Source of the DNA: PVC group bacterium
GTDB lineage: Bacteria; Omnitrophota; Gorgyraeia; B26-G9
Direction of reading: 5' to 3'
Length of the DNA: 64,000 nucleotides
Assembly: GCA_024231215.1 (NCBI GenBank)
Contig: JAAEQR010000072.1
Span: 129,210-193,209 of the forward strand
Shown here: positions 1 through 64,000 of the stretch, piece after piece
How the letters are laid out: every line of letters starts with the position of its first letter
How positions within the stretch are numbered: position 1 is the stretch's first letter
Made by a program: the position numbers and the translations under genes
Notes under the pieces: model-generated
What the model was told of the DNA's origin: nothing
The model's database searches: none
Seen by the model: only the letters and a program-made list of their open reading frames with translations

Positions 1-1
1 A

Positions 2-136
2 GAAAACGAAGAAGAGGATATAAAACGGATTACTGAACAGATCGCAAAAGTCATTGAATTGTATGTAAAAAAATATCCGCAGCAGTGGTTTATGTTTAGT
101 GAATTCTGGAATCCGGAAAAGGTGGAAATACTCTAA
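2..136 (+). CDS. 3' end of lysophospholipid/lipid A acyltransferase family protein (partial)
   Basis: Open frame from window edge ending ...IELYVKKYPQQWFMFSEFW..., matching the P.QW.W-like C-terminal motif of LpxL-family acyltransferases. Confidence 0.7.
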   Translation, partial: ENEEEDIKRITEQIAKVIELYVKKYPQQWFMFSEFWNPEKVEIL

Positions 137-139
137 GGG

Positions 140-808
140 ATGAAATACTGCGCGTTACTTCCCGCATATAATGAAGAGCAAACAATTGCCGAACTCGTAA
201 AAGATATCCGGGATTATGGACTGGATGTTATTGTGGTTGATGACGGATCGACTGATGATACGGTTGCGGTTGCACAAGAAAATAAAGCCGTTGTATTAAC
301 TCACAATAATAATTCGGGCAAAGGCAAAGCTTTACGTACGGGATTTGATCACATCATTGGCAAAGAATATGATGGTGTGATTATTATGGATGCTGATGGT
401 CAGCATTCTCCTTCGGAAATCAATGAATTCCTGAAGGCAGCAGGTGAATCTAAAGCGGGAATTATCCTCGGTAACCGTATGCAGCATCCAGAAGGCATGC
501 CGTTTGTAAGACGGATGACTAATAAACTTACTTCGTCTGTTGTATCTTCAATCCTTGGGTATGAAATTCCTGATAGTCAGTGCGGATTTAGGTTGATTAA
601 GACAGATGTGCTTAGGAAGCTTGATCTTTTTACGATAAAATATGATACAGAAACAGAAATTTTATTGGAAGCTAGCCGCAATGGATTTAATATTGAATCG
701 GTTCCGATAAGGACTGTTTATTTAAATCAAAAAAGCAAGATTAATCCGCTTATAGATACAATGCGTTTTTGGCTTTTAATTTTTAAGAACATACTTAGGA
801 AAAAATGA
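140..808 (+). CDS. GT2 glycosyltransferase, polyprenol-phosphate mannose synthase-like
   Basis: PAYNE, VVDDGSTD, GKG, DADGQH, DSQCGFR motifs. Confidence 0.9.
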   Translation: MKYCALLPAYNEEQTIAELVKDIRDYGLDVIVVDDGSTDDTVAVAQENKAVVLTHNNNSGKGKALRTGFDHIIGKEYDGVIIMDADGQHSPSEINEFLKAAGESKAGIILGNRMQHPEGMPFVRRMTNKLTSSVVSSILGYEIPDSQCGFRLIKTDVLRKLDLFTIKYDTETEILLEASRNGFNIESVPIRTVYLNQKSKINPLIDTMRFWLLIFKNILRKK

Positions 809-1461
809 ATCTTAATTTTGAAACATTACGTAAGTCGATGGTTCAAGAACAAATTTGTAGACGTGGTATTACAGATGAACGTGTTCTGGATGCGTTTTCA
901 GATGTGGAAAGACACGAATTTGTCCCGGCTGAACTTGAAACTTCTGCTTATGAAGATTGTCCTCTTCCGATCGGTAGTGGACAGACTATTTCCCAGCCGT
1001 TTATGGTTGCATTGATGAGTGAACTGCTTGGTTTAAAAGGGTATGAGCGTGTATTGGAAATTGGTACGGGAAGTGGTTATCAGACGGCAATTTTAGCGCA
1101 TTTGGCCAAGGAGGTATATTCAATAGAAAGGATACCAAAGTTGGCATTAGCGGCAAAAGAACGTCTAAATGAGCGTGGATATTGTAATGTTTGGGTTGAA
1201 ACTGGTGATGGTACAGAGGGGCTTAATGTATATAGTCCGTATGATGCAATAATTGTTACGGCTGCGGCTCCGGATGTTCCGGCATCTTTATTAAGTCAGT
1301 TAAAACCTGGGGGGAAGATGGTGATTCCGGTGGGAGGCAGGCAGAGCCAGATGTTAACAATTTATGAAAAGAAAGAATCAGGTGTTTCAACCAGAGATGT
1401 ATGCGCTTGTGTTTTTGTGCCTCTATTGGGCAGGGAAGGATGGAAAGTTAACAATGAGTGA
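805..1461 (+). CDS. pcm: protein-L-isoaspartate O-methyltransferase
   Basis: GQTISQP, VLEIGTGSGYQTA, PYDAIIVTAAA motifs. Confidence 0.95.
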   Translation: MNLNFETLRKSMVQEQICRRGITDERVLDAFSDVERHEFVPAELETSAYEDCPLPIGSGQTISQPFMVALMSELLGLKGYERVLEIGTGSGYQTAILAHLAKEVYSIERIPKLALAAKERLNERGYCNVWVETGDGTEGLNVYSPYDAIIVTAAAPDVPASLLSQLKPGGKMVIPVGGRQSQMLTIYEKKESGVSTRDVCACVFVPLLGREGWKVNNE

Positions 1462-1939
1462 AGTAATTATTGAGTTTTTTAAGACGCTTTTACCTCCTGA
1501 AGGGATGATCGTTGCGATTTCCGCAATGCCGGTTGTTGAGTTAAGATTAGCTATTCCCGTGGGGATTGTGATGGGGATGATTCCGTTAAAAGTTTTTTTT
1601 CTTTCAATTATCGGGAATCTAATACCGGTCTTGCCGTTATTATATATGCTTGAGCCTCTTTCAAATAAACTGCGTAAAATAGGAATATTTAAGAAGTTTT
1701 TTGACTGGTTGTTTGAGCGTACAAAAAAGCGGGCTAAGCTTGTGGAAAAGTATGAGTTATTGGGGCTTATTGCGCTTGTGGCTATTCCGTTGCCGATGAC
1801 CGGAGCCTGGACTGGATGTATGGCTGCTTCGTTGTTCGGCTTAGATAAAAAGCTTTCCTTTTTTGCGGTCACGGTTGGGGTTCTTATTGCCGGGGTGATC
1901 GTTTCTATTATTACTTTGGGGGTTAGGGGGATTTTTTAA
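1454..1939 (+). CDS. small multidrug export family membrane protein (COG2426-like)
   Basis: PVVELRLAIP and IPLPMTGAWTG motifs, hydrophobic; ATG at 1454 preferred over 1364. Confidence 0.85.
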   Translation: MSEVIIEFFKTLLPPEGMIVAISAMPVVELRLAIPVGIVMGMIPLKVFFLSIIGNLIPVLPLLYMLEPLSNKLRKIGIFKKFFDWLFERTKKRAKLVEKYELLGLIALVAIPLPMTGAWTGCMAASLFGLDKKLSFFAVTVGVLIAGVIVSIITLGVRGIF

Positions 1940-1948
1940 TTTTTTATT

Positions 1949-3961
1949 ATGTTTGTTCAAGTCACGGTAAATTTACCTTTAAAGAATATATTTGATTACT
2001 CTGTTCCGCAACATTTGGAAGATTCAGTGGATGTTGGTAAACGGGTATGGGTTCCTTTCCGTAATCGTGTTATTGTCGGCTGTATAATTAATATTAATTC
2101 CAACACAAATATTCGTAATACAAAAGCAATAAAAGAAGTTATTGATGAGACTCCACTTCTATCCGATGATATTCTGAGGTTAACTCATTGGATGGCTGAT
2201 TACTATTTTTGTTCCTGGGGAGAGGCGATAGAAGCGGCAATCCCCAGTCCGTTTAAAAAGGGAAAAACTTCAATCCGGACCAAGATAGCAGAATCTGATT
2301 TTTTAACTTCTGAACATCCAGATGATTTGGTGCGTGAGGATATGTTAACTCTGCATCAGAATAAAGCGCTTACCGAGATTATTAACCATATTAAGACCGG
2401 AGAGTACGGAGCATATCTTTTGCACGGGATCACAGCGAGCGGAAAAACAGAGGTGTATTTTCGGGCGATAGAGGCGGCATTAAAAAAAAATAAAACAGCA
2501 ATTGTTTTTGTGCCGGAAATAGCGCTTACCCCGCAGACGATCGAACGTTTTATTCACAGATTCGGCAAAGATGCAATTGCGATTACGCATAGCCGGTTAA
2601 GTAATAGTGAAAAATTCGTGGAATGGCAGAGGATAAAAAATGGTGAAGTAAAAATAATGATCGGGCCTCGTTCGGCTATTTTTAGTTCTTTGGAAAATAT
2701 CGGGGTGATTGTGGTGGACGAAGAGCATGAGAACACTTATAAACAGGAAGATGTTCCTCGTTATAATTTGGTAACCACAGCGATTAAACGTGCGCAGATC
2801 ACAAAAGCGGTAGTGATCTTAGGAAGTGCTACCCCTTCTTTGGAATCAACATATAAAGCTCAAACAGGAATCATTAAACGAATTGAACTTCCCGAACGGA
2901 TAAAGGGTAGTGATTTACCAACTGTGCAAATTGTTGATATGCGGGAGCAGTCCAGGATATTAAAACGCCGGCCGATAATCTCCAAGGTTATGGAAGATAA
3001 TATTAATCGCTCTTTACAGAAAAAAGAGCAGGTTATTCTTTTTCTTAATCGGAGGGGGTTTTCCACGTTTATACACTGTTCCAAGTGCGGCTATGTAGTG
3101 CATTGTAAACGCTGTAGCACAGCTTTGGTACATCATTTTGATAGAGAGAGTTTGATTTGTCATCATTGTGATTATAAAACATCTTTACCCAAGATGTGTC
3201 CGGAATGTAATGGCGATTATCTGCGTTATTTTGGGACAGGAACCCAAAAAGTAGAAAGTGAACTGCATCGCTTATTTCCAAATGCCAGGATTGGGCGTAT
3301 GGACTCAGATACCTTGGCGAAAAAAACAGCGCATTTTGAAGCATTTAAAGATTTTAAATCCAGAAAAATAGATGTTATGGTTGGGACTCAGGTGCTGGCC
3401 AAAGGACTTGATTTTCCTAATGTTACTCTGGTGGGTGTAATTTCTGCGGATGTAACTTTAAATATTCCTGATTTCAGAGCATCAGAGCGTACTTTTTCTT
3501 TGCTTACACAGGTGGCTGGAAGAGCGGGAAGAGGTAAAGCCCCGGGAAAAGTTATAATTCAAACATATACACCCGAGCATTATGCGATCCAGTGCGCACT
3601 TAAGCATGACTATGATAGTTTTTATGAGCAGGAAATGGTTTTTAGAAAACAATTGAAACTTCCACCGTATATCAATATGGCAGCTTTGAATTTGCGTTCG
3701 AAAAAAGAGCAGAGTGTAATAAAAACAGCTGAAGTCTTAGCAAATATGTTACGCAAGCATAATAAAGCGGATAAAATGATTATTATGGGGCCGTCACCGT
3801 TACCTATTTATAAATTGCGTGGTTATTTTCGCTGGTCGATAGTTGTTAAACATAGTGATGCTTTAACAATAAATAAATTTTTAAGAATGTGTCTTGGGCG
3901 ATGGAAGGTTCCGGCGCAGGTTAAGCTGGCGGTGGATGTAGATCCGAGAATGATTATGTAG
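1949..3961 (+). CDS. priA: primosomal protein N'
   Basis: GITASGKTEVY, VPEIALTPQ, DEEHE, four CxxC zinc motifs, QVAGRAGR. Confidence 0.97.
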   Translation: MFVQVTVNLPLKNIFDYSVPQHLEDSVDVGKRVWVPFRNRVIVGCIININSNTNIRNTKAIKEVIDETPLLSDDILRLTHWMADYYFCSWGEAIEAAIPSPFKKGKTSIRTKIAESDFLTSEHPDDLVREDMLTLHQNKALTEIINHIKTGEYGAYLLHGITASGKTEVYFRAIEAALKKNKTAIVFVPEIALTPQTIERFIHRFGKDAIAITHSRLSNSEKFVEWQRIKNGEVKIMIGPRSAIFSSLENIGVIVVDEEHENTYKQEDVPRYNLVTTAIKRAQITKAVVILGSATPSLESTYKAQTGIIKRIELPERIKGSDLPTVQIVDMREQSRILKRRPIISKVMEDNINRSLQKKEQVILFLNRRGFSTFIHCSKCGYVVHCKRCSTALVHHFDRESLICHHCDYKTSLPKMCPECNGDYLRYFGTGTQKVESELHRLFPNARIGRMDSDTLAKKTAHFEAFKDFKSRKIDVMVGTQVLAKGLDFPNVTLVGVISADVTLNIPDFRASERTFSLLTQVAGRAGRGKAPGKVIIQTYTPEHYAIQCALKHDYDSFYEQEMVFRKQLKLPPYINMAALNLRSKKEQSVIKTAEVLANMLRKHNKADKMIIMGPSPLPIYKLRGYFRWSIVVKHSDALTINKFLRMCLGRWKVPAQVKLAVDVDPRMIM

Positions 3962-4565
3962 CGGGTCTGATGTTGTTGAATCCTTCTTCTATTACACCCA
4001 GAGCCGCAATGTCTTTGAGAATATTTTCCGCTTGGAGATTGTTGGGAGTGATTTCTAAAATCATTCTTGCTGTAAGTGTAGCTTTTGAATAGTCTTTTTC
4101 TGAAAAATAGATGTTGGCAAGTAATATTAGGGTTTTGAGATGATTTCTATTAATAAGCATGACTTCTTCAAGCGCAGTTTTTGCATGTTTTGTTTTATTC
4201 TGTTGCATGAAAAATGTTGCTAATTTATAGAAAGCTGATGTATTATCAGGATTAAGCAGTATGATTTGTTCCTGAATGGAAATAATAGATTTTTTTTTGC
4301 TTAATAAGATAGCATAAGTAACTTCTACGTTTAAAATAAAGGTTTGGATTATTTCCTTTATAAACGTTATTATCGAGAAAGAAGAAGATTTCTTTTTTTC
4401 TCTGGCAGTTGTCCAGAGGTTATGCAGGCAGGGAGTGTAGTCAGGATTAGTTGATAAAACCTGTTGAAATAACTCAAGAGCATAAGCATAATTTTTTTTC
4501 TTTAAGGCGGAAATGCCTTTTTCGTAGAACTGATTATCCTGTGCAGAAAGCATAGTATTATTCAT
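3954..4565 (-). CDS. TPR repeat protein
   Basis: TPR-like helices (YEKGISALKKKNYAYALELFQQVLSTNP); convergent with priA; start uncertain. Confidence 0.7.
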   Translation of the reverse strand: MNNTMLSAQDNQFYEKGISALKKKNYAYALELFQQVLSTNPDYTPCLHNLWTTAREKKKSSSFSIITFIKEIIQTFILNVEVTYAILLSKKKSIISIQEQIILLNPDNTSAFYKLATFFMQQNKTKHAKTALEEVMLINRNHLKTLILLANIYFSEKDYSKATLTARMILEITPNNLQAENILKDIAALGVIEEGFNNIRPAT

Positions 4566-4626
4566 GATATATAGTATTGTAGAGGAAACAGCGGTAGTTG
4601 TCAATTAGATAGCAATAAGGATTATT

Positions 4627-5571
4627 ATGAAAATTGTTTTTTTTGGGTCTTCGGAATTTGCCGTAGCCAGTTTGAATATGTTATTTAAATCACATGATGT
4701 CATGGCTATTGTTACTCAGCCGGACCGGGAAAAAGGCCGTAAACTACAGTTAAGTAAAACCCCGGTTAAAATTTGTGCGCAAAAAAATGACATAGAGATA
4801 TATCAGCCGGAAGATATTTGTGCAGAAGAAGCAATATCTAAACTTAAGAGCTATAATGCCGATTTATTTGTGGTGGTAAGTTTTGGCAGGATTTTAACTA
4901 AAGAAGTTTTAGAAATTCCTAAACTCTATTGTATTAATGTTCATGCTTCTTTGCTGCCGCGTTGGCGGGGCGCTTCTCCAGTCAACCGGGCAATCATAAA
5001 TAAAGACCAGACCACCGGCGTTAGTATTATCAGAATGAATGAACTTATGGATGCTGGGGATATATTGCTAACTAAGAGCTTGGAGATTGACCCGGAAGAT
5101 GATGCGGTTATTCTTATGCAAAAACTAGGAGGGCTAGGGGCAGAGGCGCTTTTAGAGGCGGTTAAAGTAATAGAAGGTGAGAAGGTTAGTTTTATCCAGC
5201 AGGATGAGACTTTAGTTACTATTGCTCATAAATTAAAAAAAACAGATGGGTTGATTGATTGGCAGGAAGAAGCTGAGTGTATTCATAATAAAGTTCGTGG
5301 GTTACTTCCTTGGCCGTGTGCTTATACATATTATAAAGGAAAGTTTCTTAAAATTCTTAAAACAAGGGTTGTTTGTCCTACTTCTGAACAGAAAGAGTAT
5401 TCTTCGGGAGAAATAATAGTCGCGGATCAGAAAGAGGGGATAAGTGTGGCTACGGGTAAAGAAATAATTGTGATTGAAATGTTACAACCAGAAGGTAAAC
5501 GAGTTATGTCTGCACAGGATTTTTTATTGGGGCATAAGGTTATAGTAGGAGATAAATTATGCCAGAGTTAA
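4627..5571 (+). CDS. fmt: methionyl-tRNA formyltransferase
   Basis: VTQPDR, NVHASLLPRWRGASP, MDAGDI motifs. Confidence 0.97.
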   Translation: MKIVFFGSSEFAVASLNMLFKSHDVMAIVTQPDREKGRKLQLSKTPVKICAQKNDIEIYQPEDICAEEAISKLKSYNADLFVVVSFGRILTKEVLEIPKLYCINVHASLLPRWRGASPVNRAIINKDQTTGVSIIRMNELMDAGDILLTKSLEIDPEDDAVILMQKLGGLGAEALLEAVKVIEGEKVSFIQQDETLVTIAHKLKKTDGLIDWQEEAECIHNKVRGLLPWPCAYTYYKGKFLKILKTRVVCPTSEQKEYSSGEIIVADQKEGISVATGKEIIVIEMLQPEGKRVMSAQDFLLGHKVIVGDKLCQS

Positions 5572-6584
5572 GAAAAGATCCTGTGATCGGGCGCTGGGTA
5601 ATAATATCTACAGAACGCGCTAAAAGGCCGCATGATTTTGTAACCAAAAATGAGGAGGCAGAATCGTCGCAAGATGACTGTCCTTTTTGTGAGGGAAAAG
5701 AAGATAAAACTCCTTTGGAGATAACTGCCCTTAGAGATGCCGAGAGTTCTTCAAATGGTCCAGGGTGGAAGGTTCGAGTTGTTCCGAGCCTGGCACCGCT
5801 TTTACAGATTGAAGGAGATATGGGCCGTCGAGGTAAGGGGATGTATGATCTTATGAACGGAATTGGGGCGCATGAGATTATTATTGATACTCCTGAGCAT
5901 ATTGCGAATATCGCGAATTTAGAAGAAGAGCAGATTGCACGTGTTTTTGGTGTATATACTAAACGCATGGAAGATTTAAAAGGGGATGATCGAATAAAAT
6001 ATGTCCTTATTTTTAAAAACCACGGGATTATTGCTGGGGCTAGTTCGATCAAGCATTCACGAACTCAGCTTATCGCAATGCCGGTTAATCCACGCCGGGT
6101 AAAAGAAGAATTGATTGGAGCGCGGCGGTACTATGAATATAAAAAGCGTTGTATTTTTTGTGATATGATACAGCAAGAAATAAAGACAAATGCCCGAATT
6201 ATTGCCAGAGAGGGAGGGTTTATTGCTTTAACTCCGTTTGCTTCCCGTTTTCCTTTTGAGATCATGGTATTACCCGAAGAGCATTCCTGTGATTTTTATC
6301 AATTGAAAAATACAAAGGGATTGGCAAAAGTAATGCGATCAGTGCTAAAAAAGTTATCAATTGGACTTAAGAACCCGCCGTATAATTATATTATTCATAC
6401 TGCTCCGTTTAGGAGAATGGCCTCAGCTGGGTATTGGAAGACGATTGATCAGGATTATCATTGGCATATTGAAATTATGCCGCGGCTTACAAAAATGGCT
6501 GGATTTGAATGGGGCAGTGGATTTTATATTAATCCGACATCGCCGGAAGCTGCGGCGGATTACTTGAAAGGCGTGGAGATATAA
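5559..6584 (+). CDS. galT: GalT-family uridylyltransferase paralog 1, HxH motif altered
   Basis: MPELRKDP, CPFC, GAHE, IFKNHG, HWHIEI, AGFEWGSG; HSRTQ in place of HPHSQ. Confidence 0.85.
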   Translation: MPELRKDPVIGRWVIISTERAKRPHDFVTKNEEAESSQDDCPFCEGKEDKTPLEITALRDAESSSNGPGWKVRVVPSLAPLLQIEGDMGRRGKGMYDLMNGIGAHEIIIDTPEHIANIANLEEEQIARVFGVYTKRMEDLKGDDRIKYVLIFKNHGIIAGASSIKHSRTQLIAMPVNPRRVKEELIGARRYYEYKKRCIFCDMIQQEIKTNARIIAREGGFIALTPFASRFPFEIMVLPEEHSCDFYQLKNTKGLAKVMRSVLKKLSIGLKNPPYNYIIHTAPFRRMASAGYWKTIDQDYHWHIEIMPRLTKMAGFEWGSGFYINPTSPEAAADYLKGVEI

Positions 6585-7591
6585 TGCAGCAATTTCGAAG
6601 GGATCCTATTCTTGGTAGATGGATTATAGTTCAATACGATAGGGAACAGGGGCCACAAAATTATCAATCACAAGCAATACAAAAGCAGAACAACCAAAAA
6701 GTATGTCCTTTTTGTGTTGGACACGAAGATAAAACCCCGGATGAAATATATATAGATCGTACTCCTCAGGTTAATTCCGAGGGGGAGGCTTGGAGCTTAC
6801 GGGTTATTGAAAATAAATTCCCTGCTTTACGGACAGAGGGAATTCCCAGCCGGCAGGGGTTGGGTATTTATGATCAAATTAATGGAGTTGGTGCGCATGA
6901 AGTAATAATTGAAACAGCTAATCATGATAAAGATATCTCAGATTTGACCATAGAGGAAGTAAAAAGGATAATTCTGGCTTATAAACATAGATGTATAGAG
7001 TTAAAGCAAGACAAGCGCCTGGAGTATGTTCTGATATTTAAAAATCACGGCAAAGGTGCGGGGGCATCTTTAGAACATGCACATTCTCAGTTAATTGCTT
7101 TACCGATTGTTCCGAAAAAGGTAAAGGAGGCGATGCTTGGGGCACAGAAATATTATGAATATAAAGAAAGGTGTGTGTTTTGTGACATTATTCAACAGGA
7201 GATCGAGTCAAAAGAGCGTATAGTTTTGGAAAATGATCTTTTTATTGCTTTTGCACCGTTTGCTTCAAGTTCACCGTTTGAAACTTGGATTATTCCTAAA
7301 AAACATAGCTCTCATTTTCATGATATTTCTGAGCAAAGTATTGGATCTGCAGCAGATATGTTAAGAGAGGTTTTAATAAGATTAAAAAAAGTATTGACAG
7401 ACCCGCCATTTAATTTTATTATTAACACTGCTCCTATTCAGCATGATGAGGAGCTTAATTTTTATCATTGGCATATAGAGATAGTGCCAAAGTTGACTAG
7501 GGCTGCTGGGTTTGAATGGGGAACTGGTTTTTATATCAACCCCAGCCCGCCGGAAAAGACCGCAAAATGGTTGCGGGATGTGAGGATTTGA
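6584..7591 (+). CDS. galT: galactose-1-phosphate uridylyltransferase paralog 2
   Basis: [20 protein letters not shown] intact, AGFEWGTG. Confidence 0.9.
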
Positions 7592-7605
7592 AAGGAGGAA
7601 GTGTA

Positions 7606-8613
7606 ATGGGAGTACGTATTGGTATTAATGGTTTTGGAAGAATCGGTCGTCATGTATTTAAAGTAGCACTTGAAAAGGGTGATCTTGAGGTTGTTGGAAT
7701 TAATGATCTTACAGATGCTAAAACATTAGCGCATCTTTTAAAATATGATTCTATTTTTGGTAGATATTCTAAATCTGTCAGTGTTGACGGTGATGCGATT
7801 GTGGTTGACGGTAAGAAAATCAAGATTACCGCAGAAAGAGATCCGAAGAAACTGCCTTGGAAAGATCTGAAAGTAGATGTTGTTATTGAGTCTACAGGCG
7901 TATTTAGAACTAAAGAGCAGTGTATGTGGCATATCGAAGCCGGTGCAAAAAAAGTTATCTTGACTGTACCGTCAAAAGATAAAGTAGATAATACAATTGT
8001 ACTTGGTGTTAATGATGATGATTTAAAGGCAGAAGACATTGTTGTATCTAATGCTTCTTGTACAACTAACTGTTTGGCCCCGGTTGCTAAAGTACTTAAT
8101 GACAGCTTTGGTGTTATTGAGGGGTTAATGACGACAATCCATTCTTATACCAATGATCAGAAGATTTTGGATTTTCCGCATCCTGATTTAAGAAGAGCAC
8201 GTGCAGCAGCGCTTTCTATGATTCCTACGACAACTGGAGCAGCAAAGGCAGTAGGTCTGGTTATTCCGGAGCTTAATGGAAAGTTAAACGGTATGGCCAT
8301 ACGCGTTCCGACACCGACTGGTTCTTTGGTTGATTTGGTGGTGAGATTGGAAAAAGATGCTTCAGTAGAAGAGATCAATGCAGCAGTGAAGAAAGCTGCA
8401 GATGGTCCGATGAAGGGGATTCTTAGCTACTGCGAAGATCCGATTGTATCTGCTGATGTAATCGGTGATACGCATTCTTCGGTTTTTGATGCACTGAGCA
8501 CTATGAAATTGGGTAATGGGTTTGTTAAAGTGCTTTCTTGGTACGATAATGAATGGGGATATTCCAATCGCGTAGTTGATTTGATTGGGCTTATTGCCAA
8601 AAAAGGATTGTAA
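7606..8613 (+). CDS. gap: type I glyceraldehyde-3-phosphate dehydrogenase
   Basis: [31 protein letters not shown]; AGGAGG RBS before ATG 7606. Confidence 0.98.
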
Positions 8614-8634
8614 TATTAAGAAACTATAAATATC

Positions 8635-8670
8635 AAGCGGGGAGAAGATTTTAACTTTTCCCCGCTTTTT
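8635..8670 (+). terminator. intrinsic terminator after gap
   Basis: AAGCGGGGAGAAG...CTTTTCCCGCTT stem followed by T-run. Confidence 0.85.
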
Positions 8671-8737
8671 TTATTTAAATTTTACTGATCCAGAACCTAA
8701 CGTGTAATTCAACATACAGTTACCTCCCATATATTAC

Positions 8738-8766
8738 TTGACAACAATTACAATATATGCTATCGT
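8738..8766 (+). promoter_or_regulatory. sigma70-type promoter of the secretin cluster
   Basis: TTGACA-17bp-TATCGT with extended -10 TG. Confidence 0.6.
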
Positions 8767-8889
8767 AAAATTGTTTAAAATGGGGGAGTACTATAGGCTC
8801 TTCCATAGGAAAAATTCTTGCCTTTTCCAGGGAAGGAACGTGTTTTATTTTTAAAAGGAGTTACTGTCTTAAATATTGAAGAGGTGAAC

Positions 8890-9135
8890 ATGGATGATAT
8901 TATGACCGCAATGGATGTGGTGAAAGAATTCAATATTTCTTATCAAACTTTAAATCACTATACCAATTTTGGTCTGCTTAATGCGGTTAAAAAAAGAGGC
9001 TTAGGGAATAAGCGCTTATATGCCGCATCCGAAGTAAAGAATAATCTTCAAAGAATCGATCAATTGAAAGAAAAAGGATATCCGTTAAAAATTATTGTCG
9101 AGATTCTAAAAGAGAATCATTCTGTTACTGTTTAG
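8890..9135 (+). CDS. small MerR-family HTH regulator
   Basis: DVVKEFNISYQTLNHYTNFGLL...GNKRLY...LKEKGYPLKII; GAGGTG RBS before ATG 8890. Confidence 0.8.
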   Translation: MDDIMTAMDVVKEFNISYQTLNHYTNFGLLNAVKKRGLGNKRLYAASEVKNNLQRIDQLKEKGYPLKIIVEILKENHSVTV

Positions 9136-9171
9136 GGAGTTTATTTAAAGACCTTTTAAAAGGGGTAAATT

Positions 9172-10032
9172 ATGAGTTATTACAAAATTCTAGGTTTTGA
9201 TAAGGAACCGTTTTCCACAAGTCCTGATCCGTCATTTTTTTATGAATCACGTGAGCATGAGAGGGCGTTAACTAATTTGATGATTGAATTACGGCTTAAG
9301 CGTGGTTTGTCTGTGATTTTAGGAGACGTTGGGACGGGAAAAACTACTTTGAGCCGTAAACTCTATCAGCTTATCCAATCACAGGATGCATTCATCTGTC
9401 ATATGATTCTTGATCCGGTATATAATGACGAAGAGATATTTTTGACTTCTCTGGTAAGGAATTTTGAGGTGGAGCCGAATAATTTCGGGCCGGCAATCTT
9501 AAATCTAAAAGAAGCATTGGAGAAATTTCTTTATCAGAAAGGCGTTGAGCAAAATCAGACCGTTGTTTTAATTATCGATGAAGCACAAAAGCTTAATGAA
9601 GTAAGCTTAGAATGCTTGCGTGTTTTATTGAATTATGAAACAAACGAGTTTAAACTCTTGCAATTGGTTTTGCTCGGTCAAATGGAATTACATTCCAAAA
9701 TAATAAACATTCCTAATTTTATAGACAGAATTAGTTTTAAATATACTCTAAATCCTTTGGATGTAGAAGAAGTAAGAAGGATGATTGAATTTCGAATACG
9801 ACAGGCTGGTTATCAGTCTAATATTCAACTGTTTTTAGACCGGGCGATTAAGGAGATCCATCGTAATACCGGGGGATATCCGCGTCGTATCAACATGTTA
9901 TGTCATAAACTTCTTAAACAGTTGGTGATGAAAAATCAGTTTGTAGTTGATGAAGCATTGGTTAAAGAAGTAGTAGAAGAAGAATTGCGGCAGGGACTGC
10001 ACTGGGTAAGACAGCCTTCGGTAGTGGCTTAA
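9172..10032 (+). CDS. ExeA/GspA/MshM-family AAA ATPase
   Basis: PFSTSPDP, GDVGTGKTT, IIDEAQ, LLGQ, GGYPRRIN. Confidence 0.92.
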   Translation: MSYYKILGFDKEPFSTSPDPSFFYESREHERALTNLMIELRLKRGLSVILGDVGTGKTTLSRKLYQLIQSQDAFICHMILDPVYNDEEIFLTSLVRNFEVEPNNFGPAILNLKEALEKFLYQKGVEQNQTVVLIIDEAQKLNEVSLECLRVLLNYETNEFKLLQLVLLGQMELHSKIINIPNFIDRISFKYTLNPLDVEEVRRMIEFRIRQAGYQSNIQLFLDRAIKEIHRNTGGYPRRINMLCHKLLKQLVMKNQFVVDEALVKEVVEEELRQGLHWVRQPSVVA

Positions 10033-10046
10033 ATAGGAAATGCGTT

Positions 10047-10724
10047 ATGGCCGATAAAAATGTTTCTCCGGAAAAACGTTTATTAAAGATAATTGAAGGG
10101 CAGCAGGATGAAGGGGCTGTGGCCTCAACGTTGAGGACCGGCAAGAAATATATGGCTCCTAGCAGTCTGAAGGGACGCTGGGCTTTTTTTAAAGAAAAAT
10201 TTAAAAAAGGCAACAAGACGGCAAAGAGGAAGTCTGCGCCTTGGGATATAAAAAAGGTTAATCAGGTCTTAAGTTTTAGTGTGGCATTGCTGTTTATAGG
10301 GTTTATATCTAGTATGCTTGTGGACTATTTTAATCTGAACAGCGATGATTTTGCAGTACCACAGATGGACTCAACTGCTCAGGCTACACCGATAAAGGGG
10401 CTTTCTTTGTTACAGCCTGAGGATCATTATTTACAGAAAGTAAGCGGACGCGATTTGTTCAAGTTTGGAGATATTGTAGTTGAGACGCCGGCTTTTCGTG
10501 AGGAGGATAAACCTCAGGTTTCGCGATTGCAAAGTTTAATGAAAGGGTTGAAACTAGTCGGGGTTTCCTGGGGGAAAGTTCCAGATGCGATTGTCGAGAA
10601 TGAAAGTGCAAATAAAACTTATTTTGTTAAAGCTGGATCGATGATTGAAGAAGCCACAGTAAAAAATATTTTTAAAGATAAAGTTGTTTTAGAACTTGAA
10701 GGAGAAGAGGCAGAGATAAGGTGA
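10047..10724 (+). CDS. bitopic GspC/PilP-like protein
   Basis: One TM segment; C-terminal LKLVGV...AIVE...TYFVKAG...VKNIFKDKVVL HR-like domain; directly upstream of a secretin. Confidence 0.65.
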   Translation: MADKNVSPEKRLLKIIEGQQDEGAVASTLRTGKKYMAPSSLKGRWAFFKEKFKKGNKTAKRKSAPWDIKKVNQVLSFSVALLFIGFISSMLVDYFNLNSDDFAVPQMDSTAQATPIKGLSLLQPEDHYLQKVSGRDLFKFGDIVVETPAFREEDKPQVSRLQSLMKGLKLVGVSWGKVPDAIVENESANKTYFVKAGSMIEEATVKNIFKDKVVLELEGEEAEIR

Positions 10725-12505
10725 AGCAGATCATCGGGGGGTTGATTATTGTTAGCATCTTATGTGCAACGGTTAGTTTGTTTGCGGAAGAGTTAGCGCA
10801 AGCTATATTGCCGCCACAGGCTACGACGGCACAGGTTGCTTTTTTACAAGAAGGTATATACGGTAGAATTTCTTTAGATCTGCGCCAGATTGATATCCAT
10901 GATGCATTGAAATACTTTTCATTAAAAAGTGGGTTGAATATTGTTACGTCAAAATCTGTAAGCGGAAGGGTCACTTTGATAGTGGAAGATGTTCCGGTTA
11001 AAGATGTATTTGACATAATGTTGAGATCTACGGGCTTGGCGTATGACAAAGTTGGCAGTATCTACAATGTAATGACTCAAGAAGAATATAAGATTCTTTA
11101 TGGTAAACGCTTTGCCGATATTCGTAAGGTTAAGGTTTTTCGTTTACAATATGCGGTTCCGGAACAGGCTTTTAGTTTGCTGGATACGATCAAAAGTGAA
11201 GTTGGACGTATCTTGGTTGATCCTGAGTCTGGTACTGTATTGTGTATGGATTCTCCGGAAAAAATAGAACAGATGCAGTCGGCACTGGATCAGTTTGAAC
11301 GAAAGGGAGTAACCCGGGTTTTTGATTTAAATTATGCGTTAGCTTCAGACATAGAAGAACATCTTAAAAGCAGGCTTGATGATAAAAAAGTAGGTTCAAT
11401 AAAAGCTGATGTAAGAGCAAACCAGGTTGTAGTTCATGCTTTGCCTAAAAGGATAGAAGAAATAGCAGAGCTGATAGAAATTTTGGATAAAAAAACAAAA
11501 GAAGTTTTGATTGAGGCCAAAATTTTAAAAATAAAATTGGGAAATAATTCAGAAGCCGGCGTAGAATGGGAAGGTATATTTAATGCTTCGGAAAATAATG
11601 GGTTGACTTATGTGGGGTCGTATCCTTTTAGCGCGGTGCAGGCGACGACTGATGAATGGAGATCAAGAAGTCAAGTTTGGAAGGATACAGGATATGTGGG
11701 GTCATATCCTTTTAGCGGAACAAGTTCTAACTATTCCGGAGGACGCTCATCTATTGGATTTGACAAAATGCATGTTGGGGTTGTAGGTTCCCATGATTTT
11801 GATTTTTTATTGAAATATTTGACAATTGAGAATGAAGCTAAGATTCTGTCTAATCCGAAAATTGCTGTGGTTAATAAGCAAGAAGCCAGGATTCATGTCG
11901 GAGAAAAACAGGCATATGTTACCACAACCACCACTAGCGGACAATCAACAAGTACTATTTCAGAAAACGTTACATTTATAGATATCGGGATTCAGCTTAA
12001 TGTGACTCCGACGATAAATGAAGATGATTTTGTGCGGTTACAGCTTAAGACAGAAGTAAGTAGTGTGGTGGATGTCTTACTTACTCCTACGGAGAATAAA
12101 ATCCCGATTGTGGACACATCGCTGGCTGAGACTGTAGTTTTAATCAAAGGAGGCAAAACAATTATTATTGCGGGGCTGCGGAAAGATGAAAAGTCAAAGA
12201 TAGTACGCCGAGTGCCGATCTTTAGTAAGATTCCGCTTTTAGGAAAACTATTTCAAACAAAAATAGATATTGTAAATCGCACAGAATTACTGATTATGGT
12301 CACTCCGCAGATTATTACCGGGGATGCTTTAGAAATGATGGATAGTAAGCCGATTGGAGCTCCGGATGTAAAAGATATTAAGGAGTATGGAGAACTGGAA
12401 AAAAGAAGAAAAGAATTAGAAACATATCAGCCGGTTGTAGAGGAATTAGGGGGTATGAAATTTAAAAATTTTAAAGTGTATGAAAAGATGCGGAATAAGG
12501 ATTAA
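10721..12505 (+). CDS. secretin (GspD/PilQ family) 1
   Basis: Signal peptide, ISLDLRQIDI N0, N-domain repeats, VLIEAKI, LSNPKI...NKQEARIHVG, VPIFSKIPLLGKLF, ELLIMVTP. Confidence 0.93.
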   Translation: MKQIIGGLIIVSILCATVSLFAEELAQAILPPQATTAQVAFLQEGIYGRISLDLRQIDIHDALKYFSLKSGLNIVTSKSVSGRVTLIVEDVPVKDVFDIMLRSTGLAYDKVGSIYNVMTQEEYKILYGKRFADIRKVKVFRLQYAVPEQAFSLLDTIKSEVGRILVDPESGTVLCMDSPEKIEQMQSALDQFERKGVTRVFDLNYALASDIEEHLKSRLDDKKVGSIKADVRANQVVVHALPKRIEEIAELIEILDKKTKEVLIEAKILKIKLGNNSEAGVEWEGIFNASENNGLTYVGSYPFSAVQATTDEWRSRSQVWKDTGYVGSYPFSGTSSNYSGGRSSIGFDKMHVGVVGSHDFDFLLKYLTIENEAKILSNPKIAVVNKQEARIHVGEKQAYVTTTTTSGQSTSTISENVTFIDIGIQLNVTPTINEDDFVRLQLKTEVSSVVDVLLTPTENKIPIVDTSLAETVVLIKGGKTIIIAGLRKDEKSKIVRRVPIFSKIPLLGKLFQTKIDIVNRTELLIMVTPQIITGDALEMMDSKPIGAPDVKDIKEYGELEKRRKELETYQPVVEELGGMKFKNFKVYEKMRNKD

Positions 12506-12509
12506 AAAT

Positions 12510-14894
12510 ATGAAAAGGAAAAGTATGCTTTATCAGAAAAAAATATGGGGAATAAGAATAGCGTGTGTAATTGTCATGTTTATTCTGGGGGGAAGTATTG
12601 CTGTCCAATCTGCGCCGGATTCTTATGTTACAAGTATTGTGGAAAAAATTGAACAGGATATGAATGCTTTGTCTAAAGAGTTGGAATTAAATAAGCAGGC
12701 TTACGAAAAATTGAAATCTGAACATGCGCAGAAACAACAGACATTGGTCGTTCGGGATAGAGAGATTGAAGTTTTGCATAAGAAAATTACGCAATCAAAG
12801 AAAGAGTTTTCAGAGAAACAACAGGCATTGGTCGTTCGGGATAGAGAGATTGAAGTTTTGCATAAGAAAATTACGCAATCAAAGAAAGAGTTTTCAGAGA
12901 AACAATATAAATTGAACCGGAAAGATGATGAAATTGCGAAGATTAAACAAGAGGCGAGTAGTTTAAAAAAAGAGGCACTGCAAAAAAACAAGATGGTGGC
13001 AAGCAAAGATGAAGAAATTACGGATTTGCAGGAACAGCTTAAAGATTTTGATGTTCTTCTGAAAAGTGCGCATGAAACTATAAATAAGTTGAGACATGAT
13101 GATTCTAATAAAGATATAGCTATAGAATCAGTTCGCGAAGAATTGCAAAAAACAGAAGATTCATTTTTGGATAAGATTCAGTCAGAGAGGGATTCTTTTG
13201 ATGAAAGGCTGGCTAAAGCTAATGAAGTAGCTGAAAAACTCAGGAATCAAAATAAAAAACAAGCACTTGAATATATACAGCAAATTCAGGAGAAAGAGGG
13301 ACAGATAAAAGTTTCTCAGAAAACTATTAATCAGAAGAATGAGATAGTAACAGGACTGAATAGTGAGCTGGATAAAGAAAGGTTGGCAAATGAAAATTTG
13401 CGTAGTCAGTATAATATCTCAGGAGACGAGAAGAAACAACTGTTGGCAACAATACATGAGTTGGAAACAGAGATAAGCAAGCAGTCTTTAAAGCTAAAAG
13501 CAAATCAGCAAAACCTGAGCAATGCAAATAAAGACCAGAGCACACTGAAACAGGATTATGATAAACTTCAAGAGGAACATGAAAAGATTCGTAATGAAAA
13601 GGAATTGTATTTAAGTAAAGTCTATTATTATGAAAAACAGCTAGAAGAAAAAGATAAGAAACTACAGGCATTACGTGACGATATACAGAGACAGGTGTCT
13701 TTATTGCATCATCAGCTGGGTGGGGTAGTTCAGGTTTCCCAGGAGACTGATTCTCAGGGGCAGCAGCTTAAGGATAAAAAAGCTGAGCTTGAACAGGTTA
13801 AATTGCAAACAAGACAGGCTGAACGTGATTTTCAGGAACAATTAGGAAAGATGAGCAAGGAAAATAAAAAATTGCTGGAACAGAGTAATAAGCTAGTTGA
13901 AGAAAAATTACAGATTCTAGCACATATGTTGCAGCTGGAAGAAGAGCAGACAATAGAAAGTGAGGCAGGGATTGCTCCGGATATAGAGCATGAGCTAGTG
14001 TATATAAAGAATGAGTTAATAAATCTAAGTGCGTCTTTAGATCAGAAAGGGCTTGAATTAACTAAACTACAAGAGGAAAATTATAAATTATTTAAAGAAA
14101 AAAATGAGCTGCGTAATATTCTTCATGAATATAATGAACAGCTGTTGGCCAAAGATAAAAAGTTTAAGCATGCACAGCAGATAATGAAACAGAAAGAAAA
14201 GTCTCAGGGTTCAAGATCTAAGGAAATTAAAAGAGATCTTGATGTCCAGATGCGGAAATTCAGAAAGGTCAATGCTGATTTTGAGAAAAAAAATGTTTTA
14301 TATGAAAAAGATATGAAGAAATATTTATCTCAGCTGAATGATTTAAGGGATAAATTAGCTATTTCTAGAGATCAATATGAGAGTGCGAAAAAGGATCGTG
14401 ATTCTTATGCTAAGCGTTTGAAGGATATTTACGCGGATGAGAGAGATTGGCAGAAAAAAGATGCACAACAATTAACGCTGTTAAGCAGTTATTCCAAAAA
14501 CATAGATGAATTGAATGCAAAGATACATACTCTTAATACGGATAATAAACGACTTAGTTTACTGCTTAAGACTATGCCGGAAAAATTGCAGACATTGGAA
14601 AATGACGTTGGTAATCTACGTAAGCAGAATGCCACATTGCATTATAATTTAGGTGTATTTCATACCCAGCGACAGGAATATACACAGTCTATAGCTGAGT
14701 TTAGTCAGGCTTTGAAGTTTAACTCTAGTGATGCTAGCACACATTATAATCTGGGTGTTATATATTCTCAATATTTAATTGATGAATCAAAGGCAGTAGT
14801 ACATTTTAAACATTACCTTGTTTTGGCTCCAAATGATAAGGATATACAAAGGGCAAAAGAGTATATTCTGCTTTGGGGGAATAGAGGTAGGTAA
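12510..14894 (+). CDS. exported long coiled-coil protein with C-terminal TPR
   Basis: Signal/TM segment, about 680 aa K/E/Q-rich heptads, two HYNLGV TPR motifs. Confidence 0.8.
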   Translation: MKRKSMLYQKKIWGIRIACVIVMFILGGSIAVQSAPDSYVTSIVEKIEQDMNALSKELELNKQAYEKLKSEHAQKQQTLVVRDREIEVLHKKITQSKKEFSEKQQALVVRDREIEVLHKKITQSKKEFSEKQYKLNRKDDEIAKIKQEASSLKKEALQKNKMVASKDEEITDLQEQLKDFDVLLKSAHETINKLRHDDSNKDIAIESVREELQKTEDSFLDKIQSERDSFDERLAKANEVAEKLRNQNKKQALEYIQQIQEKEGQIKVSQKTINQKNEIVTGLNSELDKERLANENLRSQYNISGDEKKQLLATIHELETEISKQSLKLKANQQNLSNANKDQSTLKQDYDKLQEEHEKIRNEKELYLSKVYYYEKQLEEKDKKLQALRDDIQRQVSLLHHQLGGVVQVSQETDSQGQQLKDKKAELEQVKLQTRQAERDFQEQLGKMSKENKKLLEQSNKLVEEKLQILAHMLQLEEEQTIESEAGIAPDIEHELVYIKNELINLSASLDQKGLELTKLQEENYKLFKEKNELRNILHEYNEQLLAKDKKFKHAQQIMKQKEKSQGSRSKEIKRDLDVQMRKFRKVNADFEKKNVLYEKDMKKYLSQLNDLRDKLAISRDQYESAKKDRDSYAKRLKDIYADERDWQKKDAQQLTLLSSYSKNIDELNAKIHTLNTDNKRLSLLLKTMPEKLQTLENDVGNLRKQNATLHYNLGVFHTQRQEYTQSIAEFSQALKFNSSDASTHYNLGVIYSQYLIDESKAVVHFKHYLVLAPNDKDIQRAKEYILLWGNRGR
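12731..12905 (+). repeat. 84-bp (28 aa) tandem duplication inside coiled coil
   Basis: Units start at 12731 and 12815 and differ by one base; partial third start at 12899. Confidence 0.95.
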
Positions 14895-14903
14895 AAAATC
14901 GAA

Positions 14904-16730
14904 ATGCAAAAGTCAAAAATGAAAAAAATAGAGATAGCTATTACCTTAATGATTCTTTTTGCGAGTGGTAGTTTTGTATGCGCCGAAGATGTTCAGCAAT
15001 ATGCGGCTTTGTCTTCTTCTGCTCCTACTCAAGGGGTAATATCTAATTTAGCTATTTCCAGAGAATGTATGTCGTTAGATTTAAGGGATATTGATGTGAA
15101 AGACGCTTTGAAATATTTAGCTTCAAGGGCAAATATGAATATTGTCCCGACTAATGATGTTTCCGGTCGGATTACGTTGATGATCAAAAATGCGCCTTTG
15201 TCAGATATTTTTGATATTGTTATCCGTTCTAATGGATTGGCATACGAGAAAATAGGTAGCATTTACAATGTTATGACAGATCAGGAATATGTAGATCGGT
15301 ATGGAAAAAAATTTGATGATATTCGTCAGCTTAAAGTGTTTCATTTAACATATGTGGTTCCTGAGCAGGCATTTGCGATTATTGATTCTATAAAGAGTAA
15401 TATTGGTACAGTATTGTTAAACTCAGAGTCTGGAACGATTGTAGTGTTGGATACTCCTGATATTATAGCGGAAATTGATATTGCTTTGCAATCGTTAGAA
15501 CGTAAAAACAGTATTCAGATATTTGATTTGAAATATGCAAACGCAAAAGATATCGCGAAACAGCTGAAAACACAACTGGATAAAAAGAAAGCGGGAAAGA
15601 TCAGAGCTGATCTTCGGACTAATCAGGTTGTTGTTGAGACATTGCCTGAAAGGATGAAGGATATCGCGCGTCTTATTAAGGGGCTGGATAAAAAAACCAA
15701 AGCGGTATTAATTGACGCGCGAATTATTCAGGTGAAGTTAAGTGATGATTTAAGTAGTGGGGTAGAGTGGGAAGGTTTGTTTGATGTTACTACTGCAGGT
15801 GGGGCGACTACTTATTTTGGCAGTACTCCAGTTGCTTCTATGCAAAGTCAGGTTGGCACTTGGCGTTCTCGGCAAACAGTACTTAGTGATACCGGGTATA
15901 TAGGTTCATATCCTTTTAGCGGGACGAGTACTGATTACGATTCTGGTACAAAAAAAGTACTTAGTGAAGAAATGCATGTCGGAGTTGTTGGTGAAAATGA
16001 CTTTGATGTTCTTATTACATATCTTAAGACCTTGGGTAAAGTGAAAATATTATCTAATCCTAAGTTATCGGTGACTAATAATCAGGAAGCACGAATACAT
16101 GTGGGAGAACGACAGGCATATATAACCTCTATTACTACTGCGGGGCAAACCACAACTACAGTGTCAGAAGAGGTGACTTTTCTTGATGTAGGTTTGCAGC
16201 TATTTCTCACGCCGTGCATAAACGATGAAGGATATGTAACTTTAAATATAAAACCGGAGATAAGCAGTGTGGTGGGATATTTGACTACTGCTCAGGAGAA
16301 TAAAATTCCGATAATTGATACTTCTACGGCTGAAACAACAGTTCTGGTAAAAGATGGGTCGACTGTGGCTGTGGGAGGATTGCGTCGGGATGAAAAAACA
16401 ATAAATTCAAAAGAAGTTCCTTTGTTAGGTAGAATTCCTTTTTTAGGAACTCTTTTTAAGTCAGAAGAAAATAAAAATAAACGCAGTGAATTATTAATTA
16501 TGGTTACAGCTCATATTGTAGAAGGTGATGAATTAACTACAGGAAGATCCAGCGAGTTTAAACATAAATTAGATAAGGAATATCAGGATTATCAATCGAT
16601 TAATAGGGAGTCCGGATTGACTGAATATGAAAAAGAAAAAAATATAACTATTCAACAAAAAATGTATCAAAAATATCCGGGGTATGATGAGGAAGAAGAA
16701 CTTCAGCCAACCATAAAACCATTAAGGTAG
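14904..16730 (+). CDS. secretin (GspD/PilQ family) 2
   Basis: Paralog of 10721..12505: MSLDLRDIDV, GVEWEG, GSYPFSGTS, LSNPKL, VPLLGRIPFLGTLF. Confidence 0.93.
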   Translation: MQKSKMKKIEIAITLMILFASGSFVCAEDVQQYAALSSSAPTQGVISNLAISRECMSLDLRDIDVKDALKYLASRANMNIVPTNDVSGRITLMIKNAPLSDIFDIVIRSNGLAYEKIGSIYNVMTDQEYVDRYGKKFDDIRQLKVFHLTYVVPEQAFAIIDSIKSNIGTVLLNSESGTIVVLDTPDIIAEIDIALQSLERKNSIQIFDLKYANAKDIAKQLKTQLDKKKAGKIRADLRTNQVVVETLPERMKDIARLIKGLDKKTKAVLIDARIIQVKLSDDLSSGVEWEGLFDVTTAGGATTYFGSTPVASMQSQVGTWRSRQTVLSDTGYIGSYPFSGTSTDYDSGTKKVLSEEMHVGVVGENDFDVLITYLKTLGKVKILSNPKLSVTNNQEARIHVGERQAYITSITTAGQTTTTVSEEVTFLDVGLQLFLTPCINDEGYVTLNIKPEISSVVGYLTTAQENKIPIIDTSTAETTVLVKDGSTVAVGGLRRDEKTINSKEVPLLGRIPFLGTLFKSEENKNKRSELLIMVTAHIVEGDELTTGRSSEFKHKLDKEYQDYQSINRESGLTEYEKEKNITIQQKMYQKYPGYDEEEELQPTIKPLR

Positions 16731-16735
16731 AGAAG

Positions 16736-17719
16736 GTGAATAAAGTGAAATCAATAAAAGTTATAATTTTTATTTTGTTGACGGTGATGTTGATCCCGGG
16801 GTTTTTGCGAGCTCAAACGGCAGGAGATACTCCTACGTTAAAGGCGGAATACGAGAAACTATCTAAGGAATATGAGGCTATGGCAAAAGATAGGGATAAT
16901 TTGCGAGCACAGACAAAAATTCTTTTAAAGTATAAAAGTCAAATTGTAAAAGCAGAAGAACAGACTAATAAAATTGACATTGAGCGTAGTCAGTGGCAGA
17001 TTGAGAAGAAAGTATTGAGACACGAAAATGAGAAACTAAAAGGAGAGATTTCGCAGTTAAACGGTATGGTGGAAATGACAGAAAAATATCGGATGCAGTT
17101 AGAAGAAGAAAAAGATAAAATAAGAAAATCTTTGTCTAAGTCTAAGTCTGGATATATAATAGTAGAGGATTTAAAGCGAAAGGTTTCGAACGAAAAAAAA
17201 GAAAAAAATTATCTCAAAAAAGAGGCTGTACGGTTCCGAAGTAAAATAAAGAAGCTTGATAATTCATTGGCGAAAGCCGAGACCGTCGAAGAAGTTTTAC
17301 GCGATCAGATAACTGAGCTGAAAGAAAAGTATAAGGAAGCACAGAGAAGCAACGAGTTATTAGAGAAGAAGTTAAATGAAGAACCTAAACGCTATGCTGA
17401 AGTTGCTAGGGAAAACAAGGTTTTGCTTAAGCGTACTGCTTTAATGCATTATAATTTGGGGGTATTTTATACTAAGAATAAAGAATATCCTCGGGCGATA
17501 TCGGAATTCGAAAAAGCAATTGAATTAAATCCAAAAGATACTTATGCGTATTTTAACTTGGGTTACATCTATTCTGAATATTATGTGGATCGTCCGAAAG
17601 CAATTGAAAATTTTCGTAAGTATTTGTCTCTGGCAAAACAAGAGGACAATGATGTAGACTGGGTCAAAAGATATATACTTACTTGGCAGACATGGGAAGG
17701 TAAAGAGGTAATTAAATAA
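16736..17719 (+). CDS. exported coiled-coil protein with C-terminal TPR
   Basis: Signal peptide, heptads, HYNLGVFY...YFNLGYIY TPRs homologous to the end of 12510..14894. Confidence 0.82.
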   Translation: MNKVKSIKVIIFILLTVMLIPGFLRAQTAGDTPTLKAEYEKLSKEYEAMAKDRDNLRAQTKILLKYKSQIVKAEEQTNKIDIERSQWQIEKKVLRHENEKLKGEISQLNGMVEMTEKYRMQLEEEKDKIRKSLSKSKSGYIIVEDLKRKVSNEKKEKNYLKKEAVRFRSKIKKLDNSLAKAETVEEVLRDQITELKEKYKEAQRSNELLEKKLNEEPKRYAEVARENKVLLKRTALMHYNLGVFYTKNKEYPRAISEFEKAIELNPKDTYAYFNLGYIYSEYYVDRPKAIENFRKYLSLAKQEDNDVDWVKRYILTWQTWEGKEVIK

Positions 17720-17763
17720 TAGTAGGCTCTGCAAGGGCTGGAGTATTGAAGAGAGGAGAAAGT

Positions 17764-18348
17764 ATGAAGAAGGTTATTGGTGTTGTGCTTGTGATAATGA
17801 CTATTTTTGTTTTTTCTTTACAAGAAGGATATGCATTTTTTGGCAATAAAAAGAAGGCTGCTGATACTACTGAAGAAGAAACTATCCAGGAAGTAAGTAA
17901 AGCTCCGGAAAAAGAAGTCGAGAAACAGCCGGAGGTTAAAGTTGAAGAAAAAGCCCCAGCGATTGACAAGAAAATAGTTCAGATGAAAGCTATGAAGAAA
18001 AAGAAACGGGCACAGTTAAATAATACAATGTGGGATATTGAAGTTATCGATTTATCCTCTAAAACTAAGCAGAAAGCTGACGTGCTTGTTTTTGGAAAAG
18101 ATGGTTTTTATTCAGAAAATAAATCTGCAATTGATTTTGCTGCAACAAATTACACTTTAAATTTGCAAGACGATGGAAGTGTTACATGGGAAACAATGCA
18201 AAGCGGCAAAGACGGAGCAGTATTATTCTGGAAAGGTGAACTTGATAAGAAAATGACCAGCATGCGTGGTATTTTTAGTCATCAAGTTGCGGGGAAAACA
18301 GAAAATTATTCTTTTAACAGCACGGGGAAGAGACCTTTGAGAAAATAA
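17764..18348 (+). CDS. exported hypothetical protein
   Basis: Signal peptide ending GYA, charged linker, beta-rich C-terminal domain; AGGAG RBS. Confidence 0.7.
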   Translation: MKKVIGVVLVIMTIFVFSLQEGYAFFGNKKKAADTTEEETIQEVSKAPEKEVEKQPEVKVEEKAPAIDKKIVQMKAMKKKKRAQLNNTMWDIEVIDLSSKTKQKADVLVFGKDGFYSENKSAIDFAATNYTLNLQDDGSVTWETMQSGKDGAVLFWKGELDKKMTSMRGIFSHQVAGKTENYSFNSTGKRPLRK

Positions 18349-18373
18349 AGACTAATAGTTATTAGAGGAATAG

Positions 18374-19483
18374 GTGATGTTAAAGATATCTGATATTTTG
18401 AAAAAGGCAAGAGGCCAAGGCCGCCAGAAAAATAAGAAAAAAGCGGAAAAAACAAAACAAAATGAAACGCCAAAGCCTATATCTGAAACACCCCAATCGA
18501 AAGAAAAAAAACGGGATATTCCACCGGTTGATTTAGAAATAAAAAGTTCTAAAAATGAAGAAGAAATTGAGCCTGTTGTAAATTCCAAAGTTGCTCTGGG
18601 GGAAATAGCCAGCCTTTATCAGCAGGCAGTTGCTTTAGTTAAAGAGATATTGTCTCCGTTAGCTAAAAAAAAGAACTTGATTAGTAAAGCAGAGGAATTG
18701 GTCGATAAATTTGTAGACATAATTAAAAAAGATAGTACTACGTTATTAAAGTTCTTTTTTTGTGATTACGAGGTTTTGAATGAATATATGTATCAACATG
18801 CTGTTAATGTTTGTATTTTTTCTTTGGCGCTGGGGATCGGAATGCGTTATGATAATGCCCATCTTAAAAAACTAGGGGTGGGAGCATTGCTTCACGATGC
18901 TGGATTAGGAAAATTCGATTCTATTATTAATAAACCAAGGAAGCTTGAGCCGGGTGAGCTTGAAGAAGTAAAAAGACATCCTGCCGAAGGGAAAGAAGTA
19001 TTAAAAAAATATGCAAAATATCTGGATTTTAAAATATTCGATATTGTGTATCAGGAACATGAACGCATTAATGGCAGTGGATATCCTCAAGGGTTAAAAA
19101 ACGATATGATTGATGAGGATGCTAAGCTTATCGGCTTAGTAGATGTATATGAAGCAATTATCCATTCTCGGCCACATAGACCAAAGTTTAGTTGTCAGGA
19201 CGCTATACAGCTTATTTTGAACGAAAAGAAAGCATTTGAATATAAATTCATAAAAAATTTGATTGATACCATTGGGATTTATCCTATAGGGACATTGGTT
19301 GAATTAAATACTCGGGAAGTAGGTGTGGTTCTAAAACAGACCCCCAAAATGCCGTTTAGGCCGAGTATTGATATAACGCATAATAGTAATAGACAAAAAA
19401 TGACAGAGTCTAAACACGTTGATTTATCAAGCAATTTTTCAATATATATTAAACATTGTTTTAGTGAATTTCAAAAACAGTAA
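18374..19483 (+). CDS. HD-GYP domain protein (c-di-GMP phosphodiesterase family)
   Basis: HAVNV, LLHDAG, KRHP, QEHERINGSGYPQGL, VDVYEA, RPHR. Confidence 0.88.
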   Translation: MMLKISDILKKARGQGRQKNKKKAEKTKQNETPKPISETPQSKEKKRDIPPVDLEIKSSKNEEEIEPVVNSKVALGEIASLYQQAVALVKEILSPLAKKKNLISKAEELVDKFVDIIKKDSTTLLKFFFCDYEVLNEYMYQHAVNVCIFSLALGIGMRYDNAHLKKLGVGALLHDAGLGKFDSIINKPRKLEPGELEEVKRHPAEGKEVLKKYAKYLDFKIFDIVYQEHERINGSGYPQGLKNDMIDEDAKLIGLVDVYEAIIHSRPHRPKFSCQDAIQLILNEKKAFEYKFIKNLIDTIGIYPIGTLVELNTREVGVVLKQTPKMPFRPSIDITHNSNRQKMTESKHVDLSSNFSIYIKHCFSEFQKQ

Positions 19484-19515
19484 TTAGGGATAACCCAGTC
19501 TGAAGATTAAGGATA

Positions 19516-21357
19516 ATGCTAAAATTCAATAAAATACTTATTGTTTTGTTTTGTGGACTACTGGTCTCAAGCGGATATATTGTCTACCGTTTTAGAGCAA
19601 CGATAAAAGAGGTAGGCGAATTAAAAACCTATAACAGAACGTTGTCTAAGAAAAAGGATATGTTGGAAGGGCAACTGACAACAGAAAAAAAGAACAAAAA
19701 TGTGGAAATCGAGAAACTTAAGGAGAAGCTTACAGGGCTAAAGGATACCCGGAAAATACAGGAATTATTTACGGATGCTCAAGGCAAAATCAAAAATTTT
19801 GATGCAAAATTTCAAGAATTGCAAAAAGAAAATATATATTTAGAGCAAACAAATAGAGCGATTAATGGACGTTTTAATAATTTAACGAAAGATTTTATTA
19901 AGACACTTGATATTTTAAAACAGACCCGTCAACATCTTACTGAAGCACGTAATAGTAAAGCGTTGCGTTTACATGAAAAAGAAACAAAGAAGTTGAATTC
20001 TAATCTAAAAAAGAAGGAAAACTTAGTTGTTAAGCTGAGTAAAGATATTAAACGGTTGCAGAAGGATAATGATAACTCATCAAAGAATAATAAATTATTA
20101 GTCGATGAAATTGGTAAATTAAAAAAGAATAAACAGTCTTTAGAATTGCGTTATGAAAAGATTAGAGAAAAGCTGAAACAAAGTGAGCAGGAAATAAAAG
20201 AGACAAGCAATAAATTTGTTAAAGAGAAATCAGTTGAGAAGAAACCAGTTAGACAAAAAGATGATGGATTAAGAAGGCAGCTGAAGGAACTCAAAGGGGA
20301 ACTGGCAGACAAAGAAAAACAACAGCGCACATTAAAGCGTTTTCTTGAACAGGAAAAACAGCGCCGAAAGATTACAGAAAATAAGCTTGAGCAATATCAG
20401 AAACGATTAAAAGTAGTAAGTGAACAGACAAGGGATGACCTTGCTTCAGCCAGGAAAGCAATTAGAAAATATGATATGGTTAAGTCCGAAAGAGATTCTC
20501 TTGAAAAGGCACTTAAGAAGGCCGAAGAAGAAATAAAAGAGAAGGCTGAGTTTGTTAAGGGGTTGGAAAAAAAAGTAGATGATATTAATAAAAAGCTGAC
20601 TAAAAGAGAAGAAGAAAAGGAGGCAATGTCAAAGGATATTGCCAAACTTAAGAAGACAAGAATCCCGATAGGTTCCGGCCTAGCCTCAGATATGGCACAG
20701 ATTGACGAAGGAGCGGGGGTAGAAGCCCCTGATGCAAGGAAGATGCAGGATAATTTAAATAAGGTATATGCGCTTTATGACACAGCTAAGGCTCAAGTTG
20801 TGAAATTTTCCGAACTTTTAATGCAAAAGGAGTTAAAGTTAGAAAAGAGTAAACAGAAGCTAGACTCTTTAGAGCAGGAAATAAAGATGCTTAGGGGCGG
20901 GGTAATTACTCCCGGATCGGGCGAGGTTCCAGGCCAAGTTGCGGTATTAAATATGAAAAAATTAAAAATTGAAGAAAAGTTTAAATATGAAAAACAAAAA
21001 TATGAAGATATAAATGAGTTATATGTTAATTTAAAGAGCCAAGTGGTTCAGGTAACTTCTCTTTTGACCAGACGAGAGACTGAATTAGAGGATAAAACTA
21101 GAGAAATTATAAATCTAAAGAGAGAATTAGCAAAGGCGCAGCAGCAGTATTCTTTGGCTCAGCAGGAATTGAATGATGTTCGACAGAGACAGAGAAGAAC
21201 TTTGGATGATTTGTCTCGTACTACACGGTTGAATGCTACGTTACAGGAAAATATGATGTATAATGAACATAGTAATGATAATACACGGAAAGAACAGAAA
21301 AAGGCGGAAGAACTAAAGAAAGAGCTTGAGGCTTTCTTAGGAAATAGAATAGAATGA
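19516..21357 (+). CDS. membrane-anchored long coiled-coil protein
   Basis: N-terminal TM followed by about 580 aa of K/E-rich heptads. Confidence 0.75.
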   Translation: MLKFNKILIVLFCGLLVSSGYIVYRFRATIKEVGELKTYNRTLSKKKDMLEGQLTTEKKNKNVEIEKLKEKLTGLKDTRKIQELFTDAQGKIKNFDAKFQELQKENIYLEQTNRAINGRFNNLTKDFIKTLDILKQTRQHLTEARNSKALRLHEKETKKLNSNLKKKENLVVKLSKDIKRLQKDNDNSSKNNKLLVDEIGKLKKNKQSLELRYEKIREKLKQSEQEIKETSNKFVKEKSVEKKPVRQKDDGLRRQLKELKGELADKEKQQRTLKRFLEQEKQRRKITENKLEQYQKRLKVVSEQTRDDLASARKAIRKYDMVKSERDSLEKALKKAEEEIKEKAEFVKGLEKKVDDINKKLTKREEEKEAMSKDIAKLKKTRIPIGSGLASDMAQIDEGAGVEAPDARKMQDNLNKVYALYDTAKAQVVKFSELLMQKELKLEKSKQKLDSLEQEIKMLRGGVITPGSGEVPGQVAVLNMKKLKIEEKFKYEKQKYEDINELYVNLKSQVVQVTSLLTRRETELEDKTREIINLKRELAKAQQQYSLAQQELNDVRQRQRRTLDDLSRTTRLNATLQENMMYNEHSNDNTRKEQKKAEELKKELEAFLGNRIE

Positions 21358-22514
21358 CATTTTTTAGAAAATATCTAACCCACATTATTATGAGTGCGGT
21401 TATTTTTTTATCCATAATGAATCTCTCTTACGCGCAAGCAGAAATAAAACAAAAAGCCGATGAACATTATAAGAAGGGATTATTGCTGTACCATGATGGG
21501 GAATACGAAAAGGCGCAGGCAGAATTCTTGAAAGCAAAGAAGTTGATCGACAAGGTAAAAAAACAGAAGGTTGATCCTAAGAAGACAATGGCTGTTGTCA
21601 ATGAACACTATCAAAAAGGATTGACTGAACATTATAAGAAGGGATTATTGCTGTACCATGATGGGGAATACGAAAAGGCGCAGGCAGAATTCTTGAAAGC
21701 AAAGAAGTTGATCGCTGAGGTAAAAAAACAGAAGGCTGATCCTGAGAAAACAAAGGCTGTTGCCAATGAACACTATCAAAAAGGATTGACTTTATATTAC
21801 CAAGGTGAATATGAAAAAGCTAAAGAAGAATTTTTAAAGGCAAAAGTCTTAGCTGGGGCAAGTGTGCATAAAGAACAAACAGTTATTAGTAAAGAAGTAA
21901 AGCCGGAGAAAAAGAAAAAATCTTTTGAATATATTATTGGCGAAGGCGATGTCTTGGCTGTTTCGGTATGGGAAAATGACGACCTTGATGCTGAAGTTAT
22001 GGTTCGTCCAGATGGGAAAGTTTCTTTTGCTTTAGTAGGAGATGTTCTGGCTGTTGGTTTTACTATTGAGCAATTTCGTCAGGACTTGACAGCGCTTTTA
22101 AAAGAATATATACGTTATCCTCAGGTGTCTGTTTCTATTAAGGTAGTCGGAGGAGAAAAAGTAATTGTCTTAGGCCATGTAAGAAGTCCGGGTGTGTATG
22201 AAATAACCGGAAGGAAAACTATTTTAGAAGCTATTGGGAAAGCAGGAGGTTTTACGCGTGATGCAGTGCTTAAGAGTATTATCGTTGTCAAGGGAGGCCT
22301 TGAGACTCCGGTGCCTAAAAAGCTTAATCTAACCAGAGCTTTGAAAAAAGGAGAGGTTATTGAGAATATTGTCTTAGAATCAGAAGATATTATATATGTA
22401 CCCAGCCGGGTTATTGCCGATGTCAGCTACTTTATGCGTACTATTCTTTCCCCAATAACACAAAGTGTTTCTACAACACAGGATATTAACGATATCCGTG
22501 ACTGGAACAACTAA
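21354..22514 (+). CDS. TPR + polysaccharide export (Wza-like Poly_export/SLBB) protein
   Basis: YIIGEGDVLAVSVW, VRPDGKVS, GHVRSPGVY, LESEDIIYVP; N-terminal HY.KGL TPR repeats. Confidence 0.88.
   Translation: MTFFRKYLTHIIMSAVIFLSIMNLSYAQAEIKQKADEHYKKGLLLYHDGEYEKAQAEFLKAKKLIDKVKKQKVDPKKTMAVVNEHYQKGLTEHYKKGLLLYHDGEYEKAQAEFLKAKKLIAEVKKQKADPEKTKAVANEHYQKGLTLYYQGEYEKAKEEFLKAKVLAGASVHKEQTVISKEVKPEKKKKSFEYIIGEGDVLAVSVWENDDLDAEVMVRPDGKVSFALVGDVLAVGFTIEQFRQDLTALLKEYIRYPQVSVSIKVVGGEKVIVLGHVRSPGVYEITGRKTILEAIGKAGGFTRDAVLKSIIVVKGGLETPVPKKLNLTRALKKGEVIENIVLESEDIIYVPSRVIADVSYFMRTILSPITQSVSTTQDINDIRDWNN
21461..21790 (+). repeat. 165-bp (55 aa) tandem duplication in TPR region
   Basis: Units at 21461 and 21626, near-identical (TGAACATTATAAGAAGGGATTATTGCTG...). 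Confidence 0.93.
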
Positions 22515-22547
22515 CCAGAATACTAATTCTAGGAGGATGTAAGGAAT

Positions 22548-23846
22548 ATGGAAGATATGAAACTTATAACCAACAATATGCGTAATTTTGTATCTAAAAA
22601 AGAGATGGATGATGTTTTTCGTCCGATGAAGCTTATTCACGGAGCGTTAAAGAAAAAAGAATGTCCGGGTAATGACTTTGTTGGTTGGTTGGACTTACCA
22701 TCTACAATACCGTTAGCTTTGGTCAAAGACATTGAACAGACAGCAGCTAAAATACGTAAGCAGGCAGATGTATTCATAAGTTTGGGTATTGGTGGTTCAT
22801 ATCTGGGGGCAAAAGCGACAATAGAGTTTTTGAAACCAGCGTTTGCTAATGAATTAAAAAGTGAAAAACCAAAGGTTTACTTTGCCGGACATAACTTAAG
22901 CGCGGATTATCTGACGGATTTATTTGCTGTGTGTAAAAATAAAAAAGTTGTAATTAACGTAATATCTAAATCAGGTACAACTACAGAAACCGCTGTAGTT
23001 TTTAGAATTATTAAACAGTATTTAGAAAAGATATATGGTAAGAAAAAAATAAAAGATAAGATTGTTTGCACTACGGATGAATCCAGAGGGGCATTGCGTA
23101 AGATGGCGGATGAAGAAGGGTATAAAACTTTTATTATCCCGGATGATGTTGGGGGAAGATTTTCCGTACTTACTCCGGTTGGCCTCTTACCGATTGCGGT
23201 AGCTGGGATTGATATTCGTGCTCTTATAAAAGGTGCGGCTGATTTTGAGAAGAAATGTAACAATGTAACTTTAAATTCTAACCCAGCTTACAAATACGCG
23301 GCGATTCGGCATCTATTGTATAAAAAAGGTAAAGTTATTGAAATATTGTCTTCGTTTCATCCTTCATTACAATATGTTAGTGAATGGTGGAAACAGCTAT
23401 ATGGAGAGAGTGAAGGAAAAAATAAAAAAGGGGTATTTCCTGCATCGTGTAACTTTACTACAGATTTACATTCTTTGGGTCAGATTATCCAGGACGGAAG
23501 ACGAAATATGTTTGAGACATTTTTGGTAGTTGATAAGTCTGCTTCCCGGCAAAGCGTTCCGAAAGTCAAAGATAATCTTGACGGATTAAACTATTTGGCC
23601 GGTAAAGACATGGAATTTATAAATCGTAAAGCATATGAAGCTACATCTAGCGCACATTATGAGGGTGGAGTTCCTAATATGACCATTTTCATTCCGAAAC
23701 GAAATCCCTATTATCTTGGACAACTGTTTTATTTTTTTGAGAAGGCAGTAGCTATGTCTGGATTGCTTTTAGGGGTTAATCCGTTCAACCAACCGGGAGT
23801 AGAAGCTTATAAAAAGAAAATGTTTAAGCTCTTGGGTAAACCTTGA
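22548..23846 (+). CDS. pgi: glucose-6-phosphate isomerase
   Basis: GIGGSYLG, SKSGTTTE, VGGRFSVL, QLYGESEGK, NPFNQPGVEAYK. Confidence 0.97.
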   Translation: MEDMKLITNNMRNFVSKKEMDDVFRPMKLIHGALKKKECPGNDFVGWLDLPSTIPLALVKDIEQTAAKIRKQADVFISLGIGGSYLGAKATIEFLKPAFANELKSEKPKVYFAGHNLSADYLTDLFAVCKNKKVVINVISKSGTTTETAVVFRIIKQYLEKIYGKKKIKDKIVCTTDESRGALRKMADEEGYKTFIIPDDVGGRFSVLTPVGLLPIAVAGIDIRALIKGAADFEKKCNNVTLNSNPAYKYAAIRHLLYKKGKVIEILSSFHPSLQYVSEWWKQLYGESEGKNKKGVFPASCNFTTDLHSLGQIIQDGRRNMFETFLVVDKSASRQSVPKVKDNLDGLNYLAGKDMEFINRKAYEATSSAHYEGGVPNMTIFIPKRNPYYLGQLFYFFEKAVAMSGLLLGVNPFNQPGVEAYKKKMFKLLGKP

Positions 23847-23893
23847 GAGATTCCATGAACGAAGTGAAGTGCAACCCCGGTGTCTGTTAAAGT

Positions 23894-24058
23894 ATGGATT
23901 GTAAAGAATGCAAGAAATTAATAGCCAAATTTTTGGATGAACAATTAGATCCAAAACAGCAGGAATTGATGGAAAAACATCTAAGCAGTTGTCCTAACTG
24001 TGTGCGTGGACTTGAGTCTCTGGACAAAATGGTTGCTTTAATGCGCAACTTATCTTAA
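23894..24058 (+). CDS. 54-aa stand-alone zf-HC2 (anti-sigma-type zinc finger) protein
   Basis: Manual translation MDCKECKKLIAKFLDEQLDPKQQELMEKHLSSCPNCVRGLESLDKMVALMRNLS with HxxxCxxC; below the ORF-track cutoff. Confidence 0.7.
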   Translation: MDCKECKKLIAKFLDEQLDPKQQELMEKHLSSCPNCVRGLESLDKMVALMRNLS

Positions 24059-24086
24059 AGAGTAAACCCTTCTTTATAAATATTCC

Positions 24087-24116
24087 TTGACATTCCACAC
24101 GTTTGTGTGGTATTAT
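24087..24116 (+). promoter_or_regulatory. lexA promoter with palindromic operator CCACAC-N4-GTGTGG
   Basis: TTGACA-18bp-TATTAT; dyad at 24095-24110 within the spacer. Confidence 0.72.
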
Positions 24117-24170
24117 GTTATTCGACGTAGTATTTCTATATACATTTGTTATTTTGAGAGGGGGAAAGAT

Positions 24171-24755
24171 ATGCTTACCGCGAAGCAGAAAAATGTGTTG
24201 ATATTTTTAAGGCAAAGGATTCGTAGCGGCTTACCACCAACAATCAGAGAAATTGCTCAGGAATTCAAAGTATCTTCGACCGGAACAGTCAGAGACTATC
24301 TTAAGGCTTTATGTACCAAGGGATATATTATTTTATCTGAGAAGAAGTCGCGTGCTATTGAATTAACTGAAAAGGCAATGTTAAATATTCCGATAATTGG
24401 CCAAGTTCCTGCAGGTGTTCCGGTATTAGCTGTGGAAAATGTGGAAGATTATTTTAATGTAGATAAGTTATTTGCTCAACAGGATGAGTTGTTTTTTCTA
24501 CGGGTAAAAGGGGATAGTATGATCGGAGTGGGAATTATGCCGGATGACTTGGTTCTGGTTAAAAAACAGCCGATTGCCCGGGACGGAGATATGGTGGTTT
24601 GTCGGATAGACGGAGAAGTTACTGTAAAAACCCTGAGAAATAAAGATAAATGTTTTTATTTACAGCCGGAGAATAAGAATTATTCGATCATACCTTTAAC
24701 TGAAAACTCACAGATAGTTGGCAAGGTTATTACTGCGGTTAGAAAATATGTTTAG
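24171..24755 (+). CDS. lexA: SOS repressor LexA
   Basis: LTAKQ, PPTIREI, VPAG cleavage site, GDSM, VTVK; ATG at 24171. Confidence 0.95.
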   Translation: MLTAKQKNVLIFLRQRIRSGLPPTIREIAQEFKVSSTGTVRDYLKALCTKGYIILSEKKSRAIELTEKAMLNIPIIGQVPAGVPVLAVENVEDYFNVDKLFAQQDELFFLRVKGDSMIGVGIMPDDLVLVKKQPIARDGDMVVCRIDGEVTVKTLRNKDKCFYLQPENKNYSIIPLTENSQIVGKVITAVRKYV

Positions 24756-26112
24756 GTTAATAGCATTAAACATTTTATTGATTGTTTTTGTTTTCAATGT
24801 TTGTAGTTATGCGCAACTGCCAGAGGATGCGGATGATTATGATCAGTTGATTGCTCAAGTTCAGGAAGCTCTCAAGATAAATCCTTATGATCCCAATTTG
24901 AAAGAGCAGTTAGCTGTTTTATATCATAATCAAGGGGTTAAATTATCAGAAAATGGACAATGGGCGGATGCGATTTTGATTTTGGAGCAGGCGTATGACT
25001 TGCGCCCACAAGAAGCCGTGATAAAAACAACCTTAGCTAGTTTATATAACGCTTATGGCTTGGAACTAAGAGATCAGAGAAGATTAACAGAAGCCTTAAG
25101 TAAATTGAAATCTGCGTTGGAGTATGCTCCGGAAGAATTGCAGATAAAAAAGAACCTTGCGGTTGTCTACCTTGATCTTGCGCACAAGGCTTTTGAAGAC
25201 CATGAATATGATAACTGTAGCAGATTTTTACACCAGGCGGTTTTTCTTGACGCAAATAATCCTTATGTACATATGCTTTTTGGCGAACTTGCCTATAAAA
25301 AAGATGATTATTTTCAGGCGGAAACAGCATGGAATAAAGCGTTGGACTTAGAACCTACATTATATGAATTACGTGTGCGTCTTGAGAAACTAAAAGCAGA
25401 AAAGCAACAAGAGCAAAATTTTAGTTATCGGGAAATTGATAATTTTAAACTAAAGTTTGAGGGACTTGATAAACAGGAATTAGCAGATTCTGCCGCACAG
25501 ATTCTTAGGGATGCTTACCGGGAGGTAGGACAGGATTTTAATTTATACCCTAATTCAGTTATTCCGGTAATTATTTATCCGATGACAACTTTAAAGAAAC
25601 TGGACTATTTTCCCGACTGGGCTGCAGGTGTGTATGATGGGAAAATAAGGATAGGCGATGGATTTAGCAAAAATAAAGCTTATATGAAGGCAGTACTTTA
25701 TCACGAGTATACCCATGTTTTGGTTCGTATTTTAGGCCATGATAATGTTCCTCTTTGGCTCAATGAGGGAATAGCTGAATATGAAGCTAAAAGAGTGAAA
25801 AAAGTTTGGCAGCGTAAAGCTAGGAAGCAAATGTTACTTAAGGCAGTAAGAAAAAATGTGCTTTTTTCATTTGATGATCTGGCAAATATGACTTTGGTCA
25901 GGATGAATCAGCTTTCTGCAGCTAGAATAGAATTGATATATGCACAGTCTGAATCTTTTGTCACCTATCTTATTGAGAGATATTCTGTATATGATATTAG
26001 AAATGTTTTGGTTGGGCTGGGAAAAGGTGCGAATATCTATAAATCGATAAAAAAATCTTTGTATGTCGATCTGGATGTACTAATAAAAGACTGGCAGAAC
26101 GAATTCAAATGA
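24748..26112 (+). CDS. exported TPR + peptidase MA-like zinc metallopeptidase
   Basis: Signal peptide, TPRs, WAAGVYDGKIRI, HEYTH, WLNEGIAEY. Confidence 0.88.
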   Translation: MFRLIALNILLIVFVFNVCSYAQLPEDADDYDQLIAQVQEALKINPYDPNLKEQLAVLYHNQGVKLSENGQWADAILILEQAYDLRPQEAVIKTTLASLYNAYGLELRDQRRLTEALSKLKSALEYAPEELQIKKNLAVVYLDLAHKAFEDHEYDNCSRFLHQAVFLDANNPYVHMLFGELAYKKDDYFQAETAWNKALDLEPTLYELRVRLEKLKAEKQQEQNFSYREIDNFKLKFEGLDKQELADSAAQILRDAYREVGQDFNLYPNSVIPVIIYPMTTLKKLDYFPDWAAGVYDGKIRIGDGFSKNKAYMKAVLYHEYTHVLVRILGHDNVPLWLNEGIAEYEAKRVKKVWQRKARKQMLLKAVRKNVLFSFDDLANMTLVRMNQLSAARIELIYAQSESFVTYLIERYSVYDIRNVLVGLGKGANIYKSIKKSLYVDLDVLIKDWQNEFK

Positions 26113-27248
26113 TCCCGCTAGGTATATATCTTCATATCCCTTTTTGTATCAAGAAATGTCTTTACTGTGATTTTAACTCTGTAGAGTTGAAGCAACGCAA
26201 GGAGATAGATCAATATATTGCTGCGTTGAAAGAGGAAATTTATTTTTGCAGTAAAGATGTTTTCTCCCGAACAGTAAAGAGTATATATTTTGGAGGAGGA
26301 ACGCCGTCTTTATTAACAGAGGAAGATGTAAATTGTCTTGTTGCTGCAATAAAAGAAAAATTTTCACTTTTACCGGAAGCAGAGATAACTTTAGAAGCTA
26401 ATCCAGCTACAATTTGCTATGAACAGCTTCTTGGATATAAAAATGCCGGGATAAACAGGATTAGTCTAGGGGTTCAGTCTTTCCAGGATAAATATTTAAA
26501 GATATTAGGACGAATTCATACCGGCAAAGATGCCCTGGAATCGATAGAGTTACTACGTCGGGCGGGTTTTTCCAATATTAGTATTGATCTTATGTATGGG
26601 TTACCTGGACAGGATTTAAAGGGCTGGACAGATGATTTGGCTCGATTTATATCTTTGGGGCTTGAACATATCTCTTTTTATGACCTAAAGATAGAAAAAA
26701 ACACACCGTTTTATCCTATGAGGGATGAATTATTTTTACCTAAGGATGAGCTTCAGATTGATATGTATAAAAGGGGGATTGAAAAACTAAAAAAAGCCGG
26801 GTATCGGCATTATGAAATATCTAGCTTTGCTAAAGAGGGGAAAGAGTCAAAGCATAATCTTGTTTATTGGGAAAACAAGGAATATTTGGGGATTGGGGCA
26901 GGGGCTTACTCCTATTTGAAAGGAACAAGATTCAGGAGGCATAAATCTATAAATACATACCTAGAAGAGGCAGCGAAAACTGATTTTAAGGGTTATGATC
27001 AGGAAAATTTAGATATAGGGAGGAGCATCAGGGAAACTATAGCTTTAAATCTCAGGATTTTAGATGGAGTCTCCTTGACTAAGATTGCGAAAGAAAGAGG
27101 AATAACAATAGATAATGGTCTTTTAGATAGATTTAACCATTTGCAAGCTCAAGGGTTAATTGATATAGAGGGGGAGCAATACCGGCTTACCCAGAGGGGT
27201 ATATTATTTTATGATACAGTGGCAGGGGAGATATTAGTGTTAGATTAA
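26109..27248 (+). CDS. hemW: radical SAM heme chaperone HemW
   Basis: YLHIPFCIKKCLYCDF, YFGGGTPS, YEISSF, HNLVYW. Confidence 0.93.
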   Translation: MIPLGIYLHIPFCIKKCLYCDFNSVELKQRKEIDQYIAALKEEIYFCSKDVFSRTVKSIYFGGGTPSLLTEEDVNCLVAAIKEKFSLLPEAEITLEANPATICYEQLLGYKNAGINRISLGVQSFQDKYLKILGRIHTGKDALESIELLRRAGFSNISIDLMYGLPGQDLKGWTDDLARFISLGLEHISFYDLKIEKNTPFYPMRDELFLPKDELQIDMYKRGIEKLKKAGYRHYEISSFAKEGKESKHNLVYWENKEYLGIGAGAYSYLKGTRFRRHKSINTYLEEAAKTDFKGYDQENLDIGRSIRETIALNLRILDGVSLTKIAKERGITIDNGLLDRFNHLQAQGLIDIEGEQYRLTQRGILFYDTVAGEILVLD

Positions 27249-27290
27249 CCCTTGATATTTTTTTTAGTTCATGGTATAAAATAGCAGAAT

Positions 27291-27377
27291 GCGGAGATGG
27301 TGGAATTGGCAGACACGCTAGCTTGAGGGGCTAGTGGGAGCAATCTCATGAGGGTTCAAGTCCCTCTCTCCGCACCA
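27291..27377 (+). tRNA. tRNA-Leu(GAG)
   Basis: Cloverleaf with long variable arm, anticodon loop TTGAGGG, GTTCAAGTC, encoded CCA. Confidence 0.96.
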
Positions 27378-27469
27378 AGTTCTTCTTTGATCCCCTCCAG
27401 ATACAAGTATTTTCCAGTTTTTTCCCTGTGCCCCTTGCAAAGTCAAAATAGTTGTGGTATATTTTATTT

Positions 27470-27604
27470 GTTTATCTTCTCTAAGGGGCAGCATAAATAT
27501 TAAATATAAATTTGGGGATACGAAGTGAAACGTCCTTATTTCTCCATATAAGGCGTTAATAAGAAGACCCCTACTTCCCCCGTTCTTCGTATCCCCTTTT
27601 TTTT
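27470..27604 (+). ncRNA. putative structured small RNA or leader, copy 1
   Basis: Promoter TTGCAA-17-TATATT (27435-27463); GGGGATACGAAG/CTTCGTATCCCC stem + T8; inner hairpin; CCCCTACTTCCCCC; 5' end estimated. Confidence 0.55.
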
Positions 27605-27645
27605 GTTAGATTGAAAAATGGCTCAAGATATGATATAATTTCAAT

Positions 27646-27825
27646 GTAATATGTATGGGCTGAAGCAAAAAAAGAGGGAGGAAGGGGTTTTTCTATTCTC
27701 TTAAAGTAAAGCAATTAAAAAAGTTATATAAAATTTTTAAATTTGGGATGCGAAGATTAGATTCGCCTTATCCCCTAAGGCGATTATTGGCCCCTACTTC
27801 CCCCTATCTTCGTATCCCCTTTTTT
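27646..27825 (+). ncRNA. putative structured small RNA or leader, copy 2
   Basis: Promoter TTGAAA-17-TATAAT (27611-27639); GGGATGCGAAGA/TCTTCGTATCCC stem + T6; same inner hairpin and C-rich motif; 5' end estimated. Confidence 0.55.
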
Positions 27826-27853
27826 ATACCCATTTCTTTGGGGGGAGCTTAAT

Positions 27854-29494
27854 TTGACAGATTTTTATAAGAAATTACAATATGCCAGCCTAATTTTGAT
27901 CATCTTTTCATGTATTTCCCCCGTAAGTGCCCAAGAAGAGACATTTCTAAAAACCAAAATTGAAAAAATTGGTAATTCTAAGCGAAGTGAAATTAATCAG
28001 ATAAATCAGGTATTACGTAATCTGGATATTCCCAAAGAAATAGGTATGGTTAAAGAAACTTATATGCCTCGCAGTCCGAAGGCTAATCTTATTATTACAA
28101 TTCAGGATTTACATTGCCATTATCAAGCCCAAAAAAACATTGCTGCTATACTAAATTATCTTACTAATAATTTTGCGTTAAAACTTATCAGTATTGAAGG
28201 GGGCGCAGGTCCGATCGATACGGTGTTTTACCGTGAGTTGCCGGATGAAAGAATCAAAGAACAGGTAGCAGAATATTTTTTAAAAGAAGCTCGTATTAAC
28301 GGTACAGAGTATTTTGCGATAACGACAAATAAAGAAATTGCGCTTTATGGAGCTGAAGATTCTAAATATTATGATTGGAATTTAGAGGCGTTTTTAGATG
28401 CTTTGCCGAAACGGGAAAAAATACTTAAAGATGTTGCGGTTTTAGAAAATGCACTGAATATCTTGAAAGATCGTATATATAATAAGCGGTTAAAAGAATT
28501 AGATAATTATATAGTTGCTTATGAAAATAAAACGATATCATTTGAAGACTATATTTTAAATATAGAAAAACAGTATTCTAAGACTAAACTAATTAGAGAT
28601 TTTAAGCAGGTTGCTCAACTTGCCGAAAGTATTCATATAAAAAGAGAAGTTAATTTGGTAGCAGCAGAAAAACAACGAGGTGAATTAATTGATTATTTAT
28701 CAACAAAATTGCCCAGGAGAGAATTAGAAGAATTTTTACGAATCACTTTAGAGTTTAAGACCAAGACGGTAAAGGCATCGGAGTATCATAGTAAACTGAA
28801 AGAACTTTATGAGAAGACTATTGAAAAAACAAAGACTTTTGAACAGAATTGGCCGGATCTTAGTGAATATATCGTTTATTTGGATAAATATGAGACGTTG
28901 GATGATATTGAGCTTTTTAATGAAATAGATAAAGCTTTGGATGGAATAAAAAATAGTCTATATACAAGTTATACTCAAAAAAAGTTAGACCGAAATTTAA
29001 CAATAATACGCTTAGCGAGAAACCTTTTCTCCACAAAATTACTGCCACGGGATTTGCCGATAATCGATAAATATCGTAATGAGTTCAATGCGAAAAAAAT
29101 GGCTAAATTTATTAAACGTCAATCAAGAAGATTAACCCTTGATTTGCCGGTTCCAGCAGAATTAGAAGATATAGAAGATACTTTGCCGATGGTGGAAGAT
29201 TTTTATTATTATGCTTCACAGCGTAATGAAATTTTAGTAGACAATACTCTGGCATATATGAAGAAAGAAAACCAAGATGTGGGAATATTAATAACCGGTG
29301 GTTTTCATACCGATGGGATAACCGAGGATTTACGCGATAAACGTATTCCGTATGTTGTAGTAATTCCTCAAATAGATGCTCTTGAAGAGAATGATACTCG
29401 TTATATTGATGCCCTGAAGGGAAAAAAGACCCGTTTTGAAACAATGTTGGAAGGGGCAACTGATTCTGTACGAGATTTCTATTTTGGGAAGTAA
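27854..29494 (+). CDS. exported hypothetical protein with IQDLH...EGG...RN...GGFH motifs (TraB/ChaN/EreA-like metal site suspected)
   Basis: TTG start after GGGGGAG, signal peptide, IQDLHCHYQAQKNI, ISIEGG, QRNEIL, ITGGFHTDG. Confidence 0.75.
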   Translation: MTDFYKKLQYASLILIIFSCISPVSAQEETFLKTKIEKIGNSKRSEINQINQVLRNLDIPKEIGMVKETYMPRSPKANLIITIQDLHCHYQAQKNIAAILNYLTNNFALKLISIEGGAGPIDTVFYRELPDERIKEQVAEYFLKEARINGTEYFAITTNKEIALYGAEDSKYYDWNLEAFLDALPKREKILKDVAVLENALNILKDRIYNKRLKELDNYIVAYENKTISFEDYILNIEKQYSKTKLIRDFKQVAQLAESIHIKREVNLVAAEKQRGELIDYLSTKLPRRELEEFLRITLEFKTKTVKASEYHSKLKELYEKTIEKTKTFEQNWPDLSEYIVYLDKYETLDDIELFNEIDKALDGIKNSLYTSYTQKKLDRNLTIIRLARNLFSTKLLPRDLPIIDKYRNEFNAKKMAKFIKRQSRRLTLDLPVPAELEDIEDTLPMVEDFYYYASQRNEILVDNTLAYMKKENQDVGILITGGFHTDGITEDLRDKRIPYVVVIPQIDALEENDTRYIDALKGKKTRFETMLEGATDSVRDFYFGK

Positions 29495-29594
29495 GTTCTG
29501 CGATAATCTGCTCAAAATTTGACCTATTAGTGTAACGAGTTGAAATAAAAAGAGTTACTGCCGAATTTTTTATTCAAAAACCTCCTGTATAGTA

Positions 29595-29623
29595 TTGAAA
29601 ATAATATAAATATATGATATACT
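29595..29623 (+). promoter_or_regulatory. sigma70-type promoter
   Basis: TTGAAA-17-TATACT with extended TG. Confidence 0.6.
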
Positions 29624-29704
29624 TTAATATCTTTTTTAACTTCGAAGAAAAAGTTCCTAACATGTTTATTTTATTTGAGTTAACTGTTTAGCAGAAATAA
29701 GGTT

Positions 29705-30451
29705 ATGAAATTAGTCCAAAATAGAAAATTTAGCTGGGTTCTCAGATTTAGCGTAATGCTGCTTATCCAGGCAGTGTTGACGGTAAATACTGTCTGGGCA
29801 AGTTTGGACAGTAATACCTTGGCACCTAGACTTGCGGTTAATATAGAAAGTTTTAAAGAGAAAATAGCAGTTTCTAGAATAACTTTAGATAAGTATTTAC
29901 AAAAAGAAGAGAAGCGAAGGGTACGGGCAGAAAAGCGTCAGAGAGAAAAGCTGGAGAGGAAAAAAGAAGCTGCCGAACTTAAAGGTGAGTATGAAAAATA
30001 TAAAAAATATACTATTGGTGATCTTAGAAAAAAACTTAAGCTGGGTAAGGAAATATTAGTATCGAATTTTCAGATAGTTCCGGGCATAGGTAATATTCGA
30101 GCAGCTGTTATTGGCAATGAAGTATTACTTAGAAGTCAGAATGCAACATTATGGCTTACATTTCGGTATGATGGGACAGAGATTTTTATCGGAGGTAAAA
30201 AGTTTTACAGAATTGAGAATGAAAATGTTTTGGTAGATGATGACAATTATGAAAATAGAATAAAACTGGAACAAGTTGGAAATCGACTTATTCTTGATTT
30301 AGATAAAATAACTGGGAATAAAGATATAGATAGATTTTTTGGACGAAAGAAACAAAAAGCAACAACTGAATTATCAGAAGGATTAATTAAAGATAGGATC
30401 CCGGATACACCTGAGGAGTTGTTAGGTTTATTGCTGGAACAGGCGATATAG
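29705..30451 (+). CDS. exported hypothetical protein, C-terminal EQAI family
   Basis: Signal peptide LLIQ...NTVWA, LAP motif, ends LLEQAI. Confidence 0.78.
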   Translation: MKLVQNRKFSWVLRFSVMLLIQAVLTVNTVWASLDSNTLAPRLAVNIESFKEKIAVSRITLDKYLQKEEKRRVRAEKRQREKLERKKEAAELKGEYEKYKKYTIGDLRKKLKLGKEILVSNFQIVPGIGNIRAAVIGNEVLLRSQNATLWLTFRYDGTEIFIGGKKFYRIENENVLVDDDNYENRIKLEQVGNRLILDLDKITGNKDIDRFFGRKKQKATTELSEGLIKDRIPDTPEELLGLLLEQAI

Positions 30452-30480
30452 TTGGTTAATAGTGAGAGTAGTTGATAGTT

Positions 30481-32652
30481 ATGAATAGAAATTCCAGAAT
30501 AATAGTTAAATTAGTGATTATCATGCTTATACAGATGATGATGACGGGGAATACTGTCTGGGCTTTGTCTCCTCATATACAAGTGCAAAATGCAGAGATG
30601 AGAAATGTATTTACTGACTCTGCTATTGATCAGGCACTTGAATATGAAAGAAAAATTCATGAAGAACTCAAACAAGAATTTGACAAGTCAAGAATTTGCA
30701 ATTTACCTAATAGGCAAAGATTTTTAGAAGATTTAGTCGAGGATCTGGATCAGGGGAAAAAGATTCAGGCGGTATATCTTAATATTCAAAATTTCAAGGG
30801 GGAATTTAATGATTTTGGGGATGCTTTGGATGAACTGGCAAAGTGGTATAAACAGGATAAAATGAGTGTTATTGGACATGAATTTGGCGATTTTGGGATT
30901 CAGGCTGTTGCTGAGTATTTGACAACATCGTTAAGGCAGATGCTGGGACAGACAGGGAATAGTAATGTCACATTCAAGATTTATAATGATGCAAAAAGTT
31001 TCTGGGTTATATTTGAGGATTTACCGGACTGGTTTGATGCTAAAGAAATTTTAGTTAAACTTCTGTCAGATGATTTTGCTTTTAAAAGTAATGTGGTTAA
31101 GAGAATTAAACAACGTATGGAAGAAAGAATTCAAAACAAAGAGCAAACAGGAGAAGTTGATTTAGTAAAAGCTAAAAAATTGAGAAATAGAATGAAAGAA
31201 TTTAATGAAAATAATTTTAATATCTATGCAGGTGTTTCCCAATTATTTACTCGCCAGAAAAATCAGAGTATTATTGCTACAGCTCATACTATAGATTCAC
31301 AGGTTCTTTTAGCTGCAAAATTTGCGCAGTTTAATTTGATAAATCATGATTTGGCAGCTGAGCAGAAAAAAAGGGTTAATGATGAAGAAGGACTGAAACA
31401 GTGGTTGAGGGGGGTTGTAGCAGAGTGTCGTGAGGCAAGAAAAAGCCGGGTAGAATCGTTTAACTTGGACTTGAGAAAGAAAGTGAGATTATACAAAAAA
31501 TATGGTCAAAGAGAAGAGTTGGAATCGATTTATACCCCTATTAAACAAGTATACGATGATGCCAATACTTATAAAAAACTTATGCAGAGATATGAAGCAG
31601 CATTGGAGACTAAAGATATTAATTTGATAAAAGAAGTTAAAAAAAATGCTTTCTGGAAGATGGTTGTATATCCTTTGGGTGATTTTTTAGATGGAATTGC
31701 AGCCAGACCAATATTCTCAGGAAATCAGAGAGTTGCGGATATGATAAATCATATAGTATTAAATCAGCCAGACCGGAATTGGTCAGGTACGTTTAAAATT
31801 GGTGGGGATGAATTTGTTAAGATAGTATGGGAAGCTGGAGAAGATAGATTATATAGTTATATTTACAGTTTTGATGTGAATAATTTAGGTCGAACTAATA
31901 TTCAATGGGGGGTAAGAGTTGGCGATATGCTTTTAGATACTATGGTCTGGCTGTTTGATGAACTGGAAAACCCAGATATGGAATATATCTATAAGTTTTT
32001 CCGGAACGAGAATAAAAAAGTAAAGAATTTTCGTGATTTAAATGTAGAGATTACAGCGAATGACTATGCATATCTTAGGGTGATGATGTCGGAAAATGGC
32101 AGAGATATTGAGGACTATACTTATACTAGAGATGGTAAGTACTATTTAGAACAAATACCTCCGGTACGGGTAGAAGTAGAAGATGAAAAGACAGGTGAAA
32201 TGACAGAGTATTATTCTACGCCTTTTGCGGCAATAGGTATGGTTCATGTTGATACGAAAGTAGTGCACAGGGCAAAATTAAGTAATGCTGAACCATTTAA
32301 TATCTACAGAAATTACGGTCCGGTACGTGGTCGTGCTGATAGTGCTTCATTAAGGGTAAAGGAATTTATAAAAAAATATCAACTTTATAATGGCGGAAAT
32401 GTTTCTCCTGATGCTCTTAAGAAAGCGAAAAGAAGGATGGAAGCTGACGCTTTGGAAGAAAAAGCTATTATTACGTTTAAAGAAGAAAAAATGTCGTTAT
32501 TGCAAAGAGAATTAGCAGAGTTTATTTTTGCACATTATGTTGAGCTTTCTGACCCGAGCAATAGTTCAAGAGATCAGGATGCGAATATTATTACCCAGGA
32601 TCATTTAAACGGGATGGAAGTGTCGTCTGAGTTGTGTGAACAGGCGATTTAA
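30481..32652 (+). CDS. exported protein with degenerate/permuted GGDEF domains, C-terminal EQAI family
   Basis: Signal MLIQ...NTVWA-LSP; NLPNRQRF, NIQNFKGEFND, GHEFGD, KIGGDEF, FDVNNL...GVRVGD; ends CEQAI. Confidence 0.8.
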   Translation: MNRNSRIIVKLVIIMLIQMMMTGNTVWALSPHIQVQNAEMRNVFTDSAIDQALEYERKIHEELKQEFDKSRICNLPNRQRFLEDLVEDLDQGKKIQAVYLNIQNFKGEFNDFGDALDELAKWYKQDKMSVIGHEFGDFGIQAVAEYLTTSLRQMLGQTGNSNVTFKIYNDAKSFWVIFEDLPDWFDAKEILVKLLSDDFAFKSNVVKRIKQRMEERIQNKEQTGEVDLVKAKKLRNRMKEFNENNFNIYAGVSQLFTRQKNQSIIATAHTIDSQVLLAAKFAQFNLINHDLAAEQKKRVNDEEGLKQWLRGVVAECREARKSRVESFNLDLRKKVRLYKKYGQREELESIYTPIKQVYDDANTYKKLMQRYEAALETKDINLIKEVKKNAFWKMVVYPLGDFLDGIAARPIFSGNQRVADMINHIVLNQPDRNWSGTFKIGGDEFVKIVWEAGEDRLYSYIYSFDVNNLGRTNIQWGVRVGDMLLDTMVWLFDELENPDMEYIYKFFRNENKKVKNFRDLNVEITANDYAYLRVMMSENGRDIEDYTYTRDGKYYLEQIPPVRVEVEDEKTGEMTEYYSTPFAAIGMVHVDTKVVHRAKLSNAEPFNIYRNYGPVRGRADSASLRVKEFIKKYQLYNGGNVSPDALKKAKRRMEADALEEKAIITFKEEKMSLLQRELAEFIFAHYVELSDPSNSSRDQDANIITQDHLNGMEVSSELCEQAI

Positions 32653-32768
32653 TGCTTCGACAAACTCACCACTAGAATATCTATGATTAATCAATCCATA
32701 TAACACATATATTTGTCTTGCCTTATGATTTCTAAATGTTAGAATATGTTTTGTAAGGGGGAAAGTAT

Positions 32769-34931
32769 ATGCCTATTTATAATTCTAGACAGAAAATAAA
32801 ATCAGGAATGACGCTTGGCGGTATTGGTGCAGGCAAGCTGGAAATCACTCCTTACGGAACCATAGATTATCTGACTCTCCAGAACAATTGGACTAATCCG
32901 CTAAAAAATCAAACCAATCAGGAAAAAGCAAAAGCACAGGGAGTGGCTGGTTTTCATTTTGCGTTGCATGTTAATACGCAGGCTGCGGTTGTCTGTAAGC
33001 TCTTACAGACAGAAAAAATCCAGGATTACAATACAATTAAACATATAGATTTTAATGCAAAGTTTCCGTTTGCCAATCTTACTTATAAAGATGATAATCT
33101 TCCGGTGGAGATATCCCTTTGTGCATATTCTTTTTTAATCCCCGGAGATGTTAAACATTCCAGCCTTCCGGCCGTGGTATTTGAATTCCAGATAAAAAAT
33201 AAGATTCATAAGGAAATAGAAGTAGGATTATTATCTATAGGCAGAAATATTATAAGCTGTAATTCGGTAGGTCGTTTTAATGCTTTGCGGAAGGAAGGTA
33301 AGCTTATAGGCATAGAATTTTCTCATGAAAAACCTTTGGCACATGATACAACTGCGGGAGATATGTTTATGGCTGTGCCTAAGAAGAGTGGAGAGATTAG
33401 TTTTTGGAGCCAGTGGAATATGCAGCGTGAGAAGTTTTGTTTTGAGCCGAATGTTGGGCTTGATGCTTTCGAGTATTTTGAAAAAGAAGGTTGTTTGCCG
33501 AATATAACTTCACATAAACCGACAGAAAGTCAGAGTGTTGAGCTCGGTGCTGCTTTGGCGGTAAATTCTACCCTTAAACCGCATGAACAGAAAAAAATAC
33601 CCTTTATTCTAACCTGGAATTTTCCGCGGCATTTTCAGGGACATTTTTATGAACGCGGTTTTAATAAAAGTCGGGATACTGCAGTTTATATATCAAAAAA
33701 CTTAGATAATTTAAAAGGTTCTACGACACAGCTGCCGATGATTTTAAATGAAATGGAGACTCCTGACTGGCTTAATGATGCTTTGATGAATAATTTATAT
33801 CCATTATTTTCTTCTACATGGTTTACCCGAAAGTCTGATTTTACGATGTATGAAGCACCGTTGTGTTGTCCTTTGATGGGAACTCTGGATGTGTATTTTT
33901 ATGCTTCTGTAGCTGTGGGATTTCTTTTCCCGGGGTTAGATAAACGTGCGCTTATGCTTTTTAAAAAGAATATGCGTAAATCAGGATATGTGCCGCACGA
34001 TATTGGCTATGAACGTATTGATTTACCGTCTAACGGGACAACTACTCCATTGTGGAAGGATCTTAATTCTAAACTTATTTTGCTTGTATATAAGGCGTAT
34101 TTAGGTTCAGGAGATCTAAAGTTTTTAAAAGAAATGTATCCAGCCCTTAAGAGAGCATTTGTATTCAGTCTGACGTATGATAAAAACGGAGATGGGTTAC
34201 CTGATAATGAAGGATTTGATACAACGTTTGATACTTGGGGCTTTACCGGAGCTAGTTCCTATAATGGCGGGGTGTTTTTAGTCGGACTTTTGGCGCTTAA
34301 ACGTATTGCAGAGATATTGAATGATAAAAAAACAGCTTTAAAATGTGTGCAGAGCTTTATGCGGGGAAGAAAGACAATGGAAGAAACGCTTTGGAACGGA
34401 AAATACTATATTACTGCTCTAAGCGATAATAAGAAATATGATTCATGCATGGTTGCCCAGCTTTTCGGGCAATGGTACGCATATCTTTTAGGATTGGGTC
34501 GAATGTTTCCGGAAGAAAATATCAAAAATTCAATTAGTTGGATATTTAAGTTAAATAATAACGATTCTCCGTTTGGAGCTACGAATTCTGTGTTTTTAAA
34601 CCGAAAGCGTGATGAACAGTACTATCACTCACGTAATATCTGGCCTGGAGTATGTTATTCTTTTGCCGCACTGGCTATCCATGAAGGTTTTGTAAAAGAA
34701 GGACTGAAATTAACGAAGAAAGTCTGGGATACTTTGAGTGTGAAAAATAAGAATCCCTGGAATCAGCCGGATGTAATAATTGCAAAAGACGGGAGTTTTG
34801 GGTTTGGTGATTATTATATGAGAAATATGGTGATCTGGGCGGTTCTTTTGGCTTTAGCGGAAAAAGATAAAAAAGTCAGAAGAGGGTTGGAAAAGATAAA
34901 AGAATTAGTGAATTCTCACATCACGCCTTAA
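32769..34931 (+). CDS. GH116 glycoside hydrolase (non-lysosomal glucosylceramidase family)
   Basis: GMTLGGIGAG, SSLPA, GTLDV, WKDLNSK, DKNGDGLPDN...TFDTW, QLFGQWY, YMRNM. Confidence 0.88.
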   Translation: MPIYNSRQKIKSGMTLGGIGAGKLEITPYGTIDYLTLQNNWTNPLKNQTNQEKAKAQGVAGFHFALHVNTQAAVVCKLLQTEKIQDYNTIKHIDFNAKFPFANLTYKDDNLPVEISLCAYSFLIPGDVKHSSLPAVVFEFQIKNKIHKEIEVGLLSIGRNIISCNSVGRFNALRKEGKLIGIEFSHEKPLAHDTTAGDMFMAVPKKSGEISFWSQWNMQREKFCFEPNVGLDAFEYFEKEGCLPNITSHKPTESQSVELGAALAVNSTLKPHEQKKIPFILTWNFPRHFQGHFYERGFNKSRDTAVYISKNLDNLKGSTTQLPMILNEMETPDWLNDALMNNLYPLFSSTWFTRKSDFTMYEAPLCCPLMGTLDVYFYASVAVGFLFPGLDKRALMLFKKNMRKSGYVPHDIGYERIDLPSNGTTTPLWKDLNSKLILLVYKAYLGSGDLKFLKEMYPALKRAFVFSLTYDKNGDGLPDNEGFDTTFDTWGFTGASSYNGGVFLVGLLALKRIAEILNDKKTALKCVQSFMRGRKTMEETLWNGKYYITALSDNKKYDSCMVAQLFGQWYAYLLGLGRMFPEENIKNSISWIFKLNNNDSPFGATNSVFLNRKRDEQYYHSRNIWPGVCYSFAALAIHEGFVKEGLKLTKKVWDTLSVKNKNPWNQPDVIIAKDGSFGFGDYYMRNMVIWAVLLALAEKDKKVRRGLEKIKELVNSHITP

Positions 34932-34980
34932 AATGGGGTTAAATTGCAAATCCTGCCTGTATATGCTATACTAACAAGCT

Positions 34981-35436
34981 ATGGAAAATAAGGTTATTGC
35001 GAGGAATAAAACGGCATTCCATCGCTACGATATCATTGAAAAAATCGAAGCAGGTATTGCTCTTAAAGGCACGGAAGTGAAGTCGCTTCGTAAGCATAAT
35101 GTTGATTTAAAAGACAGTTATGCCAGGGTCTCTAACGGTGAAGTATTTATTCACAATATGTATATAACTCCTTATGAAGAAGCTAGTTATAACAATGAAG
35201 AACCGCGACGTATTCGTAAGCTTTTATTGCATAAAAGAGAAATAGACAAACTCCTGGGTAAAGTACACCAGAAGAGCCTGACTATAATTCCGTTAAGCTT
35301 GTATTTTAATAATAAAGGAAAAGCTAAAATTGAACTGGCTGTGGCTAAAGGCCGGAAGATATATGACCAAAGGGAAAAGATAAAGAAGAAGGAAGTAGAA
35401 ATACAGTTACGCAAAGTCCAGAGTTTTAGAAAATAA
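34981..35436 (+). CDS. smpB: SsrA-binding protein
   Basis: EAGIALKGTEVKSLR, RKLLLHKREI, AKGRKIYD. Confidence 0.97.
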   Translation: MENKVIARNKTAFHRYDIIEKIEAGIALKGTEVKSLRKHNVDLKDSYARVSNGEVFIHNMYITPYEEASYNNEEPRRIRKLLLHKREIDKLLGKVHQKSLTIIPLSLYFNNKGKAKIELAVAKGRKIYDQREKIKKKEVEIQLRKVQSFRK

Positions 35437-35522
35437 TAGGTTCTTTGAAATCACAATACCTTTTTATATTAATTACGTTTTTTGGATTTTATTTTGTTGT
35501 TAATTTGTAATTTTTGTATTGG

Positions 35523-35954
35523 GGGGGTGAAAGGTTTCGACTTAGGTTAATTTAGTAAGAGCAGCATGTCGAGGTGGTCGGGAGGCCTCGTAAAACACCT
35601 GACAAACACATAAACGCTGAAAGTAAAATTCCAGCTAGCGTAGATTCACTCATTTCAAAAATTGGTGAGGGTATTTCTCATCCGGTTTTTGGAGGAATGG
35701 CTCTAAGCCCAAGTGTTGCTTTAAGATAAAGCAACCCGCTTTTTAGTGAGTGTCTGTGGCATTAAAAAGCGTCATAAGCAGGCTCGTTAAATATGGTTAG
35801 TTTTTGACATATTTGATTAAACATTTCAAAAGCTGCCTTTGCAAGTATCTTGTTTGTCGGAGACTTGTTGAGAAAGATTAAATGACAGACTAAACATGTA
35901 GATACTCTTATTGGTTTCTTAAGGACGCGGGTTCAATTCCCGCCACCTCCACCA
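35523..35954 (+). ncRNA. ssrA: tmRNA
   Basis: GGGGGTG/CACCTCC acceptor with G3:U, TTTCGAC, GCATGTCGAGG PK1 region, GGACGCGGGTTCAATTCCCGCC T-arm, ACCA end; adjacent to smpB. Confidence 0.95.
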
Positions 35955-36008
35955 TTCGACGTGGTTGCTCATGGTGAACCAGATTACAGTAGTTTTTGAA
36001 GGAATTTC

Positions 36009-37097
36009 ATGTTGGCTAGAAAACAGCGTTGCGATATAGTTATATGTTTTTTTATTTGTAGCCTGTTGATAAGCGGGTGTGCTTCATCAAAGGCGTTGAA
36101 GAGGACAGATGGAGCACAGCTTAGAATAGACAAAAAACATTATTTGAAACTTACTGATGTTTGTTCAGAACATGGGGTATCATGGCAATGGGACGGATTT
36201 TCTGATATTGTTATCGTTAAAAAGCTTAATCGAGAAATAAGATTATACCCCGGAAGTTCTTTGATACTGCATAACGGCCAGATTCAGGACATGTATATGC
36301 CGGTACAAATTAGTAAAGGGTTGATATTGGTCCCCATATCTTTTTTGAATTTGGTTGCAGATGGGCCTAAGGACTTCATTGATCAGGAAAAGGAATATAC
36401 TCTTGGCATAGAGAGAGTTGTTATTGACCCTGGCCACGGAGGTAAAGATCCTGGAGCAAGTAGTAATGGTATACAGGAAAAAAATATTGCTTTAGATGTT
36501 GCACAACGTTTAAAACAGGAGCTGGTTAAGCAGGGAATTCAGGTCATTATGACTCGTGATACAGATGTGTTCATTCCGTTACATGAACGCGCTGAGATTG
36601 CTAACCGGGCAAAGGCGGATTTTTTTATTAGTATACATGTGAATGCTTCTACTTCTAGTACTCCACATGGCTTTGAGGCGTTTTATTTATCAGATAAATA
36701 TGATAATTTTTCTAAAGCAGTACAAATAAGAGAAAATGCGGTTGTTAAATTAGAGAAAGGAAGCGAGCATAAATATACTACGGATTTAAATGCAACACTT
36801 TGGGATATGATTTTAGCTGAAAACCGGATTGAATCAATTGAAATGGCTTATGCGATTTCCGAAAAAATGGAAAGAATGTTACATTTAAAAACACGATATA
36901 TTAAAGGTGCTAATTTTTATGTATTAAAAGGCACTTGTGTCCCGGCAGTATTATTGGAAATCGGTTATCTGACAAATGGTACAGAAGGGGCAAGGCTTAA
37001 TAATGTTTATTATCGGCAGATGATTGCAGAAACAATTGCTGCGGGTATTGTTGGTTATAAAGAGCGTTTTGAACTAACGAATGGATTTAGCAGATGA
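36009..37097 (+). CDS. N-acetylmuramoyl-L-alanine amidase (Amidase_3), lipoprotein
   Basis: Lipobox LISGC, IDPGHGGKDPGA, FISIHVNA, PAVLLEIGY. Confidence 0.93.
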   Translation: MLARKQRCDIVICFFICSLLISGCASSKALKRTDGAQLRIDKKHYLKLTDVCSEHGVSWQWDGFSDIVIVKKLNREIRLYPGSSLILHNGQIQDMYMPVQISKGLILVPISFLNLVADGPKDFIDQEKEYTLGIERVVIDPGHGGKDPGASSNGIQEKNIALDVAQRLKQELVKQGIQVIMTRDTDVFIPLHERAEIANRAKADFFISIHVNASTSSTPHGFEAFYLSDKYDNFSKAVQIRENAVVKLEKGSEHKYTTDLNATLWDMILAENRIESIEMAYAISEKMERMLHLKTRYIKGANFYVLKGTCVPAVLLEIGYLTNGTEGARLNNVYYRQMIAETIAAGIVGYKERFELTNGFSR

Positions 37098-37903
37098 AAA
37101 CTTCAAGACCGATTGGTATTTTTGATTCCGGGATGGGTGGGTTAACTGTTGTTAAAGAGATTACCCGTATTTTACCGCAGGAAGACATTGTTTATTTTGG
37201 TGATACAGCAAGAGTTCCTTATGGGCCTAAGTCTGAGGAAACAGTAATTCGTTTTTCTATCGAAAATATTCTTTTTCTATTAAAATATAATGTTAAATTA
37301 ATTGTTGTAGCTTGTAACACTGCTTCGAGTGTTGCGTTACCTACACTGAAAAAACATTTTAAAATTCCGCTTTTAGGTGTGATTGAGCCAGGGGCGGAAA
37401 AGGCAGTTGGTATTACAAAAAATAGAAAAGTAGGAGTTATTGGTACCAAGACTACAATTAAAAGTGGAGCGTATAAGCGGAATATAAAAGAAAATGCTGC
37501 GGATGTGAATGTGTACAGTGCTTCTTGTCCGCTTTTTGTGCCATTGGTGGAGGAGGGCTGGTTTAATCATCCGATAACAAAGAAGATTGCTTATGAATAT
37601 CTGGATCCGCTTAAGGCTAAAGGCATAGATAGTGTTGTTTTAGGATGTACGCATTATCCTTTGCTTAAACCAGTGATCAGGCAGGTATTGGGTAAGAATG
37701 TTGCTTTGATTGATTCTGCGAAGCAGGTTGCTCAGCAGTCAAGGTTGATCTTGGAGCAGAATAACTTAATTAGAAAGAGGAATAAATCTCAAGTAGCTAA
37801 GGTTAGATTTTTTGTTAGTGATGAACCGGAAAACTTTGCCCGACAGGGGAGTAAATTTCTCGGGGTTCCATTGCACGATGTGAGGAAGGTGTCTAATGTT
37901 TGA
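37094..37903 (+). CDS. murI: glutamate racemase
   Basis: FDSGMGGL, PYG, VACNTAS, LGCTHYP. Confidence 0.97.
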   Translation: MKTSRPIGIFDSGMGGLTVVKEITRILPQEDIVYFGDTARVPYGPKSEETVIRFSIENILFLLKYNVKLIVVACNTASSVALPTLKKHFKIPLLGVIEPGAEKAVGITKNRKVGVIGTKTTIKSGAYKRNIKENAADVNVYSASCPLFVPLVEEGWFNHPITKKIAYEYLDPLKAKGIDSVVLGCTHYPLLKPVIRQVLGKNVALIDSAKQVAQQSRLILEQNNLIRKRNKSQVAKVRFFVSDEPENFARQGSKFLGVPLHDVRKVSNV

Positions 37904-38264
37904 AATAAGTGTTGTCTCAAATTTTAGTGCGGCACATAATTTGCTTAATTATAAGGGTAAGTGTGAGAATTTACACGGTCATAATTGGCAGGTCGAAGCA
38001 GTGTTTGGCGCAGAAGAGTTGGATAAAAGTGAAATGGTTATGGATTTCAAAGATGCCAAAAAGATCTTGAAAAATATTTTAAGATCTTTTGATCATAGTT
38101 ATATAAATGATACAGAGCATTTTAAAAAGATGAGTCCTACTTCGGAAAACATTGCTCGCTTTATTTTTAAGTGTTTGGTTGAAAAAACAAAACATCGTAA
38201 ATATCGGGTATTAAGAGTTAGTGTTTGGGAAACCCCTGGAAGTAAGGCTACTTACTATGAATGA
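37896..38264 (+). CDS. queD: 6-carboxytetrahydropterin synthase
   Basis: FSAAH, CENLHGHNW, PTSENIA, VWETP. Confidence 0.95.
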   Translation: MFEISVVSNFSAAHNLLNYKGKCENLHGHNWQVEAVFGAEELDKSEMVMDFKDAKKILKNILRSFDHSYINDTEHFKKMSPTSENIARFIFKCLVEKTKHRKYRVLRVSVWETPGSKATYYE

Positions 38265-38341
38265 ACAAAGGGGGTTCCGCGAACGAAGTGAAGCGCTACT
38301 TCCGGGCAATAAAGCAACATATTATGAATAAGAAATTAGGA

Positions 38342-39004
38342 ATGAAGAAGCGGGCAGTGGTGTTATTGTCGGGAGGGTTGGATTCGGCAACAACACTCTA
38401 CTTTGCCCGAAAAAAAGGGTATGAAATATTCTGTCTTTGCTTTGATTATGGGCAGCGGCATAAGAAAGAAATAAAATTAGCGCAGAAGTTAGCGTGTGTT
38501 TCAGGAAGTAAATGGCAAATGGTTAAGTTTAGTATGCCCTGGACAAGTTCTTCGTTATTGGATAAAAAAAGATTGGTACCTAAAGATCGTGATTTTAATG
38601 GAGAAATTCCATCGACATATGTGCCGGCAAGAAATATTGTGTTTTTAAGTTTCGCTGCATCTTTTGCCGAAGCTGTTGGTGCAAGAGTTGTTTTTATCGG
38701 AGCAAATCAAATTGATTATTCCGGATATCCAGACTGTAGGGATGATTTCCTGAAAGCTTTTGAGCAAGCTTTACGCAAAGGAACGAAGAGCGGGGTGGAA
38801 GGCCGGAAGAAGATATCGATTATAGCGCCTTTGGTAAATAAAAATAAAGCCCAGATAATAAAAATGGCAAAAAAATTAGGAGTACCTCTTGAGCTTACGT
38901 GGTCTTGCTATAATGGCGGTAAATCACCTTGCGGTGTTTGTGATAGCTGTCGTCTTCGCAGTCATGGTTTTGAAAAAGCAAAAAGTAAAGATCCTGTGCA
39001 ATGA
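38342..39004 (+). CDS. queC: 7-cyano-7-deazaguanine synthase
   Basis: LLSGGLDS, YVPARN, YPDCR, TWSCY, CGVCDSC; start may be 38324. Confidence 0.95.
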   Translation: MKKRAVVLLSGGLDSATTLYFARKKGYEIFCLCFDYGQRHKKEIKLAQKLACVSGSKWQMVKFSMPWTSSSLLDKKRLVPKDRDFNGEIPSTYVPARNIVFLSFAASFAEAVGARVVFIGANQIDYSGYPDCRDDFLKAFEQALRKGTKSGVEGRKKISIIAPLVNKNKAQIIKMAKKLGVPLELTWSCYNGGKSPCGVCDSCRLRSHGFEKAKSKDPVQ

Positions 39005-39687
39005 AGCTAACTGAGGGTAAAATTTCTGAGGTTTTTTTTAGTATACAAGGGGAAGGTCTTTATACTGGTACGCCGCATATTTTTGTTCGTTTTTTTGGCT
39101 GTAATATAGATTGTTCTTATTGCGACACGAAATTAACCAAATATAATATATATAATATCCGTTCATTGAAAAAGGCGGTAGATGCTTTAAAGCAAAGGTA
39201 TAACGCCAGATATATAAGTTTGACTGGTGGTGAGCCGTTGTTGCAGAACGACTTTATTTATAAGTTTTTAGGTCAAGTGGGTTTTAAAAAACAGTTTGTT
39301 TATCTGGAGACAAATGGTATACTATATCACAATTTCCAACTGATAAAAGACAGGGTTGATATAGTGGCTATGGATATAAAACTTCCGGATGCTGTAAATA
39401 AACAGGAGTTTTGGCCGGAGCATAAGAAGTTCTTAAAGTTGTGTTTAGATAAAGAAGTATTTGTGAAAATAGTAGTTACAGTATCAACTAAGCTGGCAGA
39501 TATAAAAAAGGCAGTTACGCTGATTAAAGAGGTTGATGAAAATATTCCATTAGTACTGCAGCCTAATTACTCAGAATGGACAGAAAAATTAATACGCAAA
39601 TGTAAGGAATTGCAAACAACAGCTTTGCATGATTTAAAAGATGTGAGGGTAATCCCTCAGATGCATAAAATAATGGGGTTAAGATAA
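39001..39687 (+). CDS. queE: 7-carboxy-7-deazaguanine synthase
   Basis: SIQGEG, CNIDCSYCDT, TGGEPLL, PQMHK. Confidence 0.93.
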   Translation: MKLTEGKISEVFFSIQGEGLYTGTPHIFVRFFGCNIDCSYCDTKLTKYNIYNIRSLKKAVDALKQRYNARYISLTGGEPLLQNDFIYKFLGQVGFKKQFVYLETNGILYHNFQLIKDRVDIVAMDIKLPDAVNKQEFWPEHKKFLKLCLDKEVFVKIVVTVSTKLADIKKAVTLIKEVDENIPLVLQPNYSEWTEKLIRKCKELQTTALHDLKDVRVIPQMHKIMGLR

Positions 39688-40100
39688 TGAGCCAAAAAGC
39701 TAAGAAAAAAAAGACAAATAGTGACTACGAAGGGTTGCAGAAATCAATTCGAAAATTAAAAACTCCGGAAATCGAAGTGTGGGAAAACCAGTATTGTGAT
39801 AAAGATTACTGGATAGAAATGGATGTCCCGGAATTTACCTGTATTTGTCCAAAGACAGGCTTGCCTGATTTTGCGATTATAAACATCGACTATCGTCCAA
39901 ATAAATACTGTATTGAGCTGAAATCATTCAAGTACTACATAAATAGCTATCGTAGTGTAGGAGTATTTCATGAACATGTTATAAATAAAATATTGGAAGA
40001 TTTTATAAAGGCAAGTAAGCCTCGGCAGGTGGTAATTACCGGCGAATTCAACTTGCGCGGAGGAATAAAAACTACAGTTTGCGCGGAATATAAAAAATAA
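39687..40100 (+). CDS. queF: preQ1 synthase
   Basis: EFTCICPKTGLPDFA, ELKSFK, FHE, RGGI. Confidence 0.95.
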   Translation: MSQKAKKKKTNSDYEGLQKSIRKLKTPEIEVWENQYCDKDYWIEMDVPEFTCICPKTGLPDFAIINIDYRPNKYCIELKSFKYYINSYRSVGVFHEHVINKILEDFIKASKPRQVVITGEFNLRGGIKTTVCAEYKK

Positions 40101-40939
40101 TGAGAAAAATATCAGCAAAATTAATAAGTGAAACAGTTGATAAACTTGTGATTAAAGCAAATATGTCTTTAAGGCCGGATGTGCTTAAGGCCCTAAAGAC
40201 AGCTTTATCTCAGGAGAAAACAAATGCTGCGCGAAATGCTTTATCTGCTATTATTAAAAATGCATCAATTGCAAAAAAAGAAAAACTTGCTATCTGCCAG
40301 GATACCGGGATACCGATTATATTTGTAGAAATAGGTAATCGGGTGGTTGTAGGCGGTAATATTAGCGATATTATAAATGTTGCGATTGCGAAATCATACA
40401 GCAAAGCTTATTTAAGAGCTTCGATTCAGGCAGACCCTGTGTTTAGAAGTAAGAAACCTTCGTATACTCCAGGTATTGTGCATACAGATATTGTTGCAGG
40501 GGATAAGATGAGAATTACTATTTTACCCAAAGGTTTTGGTAGTGAAAATAAAGCCAGGGTAAAAATGCTGAATCCTACGGCTTCAATAAAGCAGATTGAG
40601 GATTTTATTGTTGATTCAGTAAGGATTGCCGGAGCCAATGCTTGTCCTCCATATATTATTGGAGTGGGGATAGGAGGAACACAGGATTTGGCCGGGTTAT
40701 TGGCTAAGAAGGCATTATTGCGTTCTATTGCAAAGGGAAACAGGGATAAAAAAATAGCATTATTAGAAAAGGGAATATTAGAAAAAATAAACGCGTTAAA
40801 AATTGGGCCGTTTGGGCTAGGCGGGAAGAATACTGCTTTAGCGGTAAATATACAGACTTATCCAACCCATATTGCCGGGTTACCAATAGCTGTGAATATT
40901 AGCTGTCATGCTTTGCGCAGTGCAAGCGAGATATTATGA
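40100..40939 (+). CDS. Fe-S fumarate/tartrate hydratase alpha subunit
   Basis: CQDTG, KGFGSEN, ACPP, THIAGLP, CHA. Confidence 0.92.
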   Translation: MRKISAKLISETVDKLVIKANMSLRPDVLKALKTALSQEKTNAARNALSAIIKNASIAKKEKLAICQDTGIPIIFVEIGNRVVVGGNISDIINVAIAKSYSKAYLRASIQADPVFRSKKPSYTPGIVHTDIVAGDKMRITILPKGFGSENKARVKMLNPTASIKQIEDFIVDSVRIAGANACPPYIIGVGIGGTQDLAGLLAKKALLRSIAKGNRDKKIALLEKGILEKINALKIGPFGLGGKNTALAVNIQTYPTHIAGLPIAVNISCHALRSASEIL

Positions 40940-41460
40940 AAAAACTGAACGGAATATTAGCAAAAAATAAAATTAAAGATTTGCGTTGTGGGCAGGAAGT
41001 ATTATATACAGGGATGATATATACAGCTCGTGATCAGGCACACAAACGTTTTAGTGAGATGTTGCGTAAAGGTAAAAAGTTGCCGGTGGATATAAAGGAA
41101 CAAATCATTTATTATTGCGGACCGAATCCTGCTGCAAAGGGAAAGGTTATTGGATCTTGCGGGCCGACAACATCAAGTCGCATGGATGAATTAACTCCGG
41201 TATTATTGAAAAACGGATTAAGAGCAATGATTGGCAAGGGGGAGCGTTCTAAAGAAGTAGTTGCGGCAATAAAACAATATAAAGCAGTTTATTTTACGAC
41301 CTATGCAGGGTGTGGAGCATTACTATCTGGCCGTGTGAAAAAGAAAAAAACTGTTTGTTTTAAAGATTTGGGAGCAGAGGCAGTATTTGCTTTAGAAGTC
41401 GAAGATTTTCCGTTGATTGTAGCGATTGATGCTTGTGGAGGTAACATTTATGACAAATAG
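40936..41460 (+). CDS. Fe-S fumarate/tartrate hydratase beta subunit
   Basis: [27 protein letters not shown]. Confidence 0.92.
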
Positions 41461-42172
41461 AAGTTCAGATACATTAAGAGAAGTAAAAATCACCAGAAAT
41501 TTCATGAAACATGCTGATGGATCATGTTTAATTGAGATAGGTGATACCCGGGTAATTTGTACCGCAACTTGTGAAAATAAAGTCCCGCCTTTTTTAAAGG
41601 ATCAGGGAGTTGGATGGGTTACTGCAGAATATGGAATGTTACCAGGATCTTGTAAGGGCCGAATTCCTCGAGAATCAAGCCGGGGTAAAGTAGGAGGCAG
41701 AACGCAGGAAATTCAAAGGTTGATTGGCAGGTCATTGCGGGCGGTGATTGACTTTGAGAAATTAGGAGAAAGAACAGTTTGGATAGATTGTGATGTGATC
41801 CAGGCTGATGGCGGGACTCGTACGGCATCGATAACTGGCAGTTTTATTGCCTTAGTTGATGCTTTAGTTTCTTTGCAGCAAAATGGTAAGATAACTGTTT
41901 TGCCGGTGAAAGAATTTGTAGCTGCAACTAGCGTGGGTATTGTAAAGGGAGAGCCGGTGTTAGATCTGGATTATTCCCTTGATTCAACTGCTGATGTTGA
42001 TATGAATATAGTTATGACTTCGACCGGAAAGTTTATAGAAATTCAGGGGACGGCTGAAAAAGAACCTTTTGACCAAAAGCGTTTAAGGGAATTATTAGAC
42101 TTGGCCCAAAAAGGTATCAGCGAATTAATAGAGCAGCAGAGAAAAGTTTTAGACGGTATAAAGATAGGTTAA
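41450..42172 (+). CDS. rph: ribonuclease PH
   Basis: [37 protein letters not shown]. Confidence 0.97.
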
Positions 42173-42175
42173 ATT

Positions 42176-42778
42176 ATGGAAGTTGTTGTTTCCACTAGAA
42201 ATAAAGATAAGTTTAGAGAAATTAGCGAGATATTAGAGGACTCAAGTATTAAAACCGTAAGTCTTGAAGATTTTCCAGATGCTCCGATGGTAGAAGAAGA
42301 TGGTGATACCTTTGCGGATAACGCGGCTAAAAAAGCATTGGTGTTGGCTCGTTTTACTAAACGTTTTACTGTAGCAGATGATTCTGGACTTGAAGTTGAT
42401 TATTTAAACGGAGCTCCCGGAGTATATTCAGCTCGTTTCTCAGGAGTTGGGGCAACTTATCAAAGTAATAATGAGAAACTATTGCAAAGTTTAGAAGGAG
42501 TATCTGAGGAACAAAGAAAAGCTCGTTTTGTCTGCTGTGTTGCAATTGCAGATGAGCATGGTATAGTGGGGATTGTGGAAGGGGAGTCTCGCGGGATTAT
42601 AGATACGCAGCAAAGGGGAGATAACGGATTTGGATACGACCCTTTATTTATTAGTTTTGATTATAATCGGACATTTGCTGAATTGGATCCTTCCGAAAAA
42701 AACAAAATAAGTCATAGAGCAAAAGCTTTTGCCAAGGCAAAAGATGTTATTTTAAAATATATTAAGGAGAATTCATGA
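42176..42778 (+). CDS. rdgB: non-canonical purine NTP pyrophosphatase
   Basis: ADDSGL, PGVYSARF, GFGYDP, SHR. Confidence 0.95.
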   Translation: MEVVVSTRNKDKFREISEILEDSSIKTVSLEDFPDAPMVEEDGDTFADNAAKKALVLARFTKRFTVADDSGLEVDYLNGAPGVYSARFSGVGATYQSNNEKLLQSLEGVSEEQRKARFVCCVAIADEHGIVGIVEGESRGIIDTQQRGDNGFGYDPLFISFDYNRTFAELDPSEKNKISHRAKAFAKAKDVILKYIKENS

Positions 42779-44562
42779 AGCTTTACTTCAGATTGATTTC
42801 ATTTTTAAAACCTCATGCATTTGTTTTATTTCTGGCCGTGATTTTCATGCTTTTAGCTGCAGTTTTTGATAGTGTTTCTTTTACGGTACTTGTTCCTTTG
42901 AGTGATATTGTGCTTGGTCAGAATAAAATCATTTTTAATAAGCAGCTTCCGGCAGGTATAACAGCTATAGTAGAGAAAATGAACGAAATTCCACCGTTAA
43001 CGATGTTGAATATTATTGTGCCTATTTTACTGGTGGCATTTGTGTTAAAAGGGCTGTTTTTCTTTGCTCGTACGTATTTAACGACTAAACTTAGCCAAAT
43101 TGTTATTCGTGATATAAGAGATAAATTATATAATAAGATTCAAAATTTTTCTCTGGATTATTTTACCCAGAGTGCTACCGGGCATCTGGTTTCCCGGATT
43201 ACATATGATGTAGAAGTAATAAAGGGAGCGATATCAGTTGGTTTAACAGATATTGTATATCAAACATCTCTTTTAGTTTGTTTTTCGGTAATAGTTTTTT
43301 ACATAAACTGGAAGTGGGCATTGATGTCTATTGGGATATTGCCCTTAGTTATATACCCGATTTATAGTATTGGTAGAGTTATAAAAAAAATTAGTACTCA
43401 GGCTCAGGAAAAGATGGCTGAGTTAAACCGTAAATTGTTTGAGACGATTTCCGGAGTACGGATTGTAAAAGCTTTTTCCATGGAAGATTCGGAAATTAAA
43501 AAAGTAGCTGAACAGAATCATAGCTTTTACAAGATTATGATGCGTCTTCAGAAACGGGCGATAGTATTAGGTCCTCTTACACAGTTTATCGGGGCTTGCG
43601 GTGGAATACTGGTATTATATTACGGAGGCAGAGAGGTCATAAATCAACACATATCGTTTGGTATGTTTGTGCTTTTCTTAGGGGCATTGCTTTCATTAGT
43701 ACGTCCTTGTCGACGGTTAAGTGAAGTTTACGGGATCAATCAACAGGCAATAGCTGCGGCAAAAAGAATTTTCAATGTACTTGATACTCCCATAAAGGTG
43801 GTGGAATCTGAAGGGGCGGTTGATATTCCATTACTTAAAGATAGGATTGTTTTTGAAAATGTTGGATTTGGTTATGGCGATGAACTTGTTTTAAAAGATA
43901 TAGATTTAAAAATTAAAAAAGGAGAAGTTGTTGCTTTAGTAGGTGCAAGCGGTGTAGGCAAAACTAGTTTAGTCAATTTGATTCCGCGTTTTTATGATCC
44001 TACGAGTGGAAAAGTAGAGATTGACGGAATAGACATAAAAGATGTTAGCTTCAAATCTTTAAGAAAGCAGATTGGAATAGTTACGCAGGATCTGGTGCTT
44101 TTTAATACTACAGTTAAAAAGAACATTGCCTATGGTCGGGAAGATGCAAATGATGAGGATATTATTAAGGCCGCAAAAACCGCGGAGGCGCATGAATTCA
44201 TCATGGATTTACCGGAAGGGTATGATACGATAATTGGTGATATGGGGATGAAACTCTCTGGCGGGCAGAAACAGCGTTTAGCCATTGCTAGGGCTATTTT
44301 AAATAATCCCCCGATATTGATTTTAGATGAAGCGACCTCTCAATTGGATGCTGAATCAACTCGATTAGTGCAGGAAGCTTTGGATCATTTACTCGTAAAT
44401 AGAACGGGTTTTATTATCGCCCATCGTTTGGCTACCGTAAAGAAAGTTTCCCGGATTGTTGTTCTAGAAGGAGGACGCATTGTTGATCAAGGGACCCACG
44501 AGGAACTTCTGGTAAAATGTGATTTGTATAAGAGGCTTTCTAAACTTGAATTTCTAATTTAA
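42775..44562 (+). CDS. msbA: MsbA-like ABC exporter (TMD+NBD)
   Basis: TM domain, GASGVGKTS, LSGGQKQR, LDEATS, AHRL. Confidence 0.8.
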   Translation: MKLYFRLISFLKPHAFVLFLAVIFMLLAAVFDSVSFTVLVPLSDIVLGQNKIIFNKQLPAGITAIVEKMNEIPPLTMLNIIVPILLVAFVLKGLFFFARTYLTTKLSQIVIRDIRDKLYNKIQNFSLDYFTQSATGHLVSRITYDVEVIKGAISVGLTDIVYQTSLLVCFSVIVFYINWKWALMSIGILPLVIYPIYSIGRVIKKISTQAQEKMAELNRKLFETISGVRIVKAFSMEDSEIKKVAEQNHSFYKIMMRLQKRAIVLGPLTQFIGACGGILVLYYGGREVINQHISFGMFVLFLGALLSLVRPCRRLSEVYGINQQAIAAAKRIFNVLDTPIKVVESEGAVDIPLLKDRIVFENVGFGYGDELVLKDIDLKIKKGEVVALVGASGVGKTSLVNLIPRFYDPTSGKVEIDGIDIKDVSFKSLRKQIGIVTQDLVLFNTTVKKNIAYGREDANDEDIIKAAKTAEAHEFIMDLPEGYDTIIGDMGMKLSGGQKQRLAIARAILNNPPILILDEATSQLDAESTRLVQEALDHLLVNRTGFIIAHRLATVKKVSRIVVLEGGRIVDQGTHEELLVKCDLYKRLSKLEFLI

Positions 44563-44582
44563 TCCTTTTTTATAAAAAACAC

Positions 44583-44654
44583 TTGAAATATAAAAATAGT
44601 ATGGTATATTATTATGATAATTTTATATATGGGCGGACGCACGGTCCGCCCATA
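44583..44654 (+). promoter_or_regulatory. rpsB promoter and GC-rich leader hairpin
   Basis: TTGAAA-16-TATATT; TATGGGCGGAC/GTCCGCCCATA 11-bp stem at 44628-44654. Confidence 0.55.
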
Positions 44655-44694
44655 CAATAAATAATAATGAATTGTTTTCGAAAGGAGGACAAAA

Positions 44695-45555
44695 TTGACA
44701 GTGGTTTCCATTAAACAGCTATTAGAAGCGGGGGTTCATTTTGGTCACCAGACAAGGCGCTGGAATCCGAAAATGGCGAAGTATATTTTTGGTGAGCGTA
44801 ACGGTATTTATATCATAGACTTGGAAAGGACAGAGCAGGAACTTGATCAGGCGTACCAGTTCTTAAGCAAAACTGTTTCCAAAGGCGGATATGCACTATT
44901 TGTCGGGACTAAAAAACAAGCACAACAAGCAATTGTTAACGAGGCTACCCGCTGTGAAATGTTCTATGTTGAACAGCGCTGGTTAGGAGGGACCCTGACC
45001 AATTTTGAAACTATACGTAAGAGTGTTAAACGTCTTGATGAACTAGAAAAGATGAGAGATGACGGCACTTTTGATAAGTTGACTAAAAAGGAAGTGACTT
45101 TACTCAAGAAAGAAATGTCTAAATTAATAAAGAATTTGGGCGGGATAAGAAAAATGAATAAACTTCCCGGGGCTGTCTTTGTTGTTGATGTAAAGAAAGA
45201 AGAGACAGCGGTAAAAGAAGCTCGCAGACTGAAAATTCCGGTTATTGGAATTGTTGATACCAATTCTGATCCGGACGTCATTGATTATGTAATACCAGGT
45301 AATGATGATGCAATTAAATCCATTAGATTGATTTGTTCGGCTATGGCTGAAGCAGTGCTTACTGGAAAGAAAAATATTAAAGCGCCAGAACCGGCAGCAG
45401 AAGAGAAAGCAGTGGCACCGGCAGTAACTGATGCAAAGAAAGATAAGGTTACCAAGGAAACTAAAAAACCTGTAATTAAGGCTAAAAGTAATAAGGAAGA
45501 AAAAAGTACGGATGCTAAAAAAGCATCAAAAAGCAAACGAAAGGAAGTAAAATGA
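44695..45555 (+). CDS. rpsB: 30S ribosomal protein S2
   Basis: [27 protein letters not shown]; TTG start after AGGAGG. Confidence 0.98.
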
Positions 45556-46145
45556 CGGTTTCTGCGGAACTTGTAAAACAATTAAGAGATAAAACAAATG
45601 CTGGATTTATGGATTGTAAAAAAGCTTTGGCTGAGACCAAAGGTGATCTGGACAAAGCAGTTGATATTTTGCGTAAAAGAGGAGTTGCGGTAGCGGCTAA
45701 AAAGTCAAGTCGTACAGCAAAAGATGGGTTGGTTCAGTCATATATCCATATGGGTGGTAAAATAGGAGTATTAGTTGAAATTAACTGTGAAACTGATTTT
45801 GTAGCTAGAAATGAAAGTTTTCAGCAGTTTGTAAAAGATGTTGCAATGCATGTAGCTGCAGCTAATCCACAGTATCTTAAGCCAGAAGATGTTCCGGCTG
45901 AAATCATCGAAAAAGAAAAAGAAATTATGGCGGGACAGGCTCCGGATAAACCAGCACACATTTTAGAAAAAATGCTTGTTGGGAAATTAAATAAATTTTA
46001 TGCGGAAGTTTGCCTTTTAGAGCAGCCGTTTGTTAAAGATGATAAGATGAAGATAAAAGATTATCTTAATTCTGTAATTGCCAATATCGGAGAAAATATT
46101 TTAATTAGAAGATTTACCCGTTATCAGTTAGGGGAGGAGCTTTAA
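45552..46145 (+). CDS. tsf: elongation factor Ts (short form)
   Basis: VKQLRDKT...[16 protein letters not shown]. Confidence 0.97.
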
Positions 46146-46147
46146 TC

Positions 46148-46867
46148 TTGAAGAAGAAACCGGCTTACCGTCGTGTAGTTTTAAAACTTAGTGGTGAGGC
46201 TCTTCAGAATGTAAAAACAGGATTTGGTATAGACGCTGGCGTTCTTTTATCTATTGGAAAACAGCTTAAAGAAATCAAGGAATTGGGTTTAGAAATCGCC
46301 ATTGTTGTTGGCGGAGGTAATATATTTCGCGGGACCTCAACTATAGGTAGAGCAATTGACCGTTCCACAGCAGATTATATGGGAATGCTGGCGACAGTTA
46401 TTAATAGTTTAGCATTACAGGATGCATTAGAAAAACTTGGTGTTCGTACCCGAGTGCAAACAGCGATTGAATTGAAAGCATTAGCAGAACCGTATATTCG
46501 CAGACGCGCAGTACGACACTTGGAAAAAGGCAGGATAATAATTTTTGCTGCAGGGACGGGTAACCCTTATTTTACGACAGATACAGCTGCGGCTCTAAGG
46601 GCAGTAGAAATTAATGCTGACGTAATTTTGAAGGCAACTAAGGTTGATGGTGTGTATTCGGACGACCCGATAAAGAATAAAAAAGCAAAAAAATTCAAAA
46701 AGCTTAATTACATTGATGTTTTACATAAGAATTTAAAAGTTATGGATGGGACAGCAATTGCGCTGTGCCGGGATAACAATTTGCCGATTATTGTGTTTAA
46801 CCTGTTTAAAAAAGATAATATTAAAAAAGTTATCTTAGGTGACCACATCGGTACATTAGTCGAATAA
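46148..46867 (+). CDS. pyrH: UMP kinase
   Basis: [27 protein letters not shown]. Confidence 0.97.
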
Positions 46868-46886
46868 GATATAGGAGATTAGTGGA

Positions 46887-47447
46887 ATGAGTGCAAAAGA
46901 GATACTTACTAAGTCAGAAGATAAGATGGGGAAATCTGTTGAAGTATCAACCAGGGAGTTTAGTACTATAAGAACCGGCAGGGCAAGTGCGGCGTTGGTA
47001 GAAGGTATTCGAGTGGATTATTATGGAACTCCGACTCCTTTAAAACAGCTAGCTGGTGTTTCTACTCCGGAAGCGCGTTTGATTGTAATTCAGCCATGGG
47101 ATCCATCTTGTATTGGCGATATTGAGAAAGCTATTTTAAAGTCAGAATTGGGTATTACTCCATCTAATGATGGGAAAGTAATTCGTTTAAGTGTACCGCC
47201 CTTGACTAAAGAACGCAGAGCGGAGCTGGTTAAGGTTGTTCATAAGCTAACTGAGGAAGGCCGTATTTCGATACGTGGTGTTAGACGAGAGGCAAATGAA
47301 CAGATAAAGCAGGAAGAAAAAAAGAGTAGTATTACCGAAGACGAAAGTTTTAAAGCTCAGGAAGATGTCCAAAAGCTTACGGATAAATATATAAAGCAGT
47401 TAGAAGATTTTTCAAAGAAAAAAGAATCTGAAATAATGGAAGTTTAA
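46887..47447 (+). CDS. frr: ribosome recycling factor
   Basis: IRTGRAS, YYGTPTPL, PPLTKERR. Confidence 0.97.
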   Translation: MSAKEILTKSEDKMGKSVEVSTREFSTIRTGRASAALVEGIRVDYYGTPTPLKQLAGVSTPEARLIVIQPWDPSCIGDIEKAILKSELGITPSNDGKVIRLSVPPLTKERRAELVKVVHKLTEEGRISIRGVRREANEQIKQEEKKSSITEDESFKAQEDVQKLTDKYIKQLEDFSKKKESEIMEV

Positions 47448-47453
47448 ATGTGT

Positions 47454-47529
47454 GGGCCGCTAGCTCAGTTGGCAGAGCATCGCCCTTTTAAGGCGGGTGT
47501 CGAAGGTTCGAGCCCTTCGCGGCTCACCA
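47454..47529 (+). tRNA. tRNA-Lys(TTT)
   Basis: Cloverleaf, anticodon loop CTTTTAA, encoded CCA. Confidence 0.96.
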
Positions 47530-47683
47530 TATTAATACTTCCAAGGGTTCGAATCGAAGTTGAACGCCGAGCAAGTGCGAGGAAAAGCGAGCAGGACTGT
47601 GAGCGGCAGTGAAACGAGGCGGGCCTGCGCAGCTCTCAACAGGAAGTTGTGAGCGTAGTAGGCGAGCCCTTCGCGGCTCACCA
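47530..47683 (+). repeat. tRNA-linked element copy A, ending in a 21-bp duplicate of the tRNA-Lys 3' end
   Basis: CGAGCCCTTCGCGGCTCACCA at 47509-47529 and 47663-47683; core closely similar to 54193-54309. Confidence 0.9.
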
Positions 47684-47696
47684 TACATTCTGTTGC

Positions 47697-47774
47697 GTCC
47701 CCATCGTCTAGCCAGGTCTAGGACAGTAGATTTTCGATCTACCGACAGGGGTTCAAATCCCCTTGGGGACGCCA
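47697..47774 (+). tRNA. tRNA-Glu(TTC)
   Basis: GTCCCCA/TGGGGAC acceptor, loop TTTTCGA, GTTCAAATC, CCA. Confidence 0.95.
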
Positions 47775-47812
47775 AAAAATTAAGGTCACTCGAAAGAGTG
47801 GCCTAATTTTTT
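47775..47812 (+). terminator. intrinsic terminator after tRNA-Glu
   Basis: GGTCACTC-GAAA-GAGTGGCC hairpin flanked by A/T runs. Confidence 0.8.
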
Positions 47813-47819
47813 GTTCGGA

Positions 47820-48063
47820 CACAAGGGGATGGTCAAAAGGGTCTACGGGGAAAAGACTGTTTTTCCCGTTCGGCGTACTGGAGCCCAAAACGGAAAGAAA
47901 AGGAACAGCGACCGAAGGGAGCGATAGGGAAAAACCATAAGGGTTTTTCTCTATGGAGTGATCTCGCCAAAGGCGGGAGAACGACTCCCCTGGGGACGTT
48001 GATTGCTTATTGCGAAATCACGACGTTCAAATCCCCTTGCGACACGACCCCCTGGGGACGTCA
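47820..48063 (+). repeat. GC-rich region with three partial copies of the tRNA-Glu 3' end
   Basis: TCCCCTGGGGACG at 47986, GTTCAAATCCCCTTG at 48025, CCCCTGGGGACGTCA near 48049. Confidence 0.75.
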
Positions 48064-48143
48064 AAATTACATGTGATGCTTTTAAGTTTCATCTTAACCA
48101 TTGACTTTTACGACGACTAATCATAAAATAAACTTAAATTATG

Positions 48144-48287
48144 TTAAACCCGAACTATGCATTAGGCTGCGGCGAATAGCATTAATCTTTGCCATACCAC
48201 AGAGGGGATGCCTGTATTTTTTGTAAGTATTTTATCTCAAAAATCTTAGCACTCTTCATCCGCCTTCTAATACATAATCCGGGTTAA
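48144..48287. repeat. long imperfect inverted repeat (about 42-bp arms)
   Basis: AACCCGAACTATGCATTAG.../...CTAATACATAATCCGGGTT. Confidence 0.7.
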
Positions 48288-48301
48288 TAAAGAGGTAAGT
48301 T

Positions 48302-49258
48302 ATGGGTATTATGGACGAAAGTTATATAATGGATCAAATCCCCGTAAATATTACGCTTGCTTTAGGCGGGGGTGGTGTTCGCGGTCTTGCTCATATCGGA
48401 GTAATTAGAGCATTAGAAAAGATTACTCCAATTAATATGATTTCCGGGACAAGTATGGGCGCAATTGTTGGAGCGATGTATGCACTTAATCCGGACATTG
48501 AGAGGGTCGAAGAATTATTGATGACGCTTCTTGATAAAAAAGAGGTTAAGGAGATTGAACGATTGATTAGCGGGCATACTCCGGTAGAAGAGAAAAAACT
48601 AATTGTCCAGGGACTGCTTACCTTTGTAAAAAAGATGTATTTACTTAATTTGCGGGCGATAAAGAGATGGGTATTTAGTGGTAAAGAAATAACATCAATG
48701 TTTGGAGACCTGGGGCTGGATACTGATTTTAAACATGCTAAGATACCGATTTCCTGTGTAAGTGTGGATTTGCGTACCGGAGATGAAATAGTATTGAGTA
48801 AGGGGGCGATTATGGAGGCAGTACTAGCCTCGGTATCTTTACCCGGAGTTTTTCCTCCGGTGAAAAAAGGAAAACGTCTTTTAGTTGATGGTGGAATAAT
48901 CAGCAGTGTACCGGTAGATGCAGCAAGGAAGTTGGGAGGAGATATAGTTATTGCCATTGGGGTGGAAGCACAGGTTGATTATAATAAGAAGCTGGGGAAT
49001 GGATTTGATATAATGTTTCAGGCAGATGCGATAAGAGCTCGCAAATTAGCTGAAATAAAATTAGCTCAAGCGGATCTCGCTATCTGTCCCAAGGTGGGGG
49101 CGATTGGCTGGGCTAGTTTTTCGCGGGCAACTGAATGTATCGAGGCTGGGGAAAAAGCAGTTGAAAAAGCAAAGCCGAAAATCCTAGAGTTAATTAAGAA
49201 AAAGAGACGGGAAAAGTTTTGGAAAGGATTTTTCTCTTTTCCTAATTATAAAGAGTAG
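48302..49258 (+). CDS. patatin-like phospholipase
   Basis: GGGGVRGLAHIG, GTSMG, DGG. Confidence 0.93.
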   Translation: MGIMDESYIMDQIPVNITLALGGGGVRGLAHIGVIRALEKITPINMISGTSMGAIVGAMYALNPDIERVEELLMTLLDKKEVKEIERLISGHTPVEEKKLIVQGLLTFVKKMYLLNLRAIKRWVFSGKEITSMFGDLGLDTDFKHAKIPISCVSVDLRTGDEIVLSKGAIMEAVLASVSLPGVFPPVKKGKRLLVDGGIISSVPVDAARKLGGDIVIAIGVEAQVDYNKKLGNGFDIMFQADAIRARKLAEIKLAQADLAICPKVGAIGWASFSRATECIEAGEKAVEKAKPKILELIKKKRREKFWKGFFSFPNYKE

Positions 49259-49282
49259 TTTTGATTGCTGAGGGAGGAAATA

Positions 49283-50953
49283 ATGATTAAAAAAATATTA
49301 CTAAGTATTTTAATACTGTGGATTATAGTTATTATTAGCGGATTTATCTATTTAAATAAAGTGTACATTCCTCAAAAACTTAAACCTCTTGTAATCGAAA
49401 ATGTGGAAAAAGCTTTAGATAAAAAGATGACGATTGACCATGCCCAGTATTATCCGATGAAAGGTGTTTCTTTTTCGGGAATTAATATAGTTAATCAGGA
49501 TGATTCCCAGTTTATAGCTGTTAAATCAGCTTCACTTAAACTTAGATCATTTCCGAAAATCAGTAAAGATAAAGTGGTTGTAAATGCAAAACTTATTGTT
49601 GATCAGGCCTATGTGCAGCAAGATCAGATTTTAGTTGAAGTTGAAGGGATGGCACTGGATATTAATGCTAATGTAAAGGGTAAAGAGGATGTTAGTTTAA
49701 AAGGAAATCTATCTTTAAAGGGCATTAATTTAAAAGGCCTGCCGGCAATTCAAGATATAATGACTTTAAAAGGAACTATAGATTTTACGCAAGATTCATT
49801 TAACTCTAATGACTTATCATTACAGATAAACAAGGAACCAATGACACTTGCTGTTAATGGTACTTTTAGTCCGGAAGATTTAAATATAGCAAAATTTTCA
49901 GCTGTTTACGGAAAGACAAATTTAGATTGTTCGGCTAAAGTTTTTGAGTTAAAAAATCCGCAGCTTGATGCGACAATATCCGGAGCGATTGATTTAGAAA
50001 GCATAGGTAAAATATTAAAAGATATAACTTTGCCGATAATGTCTGGAGTATGTAACTTTACGTTTAAAGCAGATGGAAGTGCGGGGGATTTAAGTGCCTT
50101 AAAGGCAAAAGGAAATATTAATTTTCCACAGGGTGAGATAGAGAAAATAAAGTTCTCCCAGCTTACGGCTGATATATTGCTGGAAAAAGGAATAGTTTAC
50201 TGTAATCCATTTAAATGTGTTTTTTATGAAGGCAGGATTGATGGTAATGCTGAGGCCGGGATTATTGATGTTCTTTTGCCGATAAAATGTGCAATAGATA
50301 TAGATGGAATTAATATCGAACCATTGATTACAGATGTAGCTGGTTACGATGTAGGTGGAGGAAAGCTTGCTGCGCATGCAGCTATATCTGGAAGTGCAAC
50401 AGATTTAAATTCTTTAGATGGCACCGGGTGGTTTAAACTTACTGAGGCAAAAGTGCAAATACCCTCAAAATTTGAGAAGCTAGCAACGATGTTTCAATTA
50501 AATCAACTCTCAAGTATGTTGATCAATGAAGCTTCGGCCAGTTTTACTATTGCAGAAGGAAAAATTGATACCCAGGATTTACAGATCCTGGCTGATTTAG
50601 CAACATTTACAGCCAAAGGATATGCCACATTTACACAGTATATAGATTTTATCATTGAAATAAGTGTTGCAGAAAGTTTTAAAGATAGTTTTGCTGGAAA
50701 TATAACTTCATTCATTCGTAAAGTTCAAGTTCATGGACAGGGGCCGAACGGTATAAAATATAAACCGCTGATTGAAGAATCTGTTAAAGCAGCAGTTGTC
50801 GAGCAGGTAAAGGAAAAAGGGCTAGATGCTTTAAAAGGTCTGTTGGGCGGCGGAGACAATAGCGGTGGGGCAGAAGGATCCGAACAGCCACAGGGTGATG
50901 GAGATATTAAGGATCAAATAAAAAAAGGTTTAGAAGGTTTGTTTGGTAGGTAG
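49283..50953 (+). CDS. AsmA-like/DUF748 family protein
   Basis: N-terminal TM, repeated beta strands, FYEG...G and AsmA-like C-terminus. Confidence 0.75.
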   Translation: MIKKILLSILILWIIVIISGFIYLNKVYIPQKLKPLVIENVEKALDKKMTIDHAQYYPMKGVSFSGINIVNQDDSQFIAVKSASLKLRSFPKISKDKVVVNAKLIVDQAYVQQDQILVEVEGMALDINANVKGKEDVSLKGNLSLKGINLKGLPAIQDIMTLKGTIDFTQDSFNSNDLSLQINKEPMTLAVNGTFSPEDLNIAKFSAVYGKTNLDCSAKVFELKNPQLDATISGAIDLESIGKILKDITLPIMSGVCNFTFKADGSAGDLSALKAKGNINFPQGEIEKIKFSQLTADILLEKGIVYCNPFKCVFYEGRIDGNAEAGIIDVLLPIKCAIDIDGINIEPLITDVAGYDVGGGKLAAHAAISGSATDLNSLDGTGWFKLTEAKVQIPSKFEKLATMFQLNQLSSMLINEASASFTIAEGKIDTQDLQILADLATFTAKGYATFTQYIDFIIEISVAESFKDSFAGNITSFIRKVQVHGQGPNGIKYKPLIEESVKAAVVEQVKEKGLDALKGLLGGGDNSGGAEGSEQPQGDGDIKDQIKKGLEGLFGR

Positions 50954-50956
50954 AGA

Positions 50957-52060
50957 ATGATTGCTAAAGATGAAAGAAGCCTTTTAATTTATAATACGCG
51001 CTTAATTGAGGGCGACAGGATTAAAAAAAAATCCTGGATTTTATTAAAAAACGGTAAAATAAAACAATACGGCGACGGGAAGAAGAAAGCACCTAAAGCC
51101 GTAAAATCTATAAATGCCCGCAATTGTTATCTTGCTCCCGGTTTTATTGATTTGCATATTCACGGAGAAATAGATACGATTTCCCGAAATCAGATTAAAT
51201 ATGGAACCACCGCATTTTTACATGCCTTGTATGCAAATAGACCTGCTAAGCTTTGCGAATTAATTAAGTTAAACAAACAAATAAAATTATCGGGTGCAAA
51301 ATGTTTAGGTTTTAATATCGAAGGGCCTTTTTTAAACCGACAGATGGCTGGAGCACAACCCAAAGCTGGGATTATTAAGCCGGATATTAGACAGTTAAGT
51401 AAGTTATTAAAATATGCAGGTAAAAATATAAAAATAATGACACTTGCCTGCGAATTAAACGGTAGTGATAAAGTTATAGGAATATTGAAAAAAAACAGGG
51501 TTATTCCGGCTTTAGGACATACGAAGGCTGATTTCGAACAGGCAATTGAGGCGATGAATGCTGGAGCAAATTACGGAACCCATGTGTTTAATCGCATGGG
51601 TGATTTATCGTCGAAGGATCCGGACATAATAACGGCAATGCTCATAAATGATTTAGTAACAATCGAAGTGATTGCTGACGGTAAACATGTACACCCCATG
51701 CTATTAAAGCTTTTAGTTAACAATAAACCGCAGGAACGTATTGTACTAGTAACAGATTCTGTGGCAGGGATGAAGACAATCAAAATGAAGAAAGAGGGAG
51801 GCGTATATACCCTGCTAGACGGTACAATTGCCGGAAGCAATCTTAATATGGCACAAGCAGTTAGAAATATGGTAAAATATTGCAATGTCAGTATCCCTGT
51901 GGCAGTAGGCATGGCTAGTACTAATCCAGCCAAGGTTTTAGGGATATGTAACCGTAAAGGTACTATAGCGGTAGGCAAGGATGCTGACTTAGTTATTTTT
52001 GATAATAAATTTAAGATAAAGTTTACGTTAATAAGCGGAAAAATCAAGTATAAGAATTAA
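50957..52060 (+). CDS. nagA: N-acetylglucosamine-6-phosphate deacetylase
   Basis: PGFIDLHIHG, EGPF, GHT, THVFN, DGKHVHP, VTD, IAGS. Confidence 0.92.
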   Translation: MIAKDERSLLIYNTRLIEGDRIKKKSWILLKNGKIKQYGDGKKKAPKAVKSINARNCYLAPGFIDLHIHGEIDTISRNQIKYGTTAFLHALYANRPAKLCELIKLNKQIKLSGAKCLGFNIEGPFLNRQMAGAQPKAGIIKPDIRQLSKLLKYAGKNIKIMTLACELNGSDKVIGILKKNRVIPALGHTKADFEQAIEAMNAGANYGTHVFNRMGDLSSKDPDIITAMLINDLVTIEVIADGKHVHPMLLKLLVNNKPQERIVLVTDSVAGMKTIKMKKEGGVYTLLDGTIAGSNLNMAQAVRNMVKYCNVSIPVAVGMASTNPAKVLGICNRKGTIAVGKDADLVIFDNKFKIKFTLISGKIKYKN

Positions 52061-52077
52061 ACAATAGAGGTGAGAGT

Positions 52078-54048
52078 ATGTGTGGAATAGTTGGATATAT
52101 TGGAAAAAAGAATGCAGTGCCGATTTTAATGGATGGTTTAAGCAGCCTTGAATATCGAGGATATGATTCAGCTGGCATAGCTGCAATGGATAAAGGCCAG
52201 CTTTGCATGTCAAAACGAGCAGGTAAGTTAAAGATTTTAGCCGAATGCCTTAAGAAAAATCCGGTAAAAGGAGCGATTGGGATAGGTCATACGCGCTGGG
52301 CTACGCATGGTGAGCCCAACGAAATAAATTCACATCCCCACTATAGCTGTAAGAGTGATTTTGTAATCGTGCACAACGGGATTATTGAAAACCATCATGA
52401 ACTAAGAGAAAAGCTAAAAAAAGAAGGGCATAAATTTCGTTCTCAAACAGATACTGAAGTTGTTGTCCATTTGATTGAAAAGCTTTATAAAGGTAATTTG
52501 CTCAAAGCAGTTTGTGCGGCAATTCGGCAGCTGCACGGTAGCTTTGCTTTGGGAGTAATCAGTACGCATCACCCGGATATGCTGGTTGCTGCACGTAAAG
52601 ATAGTCCGCTTATTGTGGGCGTAGGTAAAGGAGAGAATTATATAGCTTCTGATGTGCCGGCAATATTGAAATATACAAGAGAAGTTATTTATCTTGATAA
52701 TAACGAAGTTGCGGTTTTAACACGTGACAAGGTTGCTTTATATAACACTAAAGAAGCGCCGATAAAGAAAAAAACGGCAAAGATTAAATGGGATTCAGCT
52801 AGTGCTGAAAAAGCCGGATATCCTCATTTCATGATCAAGGAAATCAACGAACAGCCGCAAGTATTAAAAACCATCTTAAATCACAGGATAAAAGGTAATC
52901 GTGTAGTTTTCGAGAAATTCAATATCTCAGAAGCAAAATTAAAAAAAATTAATAATATTCAGATTGTTGCTTGTGGCACAGCTTATCACGCGGGCTTATG
53001 CGGTAAATATATTTTAGAAAAATTGCTTAGGTTACCTATTAATGTGGATACATCAAGTGAATTTCGTTATCGTGATCAGATTATCACAAAAGGCAGGACA
53101 TTGATTATTGTGGTAAGCCAGTCAGGAGAAACAGCAGATACCTTAGCTAGTTTAAGAGAAGCGAAGAAAAAAGGCGCAGTAGTTGCTTCTATTTGCAATG
53201 TTGTAGGTAGTTCTATTGCTCGGGAATCAGATGGAGTGATTTATACCTTAGCTGGTCCGGAGATCGCCGTGGCGTCGACTAAAGCCTATACAGCTCAGTT
53301 AACTACATTTTATCTTCTAGGTATTTATCTAGGGCGTATTTATGGTACAGTTAGTGATAAAGCAACAAAGAAATTGTTGGGGGAACTGGCCAAAGTTCCT
53401 GGACTGATGACCCAGAGTCTTAAAGAACATAAAAAAGTCAAAAAAGTTGCTGATCAGTATATTAGAAGGTATGACTATAGATTAGCTGAGCAGTTAATGT
53501 TTTTAGGGGATGAAATTTGGCGGTTTAAAGATCCTAAAAAAGCGCTTGCATTTGCTCAACAATGTGCTAAAAAATCACATTCTGCTTATGGTAAGCGGTT
53601 CGGAGATTTTCCTTTCTTGTACCTTGGACGGAACGTTAACTATCCTAGTGCCTTAGAAGGAGCCTTAAAACTTAAAGAAATAACCTATATTAGTGCAGAA
53701 GGCTATGCTGCCGGAGAGATGAAGCATGGACCGATTGCACTTATCGACGAATTTCCACTGGTTGTATGTATTACTCCTCAGTCTGCAGTTTATGAAAAGA
53801 TGCTTTCGAACATTAAAGAGATTCGGGCGAGAAAAGGTGTAGTTTTATCTGTAGCCACAGAAGGGGATAAGGAAATCAGGAAAAAAGAATACTCTGATTA
53901 TGTTATAGAGATTCCAAAAATTGATGAATTCTTCTCCCCGTTGCTAGTAGCATTACCGTTACAGTTATTGTCCTATTATATTGCGGTGGGTTTAAAATGT
54001 GACGTAGACCAGCCGCGAAATCTAGCTAAGAGCGTTACTGTAGAATAG
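52078..54048 (+). CDS. glmS: glutamine-fructose-6-phosphate transaminase
   Basis: MCGIVG, LEYRGYDSAG, GHTRWATHG, SQSGETADT, PRNLAKSVTVE. Confidence 0.98.
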   Translation: MCGIVGYIGKKNAVPILMDGLSSLEYRGYDSAGIAAMDKGQLCMSKRAGKLKILAECLKKNPVKGAIGIGHTRWATHGEPNEINSHPHYSCKSDFVIVHNGIIENHHELREKLKKEGHKFRSQTDTEVVVHLIEKLYKGNLLKAVCAAIRQLHGSFALGVISTHHPDMLVAARKDSPLIVGVGKGENYIASDVPAILKYTREVIYLDNNEVAVLTRDKVALYNTKEAPIKKKTAKIKWDSASAEKAGYPHFMIKEINEQPQVLKTILNHRIKGNRVVFEKFNISEAKLKKINNIQIVACGTAYHAGLCGKYILEKLLRLPINVDTSSEFRYRDQIITKGRTLIIVVSQSGETADTLASLREAKKKGAVVASICNVVGSSIARESDGVIYTLAGPEIAVASTKAYTAQLTTFYLLGIYLGRIYGTVSDKATKKLLGELAKVPGLMTQSLKEHKKVKKVADQYIRRYDYRLAEQLMFLGDEIWRFKDPKKALAFAQQCAKKSHSAYGKRFGDFPFLYLGRNVNYPSALEGALKLKEITYISAEGYAAGEMKHGPIALIDEFPLVVCITPQSAVYEKMLSNIKEIRARKGVVLSVATEGDKEIRKKEYSDYVIEIPKIDEFFSPLLVALPLQLLSYYIAVGLKCDVDQPRNLAKSVTVE

Positions 54049-54097
54049 GGGTTGACAAACAAAAAGAAATATTGTAAACTTTAAACTCTAACTACAA

Positions 54098-54174
54098 GGG
54101 CGCGTGGCACAGTTGGTTAGAGCACCTCCCTTACAAGGAGGGGGTCGTAGGTTCGAGTCCTACCGCGCCCACCA
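54098..54174 (+). tRNA. tRNA-Val(TAC)
   Basis: Cloverleaf, loop CTTACAA, CCA; TTGACA-17-TAAACT promoter upstream. Confidence 0.96.
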
Positions 54175-54326
54175 TGAGTTTACCTGACGGACTCGAATCG
54201 AGTTGAGCGCCGAGCAGGTGCGAGGAAAAGCGAGCAGGACTGTGAGCGAAAGCGAAACGAGGCGGGCCTGCGCAGCGAACAACAGGAAGTTGTGAGTGTA
54301 GTAGGCGAGTCCTACCGCGCCCACCA
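54175..54326 (+). repeat. tRNA-linked element copy B, ending in a 21-bp duplicate of the tRNA-Val 3' end
   Basis: CGAGTCCTACCGCGCCCACCA at 54154-54174 and 54306-54326; core shared with copy A. Confidence 0.9.
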
Positions 54327-54376
54327 TTTTCCCAGTAAGGGGAAATAGTTCGATACAAATATAAGACTAAATTTTT

Positions 54377-54454
54377 GGAGCCGTAGTTCAGCTGGTTTAG
54401 AACGTCGGACTGTCGATCCGAAGGTCGCGGGTTCGAACCCCGTCGGCTCCGCCA
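54377..54454 (+). tRNA. tRNA-Asp(GTC)
   Basis: Cloverleaf, loop CTGTCGA, CCA. Confidence 0.96.
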
Positions 54455-54461
54455 TAAATAT

Positions 54462-54490
54462 ACCTTCATCCGAAAGGATGAGGGTTTTTT
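54462..54490 (+). terminator. intrinsic terminator after tRNA-Asp
   Basis: ACCTTCATCC-GAAA-GGATGAGGGT + T-run. Confidence 0.88.
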
Positions 54491-54669
54491 CTTATTATTG
54501 ACAGTAGCTATTGTCCATAGTATTATCTATAGTATCTTATTTAAAAGGAAGTTCGGGCACAAAAAGAGTAAGGGGGTACCCTACAGTGCTACGGACATAA
54601 TTCGCAGACGGTCTAATGGCCTATAATTTACGTAACCGTAAATTATCTGCTTATTGAAGGAGAATTATT

Positions 54670-55464
54670 ATGGACTGGGGAATGAAAAACCGCTTAAGCC
54701 AGCTTTTCAAAAAAGACGGACATTGTTTTTTCTTACCGATTGATCACGGATATTTTCAGGGTCCGACTCGCTGTTTAGAAAAACCAGCAGAAACAATTAA
54801 GCCTTTATTACCTTATTGTGATGCATTGTTTGTTACCAGGGGTGTTTTGCGTGCATGTGTAAAGCCGATCGGTAGTAAGCCAATTATCCTGAGAGTTTCA
54901 GGCGGCACGAGCATGGTGGGCAATGACTTGGCGAATGAGGTTCTTACTACAGCTATCGAAGATATCATCAGGCTTAATGCTTCGGCAGTCGGGGTGTCTG
55001 TTTTTATCGGTAGTGATTATGAAAAGCAAACTTTATCTAATCTAGCTGATTTAGTTAATGAATGTGAAGATTACGGGATTCCGGTGATGGCAGTTACTGC
55101 GGTAGGTAAGGAAATAGAGAAAAGAGAGGCACGTTATTTAGGTTTGTGCTGTCGTATCGCAGCTGAATTAGGTGCTAAAGTAGTAAAGACATACTGGTGT
55201 GATAAAGATTTCGATAAGGTAGTCAAAGGATGCCCTGTGCCGGTAGTTATGGCTGGTGGTCCTAAATGTAAAACAGAGAAGGAAGTATTTGAGTTTGTTT
55301 ATTCTGGTATGCAGGATGGAGCTGTAGGTATAAATTTAGGCAGGAATGTATGGCAGAGTCCTTATCCGGTGGCTGTAGCGGCCGCATTACAGGCGATCAT
55401 CCATAAGAAAGCGAATGTAAAAGATGCTTGTAAAATATTTGATGAAATGAAAAAAAAGATTTAA
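54670..55464 (+). CDS. lsrF: LsrF-like class I aldolase/thiolase
   Basis: MDWGMKNRL, DHGYFQGP, AELGAKVVKTY, AGGPK, GRNVWQ. Confidence 0.85.
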   Translation: MDWGMKNRLSQLFKKDGHCFFLPIDHGYFQGPTRCLEKPAETIKPLLPYCDALFVTRGVLRACVKPIGSKPIILRVSGGTSMVGNDLANEVLTTAIEDIIRLNASAVGVSVFIGSDYEKQTLSNLADLVNECEDYGIPVMAVTAVGKEIEKREARYLGLCCRIAAELGAKVVKTYWCDKDFDKVVKGCPVPVVMAGGPKCKTEKEVFEFVYSGMQDGAVGINLGRNVWQSPYPVAVAAALQAIIHKKANVKDACKIFDEMKKKI

Positions 55465-55533
55465 GATTAACACAAAAGAGAATTTTTGTGAGCTATACAA
55501 AGAACAGTATATTAAAGGGATGGTTTTATTAAC

Positions 55534-56511
55534 ATGCAAGTAGCAGTTTATTATAGTAATGATGATATTCGCTTGGAAGAGCGACCGGTTCCTGAGATAG
55601 AAGAGGGAGAGATATTGATTAAGGTACTGGCTAGTGGTATTTGCGGTACAGATGTTATGGAATGGTACCGGATAAAAAAAGCACCGCGTATATTAGGACA
55701 TGAGATTACAGGTGAGATTGTCGAGTCTAAATCTGATAAATATAAAGTTGGGCAAAGAGTTTTTGTAAGTCATCACGTACCTTGTAATAAATGCAAATAT
55801 TGTTTAGCTGATAATCATACTGCCTGTGAAACTTTGCATAAAGGTAATTATGATCCGGGTGGATATAGTGAATTTATCCGTGTGCCTAAAATAAATGTAG
55901 ATATTGGTACATACATATTGCCGGCTAATGTTTCTTTGGAAGAGGGGACTATGATCGAGCCCTTAGCTTGTGTTGTAAGAGGGCAGAGGCTTATTAACCT
56001 AAAAGAAGGCCAGACAGTTTTAATTTTAGGTAGTGGGGTTTCCGGATTATTGAATATTAAGATGGCAAAATTGCATGGAGCAAAAGTTATTGCTACAGAT
56101 GTTAACGAATACAGATTGAACAAAGCCAAAGAATACGGAGCAGACCAGGTAATAAACGCAAAAGAAGGTGTTTATTTAACGGCAGATAAAGTAATTGTTT
56201 GTACCGGAGCAATGTCTGCTATAGAGCAAGCATTTGAATGTGTAGACAGAAAAGGCATCATTTTATTTTTTGCTATTCCCCATAGAGATATCCCTGTGCC
56301 TACAGTTGATTTCTGGCGTAATGAGATTACAATGATCTCTTCTTACGGAGCTGCGCCAGCTGATCTGGTTGAGGCTCTGGATATTATAACCCGCAAACAA
56401 GTCGATATAAAATCACTTATAACTCATACCCTTCCTTTAACGGACATTCAAAAAGGATTCAAGCTGGTTGCTGAAGCTAGAGAATCTTTAAAAGTTGTTC
56501 TAACCGCCTGA
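55534..56511 (+). CDS. zinc-dependent alcohol dehydrogenase (sorbitol dehydrogenase-like)
   Basis: GICGTD, GHE, CNKCKYC...C, EPLAC, GSGVSG. Confidence 0.9.
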   Translation: MQVAVYYSNDDIRLEERPVPEIEEGEILIKVLASGICGTDVMEWYRIKKAPRILGHEITGEIVESKSDKYKVGQRVFVSHHVPCNKCKYCLADNHTACETLHKGNYDPGGYSEFIRVPKINVDIGTYILPANVSLEEGTMIEPLACVVRGQRLINLKEGQTVLILGSGVSGLLNIKMAKLHGAKVIATDVNEYRLNKAKEYGADQVINAKEGVYLTADKVIVCTGAMSAIEQAFECVDRKGIILFFAIPHRDIPVPTVDFWRNEITMISSYGAAPADLVEALDIITRKQVDIKSLITHTLPLTDIQKGFKLVAEARESLKVVLTA

Positions 56512-56541
56512 TATCAAATAAGATATATTCCGCATCCAGAC

Positions 56542-56570
56542 TTGCATTATCTTATCGATCATGGTATACT
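56542..56570 (+). promoter_or_regulatory. sigma70-type promoter
   Basis: TTGCAT-17-TATACT with extended TG. Confidence 0.6.
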
Positions 56571-56618
56571 TAATTACCTTTTTTAACCATAACACTTTCA
56601 AAGTAAAAGAGATCGAAG

Positions 56619-59090
56619 ATGAAGACTGTTTCAGACAGTAAAAAATCAATTAAAATAATAGCATTTGTGCTCATACAAACGATTCTATTTTCTAATGGAG
56701 CATTTTGTCTGGAATCTATTTCTAGCCAAAGAGAGTCTAATGATTTATTATCTCCATCGGTACATATCAGTATAGAATCAATTAAAAGCTCTTTTCAAGG
56801 AATGGATACATCACCCCACATTATTTTCAATAAAAAGCAGATGCAGGAATTAAAAGATTACTTAAAAACTATTCCTTTGGCAGCAGAATCATCGATAAAG
56901 CTAGTTATCTTTGATTGGGGAAATGTGATTCATAATTTTACCTATGAAATTCCTGCTCAACGGTTAGCTGAAGATTTTAAGGTTGAGCCGCAAAAAGCGT
57001 TTAATTTTTTTAAGAAAAGAAATGAAGATCCCAATAATCCTGTGTATAGATATGAAAATGGGATGATTAATCAGAATGAATTGCTATTTGAGATGCGCAG
57101 GTGGTTAAAATCTAATAGCTATGTAAATGAAAATAATTTAACTCATAAAAAATTAGAAGACTTGTTAAACAGTATCTGGATACAACAGATACCCGAAACC
57201 GTAGCTTTAATTCAAGAGTTATATAAAAAGGGATATAAGGTTCGTGTTTTATCAACCACAAATGATATACATTATCGGTTTTTTAGAGATGTGTTGAACC
57301 GACCGGGCAAGGATCAGATACTGGTTGATCCTGATAAGAATTTTTATGGTTCTCATATGATGGAAGATCCGAAGCCGCATCCGAAAAGTTATTTACAGGT
57401 GATCAAAGAGGCGGGAGAGGTTTCTGAAAGTGCAGTATTTATTGATGATAGAGTAGATTCCTGCAATGGAGCAATAAAAGCTGGCGTGGGAGCAGCGGTG
57501 TTATTTGATCCCATATATGCTCTTGAGAGCATTAGGACAACAATGCAGATATTATTAGAAGCTGCATCCGAGAATAAGTTAAGAAAATTACAAGCAAGAG
57601 ATATGATCAATCCCCAAGAGAGTAAGGCATCTATTCAACAAGAAATAACCCGGATGGTTACTCCTTTGCCAGAACAGGATAAACACACTAGTCTATTAAA
57701 TGAAAGTATAAAACGATATCATAATATAACTATTGATCAAAAAGCCTTGGATCGATTTAAAGATATTTGGCAGGTAGACACATTGGATATCGGTACGATG
57801 TGGAAATTGATGCTGGAGCTTACAAACTTACCACTTTTGTCTAAGATAGAAAAGATAGTGGGAGGAGAAAAGCATCATCAGTTATTACATGTAAAAGGGA
57901 CGGTTGATTCGTTAGCCGAGATAAATAAATATAGAAAGGGCACTGCTACAGAAGATGATGTAATTGAGTTTTTAAAGCCAGGATATAAAAATAATCATAT
58001 TTCTCCGGGATGTATTCAGCCGATGTTAGAGCGCTATAATCAGATTGATTCGAAAAAATTAAAAGTTTTAGCTTTGGCTGTGATTTTGCACGATTATGGT
58101 AAGCTGATAGCCTGGTCGAATGAGGGGATAGCGGGAGAAGCCATAGTTTATCATTTTCTGGATAAATTCAGGGAAGCTGGAGTTATTACAGCAGAAGAAA
58201 TGTATTTGACCTTATGTATAACCGTATTACATCTGGATCTTGGCATATTACATTTTATGGAGAGTGTTCCGACAGATATATTGCCCTATCTTGAAAAACA
58301 AAAGACAAAGTTAAAAATATTGAATCCTGAATTTGATGGAAAATCTTTTGAAAGAGATTATTTTCAGCTAGCTTCGATTTTGTATTTTGTTGATTTTTCT
58401 AATATTGGGATGCCAGTAGCAACAGATAATCATATTCGAGATGCGGATTTTTTAGGAGTTAGAGAGAATGTAGAGAAATTACTAAATCCGGAATTATTTG
58501 GACCAGCCAGATTATGGCTAGGTATTTTAGGCGCAGGTCGAGAAGTGGTTGTTTTAGAGGACATGGATAAACAATATGAGAGGAATTTTATAGCTGAGAC
58601 AGAATTGCAAAAGTTCACCTTAGAAGAAAAAGACTATTTATATAATACATTTTTAAAATATGCTGGATTACGAGGTCTTTTGATTTATATATTCAGGCAG
58701 ATGAAAGAGACAAATCCGGAGAATGTGATTAAGTTTGTATATTTATTAATGAAGTTATATGAAAAATGCGGGGCCGAAGAAGTAATAAAAATAGTAGATT
58801 CTTTCCCTGTTAATTTTGTAGAAGATGCTGAATTTATGAATAACTGCATTAATTCTAATTCCGATAAATTAAATATTCCAGCGTTAAGGGAACTATTTGA
58901 AACAAGGTTAACAGAGGAAAAAATGATTAAAGTGATTAACTCCTTAGGCATCCCTATTGTTCGAAATGGAAAAAAGATAACAATTAATTTCAAGTCTCGT
59001 CAGCAGCATTCTCAAGTTGACTTACTAGGGGGTGGGGAGTTGCAGCAGTCTTCTTTTTCAAATGTTACAATTCTAGAACATTCTATTTGA
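56619..59090 (+). CDS. exported protein with HAD phosphatase and HD domains, C-terminal EHSI (EQAI family)
   Basis: Signal VLIQ...AFC, LSP motif; FDWGNV, LSTTN, KPHP, FIDD (HAD); ILHDYGK (HD); ends ILEHSI. Confidence 0.82.
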   Translation: MKTVSDSKKSIKIIAFVLIQTILFSNGAFCLESISSQRESNDLLSPSVHISIESIKSSFQGMDTSPHIIFNKKQMQELKDYLKTIPLAAESSIKLVIFDWGNVIHNFTYEIPAQRLAEDFKVEPQKAFNFFKKRNEDPNNPVYRYENGMINQNELLFEMRRWLKSNSYVNENNLTHKKLEDLLNSIWIQQIPETVALIQELYKKGYKVRVLSTTNDIHYRFFRDVLNRPGKDQILVDPDKNFYGSHMMEDPKPHPKSYLQVIKEAGEVSESAVFIDDRVDSCNGAIKAGVGAAVLFDPIYALESIRTTMQILLEAASENKLRKLQARDMINPQESKASIQQEITRMVTPLPEQDKHTSLLNESIKRYHNITIDQKALDRFKDIWQVDTLDIGTMWKLMLELTNLPLLSKIEKIVGGEKHHQLLHVKGTVDSLAEINKYRKGTATEDDVIEFLKPGYKNNHISPGCIQPMLERYNQIDSKKLKVLALAVILHDYGKLIAWSNEGIAGEAIVYHFLDKFREAGVITAEEMYLTLCITVLHLDLGILHFMESVPTDILPYLEKQKTKLKILNPEFDGKSFERDYFQLASILYFVDFSNIGMPVATDNHIRDADFLGVRENVEKLLNPELFGPARLWLGILGAGREVVVLEDMDKQYERNFIAETELQKFTLEEKDYLYNTFLKYAGLRGLLIYIFRQMKETNPENVIKFVYLLMKLYEKCGAEEVIKIVDSFPVNFVEDAEFMNNCINSNSDKLNIPALRELFETRLTEEKMIKVINSLGIPIVRNGKKITINFKSRQQHSQVDLLGGGELQQSSFSNVTILEHSI

Positions 59091-59267
59091 CCCCCCTAGC
59101 AATGGATGCCTAATGCGGCCTGAGAAGTCTGATTTACCGACGAGAAATACAATTTCTTCGACCCCTCTAAAATCACTTTAGATATATACTTGCAATGCAA
59201 TGGGTATTTTGCTATAATCAGGGACTAATATATGAAAAACAATTAACAGAAAGATAGGGAGGGATTT

Positions 59268-61142
59268 ATGTCAGAAACGATAATGTCTTTATTACAGGAT
59301 AAGTGTGGACAAGATAATTTCAAGAAATTAGCTGATCTTAATAATCCAGCTGTTTTAGAGTTTCTTGGTCAATATGTTGAATTATGCAATCCTGATTCAA
59401 TTTTTGTGAGAACTGATGCTGCTGAAGATATTGCTTATTTAAGAAATAGAGCAATTGAGTTAAGGGAAGAAACTTCTCTTAATATAGAAGGTCATACTTA
59501 TCACTTTGACGGAATGAAAGATCAGGCTAGAGACAAGGCGAACACTAAATTCTTAGCAACTGCGGATATGAAGTTTGGTGCCGGGATTAATACTACCGAA
59601 AGAGAAGCTGGTTTAGCAGAGGTTAAAGATATTTTAAAAGGTAGCATGACTGGTAAACAGATGTATGTAATGTTTATGTGTTTAGGACCGGTTAACTCTG
59701 AATTTTCTGTTTATGCGGTACAAATAACAGATTCTACTTATGTAGCACATTCCGAGGATATCCTTTATCGTCCGGCATATGAGGCTTTTAAGAGTAAAGG
59801 ACAAGCTATTGAGTTTTTTAAATATGTCCATTCTGCGGGAGAGCTCCAGAGCAATGTTAGTAAGAATGTGGATAAACGTAGAGTATATATGGATTTGATT
59901 GATGGTATTGTTTTTAGTACAAATACTCAGTATGCAGGAAATACGGTTGGTCTTAAGAAATTGTCTTTACGGTTGGCTATTCAGAAAGCTGACAAAGAAG
60001 GCTGGTTAGCAGAGCATATGTTTGTAATGAGAGTTAATGGGCCGCAAAACAGAGCTACATATTTTACCGGAGCATATCCTAGTTCATGCGGAAAAACTTC
60101 TACCTGTATGGTAAAAGGTGAAAACATTGTTGGCGATGATATTGCTTATTTAAGAAAAAGAGACGGTGTTGTCTATGCGGCAAATGTAGAGCGCGGAATT
60201 TTTGGTATTATCAAAGATGTAAATCCTGATGATGATCCTTTGATCTGGGAACTTCTTAATACTCCGGGTGAAGTTATCCGGTCAAATATCTTAATTAAAG
60301 ATGGCGAGGGGTATTGGCTGGGAAGTGGACAGGATGTGCCGGAAAGCGGAATTAATTATTCAGGAGAATGGCAAAAAGGCAAGACAGATGAAAATGGTAA
60401 GCCGATAAGCTTTGCTCATAATAATGCCCGTTATACAATTCCAATAGCACCATTGAAAAATTGTGACCCAGCTTTGGAAGATCCGAAAGGTGTTCCAGTT
60501 GACGGTATTATTTATGGCGGACGTGATTCAGATACTTGGCCTCCGGTTTTTCAGACTTTGGATTGGGCGCATGGAGTTGTTACAACAGCATGCTCTTTAG
60601 AATCTGAAACTACTGCGGCAACTTTAGGCCAGCAGGGGGTTAGAGTATTCAATCTTATGGCTAACATTGATTTTCTTTCTATTCCAGTTGGTAAATATAT
60701 CCAAAATCATTTAGGCTTTACTGATGATTTAAAGAAAAAGCCGCTTATTTTTGGAGCTAATTACTTTTTGAAAGACAGCGAAGGTAATTATTTAACCGAT
60801 AAGCAAGATAAAAGAGTTTGGCTTAAATGGATGGAGCTTAAGGTTCATGGTGATGTTGAAACTATAGAAACTCCAATAGGTTTATTACCTAAATATGAAG
60901 ATATTAAAAAATTATTTAAAGATGTTATGGATAAAGATTACTCGGAAGAACGATATGTTAAGGAGTTTTCAATAAGAGTAAAAGAAAACATAGCTAAAAT
61001 AGATAGAATTGTTGAGGTCTATAAAACTAAAGTAACTGATACTCCGGCAATTTTGTTTGAGATTTTGGAGCAGCAAAAAGTTCGCCTTACTGAAGCTCAG
61101 GCAAAATTAGGGGATGTTATTGCTCCTTCACAATTTGTTTAA
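59268..61142 (+). CDS. pckG: phosphoenolpyruvate carboxykinase (GTP)
   Basis: YAGNTVGLKK, WLAEHM, AYPSSCGKTS, VGDDIAY, YGGRD. Confidence 0.93.
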   Translation: MSETIMSLLQDKCGQDNFKKLADLNNPAVLEFLGQYVELCNPDSIFVRTDAAEDIAYLRNRAIELREETSLNIEGHTYHFDGMKDQARDKANTKFLATADMKFGAGINTTEREAGLAEVKDILKGSMTGKQMYVMFMCLGPVNSEFSVYAVQITDSTYVAHSEDILYRPAYEAFKSKGQAIEFFKYVHSAGELQSNVSKNVDKRRVYMDLIDGIVFSTNTQYAGNTVGLKKLSLRLAIQKADKEGWLAEHMFVMRVNGPQNRATYFTGAYPSSCGKTSTCMVKGENIVGDDIAYLRKRDGVVYAANVERGIFGIIKDVNPDDDPLIWELLNTPGEVIRSNILIKDGEGYWLGSGQDVPESGINYSGEWQKGKTDENGKPISFAHNNARYTIPIAPLKNCDPALEDPKGVPVDGIIYGGRDSDTWPPVFQTLDWAHGVVTTACSLESETTAATLGQQGVRVFNLMANIDFLSIPVGKYIQNHLGFTDDLKKKPLIFGANYFLKDSEGNYLTDKQDKRVWLKWMELKVHGDVETIETPIGLLPKYEDIKKLFKDVMDKDYSEERYVKEFSIRVKENIAKIDRIVEVYKTKVTDTPAILFEILEQQKVRLTEAQAKLGDVIAPSQFV

Positions 61143-61155
61143 AAATTAAGGGAGG

Positions 61156-62049
61156 ATGATTATGACTAATAATATAATTTCAACAATAGAATTACCGGGA
61201 ATTAAATTTTTCAAGCGGGGAAAAGTAAGAGAGATATATTACATAGATGATGATAAGCTGCTTATTATCTCATCGGATAGAATATCCTGTTTTGATGTAA
61301 TATTGCCTACACCAATTCCGGCTAAAGGGGAAGTATTGACCCAAATTTCCGGATTTTGGTTTGACTTTACTAAAGATATTATCGGAAATCATCTGATTAC
61401 TTCGGACGTGGATCAATATCCGGAACAGCTACAGCCGTTTAAAGATAAATTGCGTGGTCGGTCTATGCTGGTAAAAAAGACAGAGCCTTTACCGGTTGAG
61501 TGTGTTGTGAGAGGTTATCTGTCTGGATCCGGATGGAAAGATTATGGCAAGACACAGTTAGTGTGTGGGATAAAGCTTCCGGAAGGTTTAAAACAGTCTG
61601 ATAAATTGCCAGAGATTATATTTACTCCGTCGACTAAAGCAGATGTTGGCCATGATGAGAATGTAACTCAAGAATACATAGAAAACTTAATTGGTAAAGA
61701 AACAGCGGATCGTTTAAAAGAAGTAAGTATTGCTATTTATAAAAAAGCAAGTGATTATGCCCGGGAAAAAGGGATTATAATCGCGGATACAAAATTTGAG
61801 TTTGGTAAAATCGGTGATGATATTATCCTAATTGACGAGGTTCTTACGCCTGATTCTTCACGTTTCTGGCCAGAGTCAGAGTATGCTCCCGGCGGGGCAC
61901 AGCCAAGCTTTGATAAGCAGTTTGTAAGAGATTATCTGGAAACACTAGACTGGGATAAAACACCACCTGGGCCGGAATTACCACAGGAAATTACAGAAAA
62001 GACAACTCAAAAATATAAGCAGGCATTGGAAATAATTACTCAAAGCTAA
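61156..62049 (+). CDS. purC: SAICAR synthetase
   Basis: GKVREIY, ECVVRGYL, ADTKFEFG, DEVLTPDSSRFW, DKQFVRD. Confidence 0.97.
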   Translation: MIMTNNIISTIELPGIKFFKRGKVREIYYIDDDKLLIISSDRISCFDVILPTPIPAKGEVLTQISGFWFDFTKDIIGNHLITSDVDQYPEQLQPFKDKLRGRSMLVKKTEPLPVECVVRGYLSGSGWKDYGKTQLVCGIKLPEGLKQSDKLPEIIFTPSTKADVGHDENVTQEYIENLIGKETADRLKEVSIAIYKKASDYAREKGIIIADTKFEFGKIGDDIILIDEVLTPDSSRFWPESEYAPGGAQPSFDKQFVRDYLETLDWDKTPPGPELPQEITEKTTQKYKQALEIITQS

Positions 62050-62078
62050 ATATCCTGACATAATGTTGTGTTAAAATC

Positions 62079-62113
62079 AAAATACTACCGTTTTTTAACG
62101 GTAGTATTTTTTT
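62079..62113 (+). terminator. intrinsic terminator after purC
   Basis: AAAATACTACCGTT/AACGGTAGTATTTT stem + T-run. Confidence 0.85.
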
Positions 62114-62174
62114 ATGCAGGCATTTTGTGTTTAGTATGATATAATATAATACAAATTATAATCTTTAATAGGAG

Positions 62175-62519
62175 TTGCTGGAAGTGAGACATAAATTACG
62201 GGATAGATGTTGGGAATATATGCGTTGTGGGGAGGAGAAGGCATGTCCGGCCTATCCGGATCATGGCGAAGAATGCTGGTTTCATGCGGGAACGATGAGC
62301 ACCTCAACTGCAGAAAGAAGGTTGGATTTTATACGCAAACGCGCTATGGAAGAAGGAAAAGACATGGATTCTCCGGATTTAATGTATCTTCAACCAATGA
62401 AAAAAAAGAAACGGTGTAAATTTATAGAACGCTATGGAATGTGTCAGTGTTGTCCATATTACCAGTATATGGAGAGAATGAAAAGGCAAATGGGTGGCAG
62501 TAAAAATGTGCAATTTTAG
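62175..62519 (+). CDS. small Cys-rich two-CW domain protein
   Basis: CWEYMRCG...CPAY...CWFHAGT...C...CQCCPYY; start may be GTG 62184. Confidence 0.75.
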   Translation: MLEVRHKLRDRCWEYMRCGEEKACPAYPDHGEECWFHAGTMSTSTAERRLDFIRKRAMEEGKDMDSPDLMYLQPMKKKKRCKFIERYGMCQCCPYYQYMERMKRQMGGSKNVQF

Positions 62520-63073
62520 TTAAAGATTCGCAGGATGTTTTTCAGTTTATCTAAAGGTAATCCTACCACGTTGTAATAATCTCCTACTATTTTTTTTACT
62601 AGTATATCATTACTGTCTTGAACCGCATATGCGCCGGCTTTATCATGATTTTTTTGTGCCAGCATAGTTATTTGGGAAGAAGTAAGTTTGCGGGCAAATA
62701 TGGTAGATTTATCGATATCCACTATTCTTTTACCGGTTTTTGCATTGACTACTGCGATTGCTGTATATACATGGTGTACTGTGTTACTTAACGTAGATAA
62801 GATGTGTTTTGCATCAGCATGATTTTTAGGCTTGCCGAAAATTTTGTTTTGGAATACGACAATAGTGTCTGCTCCGATAACCAGCCCTTGTTTAAGATTT
62901 TTGGCGACTGCTTCTGCTTTAGCTAAGGCGAGTAGGAGGGCATATTGTGCTGGCGAATGATGATTTTTTAAGGACTCAGATATGTTGCTGGGGATTACTT
63001 TGCAGGTAATCCCCAGTTTTTTTAGTAATTGTATTCTTCTTGGAGAACGCGATGCTAAGATTACTGTTTTCAC
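62516..63073 (-). CDS. maf: Maf nucleotide pyrophosphatase
   Basis: ILASRSPRR, IGADTIV, GKP, DKAGAYAVQ, NVVGLP. Confidence 0.95.
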   Translation of the reverse strand: MKTVILASRSPRRIQLLKKLGITCKVIPSNISESLKNHHSPAQYALLLALAKAEAVAKNLKQGLVIGADTIVVFQNKIFGKPKNHADAKHILSTLSNTVHHVYTAIAVVNAKTGKRIVDIDKSTIFARKLTSSQITMLAQKNHDKAGAYAVQDSNDILVKKIVGDYYNVVGLPLDKLKNILRIFN

Positions 63074-63999
63074 GGGAGTTTGTTTTTCTCCTCATAGCTG
63101 ACTGGATTAGCTGTCTGTTTTAGTTTTTCAAACCACTTATTTAGATATTCATTACGTTTTTTAGCTAGTATTTTTTCCCGGTATTTTTCTTTTTCAGTTT
63201 CGAATAATGCTTCATCAATAGGGGTAATTGTTTTTAAACTTAAGATACAAAAGCCACGGGAAGTATTAACAAGTTCGGAAACTTTCTGAGGAGGGAGGCT
63301 AAATGCTGTTTTAGTAAAATCCTCGGCAAATCCCAGCTCTTTAATGTATCCGTTTCGGGTGAAATTTTCTGCGGTTTTTAAATCGAGTTTTAGTTGTTTT
63401 GCTGCGTCTTCAAAACTTAAACTTTTGTTTTGCATCGAATCTTTCAGGTTTTTCAGAATTTCTCCAGCTTCTTTTTCCGCTAAAACTTTAGATTCTGTTT
63501 GTTGATATGCTTGCTTGACCTGATCTTTGACAACAGAATATTCGGCAACATATGGCTCTATTTTTTTAATTGGTTTTAAAATATAATAAGCACTGGGAGA
63601 TTTTATTATCTCGCTTATATCTCCTGTTTGCAGAGAAAAAGCAGTTTTTAAAAACTGGAAGTTTAATCCTATGCCGGGAATTTCTTTGGCCATGGAAAAA
63701 GGGCCGGTTTGTTGAACAGTTAATCCGTTTTGCTGCGCTGCTTTGCCAAGATTGGCATCAGCATAAAGTGCATGCAATATCTTACGGGCTTTTTCAGAGG
63801 CAAGATTATTCATCTCTTTTTCTACTAACTTATTTTTTATCGAATCTTTTACCTCTGCCAACAGTTTGTATTTTGTTTTTGGTTCTTCTTTGGGCGTTTC
63901 GGCTGATTCATCATCTTTATCTTTTTTCTCTTCGGCGGCGATAACATAATCTTCTTTATTATTTTCATAATATCTGTCTATGCGTTCGTCATTTATTAC
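63070..63999 (-). CDS. PpiD/SurA-like peptidyl-prolyl isomerase chaperone (5' partial)
   Basis: Frame open to window edge (...IDRYYENNKEDY...); two parvulin-like units F...AFSL..G..S. Confidence 0.8.
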   Translation of the reverse strand, partial: VINDERIDRYYENNKEDYVIAAEEKKDKDDESAETPKEEPKTKYKLLAEVKDSIKNKLVEKEMNNLASEKARKILHALYADANLGKAAQQNGLTVQQTGPFSMAKEIPGIGLNFQFLKTAFSLQTGDISEIIKSPSAYYILKPIKKIEPYVAEYSVVKDQVKQAYQQTESKVLAEKEAGEILKNLKDSMQNKSLSFEDAAKQLKLDLKTAENFTRNGYIKELGFAEDFTKTAFSLPPQKVSELVNTSRGFCILSLKTITPIDEALFETEKEKYREKILAKKRNEYLNKWFEKLKQTANPVSYEEKNKLP

Positions 64000-64000
64000 A

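What the first reader, a model, noticed from the sequence alone, without database searches (positions are those of the whole stretch)
27435..27850. Two tandem paralogous structured RNAs with an invariant CCCCUACUUCCCCC loop
Seen: two units, each with its own 17-bp-spaced sigma70 promoter, a 12-bp closing stem (27514-27596; 27745-27818) followed by a U-run, an inner CG(T)CCTTA/TAAGGCG hairpin with a variable loop, and an identical unpaired 14-nt C-rich motif (27568, 27791). An A-U to G:U change in the closing stem supports + strand RNA structure. The motif is complementary to G-rich ribosome-binding sequences, including GGGGGGAG just before the next gene (27840) and GGGGGAGTA (8782) in the leader of the secretin cluster. 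Known: C-rich loops act as anti-SD seeds in sRNAs such as 6C and cuckoo RNAs. Inference: a new sibling-sRNA family, or tandem attenuators controlling the exported-protein genes downstream.
Basis: partly seen in the sequence, partly recalled or inferred. Interest (0 to 1): 0.75.

Follow-up and report, generated by a model that had tools for sequence, protein, structure and literature searches.

The report
Twin C-rich sRNAs targeting fliW-csrA
One family of uncultured Omnitrophota bacteria carries two tandem, structurally conserved non-coding elements with an invariant C-rich loop, and a matching G-rich site is conserved in the leader of the distant fliW-csrA operon, so these are likely small regulatory RNAs that tune the cell's CsrA global regulator.

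Summary
Both units fold strongly (z -5.9 and -5.6) and match no Rfam family. Homologues occur in 14 of 17 other genomes of one Ca. Omnitrophota family; the 3 gaps are consistent with incomplete assembly. None was found elsewhere in the genomes searched. Across 35 distinct units, 7 of 17 base pairs show compensatory changes, and 23 G-U against 0 A-C cells fix the + strand. The 12-nt C-rich core never varies.

A better partner emerged on another contig: the leader of a coiled-coil gene-fliW-csrA operon. It holds a near-perfect complement in 11 of 14 evaluable genomes, always 63-77 nt after the -10 box. The fliW ribosome-binding region is a second site, and all 16 fliW-bearing genomes have at least one of the two. 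Unit B's own leader carries a third.

Best reading: RepG-like, trans-acting sibling sRNAs that likely repress this operon, in a genome where no flagellin or Hfq was found. Transcription, pairing and the direction of regulation are inferred, not shown.

The parts
27291..27377 (+). tRNA-Leu, the usual upstream neighbour of the locus in the family
   Evidence: Rfam tRNA match 27291-27374; tRNA-Leu(GAG) upstream in relatives
27435..27463 (+). Predicted sigma70-type promoter of unit A (17-bp spacer, extended -10)
   Evidence: similar sites 11-93 nt before the A stem in relatives; 11 nt in G005 means the 5' extension is dispensable there
27514..27604 (+). Unit A core RNA: 12-bp closing stem (27514-27525 / 27585-27596), inner hairpin 27529-27557, C-rich loop, U8 tail. 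Predicted stand-alone sRNA of about 135 nt from a start near 27470
   Evidence: z -5.89; covariation; U-run in 19 of 19 A units
27568..27581 (+). C-rich seed of unit A (CCCCUACUUCCCCC)
   Evidence: 12-nt core in 35 of 35 distinct units, full 14-mer in 32 of 35
27611..27639 (+). Predicted sigma70-type promoter of unit B
   Evidence: 11 of 12 consensus positions; conserved 95-113 nt before the B stem
27674..27692 (+). G-rich site plus U-run in the leader of unit B, complementary to the seed (predicted self- or A-binding site)
   Evidence: -20.0 kcal/mol, 0 of 60 shuffles as good; 11 of 13 B leaders have at most 4 of 60 shuffles as good; none of 15 A leaders is stronger than -12.2
27745..27825 (+). 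Unit B core RNA: 13-bp closing stem (27745-27757 / 27806-27818), inner hairpin 27763-27783 with a conserved CCCC loop, C-rich seed, and a U-run that is poorly conserved. Likely both an sRNA and the 5' leader of the next gene
   Evidence: z -5.61; U-run in 8 of 16 B units; next ORF starts 18-44 nt after the stem in 9 of 12 evaluable B units
27791..27804 (+). C-rich seed of unit B
27840..27847 (+). G-rich Shine-Dalgarno of the downstream gene; not a conserved target
   Evidence: sequence; not kept in most orthologues
27854..29494 (+). 546-aa protein with a predicted signal peptide, of unknown family (P0001); three paralogues (62%, 30%, 30%) lie in the giant-gene cluster of the same contig
   Evidence: no convincing Pfam or NCBIfam family; Atlas look-alikes are unnamed, mostly Omnitrophota clusters; paralogues

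Best explanation
Units A and B are two paralogous, + strand structured elements with an invariant C-rich loop that likely act as Hfq-independent, trans-acting small RNAs, predicted to base-pair with a conserved G-rich site in the 5' leader of the coiled-coil gene-fliW-csrA mRNA and with the fliW ribosome-binding region, and so likely to lower expression of that operon and shift the FliW:CsrA balance. SHOWN: the conserved fold, strand, invariant loop, family range and conserved complementary sites. INFERRED: (1) each unit is transcribed from its own promoter; A ends at its U-run, while B is partly read through into the 546-aa exported-protein gene; (2) the loop nucleates pairing, and in some genomes the duplex extends into the linker and the 3' arm of the closing stem (25-31 bp predicted); (3) where the site covers a ribosome-binding region (first gene in G000, fliW in 10 of 15 genomes) translation is blocked, and where it lies 150-270 nt upstream it acts through leader structure, decay or the downstream terminator; (4) the G-rich site in B's own leader gives negative auto- or cross-regulation of B and its downstream gene.
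For: Fold: 98.2% of cells paired, 7 of 17 pairs with changes on both sides, 0 of 500 shuffles as high, slid controls 42-53% paired. Strand: 23 G-U against 0 A-C cells. Target in G000: of 2792 called genes, the two best seed duplexes near start codons are consecutive genes on contig C195, the 489-aa gene (-26.3) and fliW (-23.8), followed by csrA. With the 38-nt A fragment this leader scores -45.2 against a mean of -18.3 (sd 4.9); the third-best leader scores -35.1. Conservation: the site is present in 11 of 14 evaluable leaders (-20.4 to -29.9), always 63-77 nt after the -10 box. In 10 of the 11, at most 2 of 200 same-composition seeds pair as well. fliW start regions reach -17 or better in 9 of 14 relatives, against 5 of 237 other family gene starts, 47 of 2792 G000 starts and 0 of 10 fliW genes outside the family. 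The three genomes without the leader site have fliW sites of -18.5 to -21.9, so all 16 fliW-bearing genomes have at least one site. Each genome's own RNA pairs better than other genomes' RNAs (19 of 720 permutations as good, 6 genomes); for example G004's unusual B flank is mirrored by a 17-nt exact complement in its target. fliW was found in 15 of 17 family genomes and 0 of 1 in the other family of the order, much like the RNA.
Against: There is no expression or pairing data. All sites come from related genomes, so counts and p-values overstate independence. In G000 the leader is G-rich enough to rank first also for the reversed seed and for 2 of 8 shuffled seeds, and 12 of 200 same-composition seeds pair as well there. 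The flank extension is individually significant in only 2 of 11 genomes. Net dimer energies after paying for both folds are modest (-4 to -12) in 5 of the 7 site-bearing genomes computed, and strong only in G000 and G011. Part of the fliW site is an ordinary strong Shine-Dalgarno. 3 of 14 leaders lack the main site. G007 and G009 hold the RNA, but neither fliW nor csrA was found in them (both 88% complete). Complementarity cannot say which RNA regulates which, nor the sign of the effect.
Confidence: 0.62

Rival explanations
1. Same pairing, opposite direction: the fliW-csrA leader, released as a short terminated RNA, is a RosA-like sponge that titrates or destabilises A and B, whose real targets are other mRNAs.
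For: 7 of 11 site-bearing leaders end in a hairpin plus U-run 164-274 nt after the -10 box, before the first gene. The site keeps a fixed distance from the promoter, not from the start codon. Predicted duplexes invade the closing stem, and stem opening by a sponge is proposed for RosA on RoxS (PMC8216469, passages).
Against: No such terminator was found in G000, G004, G011 or G017. In G000 the site sits on the first gene's ribosome-binding region. A second site covers the fliW start. No other conserved target turned up in the family-wide pattern search.
Confidence: 0.15
2. A and B are cis-acting attenuators: terminators with a sensor loop that gate the exported-protein genes downstream, possibly opened in trans by the G-rich leader RNA or by a protein.
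For: B lies 18-44 nt before the same gene in 9 of 12 evaluable cases. Exported-type genes sit directly after A in G010, G014 and G015. The target site mimics the 5' arm of the stem and could displace it.
Against: In 7 of the 11 genomes with both units, A is followed only by B's own promoter. A stands alone in G007. B's U-run is weak in 8 of 16. No conserved antiterminator fold was seen. Binding in trans within the short co-transcriptional window is kinetically demanding (inference).
Confidence: 0.1
3. The motif is a double-stranded DNA operator for a family-specific transcription factor, present in one orientation at A and B and in the other at the fliW operon.
For: The same 12-14 bp sequence lies a fixed distance downstream of promoters at both loci.
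Against: The C-rich form always sits in the loop of a covarying, G-U-containing RNA stem. All three classes of partner site are G-rich on the sense strand. Departures in the sites include A-to-G opposite U (G000, G002, G013, G015). Genome-matched complementarity extends into the stem arm. The motif is not palindromic.
Confidence: 0.06
4. The RNAs are protein decoys (CsrB-like, or for a C-rich-binding protein such as Rho or a KH protein), and the link to fliW-csrA is incidental.
For: An invariant single-stranded loop also fits protein binding. CsrA is present, and the 5' stem arm carries a GGA that strand invasion would expose (sequence).
Against: 0 of 35 units have GGA in the single-stranded linker and seed region. 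A decoy does not explain a conserved, order-specific complement in one operon leader.
Confidence: 0.05

Closest known systems
[quoted passage not shown]
   Same: A C/U-rich terminator loop pairs with a G-rich stretch in a 5' leader, relatively far upstream of the ribosome-binding site, and controls an operon (PMC8295292, passages read).
   Different: No Rfam match. Here the seed is an invariant two-C-tract motif in a large loop beside an inner hairpin; there are two paralogues; the main target is a defined complement rather than a phase-variable G-repeat; pairing can extend into the closing stem; and one paralogue carries a target site in its own leader.
RoxS/RsaE and FsrA C-rich sRNAs with the RosA G-rich sponge (Bacillus subtilis)
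   Same: C-rich regions pair with G-rich regions of mRNAs and of a partner RNA; the partner is proposed to open a stem of the sRNA (PMC8216469, passages read).
   Different: No Rfam match. One seed per RNA rather than several C-rich regions. The G-rich partner here is an operon leader, not a stand-alone RNA, although 7 of 11 such leaders end in a terminator-like hairpin.
Cuckoo RNA family (Alphaproteobacteria)
   Same: [quoted passage not shown]
   Different: Cuckoo RNAs have 2-4 adjacent hairpins, each with CCUCCUCCC in the loop. These units have one different motif in the loop of a closing stem.
FliW-CsrA regulatory module
   Same: fliW and csrA are adjacent and pass their Pfam cut-offs. FliW antagonises CsrA in H. 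pylori (PMC11905337, abstract read).
   Different: No flagellin gene was found in G000 (94% complete). The operon opens with a predicted exported coiled-coil protein. My searches found no paper on a base-pairing sRNA acting on fliW mRNA.

Membership tests
Any Rfam family (sRNA, riboswitch, leader) | Covariance-model score at or above the gathering threshold | tested here: not met
   No hit in the window or in 8 homologous or target loci, apart from tRNA and tmRNA; best E-value hits 26.7 bits against thresholds of 50 and 139.7
Trans-acting C-rich-seed sRNA (functional class) | Conserved structure with an exposed, invariant C-rich seed | tested here: met
Trans-acting C-rich-seed sRNA (functional class) | Conserved complementary G-rich site in a distant mRNA | tested here: met
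   11 of 14 leaders; 9 of 14 fliW starts in relatives
Trans-acting C-rich-seed sRNA (functional class) | Own promoter and terminator, no conserved ORF | tested here: inconclusive
   Promoter-like sites before 30 of 34 units; U-run after A in 19 of 19 but after B in 8 of 16; the 34-codon ORF over B starts at an ATG that most B units lack
Trans-acting C-rich-seed sRNA (functional class) | Discrete transcript and demonstrated regulation of the target | not testable with these tools
   Needs RNA data or a reporter assay
RepG | C/U-rich terminator loop binding a G-rich 5' leader | tested here: met
   Functional resemblance only; predicted duplexes
RepG | Sequence homology and a variable homopolymeric G-repeat in a tlpB leader | tested here: not met
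   No Rfam match; the target is a defined complement in the fliW-csrA operon leader
Cuckoo RNA | 2-4 adjacent hairpins, each with CCUCCUCCC in the loop | tested here: not met
   Different motif and architecture
6C RNA | Two hairpins with C-run loops, in Actinobacteria (feature recalled, not from a call) | tested here: not met
   No Rfam match; family confined to Omnitrophota among the genomes searched
CsrB/RsmZ-type CsrA sponge | Several GGA motifs in single-stranded loops (feature recalled) | tested here: not met
   0 of 35 units have GGA in the linker and seed region
RosA-type RNA sponge pair | The G-rich partner is a separate non-coding transcript | tested here: inconclusive
   Terminator-like hairpin after the site in 7 of 11 leaders, none in 4

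The most novel reading that the evidence does not exclude
A two-way RNA strand-displacement switch. The fliW-csrA leader, released as a short attenuated RNA, docks on the C-rich loop and peels open the closing or terminator stem of A and B, letting transcription run into the exported-protein genes, while A and B in turn silence fliW-csrA. This would couple a FliW-CsrA checkpoint, repurposed from flagella, to the giant-protein secretion machinery of a non-flagellated bacterium, with no protein sensor.
Probability: 0.12. Interest if true: 0.9.

Novelty: new variant of a known kind. Interest (0 to 1): 0.72.

Why it matters
My literature searches found no description of a base-pairing sRNA family in Omnitrophota, a phylum known almost only from metagenomes. 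This family comes with a target supported by comparative evidence, which is rare for uncultured bacteria. The target is the FliW-CsrA module, in a genome where no flagellin or Hfq was found. That raises two testable questions: what FliW and CsrA control without flagella (in another Omnitrophota family they sit next to a merR-like gene like the one heading this window's secretin cluster), and whether base-pairing sRNAs can set the FliW:CsrA ratio. The RNAs are about 90 nt and the target site about 40 nt, so pairing and regulation can be tested in vitro and in laboratory strains without culturing the organism.

Tried and rejected
Rfam at gathering and E-value thresholds gave no family. Viral contigs gave 7 pattern matches, none with the structure. 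In the GTDB-wide pattern scan 44 of 61 loci were chance matches, with the outer stem extending only 0-2 bp; 3 of 13 metagenome loci were chance matches too. The model search in 150 other genomes of the phylum gave 3 weak hits (E 0.009-0.029) without the motif.

The merR leader site (8782) and the Shine-Dalgarno at 27840 were rejected as conserved targets. The second outlier in G000, a site between a surface-protein gene and an exosortase gene on C142 (-45.3 with unit A), was not found at that position in 15 other exosortase loci; it is at most genome-specific.

The idea that the sRNA supplies a missing terminator arm in trans was tested genome-wide. G-rich sites followed by U-runs are not enriched in intergenic regions (8 of 142, against 21 of 424 in coding sequence), so it was dropped as a general mechanism. 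Exported-type genes as a class are not preferred targets (mean -7.8 against -8.7). No conserved leader peptide follows the target site (inspection), and no conserved small ORF lies in the units. The paralogue of P0001 in the giant-gene cluster and the homologue in the other family have no such RNA upstream.

Expression: no RNA holder was listed for this stretch; this is no evidence either way, and no reads were laid. The earlier-findings index held nothing on this element.

Full report
OBSERVATION. Each folds into a 12-13 bp closing stem that encloses an inner hairpin and the C-rich 14-mer (z -5.89 and -5.61; 0 of 200 shuffles as stable). They are the only exact copies of the 14-mer in the 3.3-Mb genome, and a covariance model finds no third copy. 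Promoter-like sites with 17-bp spacers precede both. Rfam has no match at gathering level, and all E-value hits are far below their thresholds.

FAMILY. A DNA search of 60 relatives and a model search of the order found the element in 14 of 17 other genomes of the same family and in 0 of 1 genome of the other family. The three gaps fit incomplete assembly: G001's contig ends about 55 nt after tRNA-Leu, and G012 and G017 lack the neighbouring hemN-like gene. Eleven of the 15 positive genomes have both units. A sample of 150 other genomes of the phylum gave only 3 weak hits without the motif. A GTDB-wide pattern scan gave 61 loci: 16 titled Ca. Omnitrophota, one short contig titled Planctomycetia that holds a genuine pair (probably misbinned; inference), and 44 chance matches. 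Ten of 13 metagenome loci held further units.

STRUCTURE. Over 35 distinct units, 98.2% of cells form standard pairs, 7 of 17 pairs change on both sides, and 0 of 500 shuffles score as high; slid controls pair 42-53%. The alignment was fitted to this structure and the genomes are related, so these figures lean favourable. There are 23 G-U cells and no A-C cells, which indicates a + strand RNA. The 12-nt core is invariant in all 35. Metagenome members were selected on that motif, but the model search of the order found the same 26 genomic units and no variant ones.

A AND B DIFFER. A keeps its U-run (19 of 19) and in G005 starts 11 nt after the -10 box, so the roughly 90-nt core is probably the functional unit. 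B keeps the U-run in only 8 of 16 cases, sits 18-44 nt before the next gene in 9 of 12 evaluable cases, and has a leader of about 100 nt. That leader carries a G-rich site complementary to the seed: -18 to -25 kcal/mol in 12 of 13, with at most 4 of 60 shuffles as good in 11 of 13. No A leader (15 examined) is stronger than -12.2. In 3 of 13 cases the predicted B fold hides its own seed with this site. In G010, G014 and G015 an exported-type gene is inserted between A and B.

TARGET SEARCH. Genes were called with a simple ORF and Shine-Dalgarno script (2792 genes), so some starts are wrong. The two best seed duplexes near starts fall on consecutive genes of contig C195: a 489-aa predicted exported coiled-coil protein (-26.3) and fliW (-23.8), followed by csrA. 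With a 38-nt fragment of A the leader scores -45.2, a 25-bp duplex with 3 G-U pairs and one bulge, against a mean of -18.3 (sd 4.9); only one other region scores alike.

TARGET CONSERVATION. fliW was found in 15 of 17 family genomes, in 0 of 1 in the other family and in 10 of 200 sampled genomes of the phylum. Of 16 fliW-bearing genomes, 14 have an assembled operon leader (G006 and G010 are cut off). Eleven carry the complement (-20.4 to -29.9); G003, G005 and G008 do not. The site starts 63-77 nt after the -10 box in all 11, although its distance to the start codon runs from about 24 to 270 nt. In 10 of 11, at most 2 of 200 same-composition seeds pair as well, and 0 of 150 leader shuffles matched in the 10 so tested. 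The fliW start region reaches -17 or better in 9 of 14 relatives, against 5 of 237 other family starts and 0 of 10 fliW genes outside the family. The three genomes without the leader site have strong fliW sites, so every fliW-bearing genome has at least one. Each genome's own RNA pairs better than other genomes' RNAs (19 of 720 permutations; 6 genomes). Seven of the 11 leaders end in a terminator-like hairpin before the first gene.

AGAINST. No expression data exist here. In G000 the leader also ranks first for the reversed seed and 2 of 8 shuffled seeds. Flank pairing is individually significant in only 2 of 11 genomes. Net dimer energies are modest in 5 of the 7 site-bearing genomes computed. 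G007 and G009 have the RNA but no fliW or csrA was found (88% complete).

MECHANISM. I commit to trans-acting sibling sRNAs that repress the coiled-coil gene-fliW-csrA operon by loop-nucleated pairing, with B doubling as a self-regulating leader of the exported-protein gene (0.62). That the two RNAs pair is more secure than the direction or sign of control. The rivals are a sponge role for the leader (0.15), cis attenuators (0.10), a DNA operator (0.06) and a protein decoy (0.05). No Hfq and no flagellin were found in G000 (94% complete). In another Omnitrophota family fliW-csrA lie two genes before a merR-like gene (3 loci show it), and P0001 has paralogues in this genome's giant-gene cluster. 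A link to secretion is therefore plausible but is inference.

COMPARISON WITH KNOWN SYSTEMS. It works like RepG (PMC8295292, passages) and like the RoxS-RosA C-rich/G-rich pair (PMC8216469, passages), but is a member of neither, nor of cuckoo (PMC4615179, passages) or 6C (features recalled). FliW antagonism of CsrA is from PMC11905337 (abstract and outline). The motif itself appears in no paper of the library. Searches for Omnitrophota with small RNA, and for sRNA with fliW mRNA, gave nothing relevant; one search listed four papers on CsrA and sRNAs, seen as listings only. One Omnitrophota genomics preprint has no mention of ncRNA, FliW or CsrA in its main text (10.64898/2026.06.07.730766, term search); another has none of 'non-coding' and links giant genes to type II-like secretion loci (10.1101/2023.11.21.568195, passages). 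Their supplements were not seen, and subscription journals are not covered.

VERDICT. A real, previously uncatalogued, family-restricted RNA pair with a comparatively supported target. New variant of a known kind; interest 0.72.

Noticed in passing
G000:C195:25766-27970 (L187:10767-12970): Operon of a 489-aa predicted exported coiled-coil protein, fliW and csrA in a genome where no flagellin was found. In family f55 fliW-csrA are followed by an exported-type gene and a merR-like gene; in several other families they sit with flagellar genes.
   Followed up: partly
window 8730-8770: The promoter region of the merR-like gene heading the secretin cluster is nearly invariant in the 11 relatives with it assembled (about 30 bp around the -35 and -10 boxes), which suggests an operator.
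   Followed up: no
G000:C72:233195-308150: Giant-gene cluster with open frames of 7,821 and 10,733 codons and three paralogues of P0001; the P0001 domain also begins a 1,439-codon frame.
   Followed up: partly
G000:C142:310135-310165 (minus strand): A 30-bp complement of unit A lies just after the stop codon of a surface-protein gene and before an exosortase gene; it is as strong as the main target but was not found at that position in relatives.
   Followed up: yes
L033 (G007:C11:13443-13537) and L259 (G007:C109:3483): G007 has a lone unit A with a changed first seed base, in a different gene context. A site matching that change lies at the end of an lpxA-like gene just before the next start; this may be chance.
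   Followed up: partly
L074:2351-4946: A 5-kb contig titled Planctomycetia holds an A/B pair nearly identical to this family's, probably a misbinned Omnitrophota contig.
   Followed up: partly
window 35523-35954: tmRNA after smpB with a long insertion relative to the Rfam model in the tag-reading-frame region.
   Followed up: no
L176/L177 and L309/L314: G017 (8% contamination) shares identical or near-identical stretches with G008, of another genus, which suggests bin contamination.
   Followed up: no
L304, L306, L308, L309, L314: Short tandem heptamer repeats follow surface-protein genes upstream of exosortase in several relatives.
   Followed up: no

Follow-up and report, generated by a model that had tools for sequence, protein, structure and literature searches.

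The window analyzed here, a stretch of 64,000 nucleotides from an Omnitrophota bacterium (GCA_024231215.1, contig JAAEQR010000072.1), contains three genes whose products (members 1 to 3) begin with a signal peptide followed by an L[SA]P box, carry a cargo unrelated to that of the others and finish with a hydrophobic-hydrophobic-x-x-[AS]-I tail. The first-pass annotation had described them as proteins with common ends around unrelated middles, and the three reading frames with their leaders and tails are all present at the positions it had given (Table 1). Its cargo calls also hold, each at its own strength: GGDEF in member 2 lies below the Pfam cut-off (E 0.0012), the YihX-type HAD phosphatase of member 3 stands, and its HD-like domain is suggested by the ESM Atlas (0.92; HD on 13% of that cluster). 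A 36% homolog of member 2 in G010 carries box and tail as well. Immediately upstream of member 1 resides an unannotated gene that, judged by its sequence, encodes a TIKI/TraB-like protein; it had not been mentioned in the first-pass annotation and is the best candidate for a partner of the tagged proteins. A promoter scan stayed at chance level (22 vs 21.4).

Table 1. Positions of the genes and protein features within the window
Feature	Position	Strand	Remarks
Two-secretin cluster: AAA ATPase, GspC-like protein, two secretins, coiled-coil/TPR proteins	9172..22514	+	one of several candidate exit channels
Standalone 'QDxH' TIKI/TraB-like protein, 546 aa	27854..29494	+	ordinary-looking signal peptide; candidate box-binding/box-cutting partner
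Member 1, 248 aa	29705..30451	+	cargo without Pfam or NCBIfam match
Member 1, IQ-type signal peptide, to predicted signal peptidase I site	29705..29800	+	from sequence
Member 1, L[SA]P box and following hydrophobic pattern	29819..29866	+	
Member 1, C-terminal tail LLEQAI	30431..30448	+	
Member 2, two GGDEF-like halves	30472..32652	+	726 aa from TTG 30472; 723 aa from ATG 30481
Member 2, IQ-type signal peptide	30481..30564	+	
Member 2, box	30565..30612	+	right at predicted mature N-terminus
Member 2, tail LCEQAI	32632..32649	+	
Member 3, 823 aa, YihX-type HAD phosphatase and HD-like domain	56619..59090	+	
Member 3, IQ-type signal peptide	56619..56708	+	
Member 3, box	56748..56795	+	
Member 3, tail ILEHSI	59070..59087	+	

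A hidden Markov model seeded with nothing but the first 65 residues of the three window proteins was run against the N-terminal 110 residues of the 2,698 open reading frames of at least 100 codons in the source genome and retrieved 24 further proteins at E<1e-3. An [AS][IV] end is found on 23 of these 24, compared with 48 of the other 2,671 open reading frames (Fisher p 2e-37), and after iteration of the model on 33/37 leader proteins vs 38/2,658 others. Other signal-peptide-like proteins carry the tail at background rate (6/451). Among the 39 members then recognized in the genome, only one of 741 pairs has similar middles, in agreement with the unrelated cargo noted for the window. About 40 otherwise unrelated enzymes thus bear the same short tags at front and back. 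The coupling of leader and tail is far beyond chance. Covariation between box and tail did not exceed the permutation null (top z 3.4, null 95% 5.4, n=105).

The motifs themselves are looser than initially formulated. The supposedly invariant LIQ is exact in just 15 of the 39 members, with [ILV][ILV]Q in 31, and the C-terminal E[QH][AS]I is likewise too narrow, its strict form occurring in 2 of the 24 matches; aligned by columns, the tail reads L-[VI]-[EG]-[QS]-[AS]-I. Conservation at the C-terminus is confined to these last six residues, which form a free hydrophobic end without transmembrane helix or basic cluster and have no match in an NCBIfam scan. The leader begins with a basic N-region, followed by one hydrophobic core and then an A-x-A-type site, which lies about 11 residues past the glutamine in 18 of 28 parsed members, and 32/39 members pass a hydrophobicity heuristic for N-terminal signal peptides. 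A conserved glutamine inside such a core is unusual. This anatomy predicts export of the members via Sec and putative cleavage of the leaders by signal peptidase I, of which the genome has one copy; a second was not found there. The box is strictly N-terminal, with no internal match in 116,559 cargo residues. Internal cut sites were considered and rejected, given that neither an internal box nor an over-represented internal five-residue motif is present in the cargo of this order.

The leader is found in all 13 genomes of the order that were searched, with 10 to 51 matches each. In the 12 related genomes the tail is present on 69 of 79 complete leader-bearing open reading frames, scored for those of 107 chosen leader hits, out of 455 matches, that fall inside retrieved regions, and in four of the ten exceptions it resides on the next, leaderless frame of an apparently split gene. 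With both ends coupled in the source genome and in 12 relatives, the two-ended signal that had been postulated is supported. It has to be asked whether the ends are mere leftovers of gene-module duplication without a shared function. The arrays are tandem, and the leaders of members 1 and 2 have 40 bp in common at 80% identity (E 1e-5), which confirms one half of the DNA similarity claimed earlier; the other half, in the tail, is shorter still (14 bp, E 0.86, with its 11-mer occurring seven times in the genome). Recent exchange of a DNA cassette can be rejected on the same grounds, because no more than these 40 bp are held in common. As the box and tail motifs persist at the protein level across genera and families with little DNA identity, and across orders as dialects, we consider the duplication reading hardly probable at all.

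Non-polar C-termini, Ala-Ala among them, resemble known degrons. The tail could accordingly be a degradation tag for CtpA/Tsp or ClpX-type proteases that limits the lifetime of potentially harmful enzymes, with the leader alone responsible for targeting; Ala-Ala ends do occur in other orders, and the genome encodes one S41 peptidase. The resident tmRNA tag, however, ends differently (VALR or similar in 9/12 loci of the order), the tail in other orders closes a longer conserved C-terminal segment, and exported-type proteins outside the family are almost devoid of it, as outlined above. A degron is therefore very improbable.

The cargo is made up of enzymes of cytoplasmic type, comprising ClpB-like AAA+, SecA, radical SAM, methyltransferase, PEP-utilising and phosphoglucomutase domains as well as TreT, ROK, HD-GYP, GGDEF, NDK and UDPGP. 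Such domains depend on cytoplasmic cofactors. Most members are 230-2,000 residues long (median 836, 248-823 in the window), the largest being a giant of 10,730 residues in the source genome, in which leader, box and tail are all present. No helix is predicted after the box in 72 of 105 members, while 33 have predicted membrane helices. All three SecA_DEAD matches in the genome, which is 94% complete, are accounted for by one canonical SecA and two domains inside tagged cargo; a dedicated free-standing SecA2 was not found in it. The requirement of the cargo for ATP, SAM, GTP or PEP would be explained if the leader were an uncleaved anchor or a targeting signal on the cytoplasmic side and the enzymes stayed at the membrane in the cytoplasm of the producer, and the odd glutamine would fit as well. 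We nevertheless regard this as improbable: leader anatomy and A-x-A-type site predict N-in/C-out export, cysteine is depleted in the members (0.57% vs 1.36% in other proteins), and the candidate partner has a signal-like N-terminus of its own.

Of 13 loci with orthologs of the partner gene, picked by homology, 12 continue downstream with arrays of box-bearing cargo; the exception is a standalone ortholog in G013 with no cargo frame in the 678 bases examined downstream. The slot between the partner gene and GH116/smpB is occupied by different cargo in G000, G003 and G006. The TIKI superfamily (Tiki, TraB/PrgY/GumN, Ere esterases, ChaN, RRSP) is characterized by Acid-x-His...Glu and Arg...Gly-x-x-His motifs, which the partner shares with matching spacing, although about 290 residues separate its N-half motifs from the arginine and an aspartate replaces the first glutamate. 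Residues D85, H87, E115, R457 and H485 are invariant in 31 aligned domains, and the putative catalytic residues are present in 148-149 of 149 homologs. Their spacing fits E3900/H3902/E3930 and R4001/H4030 of RRSP within one residue (PMC6254334). Proteins of this fold may be non-catalytic, e.g., PMT (PMC6254334). The C-terminal half matches the TraB/PrgY/GumN profile (probability 92%, score 42.6; best of 25 shuffles 18.1), but the N-terminal half does not rise above shuffled controls with TraB or Ere profiles. No Pfam or NCBIfam family, the Pfam TraB and ChaN models included, matched the protein above cut-off, a PDB sequence search returned no match, and the ESM Atlas yielded only unnamed Omnitrophota clusters.

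The same domain is also found fused to long proteins, in which L[AS]P follows the domain in 76 of 141 cases, compared with 114 of 5,516 control windows. A box matrix trained on the leaders gives the segment behind the domain a score beyond the 90th percentile of the controls in 16/27 cis-fusions and in 102/141 independent proteins; with the 11-column matrix from the source genome alone, few cis-fusions score well and only the five-column core works. The fusions end with a pair of a small and a hydrophobic residue or of a small residue and alanine in 96/141 cases (background 132/2,698). The phylum-wide form consists of signal peptide, TIKI-like head, box, cargo, C-terminal domain and tail, while in this order the head has mostly become a separate, shared and trans-acting protein, with the tail shortened to six residues. 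In a sample of 200 genomes from the phylum, 63 are without the head, and 32 of 34 leader-positive genomes carry the domain. This co-occurrence is in part circular, since the domain itself often begins with that very signal peptide, and related genomes do not count as independent. None of five Bacillota genomes matched the head profile in a search run without a positive control. The box behind the fused domain and the linkage of the standalone gene to the arrays together argue for the box as the likely binding or cutting site of the TIKI-like domain, in cis or in trans. Front tag and co-travelling peptidase-like gene are thus likely parts of an undescribed sorting system that would bring intracellular-type enzymes to the outside, possibly into a host or prey; our literature search found no account of a two-ended tag arrangement with a TIKI-like partner.

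The gene linkage and the box counts in the cis-fusions would look the same if the tags were docking handles by which enzymes are assembled in a cellulosome-like manner, with the TIKI-like protein or a different scaffold as platform, in the periplasm, on the surface or in the contact zone of the producer, and there make use of leaked host metabolites. Sugar-phosphate metabolism indeed makes up much of the cargo, a share of the members has predicted membrane helices, and published Omnitrophota giants are, in the text accessible to us, mostly predicted to be membrane-associated (10.64898/2026.06.07.730766). We still consider docking unlikely, though a serious competitor, as the cargo is polymorphic among relatives and, instead of forming one conserved pathway, includes regulators and chaperone-like enzymes, and a mere scaffold would have no need for the putative catalytic residues retained in 148 of 149 partner homologs.

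The best explanation, to which we assign a probability somewhat short of even, is a sorting pathway of Omnitrophota: the upstream TIKI/TraB-like protein would act at the box, and the tail would serve a second step into an attached host or prey. It builds on the coupling of the ends, the diversity of the cargo, the linkage of TIKI-like gene and arrays and the presence of the same box behind the cis-fused domain. The enzymes would leave the cytoplasm by means of the signal peptide and the predicted Sec route, whereupon the TIKI/TraB-like protein would bind the box and probably cut there. We infer that the tail then serves as a terminal ligand, a handle for transfer across the outer membrane, that passage occurs through one of the secretin machines and that the cargo acts in the foreign cytoplasm, which provides ATP, GTP, SAM and PEP. 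The genome encodes both components for such machines, 11 secretins and 10 full-length PilB/GspE-type ATPases. Profiling against the secretin cluster of the window gave a divided answer: its marker is present in 10 of 12 genomes of the family, but this query did not find it in the one sister-family genome, which has 38 leader matches. The marker did not fully track the leader, and this cluster stays one of several candidate channels. Omnitrophota have been described as host-dependent (PMC10066038). More tentative is a wider version, in which Omnitrophota, with related heads in Elusimicrobiota, operate an undescribed form of effector delivery: a TIKI-family peptidase would cut the box, in cis in giants and in trans in small cargo, and, addressed also by the free tail, metabolic and regulatory enzymes, dozens in each genome, would reach the cytoplasm of a bacterial or archaeal host and rewire its metabolism.

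Several known systems share parts of this design. Conserved sequences inside or just after the signal peptide are known from YSIRK-G/S proteins, accessory Sec substrates and the N22 segment of curli CsgA; unlike here, they are not known to carry a coupled C-terminal tail, and the dedicated SecA2 of the accessory Sec system has no counterpart in our case. Diverse proteins with LPXTG, PEP-CTERM or GlyGly-CTERM signals combine a Sec leader and a short conserved motif at the C-terminus but end in a transmembrane helix and a basic cluster, in contrast to the free hydrophobic end of our members. Cargo of type IX secretion is processed by a dedicated peptidase, PorU. In the accessible descriptions from Bacteroidota, this cargo has a Sec signal peptide and a C-terminal domain and hence likewise a two-ended address with interchangeable contents (PMC12618676, PMC11285876). 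There the signal is a folded beta-sandwich, whereas the tail reported here comprises six residues ending a probable helix, an additional box follows the signal peptide and the candidate for the peptidase, a TIKI-like protein, is connected with this N-terminal box. Neither the members of the genome nor 45 relatives gave a Pfam or NCBIfam match to a type IX C-terminal domain (Por_Secre_tail type).

A further parallel is provided by the Omnitrophota giants termed 'Archaeovorins', which contain the same types of cargo (SecA DEAD, GGDEF, HAD, HD, radical SAM, PGM and ROK) and whose N-termini are described as 'lacking identifiable domains', the accessible parts of both reports describing neither a shared terminal motif nor a TIKI-like head (10.1101/2023.11.21.568195; 10.64898/2026.06.07.730766). 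Our members resemble them in carrying multi-enzyme cytoplasmic cargo behind a signal peptide but differ in size and in the scarcity of membrane helices. As far as the accessible text goes, the papers on these giants leave unanswered why cytoplasmic enzymes stand behind signal peptides, whether the giants are cut and by which route they exit. The locus described here supplies small parts for such questions, namely a cargo of 248 residues, a candidate peptidase of 546 residues, a defined box and a tail of six residues. The two motifs also offer a straightforward criterion by which the likely exported proteins or effectors can be catalogued in a phylum that is uncultured, widespread and host-dependent. 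The head domain comprises 10,185 representatives at 50% identity.

The two-ended tag that the first-pass annotation had proposed for three reading frames of the window is real and extends to the scale of the phylum. All three carry the shared leaders and tails where these had been described. A basic N-region opens the leader, a conserved Gln lies within its hydrophobic core, and approximately 11 residues after this Gln comes an A-x-A-type site; a variable spacer of 0-29 residues then separates the site from a box of the type L-[SA]-P-x-hydrophobic-x-hydrophobic, with more hydrophobic positions at +11 and +15. The tail, L-[VI]-[EG]-[QS]-[AS]-I, resides at the free C-terminus. No model in Pfam or NCBIfam covers the leader/box end or the tail end of the members, and a scan of 116,559 cargo residues yielded no internal box. 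Covariation between box and tail was not detected among the members, and a direct clasp between the two ends is therefore unsupported.

The genome assembly containing the window (on contig C72) comprises 3.3 Mb and is 94% complete; its RpsB has the closest match, at 68% identity, in a Candidatus Omnitrophota record. A leader HMM seeded solely with the N-terminal 65 residues of each of the three window proteins, and thus blind to the C-terminus, was queried against genome-wide ORF calls and matched 24 further proteins at E<1e-3. As had been predicted, both ends co-occur: 23 of the 24 end in [AS][IV], compared with 48 of 2,671 other proteins; after HMM iteration the figures are 33/37 and 38/2,658. 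The four hits without this ending comprise a member that closes with EQGV, one protein of 7,815 aa, a neighbour of 150 aa whose leader is similar, and a protein of 653 aa in which the box is a variant. Proteins bearing leader or box occupy the top 30 ranks of a leave-one-out tail matrix, and the tail is found at background rate in other signal-peptide-like proteins (6/451). Marginal cases counted, the family has about 40 members, ten of which form a single tandem run on contig C3, and the largest spans 10,730 residues. One member on C72 has its leader in frame without an ATG, GTG or TTG start; an ATT or CTG codon lies upstream, preceded by a site resembling a ribosome-binding site and by an A run.

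The middles are indeed unrelated, with cargo similarity in only one of 741 member pairs. Over half of the members match no Pfam or NCBIfam family. Where these scans give a match, cytoplasmic-type cargo predominates (ClpB-like AAA+, SecA, radical SAM, methyltransferases, PEP-utilising enzyme, phosphoglucomutase, TreT, ROK, HD-GYP, GGDEF, HAD, NDK and UDPGP); patatin, GH116 and a transglycosylase also occur. The YihX-type HAD assigned to member 3 retains the HAD motifs and is YihX-like. A membrane helix following the box is not predicted in 72 of 105 members. The GH116 gene next to the array is untagged and has a tagged paralog elsewhere, and PGI, SecA and ClpB-like proteins also have tagged copies, which suggests that cargo was recruited from ordinary genes. 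Both halves of member 2 are GGDEF-like: N-terminal motifs are retained in the first, which lacks GGDEF itself, and in the second GGDEF precedes the D-x-N-N-L and N-G-GD motifs. This order, conserved in a homolog from a relative (G010), suggests a circularly permuted GGDEF domain.

The full leader is present in 13/13 genomes of the same order (10-51 matches each) and in 0/7 other-order genomes of the same sample. In regions from 12 same-order genomes, 69 of 79 complete leader-bearing ORFs end with the tail, and for four of the ten tail-less ones it sits on the next, leaderless ORF. In four cargo genes of relatives (L177, L195, L175, L174) split in this way, the leader-bearing and tail-bearing ORFs abut, through frameshift, assembly error or programmed recoding. 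Among 200 Omnitrophota genomes, 34 match the leader weakly, mostly via its signal-peptide half; what follows these leaders is either a box variant of the T-L-A-P-x-S-x-F type or, in 11/29, a conserved domain termed QDxH. Of 20 head-less ORFs traced to their ends, 14 are complete, and in 11 a helix-like segment leads up to a terminal Ala or Thr-Ala-Leu. It follows that lineages differ in the dialect of the system that they use.

The tag system comes with a concrete, testable candidate partner. The gene immediately 5' of members 1 and 2 encodes a standalone QDxH protein that ends without box or tail, and among non-member genes it neighbours cargo arrays most often. At 12 of 13 close orthologs, chosen by homology, box-bearing cargo comes next, either immediately or with a small PilZ-like gene in between (labelled from sequence inspection and West-Roberts et al.). 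Between the QDxH gene and GH116/smpB lie two cargo genes in the window's genome, three in relative G006 and at least eight in G003, almost all unrelated. The domain has 10,185 representatives and occurs in 137/200 phylum genomes, mostly at the front of long ORFs; named homologs of the standalone protein are mostly from Omnitrophota, some from Elusimicrobiota. In cis-fused proteins the box stands after the domain: a five-column matrix derived from leader boxes exceeds the 90th control percentile there in 16/27 fusions and then in 102/141 independent proteins, L[AS]P follows in 76/141 versus 114/5,516 control windows, and 96/141 end with a related tail. In a family of about 730 aa, a single chain unites the head with the box and with a tail that reads Ala-Ala, Ser-Val or Ser-Ala (115/120). 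We therefore consider a link between box and partner likely. Members of a second standalone QDxH clade stand, at 4/4 loci, ahead of a gene for a conserved protein that carries a variant box of its own (DNMAL-x-SF), the copy in the window's genome lacking the AI tail; possibly, these are cognate enzyme and substrate.

D85, H87, E115, R457 and H485 are invariant in aligned QDxH domains, with the spacing reported for the RRSP catalytic set (PMC6254334). The C-half of the partner matches the TraB/PrgY/GumN profile (probability 92%, score 42.6; maximum 18.1 over 25 shuffles), the N-half performs no better than shuffles, and Pfam and PDB sequence searches gave no match; membership in the TIKI superfamily is thus probable.

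Directly observed are the coupling of the ends, the polymorphism of the cargo and a domain that either is fused immediately ahead of the box or has its gene immediately ahead of genes whose products bear the box. Export, which we regard as very likely and predict to run through Sec, and cleavage by signal peptidase I would lay the box bare. The TIKI-like protein would bind and probably cut at this site, acting in cis where the cargo is a giant and in trans where it is small. At a later stage the free tail would be read, most simply during passage via one of the genome's 11 secretins into an attached cell, a destination suggested by cargo chemistry and the host-dependent lifestyle described for the phylum (PMC10066038). 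We hold this complete chain only tentatively; its main rival, in which the enzymes stay scaffold-bound in the envelope of the producer, seems less likely. The reading of the tail as a degron is weakened by the VALR-like ending of the resident tmRNA tag. Long tmRNA tags occur at 9/12 same-order loci (L306-L324 series), ending in VALR, VVLR, VAFR, PVLL or PVLF; one further locus has a short tag with Ala-Ala and two were not parsed.

Cargo sorting resembles that of T9SS, but Pfam and NCBIfam scans of the members show no C-terminal domain of its kind. The tagged system represents a small-protein form of the published Omnitrophota giants. Leader, box, tail and head are not described in the literature searched, which included available parts of 10.64898/2026.06.07.730766 (where the word 'motif' does not occur in the part available), 10.1101/2023.11.21.568195, PMC10066038, PMC11573180, PMC6254334 and PMC11285876; subscription journals, supplements and deposits lay outside and may hold related annotation.

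Features of the window and of related loci (G000, the window's genome)
Feature	Location	Remark
Galactose-1-phosphate uridylyltransferase-like paralogs	window 5559-7591	two, in tandem
Two-secretin cluster	window 9172-22514	AAA ATPase, GspC-like, coiled-coil/TPR, HD, polysaccharide-export-like genes
Standalone QDxH protein	window 27854-29494	
Member 1	window 29705-30451	
Member 2	window 30472-32652	
GH116, untagged	window 32769-34931	
tmRNA	window 35523-35954	
tmRNA tag frame	window 35616-35729	unusually long, 37 residues; VALR end, not Ala-Ala
Member 3	window 56619-59090	
GH116 paralog, tagged	G000:C99:112679-115573	away from array
Second QDxH clade	G000:C72:261154-264900	relatives L227, L228, L220
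Member without usual start	G000:C72:269820-271817	
PilZ-like genes	G000:C72:271898-272308 and 308134-308544	relatives L183, L193, L198, L199, L200

The two-secretin cluster is syntenic in G003. In several genomes, the arrays beside the giant gene contain small PilZ-like genes scattered between the cargo genes.

Follow-up and report, generated by a model that had tools for sequence, protein, structure and literature searches.

How does one non-coding sequence come to lie behind two different tRNA genes, each time closing with a repeat of the preceding gene's own 3' terminus? The question is raised by a stretch of 64,000 nucleotides from an Omnitrophota genome (the window), in which the original prediction saw either a small element that enters the T-loop of different tRNA genes or a structured RNA. 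The initial observation has been confirmed and its interpretation is partly supported. The reading that we favour, with a probability of roughly 0.55, is that of a non-autonomous mobile cassette of the kind of the tRNA-linked repeats (TLRs) of Escherichia coli, which would be aimed by a guide and move as a folded single strand.

The first copy, on the forward strand like every feature described here, follows tRNA-Lys(UUU) (47454..47529; ARAGORN, anticodon ttt), in which the junction base C56 is position 47509. An AT-rich spacer (47530..47542), which forms the loop of the left-end hairpin and has a homologue in a remnant in genome G003, leads to the guide (47543..47553), the reverse complement of tRNA-Lys positions 54-64 with a single G-T wobble at 59. 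The structured core (47552..47662) consists of hairpins with tandem GA mismatches and scores 118 bits with the covariance model. Next comes the duplicate of tRNA-Lys 56-76 (47663..47683, by sequence identity), whose first base closes the core's right-end hairpin (47623-47663), and then tRNA-Glu(UUC) (47697..47774; ARAGORN). The second copy comprises tRNA-Val(UAC) (54098..54174; ARAGORN, anticodon tac; C56 at 54154), a spacer (54175..54188), a guide that is the exact reverse complement of tRNA-Val positions 54-62 (54189..54197), a core (54196..54305; 121 bits) and a duplicate of tRNA-Val 56-76 (54306..54326, by sequence identity), with tRNA-Asp(GUC) downstream (54377..54454; ARAGORN). Behind tRNA-Glu lie a terminator-like hairpin and, after it, a decayed representative of a second TLR-like subtype (together 47775..48062). 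This element has an anti-T-stem stretch at 47822-47830, and the 3' end of tRNA-Glu recurs in degenerate form at 47982-47999, 48025-48039 and 48045-48062; better preserved counterparts occur in G008 and G017.

The two cores, predicted to be alike, are 91.2% identical over 114 nt (E about 1e-39), and the 21-nt duplicates begin at C56 with the expected periods of 154 and 152; exact identity to CCA covers 21 nt in both and extends two (Lys) and one (Val) bases more. The complementarity claimed for the 5' flank held in part: GGACTCG (54189) is the exact reverse complement of CGAGTCC, while AAGGGTTCG (47543) matches CGAGCCCTT inexactly, with one G-T wobble. The proposed partner had to be revised. 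RNAfold prefers pairing of the guide across the junction with the first, intact copy in the tRNA over pairing with the duplicate, by 4.6 and 5.5 kcal/mol, and the complement runs on with AA opposite T54-T55, which are present only in the intact tRNA.

A search with covariance model R1 found four copies in the window's own genome (G000), the two described included, all at tRNAs and none dispersed elsewhere. Across Omnitrophota the model search found the family in 33 of 151 genomes, with up to 15 copies each; this is the figure of record, because a looser pattern, which matched 43 of 401 class genomes, gave 14 matches in 12 genomes in its control (hand count), and some of its matches are therefore due to chance. 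The 115 distinct copies lie behind 35 tRNA anticodon types and tmRNA, which is also a target. In a held-out set, 42 of 63 matches have an ARAGORN tRNA within 260 nt, and the others were found by inspection mostly behind tRNA remnants, tandem copies or contig ends. Tandem copies occur, and many copies are decayed or interrupted.

Cores group by host lineage, not by tRNA: for 45 of 53 the nearest core sits at another tRNA (for 19 of these within one genome, with up to 97% similarity), and G000 and G010 carry Lys copies that belong to different supported clades. There is gain and loss at orthologous sites, as at the Lys-Glu site, which among 16 genomes is filled in two, holds a remnant in one and has no copy in 13. 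Orthologous Val(tac) and Gly(gcc) copies are retained between genera. Gene conversion among old copies could also give similar cores within a genome, and the persistence of these orthologous copies, together with the conservation of the E. coli TLRs and the expression of some of them as RNAs (PMC8144298), fits a host function.

The left junction is fixed, since 26 of 27 short duplications, found without any constraint on the left side, stop before TT. Under a detection that demanded identity of the first 10 nt, 82 of 115 duplicates repeat the 3' terminus of the preceding gene exactly over 21 nt. The right boundary is variable (33 of 115 end exactly at CCA and others up to 50 nt beyond); duplications measure 19-50 nt, and a fixed terminal repeat is absent. 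In genome G075, four copies have CCA in the duplicate and lack it in the upstream gene; since 16 of 20 element-free genes of that genome encode CCA, the downstream copy holds the original continuation of the gene. The fixed junction, the empty orthologous sites, the lineage-following cores and the lack of coding capacity all support the proposal of a non-autonomous element that enters the T-loops of different tRNAs.

Duplication of a tRNA 3' end is the usual mark of integrase islands, and the genome itself contains two of them, at tRNA-Ser (29 kb) and tRNA-Asn (7.6 kb). That the units are scars of such ordinary integrative elements, or artefacts of assembly, is nevertheless very improbable: the duplications of the Ser and Asn islands reach into the T-loop with neither guide nor core, one core is found at 35 anticodon types, and orthologous copies recur in independent assemblies. 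The Val(tac) copy of G003, its core 96% alike, shows that the window copies are not assembly artefacts, a doubt that the prediction had raised.

The 5' flank was said to track the host tRNA, and this is borne out family-wide, in the 115 copies and in the held-out set, the guide upstream of the core being in each case the reverse complement of positions 54-65 of its own host. Watson-Crick pairs are formed at 222 of 230 positions at 59-60 (shuffle mean 130) and at 223 of 345 at 63-65 (shuffle mean 116), and none of 2000 shuffles reaches either value, although these counts overstate significance, as the copies are related; the guide's anchor in the 115-copy and within-genome counts was chosen for best pairing. 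Within-genome shuffling of 62 copies gave 119/124 and 117/186, again never reached, and 41 held-out copies gave 80/82 (52 shuffled) and 75/123 (44 shuffled). At 66-68 the full set shows 110/345 against 83, an excess repeated neither in the held-out copies (33/123 against 33) nor within genomes, and at 69-72 there is no excess (99/458 against 96). AA follows the guide in 115 of 115 copies, so the guide spans the junction; TTGAA accompanies A57 (26/27) and GAGAA is seen only with G57-A58 (7/7). At two loci of one genome (L339 and L341), the guide pairs with a non-tRNA arm that follows GGTT, and the hairpin is kept beside a non-functional 5' tRNA fragment.

The core, too, shows compensatory change. 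Two-sided changes occur in 17 of 29 core pairs, a value reached by none of 500 shuffles, with helix 4 set one column off (48% paired); in the correct register this helix has three two-sided changes, at two pairs. The right hairpin shows compensatory variants (GCCTAC/GTAGGC, GGTTAC/GTAACC, GGCTAC/GTAGCC, GCATAC/GTATGC), and the last core base is G, C or T. At gathering score Rfam finds only tRNA and tmRNA in the window, and at 47400-47800 nothing meaningful at E<=10. The hammerhead ribozyme has the conserved core CUGANGA...GAAA; a look-alike in the window, CTGTGAG...GAAAC, is unconserved in alignment A3 and without an Rfam match, and was rejected.

Such strong structural covariation on the transcribed strand would suit a structured RNA maintained by the host (like E. 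coli RtT or RrA/B/F), freed by tRNA processing, in which T-arm pairing tunes precursor folding or processing and whose copies would have been spread between tRNA loci by recombination and conversion. So would the bias on the sense strand towards changes that keep a wobble pair (A>G 22/248 and C>T 13/84, against G>A 15/489 and T>C 5/75), which counts for the mobile cassette as well, and the predicted minimum-energy fold of the Lys precursor, in which the duplicate is swapped into the acceptor stem. Three E. coli TLRs are transcribed and processed, and bind Hfq and CsrA in vitro (PMC8144298). We nonetheless judge this origin quite unlikely, given the patchy presence of the family (118 of 151 genomes have no match, and each genus has a different set of occupied tRNAs), its many decayed or interrupted copies, and hairpins kept beside a non-functional tRNA fragment. 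Guide pairing is, moreover, equal behind a terminator-like hairpin, which by a strict rule precedes the guide in 20 of 115 copies (mean 8.8 of 10, n=20), and elsewhere (8.7, n=95).

If the cassette is mobile, an enzyme would have to be supplied, and the search for it covered neighbours, genomes and phages. No autonomous partner was found among 75 downstream ORFs, mostly housekeeping (one GIY-YIG, one PD-(D/E)XK and one topoisomerase IB lie outside the elements), and no gene lies inside any element. No longer copies bearing an enzyme were seen, the unpaired ends in five copy-rich genomes being truncations (six stretches read); three viral scans gave no match, and neither an excised circle nor a same-species empty allele was observed. 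G000 has 4 GIY-YIG, 10 RT-domain and 12 integrase matches, the last all outside the window's range on contig C72; as R1 finds only four short copies there, no GIY-YIG, RT or integrase gene is flanked by an intact unit. The Y1 domain occurs in 18 of 18 family genomes and its presence is therefore uninformative. Two candidates were rejected: in G006 the Y1 gene that adjoins a left end comes with inverted repeats of its own and is a separate element, and the 7.6-kb tRNA-Asn insert on C211 carries only cargo and has an ordinary att with one mismatch. Among the sequencing runs listed, shares reached at most 0.11; in four runs coverage was essentially of the tRNAs alone, by reads from other organisms, and weighs neither for nor against the element.

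A retro-element is unlikely as well. Here a nick opposite the T55/C56 junction would prime a reverse transcriptase to copy a CCA-ended RNA, the duplicate would be the target-site duplication and the guide would be written by template switching at each insertion. This would account for a fixed junction at the 3' end with a variable boundary at the 5' end, for perfect inverse copies as long as 14-20 nt (L083, L146 and the genome's own tRNA-Gln(ctg), 20 nt) and for the use of tmRNA, and RT domains are at hand in G000. However, a hand count gives 9 element-bearing genomes with an RT domain out of 33, where 7.4 would be expected, and none among the three richest (15, 15 and 12 copies), which are incomplete; the missing excess at 69-72 also speaks against it, and a DNA geometry better explains CCA-less genes with CCA-bearing duplicates.

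In the mobile cassette that we favour, the unit would consist of the tRNA tail (56 to about 76), trailer, guide and 110-nt folded core. Insertion between T55 and C56 would restore the gene and displace its original 3' end downstream. The tRNA-sense strand would fold into a left hairpin, formed by the first copy and the guide, and a right one, closed at position 56. The cut between T55 and C56 would be made by a trans-acting enzyme, for which a hairpin-recognising recombinase or transposase of single-strand DNA is the likeliest candidate. The unit plausibly moved as a circle, the guide choosing a matching T-arm, and tail and guide may have been refitted to the new tRNA by templated copying (slippage, conversion from the gene or quasi-palindrome correction) rather than through a sequence preference of the enzyme. 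Should the guide serve an enzyme, the insertion chemistry, programmable by base pairing and directed to safe sites, would be new; otherwise the cassettes still mislead tools that equate a tRNA 3'-end duplication with a genomic island.

Several known systems share features with the unit. IS200/IS605 (Y1 HUH) and REP/RAYT elements transpose as single strands, have imperfect hairpins at their ends on one strand and find targets by internal guide pairing, and in IS200/IS605-type elements a cognate Y1 transposase binds the end hairpins; hairpin ends and a base-pairing guide are alike, but IS200/IS605 guides are fixed and of 4-5 nt, no 21-nt duplication is produced, and no transposase is linked to the Omnitrophota element. 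REP, REPIN and MITE sequences are dispersed and extragenic, or have terminal inverted repeats and a short target duplication, unlike a family with all four own-genome copies at tRNAs, duplications of 19-50 nt and no fixed terminal repeat. Tyrosine-integrase elements at the T-loop likewise replace the tRNA 3' end, with att identity covering the 7-bp T-loop overlap, whereas here identity left of C56 is absent in 26 of 27, the unit has no integrase and one core serves many tRNAs. The CTX phage att and integron attC recombine as folded single strands. Group I introns (P1/P10) have an internal guide across the upstream junction that can pair with the downstream copy; the guide pairing is alike, but the core has 110 nt, an end that is not an invariant G, no junction U-G (A lies opposite T55) and no Rfam match.

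The closest relatives in design are the E. coli TLRs, so the architecture is not without precedent (PMC8144298). They have been known since 1978, include the 178-bp tyrT-tyrV repeats and the rttR/RtT RNA, number 22 copies at 10 loci, and had no origin or known function assigned as of 2021 (PMC8144298). Both units are non-coding, lie directly behind a tRNA gene, end in a copy of its 3' end and are often tandem; the duplicate has 21 nt from C56 in Omnitrophota and 18-19 nt from 58/59 in E. coli, a boundary that the second subtype of our genome shares. In E. coli the TLRs at Tyr, Ser, Pro, Arg and Lys each contain 7-10 nt that form the reverse complement of the unit's own T-arm, with GAGAA after the guide in Tyr, Pro and Ser units, the variant of 7 of 115 Omnitrophota copies; in the 5S-linked rrB unit, inspection by eye shows no more than a weak match of 4-6 bp. 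Model R1 on seven E. coli loci gave at best 15 bits (E 0.08), and the window has no Rfam RtT match; the architecture is that of the E. coli TLRs, with cores not detectably homologous. It is conceivable, though doubtful, that TLRs in all bacteria, E. coli included, belong, as its non-autonomous members, to an integration system that has yet to be described, whose internal guide of 9-12 nt, rewritten from the target at each move, would aim a folded single-stranded intermediate at any tRNA or tmRNA T-arm. Searches of the open-licence literature turned up neither a covarying guide nor TLR mobility. What is added for TLRs is a junction-spanning guide that tracks its host, present also in E. coli K-12, and, in the Omnitrophota family as distinct from that of E. 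coli, evidence of gain, loss and repeated retargeting.

The tRNA-linked element observed in the window is real. Genes for tRNA-Lys, Glu, Val and Asp lie at 47454-47529, 47697-47774, 54098-54174 and 54377-54454, and the core common to the Lys and Val copies, judged by eye to be about 90% alike, shows 91.2% identity over 114 nt. In both copies the core is followed by a duplicate of the last 21 nt of the gene, starting at the T-loop C56, and the repeat periods of 154 (Lys) and 152 (Val) are borne out. The 5′ flank does co-vary with its host, as had been claimed, and contains a guide that is the reverse complement of its own T-arm (exact in Val, with one G-T wobble in Lys), but it pairs best with the first copy, at the tRNA's own 3′ end, and not with the duplicate. 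Nothing in Rfam matches the element. In the source genome (G000) the element occurs exactly four times, behind the genes for Lys(ttt), Val(tac), Leu(caa) and Gly(gcc); of 41 related genomes searched by BLAST, 10 contain the core.

Scanning a single genome per species with a sequence pattern turned up 22 loci, of which 21 are titled Omnitrophota, and a covariance model built from 62 copies matched 33 of the 151 genomes of this phylum, with a maximum of 15 copies per genome. In metagenomes 62 loci were found, a few of which are chance hits, and three viral scans were negative. These loci supplied 115 different complete units, 72 of them from 27 genomes and 43 from metagenome loci, through a detector that demanded identity at positions 56-65 and a non-TT context, leaving out decayed copies; their hosts comprise 35 tRNA anticodon types and tmRNA. 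In an earlier search without the context rule, identity to the left of C56 was absent in 26 of 27 duplications. Units often stand in tandem, and truncated ends are frequent.

The window also holds a decayed TLR-like (tRNA-linked repeat) unit of a second subtype, with a 58/59 boundary, behind tRNA-Glu (47775-48062), and tandem repeats (165 and 84 nt) at 21461-21790, 12730-12897 and 11609-11733 that probably lie inside coding sequence. Elsewhere in the source genome, second-subtype units, or what remains of them, lie behind tRNA-Met(cat), Glu(ctc), Gln(ctg), Ser(gga), Ala(ggc), Gly(tcc), Arg(acg) and Cys(gca); the one behind tRNA-Gln(ctg) (contig C195, 247062-247400) has a terminator and then a 20-nt perfect reverse complement of the tRNA 3′ end. 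The same genome carries a 7.6-kb island at tRNA-Asn (L055, C211:18800-26450) with no integrase among its ORFs and a cargo that, by eye, includes a Fur-like regulator, NifX-like proteins, P-loop ATPases and Fe-S proteins, as well as ten reverse-transcriptase-domain hits, the top number among the 151 genomes, on small contigs (C21, C192, C254, C264, C205 and others).

Across the 115 units, the guide forms Watson-Crick pairs with its own tRNA in 222 of 230 cells at positions 59-60 (130 with shuffled targets) and in 223 of 345 at positions 63-65 (116 shuffled); none of 2000 shuffles, within-genome shuffles included, attains these values, with the reservation that copies are related by descent and the counts are not independent trials. 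The pairing recurs in 41 additional copies outside model building (80/82 at 59-60 vs 52; 75/123 at 63-65 vs 44). Past position 65 there is a weak excess (110/345 vs 83), unrepeated in the held-out copies (33/123 vs 33), and single copies match over 14-15 nt. The partner of the guide is taken to be the first copy, across the junction, because four observations point to it: AA follows the guide in 115 of 115 units, facing T54-T55, bases missing from the duplicate; the GAGAA variant is confined to tRNAs with G57-A58 (7/7), where it would form tandem G-A pairs, which are stable; at two loci of genome G480 (L339 and L341) a non-tRNA arm stands after a tRNA 5′ part ending in GGTT and the guide still matches that arm; and constrained folds favor guide:first copy over guide:duplicate by 4.6 and 5.5 kcal/mol. 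Where the duplicate has drifted (L311, L314, L320, L324, L325), the guide tracks the tRNA instead. The two G480 loci (L339:235-530, L341:440-800) consist of a tRNA 5′ part (1-55), a non-tRNA hairpin, the core and an intact tRNA downstream, a 5′-duplicating arrangement.

Among the 53 copies from genomes with at least two, the nearest core lies at a different tRNA in 45 (for 19 of these the two share a genome and are up to 97% alike), and at the same tRNA in another genome in 8. In the core tree, which has few columns and good support on 12 of 61 branches, the Lys copy of G000 and that of G010 fall into separate supported clades. Orthologous sites differ in occupancy: the Lys-Glu locus, recovered from 16 of the 18 family genomes, is filled in 2, holds a remnant in 1 and has no copy in 13, with spacers down to 3 nt. 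The remnant (G003) has a spacer homologous to that of the window, and its tRNA has A at 59, matched by the guide; in G000, the tRNA-Lys gene and the duplicate both have G. Read from these sequences, the Lys wobble likely reflects a duplicate that follows the gene and a guide that lags behind. In G075 a unit stands behind 6 of the 11 genes that lack CCA, vs 4 of the 21 that encode it, and in 4 of those first 6 the duplicate has CCA; element-free genes encode CCA in 16 of 20 cases in G075 and 16 of 22 in G038 (a tally of 30 loci per genome, out of 41 and 46 tRNA hits). The downstream copy therefore retains the original continuation, and the upstream end has been shortened at a variable point.

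The core, folded by RNAalifold, has three internal hairpins, with two-sided change in 18 of 28 pairs; its counted pairs outnumber those of every one of 500 shuffles and of every slid control. The base that opens the duplicate closes the right hairpin, which exists in at least five compensatory forms, and in one subtype G replaces C56 and the stem is changed to match. Cores are frequently broken by other palindromic REP-like inserts (L007, L008, L138, L340, L344, L347, L354). On the tRNA-sense strand, transitions that preserve a wobble occur, per site, at two to three times the rate of the others; this points to the sense strand as the one that folds, and RNA and single-stranded DNA are both compatible with this bias. 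A function as a host RNA, judged quite unlikely, is one of two rival readings.

Retro-mobility, the other rival, is considered unlikely; the RT domain is present in 9 of 33 element-bearing genomes vs 7.4 expected (a hand count on incomplete genomes), and it was not found in the three copy-richest genomes, likewise incomplete. The Y1 transposase domain is present in all 18 family genomes. No enzyme was found for the element: 75 downstream ORFs include one GIY-YIG, one PD-(D/E)XK and one topoisomerase IB, all of them outside the units, and a longer, gene-bearing copy, which the original prediction proposed to look for, did not appear in the six stretches read after five copy-rich genomes had been searched separately with each end of the element. 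In genome G006 a gene for a Y1-domain transposase, flanked by terminal inverted repeats of its own, is inserted directly after a truncated left end (L232:1835-2590), and a PD-(D/E)XK endonuclease gene lies within a tRNA-Arg gene, apparently in an intron at the anticodon loop (L163:2440-3190).

Comparators for the element include IS200/IS605 guides, folded att sites and group I P1, and quasi-palindrome correction is one putative route by which tail and guide would be re-fitted to a new tRNA. The literature searched holds no account of the guide. The TLRs of E. coli, 22 copies at ten loci whose function is not known, are defined by 3′-terminal identity, over 18-19 bp, with the tRNA or 5S gene upstream, and for three of them expression and in vitro binding of Hfq and CsrA are reported (PMC8144298); by word search, mobility or an internal complement is not mentioned in that text, nor does a review on small repeats in bacteria (PMC3184786) cover TLRs. 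Higher mobilome coverage over tyrT-rttR under stress, which a preprint (10.1101/2024.07.17.603846) treats as RNA, is only suggestive as regards TLR mobility. In E. coli K-12, the Tyr, Ser, Pro and Arg units and two long Lys units carry 7-10 nt of reverse complement to their own T-arm, while the complement is only 5 nt long in the short Lys units and in two of the three Arg units. The Omnitrophota element thus shares with TLRs a guide matching its own T-arm, whereas its core has no detectable homology to theirs, and it is kept apart from that family because boundary and core differ. The preferred reading, with a probability of about 0.55, is that of a guide-bearing mobile cassette, TLR-like in its working, which would show what TLRs may be.
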